A stretch of 63,445 nucleotides of DNA, counting the filler, from Perkinsus chesapeaki ATCC PRA-425 (lineage: Eukaryota > Protista > Perkinsozoa): the NCBI GenBank assembly GCA_013115145.1. It is 5 parts of 5 records of this genome, joined end to end, with 100 filler letters (N's around TTAATTAATTAA, not from the genome) between each part and the next. Parts side by side here need not be neighbours in the genome. Positions count along the whole stretch, not along the records: positions 30,225 to 52,386 come from JAAPAO010000585.1; 4 more parts are not named here. One strand, written 5' to 3'. The notes below the pieces were generated by a model, which did no database searches, was not told the DNA's origin, and worked only from the letters and a program-made list of their open reading frames with translations. Shown here in pieces: positions 1-63,445 of the stretch (within the stretch, counting starts at the first letter, position 1; each line of letters starts with the position of its first letter). The position numbers were made by a program, and so were the translations under genes.

Positions 1-3000
1 ACGCAGGTACATTGTGTGCGCAAGCCATCATGCTGTCTCCTCCAAGCTCTGTCCTCTCAATGATCATCTGTTGCCAGGGAGAAGTCCATAAGGATAATTA
101 AGCCAATTCGAACTGAATTTAGCTATAACTGTGCCAATTGGGACACTGCACGCAACTCCATGTACGCATATTTACATTCATTCCTTTACAAATTGCCTCA
201 CCAAAGCATCACTTAAAAGTACGAAAACCTGAACTCCGCCTCCTGTATAATTGTGGATTCGCTCAGAATCACCCATGCACGCATGTACATTTCGTGAGCG
301 AGTTGCACTGTGCAACTTCCGCAGCGCAAGCCATCCGGACGCTTCCCAAGGTCTGTCGATGACAGACTCTTCTCTTAGAGATAGTGATTATCTGATAGTC
401 AGCTTCCAGGGACGAACTCCATCAAGATGGATAAAATAAACTTGATCGCTACTTAAGTTCGAATCCCAGGGCGTGCATTTTTTCAGCATTTTTTTCTGCG
501 CGCTCACGGGGAAGTGAACTTAAGAGGGTGTTCAACGACCCCTCTCGTGTACAGGGGTAATAAGCGGGCCGAAGGCCCGCGATTCTCTTCAGAAATACAA
601 TATTCTCCGGTTGCTACCGTCTGGACTACTTCCTGCTACCGTCTGGACAACTGGCCCATGTTTCCACTTTTTGTGATCACATTGCGCGACGTCACGGCGG
701 CCATCATCATTACTTTCTGTTTCTGCTAGTTTATCAATGTCGAGCCTTGTCTCGAGGATTTGTAACACTGTACATTATGTGTCATCTGGATCAACAGTAA
801 CATCTACTATAACAGATAACAACTCGACAACCGCCTCTGGCAACCTGTAAGCCACCACTTCAATGGGGCCATGTTGCTCCCTTGAGAACACCTTTAACCA
901 TTCTTCTTAGTCGGGGTCCCACTTTCGAACGATAGTATTTACTACCTCCAGTGGCAGGAATATTACGGAAATTTTCGAACCTTCCTCAAATTCAAAGTTT
1001 GCTGACGGACCCTGCCGGTTTTCCAAGTCTTATTGGTCTTATTGGTCGTCGCCTTATTGCCTAGCAATGTGAACAGGGTATTATATTAAATTGGAGTACC
1101 CTTGATGGCTACTTGCCACACAGACACACTTCCTATCGAAATTCGTATCACACCTCGACATTAGGGTATCATTTCCGTTGGTGATAGGCTACACTCAGCC
1201 TTAGTCTTGGAGGTGGTGATTCACCCAACTTGAGTGAATCCCCCCGTAGGAATAGGGCCACAATCCCACTTAGTCTTAGAGGACAGCCTGTATGGTTTCA
1301 GATTAAAGACATTCTCCTGTAATCGGTGCGGCCGAGCAATAAGAAAGGAAGATAATGTTTTTATGTACCAAGACCAGACCTTTTGCAGTAGGGGATGTCG
1401 GGAGGGGATTCCTGGGTAGTACTAGTACCATGCCATCACGGTGGCCGTTATATGATACTACTTACCATCAGATACGAGGAGGCTTTGAATGTAGAGCCTA
1501 TTGTGAGGAGTGATACACATACTAGTGAGCTGTGTTATGAGGGCCTAGAGGTAGGCTATGGGCAAACAGAAGAAGCTTTGAAGACTTACGTATTATTCGT
1601 ACTCTGCAACTGTTGCAGAGTACGTAGAGAGACGGAGTACGTACAGAGTAGAGAGTTGAGTAGCAGAGTGTTGCAGTGCAACATGAAGTATTTCACCTGG
1701 TGTTACTGCCAAACGCGCCACCCTCAAGATCTCATACCGAAACTCTCAAAATTGGCTGATAAATAGAAGTGTTAGTGCTTGTCCGAAGAGAAACGCAGGC
1801 TCTCACTTGCGTGTCCCCAATAACATCATCATTGCTCCAAATGGCCATGCTTGAGCTTTTTCGGCAGGTGTCACTCCCTGAAGAACTCTCCTCGTCTGAG
1901 GGAGACCTCCTCAATCGTAAAATGGAGTAAGCAATAGCAGACACTGTTATTCCTATCACAATGCGCAGATTTCATTCCAGCGGGGATCTCAAGGATGACA
2001 GCGATTCTTGTATCAGCTGTCACGAGGATGTAGGATAACTACATTGCTAGATCAAAGCTGACCTGGACTCGTTTAGGAACCGACTGACGCCTATTTATTT
2101 TCACCAGCGGCGACATCACTTTTGCTGTTTTCACATGTCACCGAGTCCCCTCTGGTAGTTTCCTTCTCCTTCCTCGATTGTCCCCATTGTGTTCTGCAGA
2201 TGTCTGGCAACCTCTTCCCGTCCGATCAGAATCCTAGCTATCAGGTAAATCACTCTGTAGCCTGCTTTAGGGTATATGTCATCATCATCATCCCTCAGGC
2301 TGTAGAAAATGAAGATCTCCGAGAGAACATGAGTCCTAGCATATCCTTAGTGAAGTTAGTCAATGCGTGACAACAACAAGAACAACAACAACAACAACAC
2401 TACATAGTTTCCTTTGCTGTCGATTGCATATAAGAATTTCACCAAGTGCCCTCATTTCACAGTATATAGAGTATTAGTGGTAGCTCACGTTGTTATTGTT
2501 GTTAGTCCCTCCGCGTCTTGTTGTTCTTGTCGCTCCCCTCGCCCTGCCTAGTCTAATTGGCTGACGGTTAAGTCCGTTTTAGAGCCTAGCCATAGCTCCA
2601 CGGAAACAACCAAGTCAACCATAATTGTATCATTTTTACGGGGTATTGTTGTCTTTTATAATTTAACTGTTAGATTCATATCTTGTGTTAAAGTGTCCCC
2701 CATCTGCCGTACGCCTCTACTGAACGATTCGCTCATCTGTCTGGTGTTACTCAGAGCGACATGCCTCTACACACCCTTAAGAACACACGAGATAGGGGAT
2801 ACCACCGCCGGTGAACACCGTAGGCGACGATCGCAGTGCGGAAAGTTGAATAACGATATAATCTCGAACACTACTAGCCTTACTAGCTTACTTACACGTC
2901 ATTTTAATCAACTTGCTACCCACCCACTGTACAGCTGACCGTAATTGGTCATGACCTTCGTATGATCTAGTGCGCCCCCCCCCTCCACTGTGAACTCAAG

Positions 3001-3028
3001 ATTGTATCAAATGTCATATCATTTACAA

Positions 3029-5944
3029 TCATGCTGCCTTTTTTCGTACGGAATGGGCCTTCCGAGCCACAACTCCCGACATGGTCAGCTGGCGAATGTC
3101 CTCACGCTGTTTTAATACGATATCGTTGAGCTCCTGCGGTGAAGTGGAGCTCTCTATAATAAGAAGAATTCGGCACCTTAGCGAAGGCGTCAGCTTTGGT
3201 CAACTTCTCCCGAAGCTCTTCGATCACTTCATCCTTCCTATTCAGCATTCTTCTAACTCTGTCCTCGAGTGACCGAATCACTTCATCACTATTTATCTGA
3301 AACTTTGGTGAGCGAAGTGAACGAAGTGGGGACTCCCGAAGTGATTGGAAATTTCGTACTGGAATCATACTTGACAGACTACCGTAGATATCATTGTTAA
3401 GAAATCCTCCAGAGCAGTCAAAGTGATCCTATGCACCACCTTTCCCAAGCGTTCAACCTCACTATGGTGAATACCGCTTCGCCACCTACCTTTTGTTCTT
3501 CCAACTTTTCCATCATGTTTGCTCGTACCACGCTCAGCTCTCCCTCCAGTCGTGCCGTCTCTCGTCTACAAATTAATCCAGCGCCACAACTCACCAAATT
3601 CTTACTTCAACTGTTCCTTCTCCCCCACACTTGTTTGCCTTTCCTTTTCTATCTCCAACATAGCTTTGCTCTTTTCCCTTTCATATCCGAGTATCTTATG
3701 TCAACCTTCCGCTACTACTATCTAGCCAGCTTCACCTACCATGTCCTTGTGTCTCTGCTCAGACTGCGCTGTCTGCTCCCTTGTCAGCCTTAGCTGTTCG
3801 CAAGTAGCCTCCAGAGCCTCCTTCAACTTCCTTATTTCCGCGTCCAAATTCTCTCGTTCCCTTCCGGCCACCGCCATCTGAGACTCGTCAAAATGCTGCA
3901 TCAGAACGAACCTCACTTTCGTGCGAAGGTCTGCAAGCTGCTCCATCAGGTCTGCCTTTTGCCGTTCCCACTCCTTCACTGCCGATGCCTTGGATCGATG
4001 CTCGGCCTCGACGACTTCTCTGCTCAGCCGATCAACAACGACGGCGACCTGATGCCAGAAATCCTTTCCTGCGCCAGCGCTTCCATCACTTGACGGTCTC
4101 TCTCTATCTCGCATTCTTTTCGTATTTCCCCTTCCTTGTGTTTCAAATCCCCTTCTAACTTTTCCCTTATCTACCATAACACGTAGAGCCATCGATAATG
4201 CCATCCCCTCACACTGTCCATCCAGGCTTCTCTTTCCACCTGCTCTGCTCGTTTAACATCCTTTATTTCACTCTCCTTTGCTGCCCTCATGCGCTCCAGC
4301 TCCTCCTCAAACCTTCTCTCGGCCTCCTTAGCGCGACTGTGCTCCTCCAGACGGGCCTGCAACCAGTTCAACTTGAGCATAGTCCGATTAATCGTGCTGC
4401 GTGCATTATAGCTCAAGAGACACTACTGAGCTAGTGAAGACACCAGGTATACCCTGTCAGACCTGGTGCATGCCTTCTCTTATCTTCACGTCCAATCGGC
4501 TCCTTTCTTCCTCGGCCTTAGCTCTCATTTCTGCAATCTCTTGCTGATGACTGGACCGAAGTAACCGTAGCTGTTCGCTCCACTTCTCTGACTCCTCTGC
4601 CACCTGAAGCGGATTTACACAAGAGCATACCAAGGAGACCTCCCAAACCTGTCGGCGGCAGCGATCTCTTTCAACCAGCAGAAGCGCATCGCATTCCCTC
4701 TTCAACGCCTCGATTCTTGTCTCCAACTGTAGCTTGTGTTGCTCCGTCAGCTCCGCGCGCAAACTACTCAAAGCGTCCCGATGCCTCTCAGTGAGTGCCT
4801 GTGTAACGTGAATGGTGCTGGCCTGTCCTGGTCTGAGGGATACTTGTTTCTCTTTGCGGGCCTCGGAAAGGATTCTCTCAACCTCAGGCTCGAGCCCGCG
4901 TATTGTAGCCTCCTTGATTTCCTTTGTTTTGGTGGATTCCCACTCAGACCGTCGCAGCTTTTCCTGAGCCATCCATAGCTTCTTCTGCTTGCTTACCTGA
5001 TAAAGGTCGTGCAAGTATCTAAGTGTGCATCTATTTCTCCAAAGGATGGGAATGTTGGCAACACTGAGGTCCCTCAAGACGTATCTCAAGCACTTTGCCT
5101 TCACAATTACACACCAGACAGCTGATGCACTCTCGATGGAATGTGTCTGCTGGCGGCTGTGCCGCGCCCAGCGTTTGCGTATTTAGCTAGTCGACCATGT
5201 ATTAAGAGCACTCGGCCGCTAGAAATCTCTCAGTATCTTACTTCGCGTACTAGATGCTCTTCAGCTTCTTCTTTCAGCATCTCTGCCCTTTTCTCACTCC
5301 CTCTGAGTTCTTCAACAAGCTCCTCACATTGCTTTGTTAACTCTGTTTTATCAATAAGGAGTTTGTCGATCATCTTGAGCTGCCTGTCCCCCTTGCTCGC
5401 CAGCTCTCTTTTGATCTGTCACCACAATATTTCTAATCTTTCCCAGGCAAACTCGTTCCACCGTTTGTATCTTTCTCTCAGCCTCGTGTTCTGCTTCACG
5501 AATTCGGTTAGCCCACATCCTATCTTGCTCTTCTAACTTTTGCCGCAAGTCACAAATCCACGATGCTTTATCAGCCACCTCAGCAGTAAGAGTCGCGACT
5601 CTCGCCTGCTCATTGTGGTATAATATCACAAACCGTTTACTGATCTCACTTGGAGCTTCGCGACGATCTCACTGTTCCCTCTGGTGCTCGAAGCTCCATT
5701 GGCCGGTAGTGAGCAACTGTCCAGAGACTGTGCAGCGGAGCAGCCTCGACCACTCCTGTTTCCCGATTAACAGGGCCACAGAGCTCAGCACCAACCTTAG
5801 CCCTTCCAGTACGGTTTCAGACTTCTCCTCAGCTTTCTCGATTAACGATATTATCGACCCTAGCCGCACATCGGTGACTTTCTCTCGCTTCCCCAGAGAT
5901 GATTCGTATAACTGGCACAATGTTTCGGAGGAAGTTTCGTTCAC
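3029..5944 (-). CDS. CEP131: CEP131/AZI1-like centrosomal coiled-coil protein (multi-exon; 5' end approximate)
   Basis: Exons LWMAQEKLRRSEWESTKTKEIKEATIRGLEPEVERILSEARKEKQ and LEDRVRRMLNRKDEVIEELREKL resemble the conserved CEP131 segments (EKIRREKWI..KTKKIKEITVKGLEPEI; VK.AL.RKEE). Spliced last exon ELNDIVLKQREDIRQ...KKAA* ends at 3029. Confidence 0.75.
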
Positions 5945-6408
5945 TACTGGAGTCTGACTGGAGATTCGAGGTGGTTGTTCGGTTCTTTGTTCTCCACTCC
6001 CTCGTGTGTGTTATTAATCACCGGAGTTCCAGCTACCCCTCTGCCAGGGGTCCCATCACAGGTGGACATCTATATAGATTTTAGTTGACACTAACAACAC
6101 AAGACGTTGTGATCACAGAGCTTCAACATAAGATACACTTTGCTGCTCATGCAGTGTAGTTAGCTCATTCAAGGCTTGCGCAATGATATAATGATCTGCC
6201 CATATATCCCAGGATCGCCACGTCGATACTTCCTGAAACAGAAGAGTCACTCTATCGAAGAAGTTTTGTTGGAAGGAGTAGGAAGCTCCTTCATGGAAAG
6301 GGAACAAGAGGTTAGAACGAGTTAACAGTGATTGTGGGGATGAGCTATCATTCAAGCGAGCTATCCGGAAGGGGTTCGCATTCTAGCTCATCAGGCATCA
6401 CTGATGCA

Positions 6409-7974
6409 TCACAGCTGGTGCGGCACAAGTCTCCAGATATCATCTTGTAGGATTTGTCTACTATGTAAGGGCAACTCGTGATCGTGGCTGACAAAAACAT
6501 TCTTAGACAGACCTGCAGTGTGAGAACTTCTCTTAGTCTTGTACGCATACGAAGGCAGATGTGATGAACGCCTACTAGCCGAGCCATACCACCATAGATT
6601 GAGAACCTGAAGTCTAAGGATATAATCTGAGCCGAGCATCATTGGGACGCACTTATCCTTGTTCCATTGACCACTGCAGGTAAGTATCGTCTCTGGAACT
6701 TCGGCGGCTACCAGTTCAATAACTGCCGCTGGGGGGCTGGCAAACATCATCCAGGAGAGACCAGCGCCATGTGCTCCTATGATGACGTTAACTGACCTGA
6801 AAGCATCATCACATCAACCTCCACGTGCTCATATCTCGCACACACCCTATGATCTTGGCCTGCTCTAGGAGGCTCTGTTTCCGCGACAGCTTCTCTATCC
6901 GCGCACCAAACTTTCGCGCCACATCTTCCGCGTTTCTTATAATACGACCGTGGCCATCGGATCTCTGTATTATAATTATCTGAGGCTTCCTCAGATTATC
7001 GGCCATAGTAGCTGATGCTGATGGCCCGAGCAAGGCTTTGCGAAGGTCTCGAGCTGCCCTGAGGGATGGGAGTCCTCAGGTCACGGGGACGGGTTTCGAC
7101 AAGTGCCCCACCTTATAGTGCTATTGGCTTCGACCTGCCGGCTTTGTCTATCAGCTCTGGTGTCATCTCCGCCCCACCGTACATTAGGATAACATGCATC
7201 TGCCTTATGATCAGTAAAGAGTAAGGGCGGCAGGTCCGATAGTATGTTGAGAATGGGACCATAAGAAGCATACCACTTCTTTATCAAATCAGGCTCGGGG
7301 TACCCAAGGTTAGTGACAAACCGTGGCGTCAATGTGTGCATGTCATTCTCATCTAGTTTAACGTAAAGCAACACCACTCTGACCTGCGATGGCTGCAGAC
7401 CAACCAGACGGCCGAAGCTCCGCAAGAGCCAATGGAAATTATGCCAAAGATTGTCATAGTAGCCACTTATGGGTATCACTAAGGCAGTGCGCAGGCTCCA
7501 TCGGAGAGTCATTGCATCACGATCACGACCGAACACAGGTACGCTGAGCTTGGCGTTCTCAGTCGCCGCGATTAGCTCTGTCAAGTGGTTGCCGTTATCT
7601 GTCAATACGCTATTATTATAGATACAAGAAGCCTCAAGGTCTATCTTCATCGGTGGTTTATCAACTCGCGAGGATAGTAGTTCGTATTCAGCAGCGGGGT
7701 AAGCGCTCCATGCAAGCGCAGATGCGTTCCGGGCGCCGCGAGGATCAGCAGCGGCCACAACGCGGCCATTCGGGTCCCGAACTTCAACTCCGGGCGGGAA
7801 CATGTCCCAGGTTTTGGCCATCCTGGCAAAATTGTACAGAATAGTATTAACAGTATCAAACGCCCAGATGTCGTCGTCGAGGCACTCGCTGGCCAGTGTT
7901 GTGAGCTGAGCCATCGTCTCGGCGATATTTAGTATGGCACCTGAAAGGAGGTTGTGGGATTCTATTGCGACCAC
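6409..7974 (-). CDS. Glycosyltransferase family 61 (DUF563)-like protein (multi-exon; probably extends 5' to about 8640)
   Basis: Motifs YDNLWHNFHW, IIIIQRSDGHGRIIRNAEDV and IGAHGAGLSWMMFASPPAAVIEL are typical of GT61. Confidence 0.75.
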
Positions 7975-8789
7975 CAGACTGACCTAGATGGCCTTCTTTT
8001 GTCCAGTAAATCCAACAAGTAAGGAAGTCTAGTAAGGCTCCCGGTACACATTCCGACTTCAGGCTTTGCAACCAGAACAGAGGCTCCGAACCTGATAGGC
8101 GCTCCTAAGGCGCTCGCCAGCAGACTGGTAGCACGTACTTTCCCTTTGCCATCGAATGCAGTGCTTTTGATCGGACATCTTGTCTAGTAGAGACCCCAGC
8201 GACATTTTTCCAGCACGCTCATCCGATAGAAGCGAATCTAAGCTCCTGAGGAGTGGCGAGCTCGTCAAAGAATCTTCGAAGATTCATTGAAGGTTAGTAG
8301 GCTGTCCTCACCCTTGCATGGTTAAAGTATAGTCGTAGCCTTCCACACATTGACAATAGTTACTAGTATCAAATGTTTGGCCCCAGAGTCGCCGATACAG
8401 GCGGAGGATGAACACCTCCAACCGATCCAATGGCCAATCAAAGTAGACCTGATAAAACAACTGTCCGAGCTGCCACTTAAGTGGATACTTTTTCTAATGC
8501 AACTTGGGGGTCATCATCACCACCAGAATGATACATGTCAAAGAGCCAATACTTGTAAAAGTAGTATCTGCGGCAGAGTTGTTTTTTGGAGAGGTTGCAT
8601 TGATAAGATATGTGGGAGGTTAATTAGCGGCCTAACATCTAATTCTAAAACTGTGTAAGATGAATAAGGTTCGCCTCTGTATAGGAGCTAACTACGAATG
8701 TAGCATTTCGATTTCGAGTTGATGCGGCAAATCCTATAAGTCAATGAGTATTATTCACGTATGTGATACTGAATTGAGCTCGTTACGTT

Positions 8790-10484
8790 TCCCATATATC
8801 GAATATGTAAGCTGCATTATCTCGCTTAGTCTCTCTGTCACTGTACTTCAGCACATTCTGAAGGATGTGCTCTGTCTTTAGCAAGCATGATGCCATCACA
8901 GCCTAACGATAACAGCATGCCTTGCTCTTCGCAGTAGTCCTTCACCTGGGGGCACCGACTGCCATAATCCGTGTGGTCAACGTAAAAGCGTTCGAAAGTT
9001 TCTCGAAGCTCTGGGCTGAAAGGCGACCGAGACTTTGTCTCTTTTAACGAGGTCGATAGGAGCGTCTGAGAGCTGCTATGTCTACAACGGTTTGCTATTG
9101 GAAAGCGTTACTTTTGCTGCTTCTATGTAATCGTCTTCGCAATTGGCATGTTTCGGGTCGAAGCTCTGTATCGTTGTTTTAGATATTGATATTGCCAGGG
9201 GAAGATTCTTATTATAAAGGACATCGTAGTCCTCACTGTTGGTGACACCAATGACTGTGACCCCCGCTAGGATGCCTCCGATACGCCATACCATACAGAC
9301 AACGATTGGATGCTGAGCCTTGGCTCTGCTAATAACAGAACACGACATGTTTTTAAATGTTACATGGAATGACTTTATAATCATGATAGCATCTGCAGTG
9401 ATCACTATCCAGTAGGAGCCCTTTACTCCAAAGGAGCTTCTACCAAGTCAACTTGGAGTGCGTAGGCAGTATAACATAGCGCTTGGATGTCAGTAGTGTG
9501 TTCTCGTAAGGGTTGGTCTGAGCTTTGAAGATGCCAGTGCAGAGTCAGAGTGAATAGATTGATGGGATTGCTCAGCATAAGCTCCTAAGACAGCAGCAGC
9601 AGTAACCAATCAAACAAGTCTTGTGGTGAATAGCTCACTCCCGAATAGGCTCCCACTAAACTGACGGGAGGATCCTCGAGTTGGTTCGGAGATTGTCGAT
9701 CGCGCTGCAGCTGTGGTATTGTGATGATTCATCGAAGACATGTCGTCTTGGCAACGGCACAGGGAGCGCATTCCGTTTGCTGAGACAGAATCACATTGAG
9801 TGTAACTTGTTTCCGATTGTAGTCACCGTCGATTGTGCAATCTGTCCCTTTTGATCTGAACACTCGTGCCGTGATGTGGTAATGTAAATCTGTGCGGATA
9901 TTATGAGGATCGTAGTACTTCCACCTGAACACCAATCATCATATCCACACAGACGGCCTTCGGACCTATCGAACTCTTTCTGCCTCTCGCTAGTTCCGCC
10001 TTCACCGAACGCTACTGGTGCGTTGTTCTGCGAATCTGTAGTAGATTGTGTGGCTTTGGTGTCCCGGATATGGATACCTCTAAAAGTTGTCTCCATTTGA
10101 GGTATACTGACCTCCTCCTCGGGCCATGCGTCACTGGTTACACTGTGACTCTTATCGCTGTTAGCACATTGGAAGACATAGCCTTCTTGAACGGGGTGAA
10201 CACTCTTCAGAAAATGGTCGATAGTCGATAGTTTCTCAGAATGCATCTGAGCTTCATCCGTGCATCATTCCCCCGAGCTCCACGAAAGTACACTAACGGT
10301 TAGACAAGGGGTTAGTGACTAGCCCCTTGTCTAACCACTTCCGATCGCTCTTGGGTCTTACGTGATCATGACGTGATGTCTCAAGTTGTTTAAGGAACTT
10401 TGTTGCGTTGTCGGTGTAAAATGTTATTTCTCCCTCCACCGCACTGTTGCCCTCGTTTGCCGCCACTTGAGGGAGACTATCCAT
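8790..10484 (-). CDS. Hypothetical multi-exon protein
   Basis: Consecutive minus-strand open segments (10293-10484, 9791-10246, 9082-9405) with coding-like composition; no family recognised. Confidence 0.4.
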
Positions 10485-10896
10485 TAGTCAAACTATATAT
10501 TTACGAGAACCGACCCTTTTGTTTTAGGCGGTCAGTTCGCAGGCGAGAGGCTCCACAAAAGAGGGATTAGCTAATGAAGATTCACTTTCCTCTCGTCTCG
10601 GGACTGATATGAATTTTGTGGCGCGCGGGAAATTGCAAGCTTGTCTTGTTCGCAAAATGTAAAAAGTTGATTTTGTACTAACAGGACGTTATAAGTGCGC
10701 CAAAATCGATGACATAGACATGCCTTATTCTTCTGGAAAATGCTACAGTAGTTCTGTAAAGGAATCGGGCTGCCGGGTGGTCTTCTCCTGCTATTATTCC
10801 TATTGGCATCCGTTGCGCATGCGTGCTGATGCTGCCTGCCCCCCCCACCTACCTCTTTATTAGGCTACTGTTGTACCATCATCGTTTGTATCATAT

Positions 10897-12208
10897 ATGG
10901 GTTGCGGCAGTAGTAAAGAAGGTCCTGCTATTGTAGATCATCCTACTAAAACAACACCACCCTCAACACCACCTAAAAATGCCAAGAAAAAACACCACCA
11001 TAGAGGATCGGCGGCATCTGGTCGCCTTAAGTCATCGTCCCCGTCAGAGGCAGCGGCAGCCATAAGCGCTTCGACAATCGCCTCAAAAGATCAACAACAC
11101 CAGGAAGCTGAAAGGTGGTATCATAACTGGAAGACTAGTTAAACTATAATTTGTTATTGTAGGCTGTCCGCATCGTCCACGCCACCGACGGGTACAGAAT
11201 CGTCTGGCCGCCATAGAAGGCCAAGGGACGAGTTCGACTTCAGTAGTGGTGACGAGGATAATACCACTAGAAGTAAGGCAAATAATGGGGAGAGCGGTAT
11301 GAGATGGTTACAGAGCGTACGAGTGCAAAACGTGGTACTATACCCCCTTGGGACGAAGCTTCTGAAAGGCAACGGGCCTTAGAGGAGCGTCGGCAAAGGC
11401 GAAGGGAAAGGGAATTATATAGAATGCAGATGGAGGGTAATCCTTGCTATCATGCAGATGGTTAGTATAGATGATGACTTCAGGACCTAGTCCTCGAGGG
11501 CCACCGCCGCCCCCGCACCAAAATGGTTATGCCTATCGTGGCAGTCCAAGGTCAATGGGAGGATAGTAATAGTAATATTGATTGGATACATCTTATTATT
11601 ACATTTAGCGCTGGAGCAGCGTCACCCAGGCGACCCCCGGTAGCGGCGGTAGGAGGAGGAGGATACTACTATCAGCAATACACCCCTCGGTCATCGGCTA
11701 CTGGACATCACATGCCTGGTGTACCCCCACCATCTCCTAGGGTAATGTACAATAGCAGCCCTAGAATGGGGGGCACCCCACGTGAGAGTCGATCGTCTCG
11801 AGGGGTTTACTCTTACGCTGATAGTGGTGGTTATGGATCCCTTCCTCCTCGGTACCTGCAGCACACTGGTTCCTCGGCATCCCTGTATTACTATTACCAA
11901 AGCCCTCGGGCAGCGTCAACAGCAGCAGCAGCTGGACCTGCCGGTGGCGGAGGCGGCTACACCCCGCGCGGATATCAGCCTAGTCCACGAGCCGGCTGTT
12001 ATTACCCTCCACCAAGCCCTAGAGGGTAGTATTAATTTGTATTATTAATATTAGTATGTCGTTCAGTGGCACACCGCGTGTCGGTGTTACTACCCCTAGG
12101 GGCCGGACTTCAGTAGTAGCCAGTGGTGATCCTTATGGTTATGCTTTAACCCCCCGTGGAGCATCTTCATCGACACATCGGCAATCGAATAATCGAGTAA
12201 GAAAATAG
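10897..12208 (+). CDS. Putative N-acylated (MGCxxS) disordered protein rich in S/T-P-R motifs (multi-exon)
   Basis: Starts MGCGSSKE, a myristoylation/palmitoylation-type N-terminus. Later exons repeat SPR/TPR about 15 times in G/Y/P-rich sequence. Confidence 0.6.
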
Positions 12209-12919
12209 TAGTTGGTAATAACAGTAATAATGTGTCTCAGAAGCATCAATTGGACTTGAATGTTCGCCGACAACAATTGCCGTGAGATATTGATGAAACA
12301 ACAACAACAGCATCATCATCATCATGGATATAAAAAGCTTTTGGGTCACTGCGGCTGTTACTCATTGTTATTTACTATGACTACTTGAGTGCATTATCAT
12401 CATTATCATCATCGTTATTAGATTCTGTTGTAAGTCACTCGGCCTCTTGCCTGTTCGGTCTCATCACCATTGCTATTGTACCCCTGATCGTCATCATCAT
12501 TAACCTAGGTTCGGCTACTTGTATATACTGGATCAGTTTGCCTTCCATCCCCCATCAACCACCCCCATTGCCGCGGGCTACTGCTACTACTTATGAATGC
12601 TGCTGCTTTGCTAGAAGCCTTATTACCAGCTTAGATTCACTAGGCCGTTGAGTCTACAGCTGCTATTATTATTGTTGTTGTTTTGATTGTGGGTATATGT
12701 ATTATTATATAAACTCGATGGTATATGCTCAAGATGATGATGCTACTGCTTTATTTGTATCATTATTAATCGTTATCATCATCATCATCATCATCTTGCT
12801 CACTTGTCCTCCTGTTAGTGCTGCAATCATGCTGTAATAATGACAATGAGGTGAGACCATCTCTTTCACTACAGAAGTATCTCGAATACATTCATCATAC
12901 TACTGCTGTCTTTGATTAG

Positions 12920-25264: not shown

Positions 25265-28200
25265 TCAGCAAAGGGCTCCTTCAAGACGTCTTATGGCTTC
25301 CTGAATCTCGTCGTCGGAGCGGCAGAAGCAAAAGCGTATCTGAAACGGCTGCAGGTTGAAGCGTGCACTAAGGCTGAGTTCACTTACGTAATCTTCTCCC
25401 CTCCCTGAGCCTCGTTCACAGAAATTAGCGCCGGCAACTCCGGCGACTCCAACCTTCTCAACGAGATAGTCTGAGGCTTCCCAGGATGACATGTCTTTCA
25501 ATTGAGGGACTTCACGGAAGTTGGCAAACCTACACAAACAAGGGAAACAAAGCAATCGAGCGCTAAGTATTGAAGAGGGCTTCATTTAGGAATCCCAGTA
25601 ATAGAACAGCTGACGAAAGGCATTTATGTAGCACAAAGGGAATGAGGGAGAGTGGCAGGTATGGATTACAGGGAGATGTATGATACTATATTAGCGTATA
25701 ACACATAATTATGTCATATAAAATACTGCTCGACTGATCCTAATTCCTAAGCTGACTCTAAGAAGCCTTAACATCAATGTGCATATAATGAACTTAGTGT
25801 GTTAGTGGTTAAGGTTGAGTGACAATGACACACAGGGCGGTAATACGCATAATAAGCGGCATGTGGTGTGGTAACTTTGAAGCCAAGTCTTCTCAGGGCC
25901 GGTACCAATACGTCCCTTCTCTTTTTATACCTATCAATTAGTGGCAAAACACAGACATATCCTTGACTCACTTGTCGGGTAATTGATGTTTGAAATAGTT
26001 ATCATCTAACTTGGTGAAAGCAATAGTGCCAAACTGCATCGGGGATGGGGATTGCAGCACCTTCAAGAAATGGTCATCAAAAAGGAGGAGAGCGGTAAGT
26101 CTACCATCTGGTCATGAATGGCACGAAGGGTCTCTGTGAACCGTGGAGGGCATACAACCCAGCCTACTCGCCAGCCAGTAGCTGAGGCTGACTTCGATAT
26201 AGCACTTATTATAAACTGAGGGAAGGCAGATGCGAAGGGGGAATAGAAGGGATTGATAATAAAGTAAAGAGGGAATAGAAAGGATTGATAATAAAGTAAA
26301 GAGGGAATAGAAGGGATTGATAATAAAGTAAAGAGGGAATAGAAAGGATTGATAATAAAGTAAAGAGGGGATAGAGAGGATTGATAATAAAGTAAAGAGG
26401 GGATAGAGAGGATTGATAATAAAGTAAAGAGGGGATAGAGAGGATTGATAATAAAGGTTGATAAAAATGAAGTGTTATAAATATGAGTAATCGTGGTAGA
26501 ATGATTAGCTGCTGACATACTGATCTATCCTTCATCTCTGGAAAGGTTGATATAATCTGATGTGGCTCGCCCTCAAATATCATATGCTCATATATCTCAT
26601 CAGTAACTATATATGTATCATACCTGAAAGACACAAGAATACAGCAAGAGCAGCAATCAAACGAACAGTTGCAACAAATGACGACGGCCGACCCAACAGC
26701 AGACTGAGATTCTTCAACGCCGCTCATTTCAACCCAGTTTCACACTTATCAGCCTCGACGATGTAATTCGCGATTGTGACATCTCGCACAATAAACAGCT
26801 TTGAGGAGGCCTCCGGCATGATTCGGCAACTTCAATGACGCACTGCGGCAATTTTGTTGGCATGGACATACTTCCGCCGAACGTGATTGTTCTCTATCGA
26901 GTACAAGGCCTCCGGGGAATGATTTTGAGTCTTATGAAAAAATAACGAGAATAAGTTTAATGCTGTATTATTCTATATAGGAAACTGGCCGTATTGGTCA
27001 TGCTAATCTGGAGAGAATTTAGTCACAAATCGACAAGAGAAGGCGAAGCATTTCCACATCATTTGGCATGCAGTATCATCTTAGTCACACGCACGACCAA
27101 GTTAGGGGTGAACCCATTATGATATTTCCCGCTTATATATTCGTACACGTACCCGTAGGAGGAATTGAAATCGCTGTGGAGGCTTACTACTTTACAGCAA
27201 GCTGGGCCAATCTCGTTAGCTCCTCCTTCTCGAATACTTTACCGGTAGGGTTGTGTGGGGTATTAAGTAGGATGGCTGATATATGCAGCAATGATTGATG
27301 AAATGGCAATTGAGTGGTTACCTCTGACTGAACCATCTTGGAGCCTATCTTCTAGCATCTCCCAATCTACATACCATTTATCATCATCACCTTCATACAG
27401 CCTGACGCCAGAGGTATATGGTTAAAAGTTCACATTGTTGATGAAAATACGGTATGACCAAATATTATATCAACATGTTCACTCATGGGAAGGATCGTCA
27501 TTACTAGAAATAAGGGAGTGATAATGAGATGTGTAATTGACATGACGTTATAGAATTACTTAACGACAGACCAGCAAGGCATGGAGAGGAGTTACCTGCA
27601 GTATCTAGTGTGGAGGTAGAATACAGCAGCTTGGTTTGGATATATCTCATGGAAAGGCTCGAACACCAGGATCTAACAATAGCATCAAGAGTATCAGCTA
27701 CAGAATCATCAAGTGCTTATAGAAGCGGCAGGCTTACCGACTCCCCCGGTTTGCAGATAGCACGTAGCGTTGAAGCCATTGCCTCCGTAGCTCCCAGGCA
27801 AATAGTAAGCTCCTTTTCAGGATGAACCTCTATATTGTAAAATCGGCGATAGTACGCTGATATCTAACACACAGGCATCCGGGTGGGGGGGGGGCAATCT
27901 AGGTTATCGGCATACCGCCTCTCTGAGGTCTGTCCGTCCGTAGGGTATGGCGTATTGATTCAGCTCATCATTGCCTGTTATTGACTTATCGACAGCTTCA
28001 AGCAGATCGCTTAAAGTTGAATGGCCAGCCTTCACTAGAGGCACTGAAAACAACAAGAAACTAAGGCGCAACATGCTTCAGCGTCGCACGTGTTGGATAA
28101 CCCAATCGAAATCGTTGCTCTAAAGCAGATCCCTGGAGCCTTACCGATGTCATATGTCTTAAGTTGTTCAGCATTGGCCTGATTGCCGCCCAACAAGCCT

Positions 28201-28661
28201 CGTACAATCTGGTCCTTAGCTGCAAAGTGGGGGGACTATCGACACAACAGTGATAGCCGATGTAACGTCACTTAAAGGTCACCTCGTTCGGAAAGCCTTG
28301 TGCCAGATTGATAGCGTTGTGTTGCGCGGCCATTCTAGTCATCTGTCTTATCTGACTCTCTATCGGCTGGACTTGAGGTAGTGTGGTGGACACCTTACCA
28401 TTTTGCAAAGGCTCACCAATGGTGGACATACACGGAAAAATAGGGGACTGACAACTACACAGGAGAGTTCACAACTTACAGCATAATGCCAGCAGCAAGG
28501 TAGACATGACCCGTTGGTTCCTGTAAGGCTTTGTCGTGTGACCGTCCAGCTGTCACAGCCTGTACGCGCGCGTCGACATAAGGGGACACGCCAGTTAGCA
28601 ACAATGCCGCGAGATACGTCACGACTGCATAACCCGTAAGCTCTGGGATAGAAGGGACCAT
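25265..28661 (-). CDS. PLP-dependent class I/II aminotransferase (kynurenine/methionine aminotransferase-like; multi-exon)
   Basis: AINLAQGFPNE, NQYAIPYG, GATEA, FEPFHEIY, LLNTPHNPTGKVF, VTDEIYEH, SKSASATGWRVGW (PLP lysine) and IRFCFCR. Confidence 0.9.
26239..26456. repeat. 32-bp minisatellite, about 6.8 copies, in an aminotransferase intron
   Basis: Unit GGG(A/G)ATAGA(A/G)(A/G)GGATTGATAATAAAGTAAAGA starts at 26239, 26271, 26303, 26335, 26367, 26399 and 26431. Confidence 0.95.
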
Positions 28662-28871
28662 TGTCCTCCAAGCATTCTGGAGTGAGGTCCAACAAATGAA
28701 TAAAAAAGTCTCTGAGGGGATAAATGAAACATCAGCAGTTACATTACAATAAACCAGCAGTAGTAGGAAGGGCTACCGAGATATGCCATTCTACACAAAG
28801 TAGCCTTGCCTCATGTGAACCACTACTACCAATACAACAGATAGAGATATGACACAACATGATGATAATAA

Positions 28872-29897
28872 TCATGATTTGAGTAAATTGATAAATTGTT
28901 TGGTAGCAATTATCCTACAGCATGCCACAATGCTTTTAGTCTGCCAATCTATAAGGAAGAAGTCACTGATCCTTCCTTCAGTAAATGCCAACTTCTTAAT
29001 CAATGTTTTTACTATAAAACTACTATACAGATTAACAGTCAGCATAACTACACGAGAATGCCCTTCGTCACCACTTTGTTGCATGATGCTAACATCTTTC
29101 TTAGCCCAATAGTCCGTCACGAACTCGGCATCCTTAGGCCCCTTGGCTGGTACAGGGAAGGGAGCGTTAGCCGGCACCACGCAGATCTTCAGTCTCGACT
29201 TGAGTGCATTTTCACATGCTTGAGGTGTGGCAAATAGGCCTTCCCAGTCACCTCTGTTGACATGGTCAGGTAGGATCTCACTCAACGTTGTTACTGTTTT
29301 TTCGCCGACCTTGATGCTGAAGATAACATAACGCTTGTCTCTATCAACCGTACCGTTCTCAGAGTACTCAGCAAGCCAGTTGTACTGAGCCGAATGGTCA
29401 CAGGTTCGATTCCCGTCGAAGGAATCTACCAATTTAACCTCTACTAATTTGCTCATTATATGGACGTCACCGTCATAGTAAAGGTCCTTCTTGATTTTGG
29501 CACAACAAGGATTACCATCGGACCACCAGTAGCCTTCTGGATGACCTGTGAGATCAATCTCAGATGGAACCCTTGGCCGGTAACCAAAGGACTTCTTCCT
29601 CTCTGTGTGGCTCAGCCGAAACACGCGTGCGAGCCTCTTTAGGCCTGACACGGTCTCCTGGGCAGAGCCGTTCTCGCTGCATGCCGAGCACCCACAGTCT
29701 GAGCCACACCCTGCTGCTGGCCGTGGCTGTGATGCGTTATCGTCTAGGGAGGATATTCTGGCCCTGTCTGTGACCACGGTGGTATCCTCACTTTTTAGGG
29801 AGTTGTGCGTGAGAATGGTATCAGGATATACTTTGGCTCTGACAACATGGACTTCAACTTTTTCAGCGATTTCCTCAAAGTTCTCTGAGGTGCTCAT
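28872..29897 (-). CDS. Intronless ~340-aa protein, C-terminal half resembling DUF1336 (EDR2 C-terminal-like)
   Basis: Long clean ORF; the segment RLKICVVPANAPF...VMLTVNLYSSFIVKTLIKKL...DFFLIDWQ...IVACCRI loosely recalls DUF1336. The family call is tentative. Confidence 0.55.
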   Translation of the reverse strand: MSTSENFEEIAEKVEVHVVRAKVYPDTILTHNSLKSEDTTVVTDRARISSLDDNASQPRPAAGCGSDCGCSACSENGSAQETVSGLKRLARVFRLSHTERKKSFGYRPRVPSEIDLTGHPEGYWWSDGNPCCAKIKKDLYYDGDVHIMSKLVEVKLVDSFDGNRTCDHSAQYNWLAEYSENGTVDRDKRYVIFSIKVGEKTVTTLSEILPDHVNRGDWEGLFATPQACENALKSRLKICVVPANAPFPVPAKGPKDAEFVTDYWAKKDVSIMQQSGDEGHSRVVMLTVNLYSSFIVKTLIKKLAFTEGRISDFFLIDWQTKSIVACCRIIATKQFINLLKS

Positions 29898-30124
29898 AGG
29901 TTCCACTATTATATCATTATTATCCTCGTTATGGTGACACCTTCCAAGATACCCACAGTGCATCGTACAACACGCACAACTTTGAATGACTTGTTATTGC
30001 GCCGCACGAAACGCAAGATTCCAGCAGCTTCGCTCCGCCTTTCAGAGGCACTGTGAGGGTGTGATGTTGTCGGACGGAGCGAAGCGGGACAGCGTTCGCA
30101 CAATTGTGTCAAAGATACTCTTTG

Positions 30125-30224
30125 NNNNNNNNNNNNNNNNNNNNNNNNNNNNNNNNNNNNNNNNNNNNTTAATTAATTAANNNNNNNNNNNNNNNNNNNN
30201 NNNNNNNNNNNNNNNNNNNNNNNN
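30125..30224. other. Artificial contig spacer (44N-TTAATTAATTAA-44N)
   Basis: The identical 100-nt structure occurs four times; TTAATTAATTAA puts stops in all six frames. Confidence 0.98.
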
Positions 30225-30287
30225 TCTAGCCCCTCGACCTAGACCACTCTCCCACGGAAATAAACGGTCACAGTCGAGCGAACGCTA

Positions 30288-33200
30288 GTGCGTTTTACTG
30301 GCCGAAAAGCGCATTTCAGTGAAGCCATACGAGTTTCAGATTTCAACTTTTTGATTTCGCTGATCAGGTATCTGATCATGTTATTATCACGGTCTATCAT
30401 GCTTATTATTCTCTGGCCCTTCCTTACTCTTATCGGTCCAAGAATCGATTGGCGGTCACTCGTCGTCATCTCATGGGGAGGCCTTCGAGGAGCTGTTGCT
30501 CTCTCTCTCGCAGTAAGCCTGGTCATTCGTGGAGACTGATGAAAGCAGGGACTGTATTATGTCCGACTTCGAATGATGTGTCGTCATCAGACTTGTTGTA
30601 TTCAACCGTAGATTGCTGATGGGGAAAGATAAATGGAACATACTTCCGTCGTGAATCTCACTCGCTTGGAAATTACTATTAGCGGCGACCTGGTTAGCTG
30701 AAGACGACAAACCCGAATAAGTTTACCCTACTATGAGTAAAGCTTTGTGTGAGAATATCTTATATATAATAAACCGATTAACTAAGAGAATATAAAGCCG
30801 GGATTGGGAAAACCCGAAACCCGGGTTTTCGGCGGATAATGATTCATTAATATGTTTTGTCAGGTGATGGTGACTAAATCTCAAGCGGCTTTCCCGAATG
30901 TTCGTCTTCGTGAGGAGCTGATGTTCATCGTGGGTGGATGCGTCTGTTTAACGTTATTAATCAATGCGACAACTGCGCACGCTTTGGTGAGTTCACGGCT
31001 GAATTTCGTGGCGCAGTGACTGTTGCAGGTGAATTTCTTGGGATTTACCAAGTTGACGACTAGTAAGAGAATCCTACTGAAAAACGTCGATTTGAGTATC
31101 GCAGAAGCCGCTCGAGAAATGTAAGAAAAGTGCGTCCGCCGGGGCTCGAACTCGCGATCTCACAAAAGGTACGATGAACTATTAGTGGATGAAGAAGTGC
31201 TTCGGACAAGTTGTCCTAAGGTGAGTGGATCTTGAAATCTTGGTGAATCTTACAATATCTCAACGCAGTCTCTCACGGGAGCGGTGAGTACGTTGCGGAA
31301 CAGAGTGTTGTGTGAGGCGTTGGACGATGAAGAGGAATACAGAAAAAGAGCGTCACCGCGCCGCGAAATTCGGAGAGCATATAGCGACATCAGACTTGGA
31401 CATCGGGTGATTTCACCGGGTAGGCATGAGTGTTATGAAACGGTTGATCGATTTAAGATACGCGAATGATGTCACACACGGACACTCGAGCGCACTTGGA
31501 AGAATTGGCGATCCAAGAGACAGTTGTGTCAATAAGGAAAACCTTGCTTTCTGCGGTTAAAGCGGAGTAAAAATGCCTTCACTGAGGATCGAACTTGTGC
31601 CGGTTTTAGGTACTGGGATTTTATGAATCTTGGGCTTTTACCGAGAAGTTCAACCGCGGCACAGTTACTCATTTATAGCGTTGAAACTGCACAGCAATTT
31701 CATGTAAGAAAGGTCGTGGGTTCGAATCCTAGGGAAGGCGTTTTAATAATTTTAATAATGAGGAATAAAAGTAAGTTTCCTGGTGAATTTCGTTGAACCA
31801 TATATTTTTCATGCTTTTATTTCAGCTGTCGAACCAGGAATTATCCGAATTAGCTCTGAGAGTTTTTGAGAATTTTTGTCGAACATCTCAAAAAAATAAA
31901 ACCTAATGTGCCCGTTTCGTTATTTCTTACGAACTCACTTCGAGAATGATATTACGATGCCATCATTGAGGAGGAGATCGAGCTTGCCAGGATGAATCAG
32001 GGATGATGAAGTCTTGTAAACATCGCAGATCTCCTTGGTGTTTTTACGATGCTTGTCAACCTACATTAAGTTGTGCAGAAAATTTTCGTAATTTTTTCCA
32101 TTTTTCCCGTGGATTTTGCTTGCTTGATTTTTTCATTGAGGCCTAATCTCCTCGATTGTTCAGATTGAAGAGAAAATGAACGACTGGAATAAATTAAAGA
32201 AGAGACTTGAATCAAAGCGAAGAGCATCTTTATGGAGGCTGAAGCAGAAAATGAGGTTGCGCATGCGTGCATACCAACTTTTCCTCAAATTATTGCTTTC
32301 AGGTTGACGACTGACTTCGCGTCCTCTTGGGCAGAGTTAACTGTTTATGTTGTGGATTCATTTGTGGCAGCTCATATAAGAGCTCAAAAGAGTATAGCGA
32401 GGTGGGTGGTAAGGCACAGGTTCGATCCTCGGTGTTGGCATTTTATATGGTTTATTGACCACTGTTTTTCGAACTGCTACGCAGTTTTTTTATAAAGATA
32501 TTTCTCTCAATTTTTTAGAAATGTCCGAAATTTTCGGAAAAGTATGGGTTGGAAATTCGGTTCGAGATTGCAGCAACTTAATTGCTAATAAGCGTATAGC
32601 AAGTTTCTCTCTTTCGCATCCTTTAGGGTGTGATTAGATAGGGCCCGCGACTTTAATATGGAACCACTTGCGGCACGCTCGCGATCAAAATAGCTGTTCT
32701 GTAAAGTATTTCCCAATGAACTACCAACATAATAATTTACATTTTTTATCAAACCGAAGTCAAGTTTGATAATTACTAGTTGACTTCAAAATTACTAATC
32801 GGAAAATGTTATTAAGATTCACTACGATATTGGAAATGGTATGACGTTGAATAGCTGTTTTCCATCAATTGCTTTGAACAATTCCTGGGGACGTTTTTGT
32901 TATATAAAGATGGAGGGCCTCGGGATCGAAGTTCGATCATCGAACTCGTGTTAATGATTTCCATTCAGATATTATGGCCACACAGCATCAGCTGATACCG
33001 CAGAAGAATGGCTCGTTATTGAAGAATCAAAACATGAAGTTCGTGATGCCAAGGAGTATTTATCATGCAGACGAACCTGGTTCGATCCCCACGCCCGTCA
33101 TTTTTTAGATACCTCCATAAGGCTCTTGGGAGTGTTGGTTGGAGAGTGGTTAAATTGGCGCATTCGAAGCAACTTGCGCAGTTTATTTTAATTCATCAGA

Positions 33201-35130
33201 AAACGATTGTTGAGACCATGGAAGGACAAGGAGTGATTTCTGAAGGTCGGCAAAAATTCCAAAAATTTCATTTTTTCTGATCAGTTTCCGTCATACTGAA
33301 TCGTAGCGTATACAAAAATTGAAGTTTTTCCCTTTCGGGAATTATTTTTCCGAGATTTTCGTATCGTATGGAAAATGAAGGAAAATTTCTCCCAACTTGA
33401 GCATCTGGAAATTTATATTTTTTAGGAAAATTTTCCGATATTGATTTTGTAATACAAAATTTGTGTAACACCAGAAAACGGGGAAAATAACTGAGATTTT
33501 TCTTGATTTTTTTTATTTCAGGAGATGCCGAAGGAATCCTGCATAAAATTCAGAGCGATTTGGAAGCACTGACCAGCTTGAGCTTGGAAAGTGTCGACTC
33601 GGGATGCTTGGAAGATTCTCCAACCAAAAAAGATTCCATTGCGAATTCCAGCGAAGGAGGCAGTGCTCTGGCTGAGGAGGTCGGTATATTATGAAATAAT
33701 TTCGTGGCGCGTGAAGATTTCTTTCAGAGCGAAGATGCGTTTGAAGGTTTTCCATCAGCAGATGGGGAGAATGGAGAAGCTGATAATTTCCTTTTGAATG
33801 GTAGGCGTTTTTGTCAAAGTCACGCGCCACGAAATTCAGTTATCAAGTCGGCGCGTATCTGTATGCTGGCCCATGGTGAAGACTTAGTCGATGAACTTGA
33901 GTTTTTGGCGAAAAAGGTGAGAAAAATGTTCTTACCGGGAATCAAACTTGCGTAGTCTTTTCGTATAGGAGGCGTCTTACTTTTCCTAGCAGTTTTCCTT
34001 CTTGCTTTTGCGAGGAAAATTTCATCAACTTTCCAATGGATTTCGTCACTGCGATGTAAAGCAGTAGACAATTCTCCCAGGCGGGTAACACATTTTCCAC
34101 CAAAAAATATACCCTATCGCAATCCTTGGGGCGCCTTTCTATTGCACCGTGATCGTCTGGATGATTTCCCGTGGATCTTTCAGATTCTAGACTCGTCCGC
34201 TCACAACCATTCCTGGAATGTTGGCTCCTCTTCTCCGATTGCATTATCGAGCCGGGCCTCCAGCGGAGCCTCGAGTCCAGTGGACTTAAATCAGCCACTT
34301 CTTGGGGAAATTCCACAGTAAGTTTTTTTTCGGGAAATTTCCGGGAATTTTTTTCAGTGCGGTATCGATGGAATCGATGCCAGGAACGGCAATAAGGACG
34401 ATCGCGCGACGAGTTAGTACGCGAATGCAAGCACATCGACAACTCATGCGAGCGGTAAGTGGTTTGATGGGAGTAAAATTTCTCAGAAAATTGGAAAAAT
34501 TCTCGGGAAATTTATGATCTGTCTAACAAGCAGAATTTCTCTGAAAATTTTTTTCCAGCAGACTACAGGAAAAAATATTTTTTCAAAAGTGTTATTTTTT
34601 TCAGGCATCGGGTTTGTCGCCGGCAATGTTAAGTCCGAGAACATTGCCAAGTCAGATGAATACAAAAAAGGTTAACATTGTTATGCCTAAGTCTGACATA
34701 TAATTTCGTGGCGCGTGAAATACTTTTGACTCCCATTTTAACAAGCGATTTATTTCTCTTGAGCGTTGCGTTATTTGAAAATTTCCGTAATTTTTCCGTA
34801 ATTTTTCCGTAATTTTTCCGTAATTTTTCCGTAATTTTTCCGTATTTTTTCCGTATTTTTTCCGCATTTTTTCCGTATTTTTTCCGTATTTTTTCTGTAA
34901 TTTTCCCGTAGTTTTTCCGTAGTTTTTCCATAATATTTCCATAATTTTTCCGTAATTTTTCCGTTAGTTTTCTTATCAATGAGGACATTATCAACCTCGA
35001 CAGCACCCTCCTACACCGAGCGTTCGCATGACCGTGAGCTGCCCCCCATGAAACTCTACCATTCGGCTACAGCTCCGTTGGCCTTTATGGCACCATGGCT
35101 TATAAGCGATGATAAACCTAAAATGGTAAG
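30288..35130 (+). CDS. SOS1/NHX7-like Na+/H+ antiporter (CPA1), 5'-truncated by the contig edge; many exons; 3' end approximate
   Basis: VVISWGGLRGAVALSLA, ELMFIVGGCVCLTLLINATT, EMYDELLVDEE, EYWDFMNLG, VDSFVAAHIRAQKSIARYYG and EESKHEVRDAKEYL..VVKLAHSKQLAQFIL match the SOS1-type membrane and cytosolic domains. Confidence 0.85.
34779..34972. repeat. 11-bp tandem repeat (TAATTTTTCCG)n, about 17 degenerate copies, intronic
   Basis: Direct inspection of 34779-34972. Confidence 0.95.
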
Positions 35131-35499
35131 AAATAAATTTACACGAAAAATTATTGATAATTTTTCGGAAAATCTGTCTGGATTTTTTTAAATGCAAGTT
35201 GGGATACTTATGAAGTTTATGTAAGTCTTTTTTGGCATCCTGATGCTGGATAGATTTTCTGAGGAAATTTCATAGATTTTTTTGCGGGAGAATTCAAGAA
35301 AATTTCTAATTTTTTCAGTCTTTCCCTTCACCTTGTGAGCCTCACGAGAGCACATGCGTTGATTCGGTGAGAAGGCTTTCGATTCTTTCCAGTTTGAACA
35401 CGGCGAATCAAGAAGGAGCTCAATTGAGCGACGAGGTGGGAGGAAATCTACACAGTGCGCACGTATCTTTGGGCTGAGAATCTTTAGGTTAACCCTGAT

Positions 35500-36997
35500 T
35501 TGCAGGCAAAAGGACCGAGAACTGTGAAGCCAAAATCGGTTGGATTATTCCAGAAGATATTCAATCGAATTTTGGGGCGCAGTGACGGAACACCAAAAAG
35601 GAAGCATGATGAAACCGAGAAGATTGAAGAGGTTAAAAGATTCGCAGGCAAGAATTTTTTAAAAATTTTCCTTATTTCCATACGCCCGAAAACTTTCTAC
35701 TATTTCTGATTCTCGAGTCTTCCCGCACGTACGCTCTACAAGCGGGACTTTCTAGTGTCCAATTTTTCCCCAATTTTTCCCCAGTTTTCCAATATTATTC
35801 CCCAATTTCCCCAAATTTTTCCGATCTCTTTAGGCACTCCAGCTCCAAAGAGACGTCGCCTATCGAGTGAAGCGCCGACAACAGCAGCGACTACTAGGGC
35901 ACCCGAAGGGAGGGATGAGGACGAGGAGAGCGTTGAGGAAATGCAAGATGAGCAAGACTTACTACATGGAGAGACCGAAGGCAGTGAAAGTGTTGAAGAT
36001 GATCGCGATTCCGTAAAAGCGCCGGCAGAAGAAAGCGTTGAGGAAACGCAAGATGAGCAAGATTTGGTTTCTTCACAAGTTGAACAGAGCGAGCACTCCG
36101 GCAGTGATGAGAGTGTCGAGCACGATCATGAATCTGTAAGTCAAGAGGATTCAGAAGATCACCAGGAAGAGGATAGCGTTGAGGAAATGCAAGATGGGCA
36201 AGATGAGCAAGATATGCCTGTCTCGGAGATGGAAGAAAGCGAGCTTCTTAACGAAGGGAGTGTTGCCGATATGCAGGATGAACAAGGTTCCTGCGATGAG
36301 GAGAGTCACTCAGAGGGACAGGAGTCGGATGGAAGCGTTGGGAAAATGCAAGAATCGCAAGATGAGCAAGATTTGCCTGCAACACAGCGAAGTAGCGAAG
36401 ATGAGCAAGAGAGCAGTCATGTCGCTGAGGAGGGAAACTCTGAGGAAAGCGGTGCGGAATCGCAGAATGTTGGTAGCGATGTCGGCATGGAAAACGTTGA
36501 GGAAACTCAAGAATCGCAAGATGAGCAAGATTCCGTTAGCCAGGAGCCCGAAGAGGAGGAACACATCAGGGGAGAGAATCATTCCGTTGTAGCTGGCATA
36601 GTTCGAGGTGAGTTGGGTGAACTTGAGATCTTAAGGTATCTTGCAATTTCCTAACGCTAGCAGAAATTTTGTAAAGCTAATTTTCCTGCTGGTAGGTGTG
36701 GTTGTAACATCCGAGGAGCAAGCGAGTGATGCCGAATCGTCATCATCAATCCCTTCTTCACCTCGATACGACTTCTCGAGCGATGAGGAAACCAGCAAAG
36801 TTATAGTTCACGACGACGATATTTCTGATTCGGAAAGAGCAGTTCTTGAAAAGCACGCCGATGCGATTGTAGCGGCTTTCAGCGATGAGGCAATGCATGG
36901 TGAGTCTAGAAGTGAAATCGATCGGATGGGCGAGCGCTTTTTACATAGAGCCTGCTGCACAGAGCAAGACGAAGAAGATGGGGAGAAGAGCCGCTGA
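35500..36997 (+). CDS. Highly acidic repeat protein with NLS-like PAPKRRRLS and about 7 QDEQD repeats (multi-exon)
   Basis: ORF 35755-36654 is D/E/S/Q-rich with repeated (SVEE)MQDEQD; flanking exons at 35500 and 36695-36997. Confidence 0.65.
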
Positions 36998-37129
36998 GTT
37001 GAAGGCATTACAGGCATCTGGCACGAAGCCAGGCATATTATATGTAGGATATCTTAGGTTGACGCGTGCAAGATGCATAATAGGCTGTCATGATTACGGT
37101 TTAGTTCCATAATGTTCCACATGAGCCTG

Positions 37130-37874
37130 ATTCTGCTCCTCATGAATGTCAATTCTGGATGAATCAGCCTTTGCAAATCCAGTTGGAGGCGTGGGCTAAA
37201 AAGTAAGTGTAATTCCTGGACAGCAATGCCATCGTAACGCTGGAACCTAGTATAACACTTATTATCGAAAGTGAGCTTTATCCAGCTGGTTTGGGTTACA
37301 TCCAAATTGTCATTCAGCACTGCTCCCGGAATTGCTAGGATAATAAAAAATATTTCACGGAGACTTTGTGAGTCTGGGAATCTTAGAACCAGTCTGAGAA
37401 ATGCTACCAACATGGGCGTCCTCGTGCCACTCGAGGATGCCATGGAAATAAGATTTTGGATGGTTGGTGACGTCTTGCGAGTTTGATAATGAATGGTGCT
37501 GTCAGGTGGTATCCAGATCTCGATGAGAATCTACCATTCACGACGAGCGTTGAGGATCCTTCTCCGTCTGGGAAGGACTCACCTCCAAGTTTACTCTACA
37601 TTGATGCGATGAAGACACCAAACGAAGTACGTCGGAGCGTTAGATGGAATTTCAGTTGTTGTTGGTGTTTTCAGATTGCGTCTTTCGGTCTGCAGGAGCC
37701 AGCCGTTATTCACATTACATTCGAACATTAGTAGATAACCATAAGTTCATTGAGTGTAGATATTATAAACAGTTTCCTCGCTTTAATTTGCTTTTGTTCA
37801 TGGAATTTGCGAAGAGGCGAATCATTCGAGTTTGCGAATGTCATGCAAGGATGCGGGTTTACCAAACGATCTAG
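37130..37874 (+). CDS. Hypothetical multi-exon protein
   Basis: Exon-like open segments joined by GT-AG introns (e.g. KTPNE | CVFRSAG...RVYQTI*); no family recognised. Confidence 0.3.
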
Positions 37875-38099
37875 ATTCGCTCACATATGACACAAACACT
37901 CGTTTGAATGAGCTAACCTGCTCTTGATATTGTCAAGCATGAATACAGTAGCAGCAGACTCGGAGACTTTGTAAAACATACATATGTACGTGTGGAAGTT
38001 GGCAGGGGGAAGGAATAGTATTAATAACTAATACTACCCCTTCCTCCAGCAAATAATTAGTTCATTACCTGCGAAGGTTTCTATATATCCTCGAATTTC

Positions 38100-39799
38100 A
38101 TGGCGCATTGTTTTCTCAACTCGAAAGATGATTTCGTATCTGATGCGATCGACGGGCTAGTCGCCACCTCTGGAAACTCACTGGCTCGTCTTATAACCCC
38201 AGAAAAAGATACTAAGGTAAGCTTGAACCATGCATGATACAAAATAGGTCGACGATAACTCCCGTTTAGGTTGTTATCCGTGCAGATTGGTCGAAGGATC
38301 ATGTTGCCGTAATCTCTGGTGGTGGTAGTGGCCACGAACCTACCCATCCTGGCTTCGTCGGCCGAGGCATGCTCACCGCAGCCGTTTGCGGATCAGTCTT
38401 CGCTTCACCAAGCGTGTCTGCTATCCTATCAACAATCGTTCAAGTGACCGGTGATGCCGGCTGTCTTCTTGTTGTTAAGAACTACACCGGTGATAGGCTC
38501 AACTTCGGCCTTGCCCGGGAAATCGCCAAGTCAAAGTACGGCCTTGAAGTCGAGATGGTCATAGTTTCCGATGATATCGCTATCCCTCAATCAGCCCAGC
38601 CTCGTGGTATCGCGGGCACTCTCTTCGTTCACAAGATCGCCGGAGCGGCTGCCGAGTCGGGTGCTGATCTCGCTGAGGTCTCCCGAGTGGCACAAGAGGT
38701 TGCCAGTAGGGTGATGTCGATCGGTGTAGCTTTAACTCACTGCAACATGCCCGGTGAAGCAGTTAAAGTTAATCGAGTTAAACCGGGTATGATGGAGGTT
38801 GGCCTAGGTATCCATGGCGAGCCGGGCGCGTCCACGGTCCCTGTAGAGAGCGCCGCTGGGACAGTCAACGTACTAGTTGAGAAGCTACGACGAGCTGCTG
38901 ACCGTAGGCGTCTGTCAATCAAGAGAACAGCCTTGTTGGTTAACAACTTGGGCACCTGTATGCCAGCTGAGATGAACATCATTGCGAAAGATGCCCTCGA
39001 TGAACTTGAGCCGGACCTGCTTGTTGGTCCAGCATCGCTCATGACATCCCTCGACATGCATGGCTTCTCACTAACACTCTTGCCGCTTACAGACGAGATA
39101 GAGCAGCTTCTGACCGCCCCAACTGTGGTGCCATCTTGGCCATCTGCGAAAGCTCCGTCTGTTGGCCGAACAATTCGCGTGGACAAGCACATTTCCACCG
39201 AACTGACAAACTCCACTCCGAGCTCCAACCCACTGTATCGTGCCCGAGTTGAGGCCGCCTGTGATGCTGTCCTCTCCTCAGAGGGAGAGCTCAACGACTT
39301 GGACAGTGCTGTAGGTGACGGTGATTGCGGTACCACCTTGGCTGCCGGCGCCAGGGCAGTGCTATCTGGTATCGATGAGGCCCCCCTCGCCGATGGCCAT
39401 GACCTCGCCTTGTGGCTTGCTGAGGCCTCCAGCCGTATGGGAGGCTCCTCGGGCGTTTTGGCGGCTATTTTCTTCACAGCTGTCGCTAAAGTCGGTGATT
39501 GGTCCCCTGCTGCGGTGAAGGCAGGTGTTGATGCCATGACCCTATACGGCGGTGCTTCACTAGGCTCTAGAACTGCTATGGACGCCCTCATCCCATACGC
39601 CAAAGCTCTCAGTGCTGGAGACGGTCTCGTGGGTGCTGCTGGGGAGGCCATGAAGGGGGCCGAAAGCACGGCTACGATGAGCGTTGCCACACATGGTAGA
39701 TCTGCAAATGTGCCCGGTGATGCGCTAAGAGGTCGTACCGATCCTGGTGCTCTTGCTGTTGGACGGGTGGTTGAAGCGATTGCTAAGGCTCAGGGTTAA
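38100..39799 (+). CDS. DAK: Dihydroxyacetone kinase, fused DhaK-DhaL (exons 38100-38216 and 38270-39799)
   Basis: VAVISGGGSGHEP, KNYTGDRLNFGLA, GIHGEPG, GDGDCGTT and GGSSG; a single 53-nt GT-AG intron keeps the frame. Confidence 0.97.
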
Positions 39800-40376
39800 A
39801 TCGTCTTGTAAAGAGATTTTATCATTTTGTTAAGCCTTTGTGTTCCACTGTGACGATTGGAAAAGTGTTGATAACCACACGAACGCAAGAGGCTTTTATT
39901 GGGAGCCTCGAAGGCCGTCGATGATCTGTCTCAAACCACACGTCGTCCGTCGATGTAATGATCATTAGTCTAGCCTGTATGGCTAGAGTTATAAGCGAAG
40001 AGTGATACCAAAAACAGCCCTTGAAATTAATTCAAACCGTGGAATCATTGGGGATAATTTATTCCTAAGAACAAGTAATCGATTGTCGTTGTTCGATATA
40101 CAGTGGAAGCTCGTATGGCAGAAAACTAGATATTATCAATCATCTGACGAGCTGATCGTCTTTCCCTTTAACAAATTATACAAGAGTAGGGGTAAGGCGG
40201 GTGAAGAGAGATGACAATCAGAGCGAGGCTAACTCACCGACACCAACTTTCACAGTTGTGAATCAAAGCTGGTGATACCATCTGGTGATTCATAGTGTGG
40301 AGCAAGTCGTAAGTCTAATGAGGCGCGTAGACAAGGCGCAAGTAGGGAGGTACTGTGAGTAGTTAATATAATGATT

Positions 40377-40475
40377 ATACACCGCGCGTCAAATTCTTAT
40401 CAGCTCGTGTTTTTCAAGGGTTTAAGAACAACTAAGGTGTACTCATCAACGATTACCTCAAGGATATGTTCCCTA
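40377..40475 (-). repeat. 99-bp dispersed repeat, copy 2
   Basis: Reverse complement matches 16470-16568 with three transitions. Confidence 0.9.
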
Positions 40476-41353
40476 CTAGGGAAGAACAACCCACAGGCGT
40501 AGCCTGTAGCTCTCTCGAGTCGAGACTCATGAGACTCAATCGATGCGTATGTTGCCTTGAGTGGTAATGAACACTGCTCATTGAGCAGTAACAGATGGCT
40601 ATGCTATTTCCGACTGATGGTAAGTCAGCCATCGTATAACGACCAATTCTGAAAGATCGACTGTTCCTCGAGGAGGCTGCCATGAGATTTGGAAATGGGG
40701 TGAAAAAGATAACAGAGTTGGGAAGTTCGGGGATTGATGGGCTTGGTTTAGAATCTAAACTGTAGATAGACAGCGTGGCAGTAATGCCCTTGCGTGACTG
40801 TCTCACACCGTGCGGCCAGAAGTTCCTAAATTCCAATTGTTTCACTGATGTTCCGAAATTGAAATTCCTGATTAACCACCTCCCCGTCCAAGATGTGAGT
40901 ATATCGGCACACCCAGGCGCTGAGCGCTAGTTGAAGGGAGCGTAAGGGCGTAAGAGTGAGCATGATCGCTGCCACGGTGGGACTGAGCTTTCTTTTTCAA
41001 GAAGTTCGGGAGACACTGCATCCGTGATGCATGCCGAAGGTCGATGCTCACTAGGCTCCCAGTTTTGCGTATCAACATGATACTGTCGGGTTATCACTTA
41101 CTCAAGACTTCAACAGCAATGCGTTCTGTTCGGAGCCGTGAACCAACGATAGTCACAAGCGTACAGCGAATGTTGCACTGAGCGAAGGGCACGGGAATCA
41201 ACAAATGATAAGCCAATGTTGTCAGACTGCGAAAACCCCCATCCTACGATTCGTGAGCAATGAATGTGAATCATAGCATATTGCTAATAGTCACTATTAA
41301 ATAGTGTTGTTGGGTAGCCAGGGAAGCTCATGCGTATTCTGTCGCAGAAGGGC

Positions 41354-41572
41354 TCACAGAAGTTCTGTGAGGACCACAGTTTGGTCCCATCCGATGAGTC
41401 CGTCCCTATCTGAGTCAGATAATCTGACTACAAGAACGGTATACAACACTGAGGGTGAAGTCCCTGTAGTATGCCATTTGTGAGTTCGATGGATGACACG
41501 TACTATGGCAGCGCTCAGGACAGAACGCGTGACGGCTGCGTCGGTCCAAACCCGGAAGTGACTACTAGTCAC
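41354..41572 (-). pseudogene. Possible retrotransposon RNase H remnant
   Basis: HFRVWTDAA resembles the first catalytic strand of retroelement RNase H (hxhxTDAS); surrounding frames contain stops. Confidence 0.3.
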
Positions 41573-42903
41573 TGACTAGAGTACCATCTGGAGCACTTCA
41601 ATTGAGCCCGGTATAGTAATCACTGTATTTCATCGGTTAGTAGCCACTTCTTATCACATAATATTTTTATCCACAATACAGTTTACTGCGTATTGTGAGG
41701 TAATAATCTTCAAGACATCTACTCTTAACAGCTAAGGATGTTCAAACCACAAGCTGCAGCCCAACTAGAACTACAAGTACAAGTAAATGGAGGGAAGAGG
41801 GAGCAGCACACAAATATCTTTAGGTCGCCGTTCACGGCAAGGGGAGCGGAAGTCCAGCGTCCACTACGAGCTCTAGTTTCGAACTTGGAGCTTCACACGA
41901 GAGTGCAATGTCACTGCTGAGGGCCTCAGCCTGCGGCTTTCACGCTCGAGCCATGCACGGTGAAATCGAGGCGATGTCATCAAGTCGGTGGCAACGTCAC
42001 GAGGGATCCAAAACCAAAGGGTTTGCCTTGAGCGGTTGAGGTTGGTAGCCTTAGGACCTAAGGCTTAGGTTACCAAAGTTAGCAGTACCATGAGCATGAA
42101 AATAGATGCAGTACGGACATTGATATCCGTAACGGGGAGGTTAACTTCCCAAGTCAACGCAGGATTTGTCCAGCAGAGAGCGGACAGCTAACCCTCAACA
42201 CGGTGTTGACAACATCTGTAGTAGGTGTACTAGCGGGCCGCTAGTAGCGGTAAACCCTATTGAATTGACGTGAGGAGGTAACTCACATGCTGCACGTGAT
42301 TAACCGTGAATCATTCACGTGAAGTGAAGTTCACATGGAGCTGTTCTATTGGAGCACTGTACGTATCATTAAGACGCTTCGCCCAGATGAAACAGGGGCC
42401 CCTTCGGCATCCAGCACTCTCCCCTATGTAGCAAGAAAACTAGATCATGTTTTTAGCATTTGAGTTGAGCCGATCGCGAACCTCGCTCTTTGTCATCAAG
42501 TGAGATCACTGTCATCGCTCAAATACAGGGCTCCTGTAACGGGGGCGAGGTACCCCAGGAGCCGTTGAAACTAGCGTTCCGAAGGAACCCAACACAATAA
42601 GTCTAGTTGAAAGTTTTCGAATGTTCTCCTTAAATGGCATATACTAAAGACAGCACCATGTTCAACCCGTTGACGTTACATGCTGGTTAACTGTCAATCT
42701 CACCGCAAGGGTCTAATCTGTAATCTTGGCACATCACATTGTGATGATCACAAAGAAGAATTCTTAACAACATACACAAAGACCAGCATGAGTAGTCATT
42801 AGGAGTTAACGGCATACTGCTGCCAGGGCATACTATAATAGATTAGGAAGCTTGAGGAATATCTCCTCAGCATATTGAATAGCTGGTTTGAGCTTCTGTC
42901 AGA

Positions 42904-43365
42904 TTATAAGCAGCCTAGTTGCTGACACAATCCTCTGGCCACGTCATCGTCAAGTTGTGGTACAACTCGATATTCCTCCTCGCTCAGGCTCATGTCGATC
43001 GCTGCGTCTCTCTGGGCCATGTAGAAGTCAATATAGGTGAAGCCATCCGACCTTATTTCTTGGAAAATTCGATGATATCTAACAGCATGAACATAAGCAT
43101 CAAGGGCTGCTAAATCCCAATCGAGAACAAAGGTGGAGGTCCCATCGTGTTCATGGAGCACGCCGGGGACTTTGACTGTGCGAAATGATGGCCTAAGGCC
43201 GGGCAAGTTGAACAGGCATGAGTAGTTGGCAACTTCCGGACAGAGAATCGTCAGCTTGAATGGGTCGTCACCCTGTTGAATACCAAATATTCTCGTACCG
43301 GATGCATATAACACATTGAGTGGCAGCAGTATGAGGAAGTATAGAGCGATAGTGGGTGAGGTCAT
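42904..43365 (-). CDS. Small secreted protein (153 aa, intronless)
   Basis: Signal peptide MTSPTIALYFLILLPLNVLYA; clean ORF with paired Cys. Confidence 0.75.
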   Translation of the reverse strand: MTSPTIALYFLILLPLNVLYASGTRIFGIQQGDDPFKLTILCPEVANYSCLFNLPGLRPSFRTVKVPGVLHEHDGTSTFVLDWDLAALDAYVHAVRYHRIFQEIRSDGFTYIDFYMAQRDAAIDMSLSEEEYRVVPQLDDDVARGLCQQLGCL

Positions 43366-44945
43366 TTGTCCTATAGCTGAGTGAGATGAGTATGAACATC
43401 AAGTAGAGATGACGCAAAGCGACAGCCACCAAGTACAACGTGCTGATCTTATGGCCCACCAGTGACGGGCCTCATCATCTCCGATTTACATGAGCCGCTT
43501 CATCGTGACACAACAAATTGCCTCCATAACTGCGCGCCTGCATAAGAGTTGTCTATTTTCAGAAGTGTGAATACATACAGATCAGCGTAGCAGAAATAAA
43601 GGGAACTCGTCAGAGTGCTACCAAGGAAGCCTGTCAGTTAGGCACGGGGCTTGAGTTCGGCACAACTGTTCTGGATCGAGTCAATAATACGGGAATGTAT
43701 TTGCGGTGTTAAGCTCCCGAGAGCCTGTGAGACCATGTTATCGGATAACACTGTTCTCACTGAATGTGAATGACGGAAGGCAGAAGCTGGGAGACTCTCA
43801 GTAAGAGTATTACCTCGATGCGTACTACGCAAGCGCTTAATTCCGAAAGAATCCTTCGGAAGGAGACAAGATAGGTGCGGGCGCGGGAGCACCACACTAA
43901 ATGTGGCGCATGTAGGGATTCCCCTCAAGCCGACGTTTTTGATAGCATACATTGGGCCGCCCAAGTTGGGCGGACAGAGAATCGTTTCGGTTTTGGGCAG
44001 CGCGAAAAGGGCGCTTATGGGCGTGGCACGGAATGAACGCCATGCAGGCATACCGGTCAGTCTTTGAGTTGCACGCGTGCGCATTCATCTTTCTTCTGCG
44101 CCTCCTTTTTGTCGCTTCGGCGCAAGTTGGGCTGCCAGTCAGCCGCTGCCCAATTTGAACGTAAATTGCGTTCTAATCACTGGCAGGTATGGGTGCTGTG
44201 GGGTATGGGTTTTGGGGGACAGTAATTGACCCTTAGCGGTGTAGGTCCGCTCCCACCTTGCCCCCCCCCACTGTCAAGTACCCAGCTACGCCACTGATGT
44301 CATACTGTGTTGGCCGGCTGTCGCTAGAGATATCGAAAGCGCTGTTGTTACTGTATTCGCATTGAAGGGTTTATGTGTTTATAAGGATTGCGTTCGTCTA
44401 GTATGACTTAATACATCATTTACCTTCTTTCACAGCGGCAGCTTCAGGTAGGCTAAGTGTGCTGAGGGCCTTTTATAACCGACGATGACTCTCGAGACTA
44501 TCCGTCGTATGCAAAACAACAACATGCTAAACGCGAGAGATCCTGCGCGGGTATTTCGAACATCTCCGTGTTAAAATTCAAATCCACACCGGGAGGGCCC
44601 AGCAGCAGCGGCTGACCCGCTGTGACTCGTCCCGGTAGGAGTATTCGACTGTCAGATTCCACCAGGTCATCCTACCGAAACCATTCGTGAATAGGTATCA
44701 TCCTTGGACTTCCTTGAACACCCAACCGGGATGGATCGTCTCCGCCCATAATTCCACATTGATGTTTTTCAATGACCACCGTTTGACTGGCCGTGAGTGT
44801 TGCCGAATTAATACTTGTGAACGTTCGGCATGGTATGACCGAAACGCAACAGAATAATAATAAGCGACAGTAACGGTTGCTAATGTTACAATACATTCAC
44901 AGCCGCCGACGGCCTGCGAGGGGAATGAACAAAACCGTCAATGCG

Positions 44946-46544
44946 TTATGTCCTACCTTGGTAGAAACGCCTCTGTTGTTGATGTGTTTCCTGTTGCTGT
45001 TGTTGTTGTTGTTGCTGGGCGGGCAGGAGGGGTGATGTTAGTGTACCATTACTTGACACATCGAGGCTCGACTGAACATGGAGGGATTGATACGGAATCC
45101 GTGAAACGAATAACTCACTCGATGGGATAGGGGAGGACTTCGTCTGTTGGCTGGCCAAAACACAAATAGGATGAGCAGTGACGGTATCCATTCGGTCACA
45201 AAATAGACCTAGGAAGTATCTTAGCTAGATGCATGCTCTAAGGCTGCCGGAGTGTTACTATGGAATCCCACGCCTGTCTGTCAATACCAGGAGGGCCGAC
45301 AGTCTTCACCAGCCCGACACCGAAGAGGACCTCACTCATTCCTCGCACTAGAAATATGAGAGGGCATGTCAATGTCAATACCAGCACCTGAGTAACACGT
45401 CCAATGCTGATAGAGAGGATAAGCAAGATACTCGATTAATCACAGACTTGTTCCGGGATTGGCCAATTTGCCGAGCATTTCCCGACAGTTGTCGGCGAGA
45501 TCTATCACGCAATTGACCGGACACTTGCAACTGAAAGGGGAAATGGCAAACAAAAGGCAATAGAGAAGATGGCTTACACCATAGTAGAAGAACAGGATCG
45601 AACAGATTATGTAAAGAAGGCCCACGACAAAGTAAATGTATCTGAAGAGTCGCTGATGAGCAGGAAGACGACTCTAGGGCCTACTGGTTGTATTCTTTCC
45701 ATGCAGAGAGCAAGAAGGTTACAATCGATATTATTATAAAAACGCCATATCTGACATTGATGATCGAGGATGTGATTAAATATGGCTTATTACACTGCAA
45801 TATTGACAAATATGCAAATTGGCCGCAAAAGTGGATGTGACACCAACACCGCTGCATAGTAAACCTACCACAGAAATGAAGTCGCTCACGTAAAGGTGAT
45901 GATCACCTGTGCCCAGAATAGAATAACTATGCTGTATGTGGAGAGGAAAAGCAACGATGGGAAAATCATGAAGACATCATTTGTCCAGCTCTGAGATGGA
46001 AATACTATCTGGCAGCTCGTCAGCAGGTCATACCTGCACCGGATGCTCCAATCGGTGCATTCTGACTTCAAAATGAATGACTGCATCAAAAACAAGTGAG
46101 AGGGCCCGTGCGGCATTGGAGATGCAGAGAGCCAGTAGAAAGAAGAACCTAGTACGCCCTCCAGTGAGGGATATCGGAGGTATCTGAAAATACCCGATGC
46201 AGGATTCGAACCTACGACCATCTGCTCCGTAGGCAGACATTCTATCCAGCTGAACTAATCGGGCGATGTAGGCCTAATCCTATGTTCAACACTAAGACGA
46301 GTGTGAAGCCAGTGAAGGCTTCTTGGAACCCCGCGATGCTGACACTCACCGCATCAGCTCTCTTCTCCTCTTGTCTTTGTTTTATTAATTGCCTCGCTAA
46401 TACGATTGCCACAGCCAAGAATAAACCACAATCGACATAGGCCAGCACCGCTGCATAAGCTGAGTTGTGCGCGAACACCTCATCAATCGTGAACAGGTCC
46501 TCCTCGAAATCCTTAACAACACTGAGCGTCGATGCTGATGACAT
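44946..46544 (-). CDS. TOM1/THH1 (DUF1084/GPR137-like) multipass membrane protein (multi-exon)
   Basis: FFFLLALCISNAARALSL and FPSLLFLSTYSIVILFWAQV resemble the TOM1 motif LPGLLFFSTYTLLVLFWAE; several TM exons and a polyQ tail. Confidence 0.75.
46191..46264 (-). tRNA. trnR-ACG: tRNA-Arg(ACG), intact, inside an intron of the TOM1-like gene
   Basis: Full cloverleaf GCCCGAT/ATCGGGT, D-arm GTTC/GAAT, anticodon stem TCTGC/GCAGA with CT-ACG-GA, T-arm GTAGG-TTCGAAT-CCTGC, discriminator A, then TTTT. Confidence 0.97.
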
Positions 46545-46910
46545 CACAAACACTGAACGACAAATACGTAAAAATTGCCTCAAACAATAATGATAGTGAC
46601 ACGCCACTTTCTTAAAGTGTTATATAAAATTACAGGATAAATTGATTAACTACAACGGTGTTCTCGCTGTTGATGATGCCTTGTAGCTGCTCAAAGGCGG
46701 TAAGGTGATGACCCTATCCCCACTGGTACACAATTCTGATAATAATAATAAAGAAACAACTTTTTTCAATGATGCAGCAGGAATGATGTATACTATAACG
46801 TCAGAAGCAAGTTTACAAAAAAATCGACAACCGTATTAGTAGTAACAACTGTCTCCCTCATTCGATACGAGGCGACGGGCGAAGGTTCGATCCCCAGCGA
46901 GAGTAGTTTT

Positions 46911-49900
46911 CTAGTAATTATCAAGTATCCAGTTTGTGGCATCCTCGAGCGTTGGGTGATGCATCAAGGCTTCTTGTATTTGATCTTGCTCGAAACCAAT
47001 TTCCCGAAGTTCAGCTGAATAAAATGCGAGGTGCCGGGATCGAACCCGCGACCCCCCTTACCAGCTGTCTTCTTGATCTCTGCTTTCTGCTCCTCTATTC
47101 GTTCCCTCTCTTCGCTATTAGCTCCTGCGAACAGTATGTTCAGGACCTCCTCGTTGTCATCATCCATGGTAGTTGCTCGACTCTGACCAGCCATCTCGCC
47201 TAGCTCCGCATCCAAGCTCGCAACCTGCGCCATTAAATTCCAAAACTCTCCCACCCACCCTCATGCCTACCGCGTCTCGATTTGACTCGACAACAACAGG
47301 AGGGGGAGGTGGCGGAGGAGGAGGAGGCGGCGGCAGCGGAGGACTTCGAGTCGGCGGCGCAGGAGTCGGTGACGTCCCAGGCGGAGAACGGGTCAGAACG
47401 GGCTCGCTCTTCTCTTCGGGCAACGCCTACACCATTAGTAACGATGCACGCGAAGACCCAAGCAGTTACATTAGCGGAGGTTCGATCCCCGGAGGAGACA
47501 CTTTTAATGGGCATTTCTCCAGTTAGCAAGTCGGTCGGCTGGCCAGCGAAGGGGTTCGTGCTTCGGCTCATCTCGACGGGAGGGGGAGGTGGAGAACTAT
47601 GAGGAGGCTCTGCCCGCCTCGGGACAGCTTCTTGCCAAGCAGCGTTGCCGAATGAAGCATCCTAAAAAATCAAAATCCCGATTGCGAGGATCGAACCGGC
47701 GCCTACTCCAGACGGATGTCGGCCACCACCGCCCTTCTTCCTCCGACTTCCCGATCGAGGCCGCCATGGATCGCTGTTGAAGTTATCTGGGTTTGGCCAC
47801 TCGACCGGTTGAGGCGGCGGAGGTGGCGGGGGCTGCTGCTGTGAGTATGCCCCTCCGCCATTTCGATGATATTCGCCGGTATTTCCGCGCTGCAGGGATT
47901 GCCTACAACCATTCCAGCGTAATCGAAAGGTCCTCGGTTCGATCCCTGGCTACAGTTTTTTCTGCAAAGCATCGTTTTGTCCCATTAGTGCCGCCGCTGA
48001 GGGCGTTGGACTTCCCGCATTGTAATGAGCCCCACCAGAGGGCATTCCCGTAAATACATTCGGCGGGCATCCGTAACCCTTCCCGAAATTCCCCTGGCGA
48101 TTCGGATAAACAGGGCCCGGTGGAGGTCCTCCTCCTCCTGCTGCTGCTGGCATGATTCGTTGATTTATGTAACCAGGTGGCGGATAGACTGGCATGAACC
48201 CCTGTGGAGGTGGAGGAGGAGGAGGTCCTCCCGGTTGCATCATCATAGGGGAGTTCGGATATGCCGCAAATCTGACAAAACAACTATGATAAACGAGGAG
48301 CTTCACGACTATCATCAAACATAAGCAAATGATGAATTAGATATTATAATCCAACCACCACCGGTAGCAGCAGCACTATTGCCTTACACATTATGCCGCA
48401 TGTCCTGCTGCTGCTGTTGTGGAGGGCCACCACCGCCGCCGTACATCTGCTGTTGCCCAACTTGCTGCTGTGCTATCATCTGGCTCTTCTTTTTCAACTC
48501 TCTCAACGCCTTCGCAACATCAACGAAGACAGGACGTCTACTCTCTCTCGGGTCGATCTAAAAATACCCTAGCCGGGATTCGAACCCACGCCTCCTACGC
48601 AACGCAGTGCCAGGTCAGCAAGGTCCGATGCTACACCAGGATTCCACCCGCAGCTCCATTGTATCTGATCCAGCAGTTATCATCCTTCAACCAAATACCA
48701 ACAGTAAAGATTCACTTATTCCAAATTGGAATTTCGTTTATCAGTTTGACTTGTGGATCACACAAACCCTGACAACGATAGACTTTTCACTCGCCACAAA
48801 ATTATCAAGAACATTCATGAATATAAAAAGAGTACATGACATGGCCGCGAGTGCCCGCTAGTGTGCACACCTCGGTTCGCGAGGACGGAAGAGTGCGAGT
48901 TCAAAATAAGTGTTTGAAACTTCTAATACAACTCATTCTAAAAAGATAGTGGTATGTATCATTAATTTCAACCATGTATAACATGGTTCATAATTGAGGA
49001 GATCTTAGTAAACTACTACAGGGCATCGATCAACATAGTCCATTGTCGAATCTCTTTAACGCCCATTTCGTCCGCCTTACCATATTCCACAATTTCTCTT
49101 TATTGATCCCCTTGTACATCTCCGTGATGGCTTTCGTTCGTGGGTCCTGCAGCGCTGGTGGCTTGGTGGTGAGGAGCTCCAATAGGACCATACCGAAGGA
49201 GTATCTAAAAGTATATTGGATTTGGTTGAAGACAGAAATCACTTACACTTCAGATTTCTCAGTAACTACGGAGGTAGAAATATACAAAGGATCGGCGTAA
49301 CCTGAAACACCAGCCACATCCTGACATATCATAAATCTTGCACGCTTCAAGCTTAGATATTCCTGCTCAACGTTCAGATATTCCCAATCATCCCTAAATT
49401 CGGGAATTAAGAAGCTCTTCGCTGGCGAGTAACAAAATCGACCAAAACCTTGCTTCTTCATTTCCCCCTTTCCCTGTTCGAAAGTTTCTAATACCAAAAC
49501 ACTCAGAACAAGGAGATCTGATGCGCCTAGTCCTTCTAGTCAGCATTGCCATGATGATCGGCCTTCGCCTGTTGTTGAGCCCCGGACTATTCCCACTGAC
49601 CCTCCTCTCAAATGATTACGTGTATTCGACTTTGCCCTCCCTTCCCGCATCACCTATTGTCCCCGAACACATGTCCACTTTCTGGCCATCTCCCCCTTTT
49701 GCTGTCGCCAACAAGGCTAACCCAAAATCAGCAACCTTCGCATTGCCGCTTTTATCGAGAATTATGTTTTGAGACTAAAATGGTAAACATGTGACATTAT
49801 TTCGGCGGAGCGATGTATTATTACTTTTATATCTCTATGGAACACTTTAGGGGTAGAGTTATGTAAATGGCTCAAACCCAGACAAGCATCCAGTGCAACT

Positions 49901-51927
49901 GACACCCTCAGCGTCCATGGGAAGGTCTTCGCACTATTTGGAGCTGATAAACGAGAACCTGAAATCGAGCAGAGCACTATAAGTGGGGTCGAAGAAGATG
50001 GTGCCAGAATTTCCCTCCCTTTCAGTTCACTTGTATCACTCTATCATGGATGTCCACGCCTGTGATGTTTCAACAACTCACGGAAGAGGAAACGAAACAA
50101 TTCTGCCTTCCCATTCCGGAATATTCCATAGGAATGTCCCCCTACGGAGAGTCCTTATTGAACCTTCAAGAAACTTTCCCGCGCACTCCCATCGACTACT
50201 ACGCAAAAGATGCCTGTGTGGGCGAGCTTTGGAGGCTTACGTTGGAGCCGAAACGGGAGCACGCAAGTCCTAGCAACCCGGATCCGATTATTAACAGTAT
50301 TAATATGATATTAACTACAATCTATGAGATATTATTAAAGACATCAGGCCGATTATTAATATAAGAGGCATGATACCCTATGTATACTTTCCCGGCTTCC
50401 CATCAGTGCTACCATCAGACAGAGCCACAACTTTAATTCCAACGACCCAGGTTCGATCCCCGGCTAAGCCTTTATTACATAAATCTCCCCCCTCCAACAG
50501 CTCATAAATCAGTAACCTTTCACTCCCATTTCTCGCAAAGCCCATCAGGATAACCAAATTCGGATGCCGAAACTTAGACAGCACCTCAACTTCCTCCCGG
50601 AATCCCGACTCTTTGGGAGCCCTCAAAACCTGCCATAAATCCGCCACGATCACCGTCGAACGCATAGACTACTTTTATGGCCACTTCGGTTTGATCTTTG
50701 AGTTGACATTTATAAACACTTCCGTACGACCCTTGACCAAGCCTGTACCTATCAGACGCTTATTCCAACTTTTTAACTTCCTTCAACTTTTTCGCCCAAC
50801 ATTCCTCAACTACATAATAAGAAAATATTTCGTTTAACTGAACGAGCCCTTGGCAGAGTGATCTAGGATTTACTTTACATCATCATCAGAGACAGTGAGA
50901 TCAAGAAGAACTGAGTTTCATCGATCCAGGCCGAAAGGCTTCCGATGTCGCTCATTTCATATCAGCGACCCCAACTGGACAACGTTTGTCCTTTCCGAGG
51001 TCACCGATCTACTTAAAGTGTTCATTTACCCCAAAGGAACGTGCTTGCCTATAAAAAGATATAATAATATTAAAACCATTCCTATCCTTGAATGAAGCCT
51101 TCCTACAGCTTCCAAGGTGAATACACTAGATAGCAATCCGATCGGCAACAACGTCCCCCGGGGGAATTCTCTTATATGTACTCGAGCAACACACTGGGAG
51201 TCATCTCGTCCCTTAGTGCTCCTCGAAAGGAGTTGATATATGAGATATTTCTACACCAAAACATCCAGCGCATTCCCAACATCTGCTGTCCCGTCTGTTC
51301 GACCATCCAAGACGAGCTCATAGAGCTTTAGAGAGATGAAGTATTAGAAGGTTTCCCCTGTATTTAGTTTCCGAATATGCCTTCAAAATACCACATTTCT
51401 CCGGCTCCACACAGCCTTAACACGATCACATACGAATCACGCGGCCACGCTCTCCAGCTGCAGGCGAGATCGTGATGAGACTTGTGGAAGCTAAGTTCCC
51501 TATCAAGAGTCCTGTTCTACTTTTTTGGTATTCTTATTAACCTATTTCTGATCATATTAATTCCTAACTAGAACAACCTAATCCTTACTAATATCGATCA
51601 ATCTATCGACTCCCCAATATCCTAATAATTAGTGGAGTGCTTTAACAATCGATAATAAAACACTTTTATGAATATCTCCATACAACCACTCATGAGAGAT
51701 TAGCTAGCTCAGTATTAGTTCATAACCTTCCCGAACCTTCCCAGATTGGTCTCGTCATAATCCCGGCCATACTACTTTGATGAGAAGTTCTCCGTAGCAG
51801 CAGCGAGTTCTGGATATGGATACTCCAGTGCAATCCTATTAAGATTGAGATCAGTTGGCATAGGTTGTCTTCTGGATGCTGGTGCCAAACCAAATCCGTT
51901 ACCACGACTGCCACTACCGTGTGCCAT
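46911..51927 (-). CDS. RLK/Pelle (IRAK-like) protein kinase with a P/Q-rich tail and C-terminal UBA domain (multi-exon)
   Basis: YPYPELAAATENFSS, LGQGSYGSVYK..VAIK, FREEVEVLSKFRHPNLV, HRDIKSQNII, KVADFG, GTIGYADPLY, SEVYSFGMVLLELLT and LALRCIDPRESRRP. C-terminus ELREIGFEQDQIQEALMHHPTLEDATNWILDNY* is UBA-like. Confidence 0.92.
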
Positions 51928-52386
51928 CAGTTGTTAAGAGTGAAGATTAGGAATAGTACGGCTTATGGAGGATAACCGCAATTAAGGAAAGCAAACAAAA
52001 CCACTATTCAAAATAACCATATTTGTGCTGGCACTGCTGTATTTATACGTTCGGTAATAGGTAAAAATAAGCGCTTTGTTCGAAGTATAATATCCAAACG
52101 CGGACAATTTGGGGAGATACGAAGCACGAATTGTCGAGGTGTTAAATAAACTACCTCCCCTAGACTTGAAGAGCACCACTAGGACTGGATTTAGCATGTA
52201 AGCGGCGCTCCTGTGAGCACTCTCGATAATCGGAAAAGCACTATTGAACAGCCCCTGTACTTCAGAGGACTCAAAAAGGAATACAAGATATGCTTCGCTC
52301 CGTCGGTAAGAATCTGTAGCGATCGCTTCGCTCCGCTAGGCAGTTTCATATGTTGAAAAGCTTAGGATTACTCTCAGATTAGAACA

Positions 52387-52486
52387 NNNNNNNNNNNNNN
52401 NNNNNNNNNNNNNNNNNNNNNNNNNNNNNNTTAATTAATTAANNNNNNNNNNNNNNNNNNNNNNNNNNNNNNNNNNNNNNNNNNNN
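52387..52486. other. Artificial contig spacer
   Basis: 44N-TTAATTAATTAA-44N. Confidence 0.98.
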
Positions 52487-54229
52487 GTTCCTTTTCTGGC
52501 GTCGGCTTCAGAATCACGGTGTCAACTGTGGCCTTGCCACCATGGTGTCAAACCGTAAGACTTTTTCGCTCCAATCGCGTCTTTGCTATTTATATCATAT
52601 AAGTTTTATATCCTTGTACGCCTCCACGATTACGGAACACGGTACTCACTGTTCCCGTCCGCGACGGTATACTTCTGAGACGGGCAGTCTCTGTGATTTT
52701 TCGTTCACAGCTGCTTGCTCGGCTGACGGTTTACCTACGTGCTAGACGCACGTCTTACCACTCCTCGACCACTTTCGTCATCAGCACTTATTAGGAAAGT
52801 CGCAACTGGCCGAACGCTCTCCTGATGATGCCGTGACGCTTGTTGGGAAGGATGGTGCAGCTGCAGAGGCACCTATCTCAGGGAAGCCTCACTTGTCGGC
52901 TGATGGAACTGTATGTTTTGCATCGCTCTGGCTCTGAGGAAGGCCAATTTTCGTCGTTTTCAGCAAGTCATAATGCCTTCTGGATGGAAGAAGTCCCTAG
53001 CGACATTGGTGACGAAAGACTGGCTCGTCGGCGACGGTACGAGCATCTCGTAGAACTGTCTTCGCACCCCTGCTGTTTAGTCGAAGGACGTGATTGCATT
53101 ATTGTCGATGATATCATCGATAGCGCTAAGAGGATGTCTCGAACTGTTAAAGATTTGAGGCAGCATGGCGCTCGAAGGTATGTACCGTCTCCGCTATTTA
53201 TAGTCGTTCAAAGCAGCTAGTCTCAGCCTCCTTGATCTGGCGATACAAGGGAGTAGCAATCACTAGCACACTAATTCCATGTGTTCGCCTGCTTATGGTG
53301 AAAGGGCATCAAATTTCAAAGAAATTGAAAACTGATGTCGAACACGCGCATTGGAATACGCGCTCCTCGAGCCGTTCGCCATGAGTCTGCCCACCGCATC
53401 GCATAGTTGAGGTTGCTAGTTAGAGGCATCAGTAGTCTGATAGAGAAGAAGACGCTTATTTAAAAGGCGGGCGATAAAATACTTAATTCACGGCGTATAC
53501 GGCTGGTATAATCGCTGTGCTCATGTCCTGCGTGCTGCGACTCTCGTCTTATGACACAGCCCCCCATCACGGACTGCACATGTCCCGCATCATAAAGGTT
53601 TATCGTGGCACCCGACGGACAGTCCACCCAGAGTAAACTGGGCCAACTTTGTTAACCTTTATTCTCCTTCCAAAATTACCGAGTGCCTACAGTATAGCGG
53701 ATCCGGAAAGATTGAATCATTTCGTGTGTTGCTGATAGGACACAATCGATAAGCACAGTCTCTGTGACAGAGAGGATCTTTTCCCGTCTTTCTCTAATTC
53801 TGAGTGTTAATATCCTTCGTTCGATCGTAGGTAGGTTCAAGGTTGTTGCATATATCGAGTATCATCGGTAGTGATCTTCCTTCCCCGAATGTTGTCAAGC
53901 TACTGAGAGTTGTCGATCCTTCTTTTCTTCAGGATCTATATGTATGCCACTCACGGCGTTTTATCTCCAGCTGCCATGAAGCGGATCAATCAAAGAGGAG
54001 TTACTGAAGTCGTCATCACCAACTCCCTTCCCTTCCCAGAACACGCTAGAAAATGCGAGAAGATCAGAGTAAGATCATCGCTGCACTCGGACGCAAATGC
54101 GACGCGGTGTTGAAGTATCACTGGCGATTCCTGCTATAGGTTCTCTCTTTGGGACAAGTTCTTGCGGAGGTGATGCTCCGAATTTATGAGGAGAAGTCGG
54201 TATCACAGATGTTCTGGGTAATACCCTGA
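52487..54229 (+). CDS. PRS: Ribose-phosphate pyrophosphokinase (PRPP synthetase), 3' part; 5'-truncated by the contig edge
   Basis: LVGDVEGRDCIIVDDIIDSA, ATHGVLS, EVVITNSLP and LAEVMLRIYEEKSVSQMF. Confidence 0.9.
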
Positions 54230-54621
54230 ATGATGCTCTGTAAGCACAGTCTGCCAATTTTTAGGAAAATCAGAAGAAGATGGGCAGCAAACGGCCCAGT
54301 GGAACCGCTACAGTCTAATGTTCCTCGTATTGACGTCGATGTTGTGTACTGGCGATTACTTCACTAATGCTGGCTGTTGGGTTCAAGAAGCTCAGTTAAT
54401 GGATAAATACAAAGATTGTAGCAGACGCTTTGTCTGCTTAGAATAGTGATGGGTTATTAGAGCTTTTTGTGCCCCAGAAAACTCTTAACTTATCCGGATA
54501 AGTTAGAGATAAGTTAGATACCAACCACTATTTAGCCGTCGCAGCTATCCCTTACGAGAGGCGTGGCCATAGCTCCAAGATTTCCACGAAGACTATAAGC
54601 AGAGAGGCCGTCCGTGACATA

Positions 54622-56024
54622 TTGAGAGTAGGCCACCTTGGTCTCGGGAAGAGCAGTGCCATAGAGCTAGGGAAAGTATTGAGAAGGAAAGGTATTCGAT
54701 TTCCTGAGGGGGGATTGAAGAGGGTTATGGAAGAGAAGTGGGATATCTTCGGTCCAATATTTGCCTGTGAGAATCTTCTTTTGGAACAGGAACGCAACTC
54801 CGAGCCTTGCTCAACTCCTTTCGGTCTATGTACCGACATCAATCGTCTGCTCAATATCGTAACTGAAGGGCAGGCTGACCGCATCGCTCGACTGAAATTC
54901 CAGTTTGATGGAGGACAGCAATTTTTGAAATTGTCGGTTAATATTGTTAGCATGGAGGGTAACTGCAACTACGTACCAAGCCCGAACAGTGTAAAGAAAA
55001 ACTTTCTGGTTGGCATGGGACAGGCTGTCGAGACCGAGCATAACCTGAAGGCCTTTTTGAATACCATTCCATCCAGGAGCTTTTCGCTTGCGGGATATCG
55101 AAACAGGTGGCTTGTGATTTGAAAGTGTCTGCAATGATGGTCGGGATCCAGTCAGCTGCTAGCAAGTTTCCTTGTCCTTTCTGCCTCTTCGTCAATGGTA
55201 CTAAATGTGACGGTAAGCCTGCGACTGGCAGAAATTGGGCGCTGCATGCCGAGGACCTGGAGGAGCACAGGCACAACGTTGTGGGAAAGCCAGTTCTATG
55301 CTGGGATAAGTCTCCTATGGAAGTACTGTCACTGTCTCCGTTGCATCTCCTGCTCGGTTTGACCAATAAGGTGTACAGTTTGGCTCGACCTTCCGAGCAG
55401 AGCCCCTCTATTTACCAGCGGCACTGTACTGCCTTAAAGAGTAACGCGATACGCAGGTCTGCGTATTTTAACGGAGGTCTCGAGGGCAACGCTTGCTCCC
55501 GTTCGTTGGACTCGGTTTCGGAAGGCAAAATCCCTTTCGAGGCCAAGCCCAAAAGTCTGGTAGAAGTCATGAAGACTGTGAAGCTCGTCAAGGATACTTG
55601 TCTCGGTATCGAACTCCGCGACGATTGGAAGTCGGCAATTGAGAAATTTCGCACTTCCTGGACAACAGCTGGCCTTCGTTGGTCTTTGAAGGCCCATATC
55701 CTTTCCGACCATACGATTGAATATCTCGCGGACTATGAGCGACTACCTGGAGCCGGTTTGGGCCTCTCATCCGAACAATCTGGTGAAGCGTTGCACTCTA
55801 GAGTACAGCGACTATGGGACCTTCGCTTCAAGGTTGCTAGAGACAACAGTACTTTCGGCAGTCGTCTGGTTGATTGTATGGTAACGTACAATTGGAATAT
55901 TGATTGGGATGCTGCTGGTCGAGTCGACGTTGACGCCAGAACATCAGCTGATGAAGAGTCTGAAACCTCCGACTCCGGAGAAAGCTGCCGAGCGGACACA
56001 CCGGAATCGGATGCGCAAAATTGA
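54622..56024 (+). mobile_element. Chapaev/Transib(RAG1-like) DDE transposase in two overlapping frames (54622-55122, 55107-56024); probable frameshifted pseudogene
   Basis: FDGGQQFLKLS, VACDLKVSAMMVGIQSAASKFPCPFC, LSPLHLLLG, LKAHILSDH and SEQSGEALH follow the Chapaev/Transib/RAG1 order: D..., D-x-K...C-x2-C, LH, K-x-H-x4-H, catalytic E. Confidence 0.7.
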
Positions 56025-56833
56025 AAATAGATTATTCCTTTCTCCAGAGTTTTTGCTAGTGATATATAAATAATATAGCTTTTAAGTTTAGAGAGTAACA
56101 AGCGGTAGGCAAGTGACTCTGCACGTCACGAAGGGCTCATTCGGCACCAGTGTCGTTTGTTTCGAAATAAATATTTATTTCCTTCCGAAGGAAATTAGGA
56201 AAAATTCCAATGGAAGAAAAGTCGAGGAAAAAAATTAAAAAAAGTGGAAAAAACCCTTTTTTACCACTTTTTGGGGTTTTAATATTCGTTAAGTTTGTGC
56301 CCACATCAAATGACTCGCGTAGTGCCAGATATTACAAAAAACGCGTCCTAAACGCTACGCAGTTGGCCTTACAAGTCATATTGCAGAGCAACGACGATGG
56401 ATGGACTTGCCATAGGTAGCGCGCGCCCAGATAATCTTTTTGGTGACAAAGCCATAATGGCTTAGCCATTTCACAATTATATCGTGGCCAAGTAACAGTA
56501 ATGAACCGAATTAAGTGGTAAACTAACACAAATTGGTAACTATAATGATTAAAACTTAGGGCAATATGCAGTGACATGCACACTCTGAAGTTAATTGTAC
56601 TGTAATTATCGTAATGAGAATACATATTACCATATCGATGCAACGTTACGTTGCCAAAGTAAGGAGTAGATCTTGATGGCAACAAGTTACTGCTAGTCAC
56701 TGCCTGCTCTACGCGGCCCCGAATACAAATCAGCGATCATGTGCTGCATCTTCTAGCATTGGTATGTACAATTCTCCAGATCTGGTCATAGCAGTGAGCT
56801 CTCTGATTTCCAACCCACGATGATATTGTTGCC

Positions 56834-57244
56834 TCAAGTTGAGGCCCTCAACTCGTCGTAATAGATGATGTACGATTTCGCATCCCGTCGGCGAGAAGGT
56901 TGGGGGCTTGAGGTTGCGAGAATGTCCTCGAGATCGACTTCATTGTCTTCACTTGTGAATCGGGAAGGTGGTATGGAACCAGTGGAAGACCTCCGCCTCC
57001 TCTTGGGCGTAGAGACCATTCCATCAGCTTTCAACTGAGCATAGATAGCACCATGGTTAGATTCGAAGTGCTCGAGGTATCTTGTCGGATTGTCGGTCAC
57101 GTGAAAAGTACCACACGATGGTACTCTGCAACGGAAAACCTCAATCTCCCGACCATCAACCCACGCTGTTCCAGGCTTGAACAATTTTGAATGCTTCGAT
57201 TTTGGGCGTCCTGCGCGCTTTTTGGGAATCATAGGGAACCTCAC
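56834..57244 (-). CDS. AT-hook plus BED-like C2H2 zinc-finger ORF (probably transposon-derived)
   Basis: KKRAGRPK (AT-hook), CRVPSC...EHFESNH (C-x4-C...H-x4-H) and basic PKRRRR. Confidence 0.55.
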   Translation of the reverse strand: MRFPMIPKKRAGRPKSKHSKLFKPGTAWVDGREIEVFRCRVPSCGTFHVTDNPTRYLEHFESNHGAIYAQLKADGMVSTPKRRRRSSTGSIPPSRFTSEDNEVDLEDILATSSPQPSRRRDAKSYIIYYDELRAST

Positions 57245-59590
57245 TATCGAGATGCACTGAACAGGTTAAGCAAACCGCATCCCAACCTCCAACACAACTA
57301 GATAGGCATCGAAATTGGCATCGCGACACGCTAGTACCGTCACTCATTCGCTAACCGTGACATTCATACTTCCATGGACCGCAATTGCATGAGAGCGAAA
57401 TCGGGAAATGTTACATAATTCCCATTTCATGTGACAAAGAGTGTACCTGAAGTGTAGGTCCTGAACTCGTACCCTCGCAGCTAAGCTGTTGAACCAGGTA
57501 GTTTAACGTTACTTGTATTCATACTGACGTCTTCCACGAGACTGTCTTCGATCAGGCCGTTCAGGACCATTCCTCACGAACACCACCGTCGGTTGATGCA
57601 TCATGCGTGGAACAAACTGCAGTCAGCACTGGAATGAGAAACCCGTTACTAGAGGCTGTCTAGTAGACAGCGGACTCTTAGCCAAGTGCTCTCGAGCTGC
57701 TCGTTATATTCTGAATCTCCGTGTTTAACTCTATAAGACTGTCGAAAGGATAAAGTCTGGGACTTTTTCCCACTACTTCGTACAAATTCGCCACCCGTGA
57801 TCCACGAAATTGGTGGTCGGACTGTACTGATTATGACATAGTTATCAACGATAACTGATCATGTTAACACCGGCTCCCCAGGTAATTGAGCGTCAAACGC
57901 CACCACACCATTTGGCGTGTAGGTCCAGTTATGAAGCGAGTTCAGAGCCGTATAGAATTAATCAAGAAGTACGGGAGTAGAGCTCAGAGACCTCCCCGTG
58001 GTTATTCCTGGAAACGTAGGGAACGTGAAGGCCACTCGCGCTCCCTACGTAGGCTACGATTTGCTAATTTTTTTGAGTAGAACGGAGGACATGTGTCCTA
58101 ACTCCAGTGGAGCTACTTCGCATGCGACAGAGCAGAGAAACACACGGTCTCTCTCTGTCAACCAACCCAATCCGCCATGTTTCTTGAGTTTATAGCCTAG
58201 GCGTTGATTTGTATTGAGAGTATTGGAAAATGGCCTTGAAGAAATCAAGAAAAACCTTCTTTCATATTTCTGTTATATGAATCCTGATCAACATGATCTA
58301 TACGTTCGTACAGTCGGTATTGTAAACAGTCATTTGACCGCGCTGTACCGTTCAGCCTGTACGGGACGACTGAGATTAGTACCTGACTCATGTAGCGTCC
58401 CTGGGAGGGAGGTGGGGAGTGAAACCTATTGAATCTTGAAAGCAGAGCGCATCGTTCTGATCGAGTAGCATGATGCTACAGTAGCATTAATACTAGCATG
58501 ATTTGCTAGTAGCATCCCGTTTGGCTTGTAACACGGCAGAAAGACGCAATAGAGTCCAACGGACTCTGTTATACCATATAATTATGTATCTTCAGCTCGT
58601 TTAACCTCCCGCTCTGTTCAGAAAAAATTCAGAAATTCTGAATCAGAAATTCTGATCATGATATGGTCAGGCCATTGTCATGAATTCTTAAGTCATCGAA
58701 GTTCAATTATTGAACACCTTTTAAATATCTAGTTCGTCCCTGGGAACACCAAGCGGCGGCGGCGAGCGAAGCTGCAGCCTACAGCCTGTAGCCCATAAGA
58801 ACTCCTAGAGAAAATATATGCCACATATAATACGCTGAAGGGTGGCGAAACTCGATTGTTTCCTTCGGGGAAAAAGGTAGCTCAAGTGTTGGTGTATGGC
58901 CACGAGTTTTAAACCAGGTTTACTAACCCTTATTTGTCTCTCCAACATATAATTTTCAGCTAGAGCAACTATCTGCCCAGCTGTTCATTTCCAGCTGTTG
59001 CGCAGCATGCCGGGTCTACACAGCAAATACCGGCGACACGACGGCGAAAGAACGCGCTCAGCGCGGTCCAAGAGATTGGGTTGTCCAATCTTAGATCCAT
59101 TTTGGATCCATTTGTTACAACGCACTGTTGTTGCATTGTCAATTGAATAAACTCAGAGCCAGTAGGATCTCATAGGAAAAGCCCTCACTAATATGTTGTC
59201 GGGTGCAACAAGCCAAAGCACTTGAACCTAGTCATGAGTGCCAAACTACGACCCCAATGCTTGCTGACGAGCGACGGCCATAGCTCGGCGGCCGAGCAAA
59301 GCTCTCGGGCGCTTCGCCACGCTTGAACATGAAGTGTCACAGAGACTGAGACAGACTACGTACTGACAGACGAGCCCACTAATAATCATCCAGAAAACCT
59401 CCTCAATGAAGGACGTTGAGGCCAACAAGGAAAAGATACAATTAAAAGGGTTCGACTAAAAATCATTTTTGCTTCTATTGCTTTGAAATTACTTCTGTTT
59501 CGCACTAATGCTGGACATGTTTGAGAGAGTGAACGCCAAGAACACGTCGTATCATATCGAGACAGCCTATCAGATAGGCCAAGATAGGCC

Positions 59591-60592
59591 CTATCTTGGT
59601 ATCAGCTTCGCCACAGCTTTATCTGCGTCGACTCGTCCGAACGGAAGAGCAACCTTTCCAGAGAAATCCTTGAGGCCTTTCTTGGAAGTGTCCTTGAGGG
59701 TCTTCTTGATATCACCAGGCGATAGGTTTGGAGCAAGACTGTAGAGCATCGCAACCACACCAGCAACAATGGCAGATGCTGGAGACGTACCAGACATCGC
59801 TTTAAAGCCAACATCATTCCCGGTCGTCGTAATATCAATGCCTGGTGCAGGGATGTCCACGTAACTCGCAAAGTTGGAGAAATAAGTCAATCTCATTTTT
59901 GAATGTTCTGTCGCACCGACACATAAAACTCCATCGAACTGTTGAGTGAGAGCACAAGGGTAACTCTTCTCTGTAGTAATATTCTTGCCAAGATTTCCAG
60001 CAGTTACAATGATAAGAATTCCAGCTCGGTTTGCTTCCTTAATCTTGTCGGCCAAGTAGGGCTCAATCTCATCGACGGAACAAGCCAGCAGTATAAACTT
60101 TATATCTTTCGCTTTCCTATTGCTAATGACATAGTCTATGGCAGCTGTAAACTTCGACTGGGAAGGTGGATACCCCCGATAAATAGGCATGATATCAACA
60201 AGATCCATAACACCTGCTATACCCAACTTGTTGTTGATAGTAGCACCTAACACTCCGGCCATTCCAGTACCATGGCCGTCTCGATCGCGAGTATCGTAGT
60301 TACCAGCAACAACATTATAGCCTTTCACAAGATTCGCAACCAAGTCCGGATGATCCGGTTTCACTCCGGTATCGATAAGAGCTACAGTAACCCTCTTTCT
60401 GATAACTTTTGTAGATTTCAGACGCTTCCATGCTCCCGGGACGTTGATAGGTCTCAGATATGAGGCCTGCTGCGGATAGAAAGGGTCGTTCACAGGAAAA
60501 CCGTTTGCTGTACCGGAGATCTCTTCTCTCTGATCTTGAAGAGCGAAGTTCAAACCAATGACGTAGCCGAGAAGGAAGAAGCGGAGCCACAT
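59591..60592 (-). CDS. Subtilisin-like serine protease (S8), intronless, secreted
   Basis: Signal peptide; catalytic triad LIDTG, HGTGMAG and SGTSPAS; oxyanion AGN. Confidence 0.95.
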   Translation of the reverse strand: MWLRFFLLGYVIGLNFALQDQREEISGTANGFPVNDPFYPQQASYLRPINVPGAWKRLKSTKVIRKRVTVALIDTGVKPDHPDLVANLVKGYNVVAGNYDTRDRDGHGTGMAGVLGATINNKLGIAGVMDLVDIMPIYRGYPPSQSKFTAAIDYVISNRKAKDIKFILLACSVDEIEPYLADKIKEANRAGILIIVTAGNLGKNITTEKSYPCALTQQFDGVLCVGATEHSKMRLTYFSNFASYVDIPAPGIDITTTGNDVGFKAMSGTSPASAIVAGVVAMLYSLAPNLSPGDIKKTLKDTSKKGLKDFSGKVALPFGRVDADKAVAKLIPR

Positions 60593-60891
60593 TTATTAAC
60601 GGATAAGCCTTCACGGTGTAATGTTCACACCTCGCTATTTCATACTGCATTATAAGTGCCATGGACGTAAGAAGTGATCAAGGTAGGACCATGAAGTCCT
60701 AACCTAACTCCTCCGTCAATTTGGTCCTGTGGAGCTTTCATGAAGGGACTTACAATGTGAGTGGCCAATTTCTGTGCTCTCGGGCGCCGAAAGTTGGCAT
60801 CGCTCAGATTGGTAGGTATCCGCAACATGCTCTATCTGCTAGAAACGGTCAAATAATCACAGCAGACAAGCACGACTAATATGCGCTCAGG

Positions 60892-60991
60892 NNNNNNNNN
60901 NNNNNNNNNNNNNNNNNNNNNNNNNNNNNNNNNNNTTAATTAATTAANNNNNNNNNNNNNNNNNNNNNNNNNNNNNNNNNNNNNNNNNNNN
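60892..60991. other. Artificial contig spacer
   Basis: 44N-TTAATTAATTAA-44N. Confidence 0.98.
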
Positions 60992-61986
60992 GCCACTTGC
61001 CGCGAGCAAGAAATTCGCTCAAGGGCGTCAGCGAACGCGACACGCCATTTAGCATAAGCACCATTAGAGTCGGACTGAAACTGCAACCGGTTCAAGACAG
61101 GCTGGCCGACAAAGACACGAGCCTGCTTCAGAGCCTGGTCGATGGGGAGCGTCGTGGTAATAGCCTTGACCTGAAGCGGACGTATTCCGGGAGGGCAGGT
61201 GTAGGACTGGTACCCACCGAATGTCGTGCACTCAGGAGAAAAGACAGGCTGATTACCGGTGGCTGTGGCATCGACAGCTGTAGATGTCTGATTTGCCGAA
61301 GGGGAATGCTGCGCTGTAGAGCTAGCAGAGTGAGAGTTGACGATGGTAGACTGGCCACCTGAGGATGCCGTGAGAACACCGGGTAGAATGTTAACGTTGG
61401 CAGGAGGCGGTCGGACCGTGCGTCGATACTCTGTTACTGCTGAGACAGTTTCCCTCTTTAGCTGTGCTTGGGTGGGTATGGCAACTGTCCATCGGATCTC
61501 GAAATGCTCCGATGCTGCGAGGTTGATGATGGCCCTCGCAAGTTGTCGTGATACCGCGTTGACCCATGGAGGAAGCACACAGTCGAATAGATGATCATCA
61601 GCGAGCCGGCAGAGGTCAGTGGAGACGTACTCGAATACCGAGGTCAATGTAGCCGTGACAGCGACCACCGGTGTTTCTGAGTCACCAGCTGCTTGGTCAG
61701 TTCTTGGGGGCCCGCCTTCCGCGGCCAAGCCTGCCAATCCCGATCCCGAAGCCGATCCCGACATTGGAGCCATAAATAGGCCAGATGTGGGCTTTGCTTC
61801 TACTGGGAGTAGGGCATCAGTGGTGTTTCTCAGAGCGATCTGGTAGTCAACGGTAGGACCAGCTTCTATATCAAGATAGCACTTGGACAGCAGCTTCTCG
61901 TTCTTGAAGATGATTTCTCGGCATGCAGACCCCAAATTGTTAAGGAACTGCTGGTCTTCTGTGTTACTGGAACTCGATGCAGCCAT
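60992..61986 (-). mobile_element. Intronless ORF running off the contig, possibly a retrotransposon gag-like protein
   Basis: More than 330 codons without an intron in an intron-dense genome; ends in AYAKWRVAFADAL, resembling a capsid Y..W...F helix. No diagnostic pol motifs are visible. Confidence 0.35.
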
Positions 61987-62010
61987 GATATAGAATAGTG
62001 CAGATAGTGA

Positions 62011-62110
62011 NNNNNNNNNNNNNNNNNNNNNNNNNNNNNNNNNNNNNNNNNNNNTTAATTAATTAANNNNNNNNNNNNNNNNNNNNNNNNNNNNNNNNNN
62101 NNNNNNNNNN
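62011..62110. other. Artificial contig spacer
   Basis: 44N-TTAATTAATTAA-44N. Confidence 0.98.
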
Positions 62111-63445
62111 TATATTTATTAAATACCAATATGTTATAATAATATATAATATAAATAAATATATAAAGAATACATAATTTAATCTAATGATTTATCTATT
62201 AAATATTATATTATAACATAACATTATTAAACTATACATTATATTTATAAATATATTAATATTATATATTATATCATGTTATTATATATAGTTATTTATA
62301 CTTATATTATTATATATTAATAATTATTATAACTAGTATATATTTATTATTATATCATTATTAATAGTATATAGTTTATTGTATTATTTAAGTTATAAAT
62401 GTCTATAATCCAGTACTTTATACTATATATTAATAATATAATAACATAAGGTAATATAATAAGATATTATATATAAAGATTTATAATAAATAATGCATAT
62501 TGGATAGCTAATATGATATTAATATAAATTTAAGATATATTTATTAGTTTATACCTTATATTATTGTATATATTATTTATTATATTACAGGCCATGGTAT
62601 AAAGATAGCAATATTATGACCAGCTATGCAGTGCTTTATAAATATTAATATAACCTTTAATATATATAATCTATATACTTTATTTAATAAATATAATCTA
62701 TTCTATATACCATAATAATATTTATAATACTAATAATTTATATAATATTTACTGGTTAATATATACTAATAATCTATAGATAACTAAATATACATTATTA
62801 TATAATATGATATATGGTATATTCTATAGATAAATTATATATAAATATGGGGTGTATTACTAATAATTAATATTATATATCTATATTTACACCCCATTAA
62901 ATAATATATAAATCTTTACTATTATATGGTGTTAATTAATAATATAAATAATGAATATTAATAAATTATATAAACATTAGTAATAATTAAATAGACAATA
63001 TATATATTATATAGATTTAGATAATAAATTATAGCCCTTTCTATACCCCAGCATATATTAATATATTATAGCTAGAGCTGGGGTATAAGTTAAGGATTTA
63101 TTATATATAATTACATAATATTATTATAGATTAACCCCAGCTAAAGATATATTATTAATTACCAGCCCTAATTATAGGTATAAATAATCTATATAATGGT
63201 ATAAGGGCTGGTATAAACTATCTATAATGCTATAAGGATATAATATATTTATTACTGATATAATGTATACTATATATATAGTATTAGTTAATATTGATAT
63301 AAATATACTTATAATGAGATCTGTATAATTATTAATAGATTAAAGATATAATAATTACATTAGATTTATCACTAGTTTATATTCTTATATTATTAGTTAA
63401 TATATATAAAGTACTTATTATTACTATTTATTGATATATATCCAT
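62111..63445. other. Extremely AT-rich contig, probably mitochondrial DNA
   Basis: Roughly 85-90% A+T by eye, versus about 50% in the other contigs; short GC-cored inverted repeats. No cox1/cob/cox3 reading was confidently recovered. Confidence 0.55.

Follow-up and report, generated by a model that had tools for sequence, protein, structure and literature searches.

The introns of an antiporter-like gene and a kinase gene of Perkinsus chesapeaki carry recurrent modules that correspond to the 3′ half of a tRNA gene. On balance, we favour the interpretation that these modules are eroded intronic tRNA genes in which selection has maintained the B-box, probably as a TFIIIC-type DNA site. The scheme starts from intact tRNA genes that sit in Perkinsus introns with the Pol III terminator against the splice junction, as was observed. 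Deletions would then shorten the tRNA from its 5′ side and bring the intron back to its usual 41–53 nt; this was observed in one intron and is presumed for the others. The remnant would consist of the variable loop, T-arm, acceptor 3′ strand, discriminator and T-run, which is the order found in the modules. The constraint on the B-box probably acts on the DNA, and the kept B-box with its nearby T-run would most likely still bind TFIIIC as a promoter-less ETC-like site.

Motif content of the contig

The window is the whole stretch of DNA analysed, 63,445 nucleotides long, in which the contig examined (JAAPAO010000585) occupies positions 30,225–52,386. The contig holds 14 matches to GTTCGANYCY, against an expectation of 0.77 from shuffles and 0.92 from shuffles of the contig alone. 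The enrichment described in an earlier note (about 0.7 expected, 13 seen) is thus upheld at 14 against about 0.8–0.9. Twelve matches belong to tRNA 3′-half modules and one (46202–46211) is part of an intact tRNA-Arg(ACG). The remaining one (45594–45603) is regarded as a chance match, because it lacks a T-run and falls in an exon that RNA contigs confirm. Eleven of the 12 modules are intronic and one stands straight after a stop codon. Both orientations occur, at a ratio of about 1:1 relative to the host gene in the window (6 sense, 7 antisense). The syntenic loci are also enriched, with 8 matches in P. marinus and 16 in P. olseni.

Introns carrying modules

The bounds of the module introns in the antiporter-like and kinase genes (Table 1) were set by reading frame and conserved protein, and RNA contigs, of which there are small sets for this species, covered the neighbouring THH1 gene. 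The frame-restoring splices give a single continuous kinase ORF, and the public P. olseni model P0127 annotates the orthologous segments as introns. Among the introns proposed earlier, removal of 31121–31168, 31567–31609, 33056–33108, 47015–47061, 47662–47706, 47903–47953 and 48558–48598 restored the frame and joined conserved protein. Other boundaries had to be revised. The 3′ end of a proposed intron at 31704–31825 is unsupported, the next conserved exon beginning at 32161; the intron at 32402–32967 ends one position later; and 50431–50478 covers just the 5′-terminal part of a 520-nt intron, its 48-nt version being unsupported because the reading enters a stop codon. The modules at 47474–47506 and 46874–46911 and the degenerate one at 33921–33952 were absent from that intron list.

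Table 1. Modules and the intact tRNA gene on the contig, in window positions (5′SS and 3′SS, splice sites; a slash marks the protein junction on intron removal)
Feature	Position	Strand	Module	Further evidence
Antiporter-like gene, 48-nt intron	31121..31168	(-)	Antisense, 31125-31163, fills intron; gene on + strand	T-run contained in 5′SS GTAAGAAAAG; B-box match; nhmmer E 9e-6; in-frame EM/YDEL; P. olseni module at same place
Antiporter-like gene, 43-nt intron	31567..31609	(-)	Antisense, 31568-31604, fills intron; 5′SS GTAAAAATGCC	AE/YWDF junction conserved; orthologous module L003 3773
Antiporter-like gene, 457-nt intron	31704..32160	(+)	Sense, 31708-31745, right behind 5′SS GTAAGAAAGGTC	Next conserved exon in phase 0; P. 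olseni ortholog carries degenerate module (GGATCGAATCC) at same site
Antiporter-like gene, 567-nt intron	32402..32968	(+)	Sense, 32410-32445, at 5′ end	B-box, profile and ortholog evidence; ortholog L003 4310 keeps B-box, ~190-530 nt from 3′SS
Antiporter-like gene, 53-nt intron	33056..33108	(+)	Sense, 33067-33106, fills intron; T6 then AG	AKE/YLH in frame; ortholog L003 4620 with B-box, without T-run
Antiporter-like gene, 267-nt intron	33917..34183	(-)	Degenerate antisense, 33921-33952, GGGAATCAAAC, at 5′ end	nhmmer E 0.005; ortholog L003 5314 with exact B-box, 52-nt intron
THH1/TOM1-3 gene intron	46185..46350	(-)	Intact sense tRNA-Arg(ACG), 46191-46264	ARAGORN; Rfam 61.8 bits
Kinase gene, 3′ UTR	46874..46911	(+)	Antisense; T-run 46907-46910 adjoins stop codon 46911-46913	Layout with antisense T-run against kinase stop codon in 3/3 species
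Kinase gene, last intron, 47 nt	47015..47061	(-)	Sense, 47020-47056, fills intron	Upstream of UBA-domain exon; orthologous intron annotated in P. olseni
Kinase gene, ~73-nt intron	47427..47499	(+)	Antisense, 47474-47506, at 5′ end; discriminator and T-run reach into upstream exon	5′SS (GTCTCC vs GTGTCT) inferred from reading frame; B-box absent in other two species (lost)
Kinase gene, 45-nt intron	47662..47706	(-)	Sense, fills intron	5′SS GTAGGC is the tRNA variable-loop region
Kinase gene, 51-nt intron	47903..47953	(+)	Antisense, 47925-47961, reaching anticodon-stem region	Exonic T-run codes Lys-Lys
Kinase gene, 41-nt intron	48558..48598	(-)	Sense, makes up intron, GTAGGAGGC-GTGGG-TTCGAAT-CCCGG-CTAGGGT-A-TTTTT-AG	Junction LALRC/IDPRESRRP
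Kinase gene, 520-nt intron	49959..50478	(+)	Antisense, 50441-50477, at 5′ end	Sole splice yielding GGDL-CSRLSAPNSAK as in orthologs; orthologous introns 46 and 71 nt

Module anatomy

The B-box consensus GGTTCGANNCC is exact in 12 modules of the window and in 34 modules across the three species. The T-run begins exactly 11 nt past the 10-mer in 26 of the 34, and the modules start at varying points from the anticodon loop to the variable loop. The consensus is AGGTC-sCAGG-TTCGAWY-CCCGG-nnnGGGC-A-TTTTT, with a frequent A51.C63 mismatch. The outer T-stem pairs 49:65, 50:64 and 51:63 are formed in 50%, 71% and 32% of the 34 modules; 52:62 and 53:61, which lie within the B-box, are the only pairs kept. 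Thus, neither a paired T-stem nor the rest of a cloverleaf (5′ acceptor, D-arm/A-box, anticodon arm) is present. ARAGORN and Rfam called tRNA-Arg alone and none of the modules, and A-box patterns were not enriched. Split tRNAs with hidden 5′ halves are ruled out by the unenriched A-box and by ARAGORN, which finds none.

Subfamilies of modules are common to different genes; one of them, GGTGGTrAGGCrCAGG...ATGTTGC, occurs in antiporter introns and in the kinase intron labelled d. The claim that the acceptor strands all differ, so that the modules are not copies of one element, therefore stands in part and is weakened by the consensus and by these subfamilies. The shared A51.C63 consensus and the gene-crossing subfamilies could mean that a few master elements spread, rather than that many tRNAs decayed in situ.

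In the antiporter-like gene, the kinase gene and a P. marinus aminotransferase gene, a module with its splice sites makes up a whole intron of 41–53 nt. The variable-loop region (GT-AGGC/AGGTC) doubles as the 5′ splice site in several introns. The proposal that the terminator supplies the pyrimidine tract is borne out for short sense introns, in which the T-run is that tract, but fails for the sense modules at the 5′ ends of the 457- and 567-nt introns.

Intact tRNA genes and a decay series

In the THH1 intron, the 3′ splice site CAG comes immediately after the TTTT terminator of tRNA-Arg. RNA contigs stop at 46184 and resume at 46351, which places that splice site right behind the terminator. 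In P. marinus, the orthologous intron carries a 5′-truncated, degenerate pseudo-tRNA, whereas the tRNA-Arg is intact in P. chesapeaki and P. olseni. Intact and truncated forms in one orthologous intron show how a module originates, in the one decay series seen. Another P. olseni gene contains an antisense initiator-like tRNA-Met with its terminator at the 5′ splice site; when an intronic tRNA is antisense, its T-run forms the A-run of a GTGAAAAAAA 5′ splice site. The sequence of module 47925–47961 recurs in a DNA contig of another genomic region, where it continues upstream as a tRNA-Asp-like 5′ part. This contig and the tRNA-Arg series support the tRNA origin that the earlier note had suggested.

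Dada transposons target tRNA genes in P. marinus and insert in the D-arm region (PMC3706591). As a source of the modules they were rejected, since insertion in the D-arm cannot explain modules that start at positions 30–44.

Conservation in three Perkinsus species

The modules are old. Their position and orientation are the same in 11 of 11 orthologous sets of P. chesapeaki, P. olseni and P. marinus, so the module introns, whose presence in related species had been proposed as a check, do occur at orthologous sites in P. olseni and P. marinus. Separate re-insertions in the three species are ruled out by the orientation and subfamily flanks common to orthologs. The differences between species resemble losses (orthologous sets c and f).

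Between P. chesapeaki and P. olseni, the positions specified by the B-box are identical in 89 of 99 cases (90%), compared with 41–49% for other module positions (9/22 at N59-60, 53/110 at 63-72 and 43/88 upstream; Fisher p = 6e-14 for B-box against neighbouring positions). G52-A58, C61 and C62 are nearly constant, whereas drift is near saturation at positions 59-60, in the outer T-stem pairs and along the acceptor strand. Conservation is 65–68% in the variable loop and T-run, both of which also act as splice signals. Plain introns of the same genes could not be aligned between species. A B-box unchanged across three species suggests that the module is probably still used for something.

One such use may lie in RNA: the T-arm-like hairpin or TTCGA core could serve as a branch site or splicing enhancer in very short introns, or the excised intron or a Pol III transcript could yield a tRNA-half-like small RNA. 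A58 lies about 21–25 nt from the 3′ splice site in sense introns of 41–47 nt, a plausible branch distance, and the moderate conservation of the parts that double as splice signals points the same way. We nevertheless consider this explanation improbable. Half of the set runs antisense to the host gene, complementarity in the T-stem is not preserved, a 3′ UTR holds one of the conserved modules, and eight plain introns confirmed by RNA have no comparable motif. The B-box is equally intact in modules at least about 190 nt from the 3′ splice site. A branch point as the reason for the B-box is ruled out by its conservation in antisense copies and long introns.

The B-box might also stay tRNA-like without any function, through ectopic gene conversion with tRNA genes or through mutational bias. 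The tRNA genes are highly multicopy (word depth 5,000–6,500 for tRNA-Arg vs 107 for single-copy DNA), and stretches of about 24 nt in several modules match other genomic contigs at 95% identity or more. Conversion, however, would homogenise positions 59-60, the T-stem and the acceptor too, and these drift; homology of 10–25 nt is very short for conversion; and the subfamily-specific flanks kept in orthologs indicate descent, not overwriting. We give this explanation little credence.

The conservation pattern agrees best with TFIIIC/ETC-type sites, one of the options raised earlier: conservation is confined to the B-box, holds in either orientation and also in long introns, and goes with neither T-stem complementarity nor A-boxes. 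Binding is a prediction here, and we infer TFIIIC occupancy purely from the sequence. Two points fit such sites less well. A simple TFIIIC-site model does not call for the conserved spacing from B-box to T-run or the frequent place right after the 5′ splice site, and known ETC sites are far sparser than the dozen found in 4 kb of one gene.

Origin of the module introns

The modules may instead be introner-like. Under this explanation, short 5′-truncated copies of Pol III transcripts, each a tRNA 3′ half that ends in its U/T-run, insert in coding sequence or near splice sites and create or replace introns, with the copy bringing both a usable 5′ splice site (GT-AGGTC) and a pyrimidine tract. 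Possible mechanisms are reverse transcription primed by the U-tail at A/T runs, or reverse splicing in the same transcript. The 3′ end and T-run are always kept while the 5′ truncation varies, as in retroposition. Whichever way the module is oriented, the T- or A-run stands where it meets the exon or the splice site, and in some cases exonic Lys codons use part of this run. Subfamilies that include the 5′ splice-site region recur across introns and genes, and the modules are concentrated in few genes, in which a second motif resembling the 3′ end of U6, followed by a T-run, also occurs. Paralogue introns lie 4–12 nt apart, suggesting turnover.

We consider such insertion rather unlikely, because full-length copies that are recent or near-identical were not seen (genomic contigs match T-arm-length stretches only), target-site duplications are not evident, the tRNA-Arg series is a truncation in situ, and insertion alone does not account for conservation specific to the B-box. 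Moreover, two module introns, h and g, nearly coincide with paralogue introns (9 nt and 4 nt away), and h also with an intron of a dinoflagellate homologue (about 4 nt away, with ambiguous boundaries), as plain introns do. Modules may therefore have colonised pre-existing introns, and the suggestion that tRNA fragments seed new introns is not established.

We tentatively advance a wider proposal, which is doubtful as a whole. The 3′ halves of Pol III genes (tRNAs, possibly U6) may have become a class of minimal spliceosomal introns, with the variable loop as the 5′ splice site and the terminator as the pyrimidine tract, and their B-boxes may have been kept as a dense intragenic TFIIIC-type array that marks particular genes. 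If true, introns would be renewed or gained from Pol III transcripts by a route not described before, and TFIIIC sites would have acquired a new use within Pol II genes.

Comparison with known systems

Extra-TFIIIC (ETC) or TFIIIC-only sites are known in yeasts, C. elegans and mammals. Like them, the modules have an isolated B-box, lack an A-box or functional tRNA, are kept between species above background, and lie within Pol II gene territory independently of orientation. Unlike ETC sites, they visibly derive from tRNA 3′ halves, keep the terminator at tRNA spacing, and lie in or fill spliceosomal introns at about 3 per kb in some genes; their occupancy by TFIIIC is predicted.

Introners are known from Micromonas, Aureococcus and dinoflagellates, along with fungal introner-like elements. 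The modules share with introners that a recurring family makes whole introns of unrelated genes, with several copies per gene. They differ in that their copies have diverged, with neither near-identical recent copies nor the corresponding presence/absence differences, terminal repeats or target-site duplications. They are also ancient and common to three species, their source is the 3′ end of a Pol III gene, and intron creation is at most a presumption for them.

tRNA-derived SINEs and pseudogene fragments resemble the modules in being tRNA-derived, multicopy, dispersed, 5′-truncated and 3′-complete. In SINEs the 5′ tRNA head carries both A and B boxes, and the tail is LINE-related or A-rich, whereas the modules are a 3′ half without an A-box, ending at the Pol III terminator, a T-run by the splice site or exon.

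Intronic tRNA genes in protein-coding genes are known from nematodes, mammals and others. The intact tRNA-Arg and tRNA-Met in Perkinsus introns are comparable, but their terminator adjoins the splice site and a decay series leads to an intron-sized relic. No earlier description was found in the literature on Perkinsus introns, tRNA, B-box, TFIIIC, SINE and introners.

If confirmed genome-wide, the modules would provide a natural series from an intact intronic tRNA gene to an intron-sized relic and would illustrate how splice signals can come from the ends of Pol III genes, a matter relevant to intron renewal and gain. Conserved promoter-less B-boxes in an alveolate would make TFIIIC-only sites testable beyond yeasts and animals; P. 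marinus is culturable and transfectable. For annotation, the modules flag introns in the genomes of Perkinsus, for which there is little RNA support.

Distribution and second motif

No modules were found in 44 kb of other Perkinsus loci, in a 92-kb dinoflagellate genomic locus or in a metagenomic alveolate-like contig of 21.6 kb. The link of the second motif to U6 is weak, with an Rfam score of 23 bits in the window (sub-threshold) and none in P. olseni. A search with kinase paralogues for more Perkinsus loci matched mostly dinoflagellate transcripts.

Module geometry

Comparison of three Perkinsus species showed that the modules derive from the 3′ ends of tRNA genes, that they are intronic and old, and that their B-box has been selectively maintained. 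The piece analysed was the entire contig JAAPAO010000585.1 (22,162 bp; window coordinate = contig coordinate + 30224). The excess of the B-box motif GTTCGANYCY claimed in the earlier note is genuine, with 14 matches in the piece against 0.77 expected from shuffles, or 0.92 from separate shuffles of the piece alone. One match lies inside an intact tRNA-Arg(ACG) (46191-46264, − strand). The match at 45594-45603 was rejected as a chance hit, being in an exon confirmed by an RNA contig and having no T-run. The remaining 12 share a tRNA 3′-end geometry: a variable loop (mostly AGGTC/AGGC), T-stem, TTCGAWY loop, T-stem, a 7-nt stretch with GGC at its end, a discriminator (usually A) and T4-6. Among the 34 exact modules found across the three species, 26 have their T-run starting exactly 11 nt past the 10-mer. 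A profile search added a few degenerate copies (e.g., 33921-33952) and placed the window modules in two clusters only, 31125-33952 and 46186-50477. A-box patterns were not enriched, and tRNA calling called none of the modules. The modules nevertheless have a consensus, and some subfamilies recur in more than one gene; these may stem from a small number of source sequences or from copying among introns.

Gene content and intron placement

Five genes are annotated on the contig, and their order is the same in the syntenic loci of P. marinus (L002) and P. olseni (L003). The large DAK ORF has 100% identity to Perkinsus chesapeaki dihydroxyacetone kinase. A tandem array with an 11-nt unit (CCGTAATTTTT) occupies 34790-34970, within an intron of the antiporter-like gene.

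Genes, additional modules and other intron-borne features of the locus (window coordinates unless a locus is named)
Feature	Position	Strand	Remark
745-aa gene (antiporter of the earlier note)	30368-37731	+	annotation
DAK	38369-39796		annotation; large ORF
153-aa gene	on JAAPAO010000585.1		annotation
THH1/TOM1-3 gene	44897-46544	−	annotation
725-aa protein kinase	from 46911	−	annotation; C-terminal UBA domain
Module missing from the earlier list	in intron ~47427-47499		set c
Module missing from the earlier list	46874-46911		3′ UTR; T-run touches stop codon in 3/3 species
Hairpin-bearing kinase intron	~49330-49362; L003 15833-15892; L002 ~16640-16673
GAATTTCGTGGCGCGTGA(A/C) motif	31004-31015; 33700-33711; 34704-34715
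GAATTTCGTGGCGCGTGA(A/C) motif	33823-33834	−

The RNA contigs of P. chesapeaki covered the THH1 gene only, and introns of the module-rich antiporter-like and kinase genes were assigned by three-species alignment and frame continuity. RNA confirmed eight GT-AG introns in the THH1 gene, all plain and module-free and 42-50 nt long, so 41-53 nt is the normal intron size here. Removal of 13 introns from the kinase gene, with one 5′ splice site shifted 2 nt from its initial placement, gave a single ORF that includes the whole kinase domain, a proline-rich region and the UBA exon. When P0127, a public P. olseni protein, was mapped to L003, an intron fell at every orthologous module position.

Alignment and frame upheld the proposed introns 31121-31168, 31567-31609, 33056-33108, 47015-47061, 47662-47706, 47903-47953 and 48558-48598. 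Three others had wrong boundaries: 31704-31825 is 31704-32160, 32402-32967 ends at 32968, and 50431-50478 covers just the initial 48 nt of the 520-nt intron h (49959-50478), the short version hitting a stop codon. Relative to the host gene, six window modules are sense and seven antisense. The module fills short introns and sits at the 5′ end of the window's four long module introns. Several sense introns use tRNA region 37-48 itself as the 5′ splice site (GTAGGC, GTAAGG). In antisense introns, the A-run makes GTAAAAA- or GTAAGAAAAG-type 5′ splice sites, or Lys codons in the upstream exon.

Origin from tRNA genes

The tRNA derivation proposed in the earlier note is well supported. One THH1 intron (46185-46350) contains an intact sense tRNA-Arg; CAG comes immediately after its TTTT, and then the next exon. 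Two RNA contigs join 46184 to 46351, which is within 1 nt of where the three-species alignment places the GT-AG boundaries; the 5′ boundary falls 1 nt upstream of the expected GT, perhaps through a strain difference or an artefact of the contigs. The orthologous P. olseni intron has the same intact tRNA. In the P. marinus intron (~85 nt), the tRNA begins immediately after GTGAGTAT; its 5′ acceptor strand is missing and its anticodon arm has diverged. This truncated tRNA is directly intermediate between intact intronic tRNA genes and modules.

An intron of a P. olseni AICARFT/IMPCHase gene harbours an intact, initiator-like tRNA-Met in antisense orientation (locus L006, 19953-20025); the T7 terminator of this tRNA supplies the A-run of a GTGAAAAAAA 5′ splice site. 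The sequence of module 47925-47961 also occurs on a P. chesapeaki DNA contig from elsewhere, where it extends upstream into a tRNA-Asp-like 5′ part. Words of tRNA-Arg(ACG) (46190-46258) had a depth of 5,000-6,500x in a DNA run, compared with 107x for flanking single-copy sequence, indicating roughly 50-60 identical genomic copies. Two longer tRNA pseudogenes not called by ARAGORN (L002 20743-20820; L003 465-540) are further intermediates; one of the pair is near full length, and the other, truncated at the anticodon loop, carries a long variable arm.

Conservation of the B-box

Orthologous position and orientation were kept in 11/11 module sets compared; plain introns of the same genes are unalignable between P. 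chesapeaki and P. olseni or P. marinus. Between orthologous modules of P. chesapeaki and P. olseni, identity was 90% (89/99) at the B-box-specified positions 52-58, 61 and 62, 41% (9/22) at loop positions 59-60, 48% (53/110) at positions 63-72, 49% (43/88) at positions 36-43, 65% (36/55) in the variable loop and 68% (30/44) in the T-run (Fisher p = 6e-14, B-box vs. unspecified positions). Only 50, 71 and 32% of modules form the respective outer T-stem pairs, with a frequent A51·C63 mismatch, so the RNA T-arm is not what is conserved. A branch-site role was excluded because antisense copies, and modules lying ~190 nt or more from the 3′ splice site, keep an equally intact B-box. Losses also occur: the B-box of set c is gone from two species, and P. 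chesapeaki has no module of set f.

The function inferred is at the level of the DNA. The bases kept are exactly those defining the TFIIIC-binding B-box, and their constraint depends on neither host-gene orientation nor RNA pairing. The most economical mechanism would be continued binding of TFIIIC to the DNA, as at extra-TFIIIC (ETC) sites.

No account of Perkinsus tRNA-derived introns or intronic B-boxes turned up in full-text literature searches. The Dada paper on P. marinus reports >500 copies of five tRNA gene types and transposons targeting them; tRNA-derived introns and intronic B-boxes are not among its reports (PMC3706591). A Perkinsus intron survey gave introns of 39-1622 bp, mostly <100 bp (PMC3101222). 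The finding is genuine and striking, and apparently undescribed.

One otherwise plain kinase intron has a conserved 8-bp hairpin (GTATCTTA...TAAGATAC), which is perfect in P. olseni and P. marinus and less so in P. chesapeaki.

Distribution, second motif and intron age

Modules also fill introns of the P. marinus aminotransferase gene (L002 3884 and 4344) and are present in a P. olseni homeologue of the kinase and its 802-aa neighbour (locus L010). None was found in 44 kb of other Perkinsus loci with ~14 genes (L006, L011), a 92-kb dinoflagellate locus or a 21.6-kb metagenomic contig.

The second intronic motif, GAATTTCGTGGCGCGTGA(A/C), has three exact copies in the window, occurs in orthologous introns of P. 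olseni, and in other Perkinsus loci appears only where modules occur. Some copies are followed by a T-run and CAG. One copy forms the 3′ end of a U6-snRNA-like stretch (34626-34727; sub-threshold Rfam U6 match, 23 bits, E 0.066); the 5′ half of this stretch overlaps a coding exon. The motif may represent a second family of intronic Pol III 3′-end relics.

Binding of TFIIIC does not explain the conserved spacing to the T-run, the proximity to 5′ splice sites or the clustering by gene. The main rival, introner-like spread of 5′-truncated copies of Pol III transcripts, would account for the 3′-complete, 5′-truncated pattern, the junctional T/A-runs, the gene-wise clustering and the co-occurring U6-3′-end-like motif, but it comes without recent copies or demonstrated gains.

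Exact intron positions were compared among P0127, its P. olseni paralogue P0140 (L006) and a dinoflagellate homologue. For module intron h, the paralogue has an intron 9 nt away and the dinoflagellate one within ~4 nt (boundary ambiguous); for module intron g, the paralogue intron is 4 nt away. Plain introns likewise show mixed exact and slightly shifted matches, so module introns are not visibly younger. Five of the seven kinase-domain introns of P0127 and P0140 lie 4-12 nt apart rather than at identical sites, which looks like intron sliding or turnover. Intron h has a ~440-nt insertion in P. chesapeaki (49959-50430), which opens by repeating part of the downstream exon's start; orthologues of this intron measure 46 and 71 nt.
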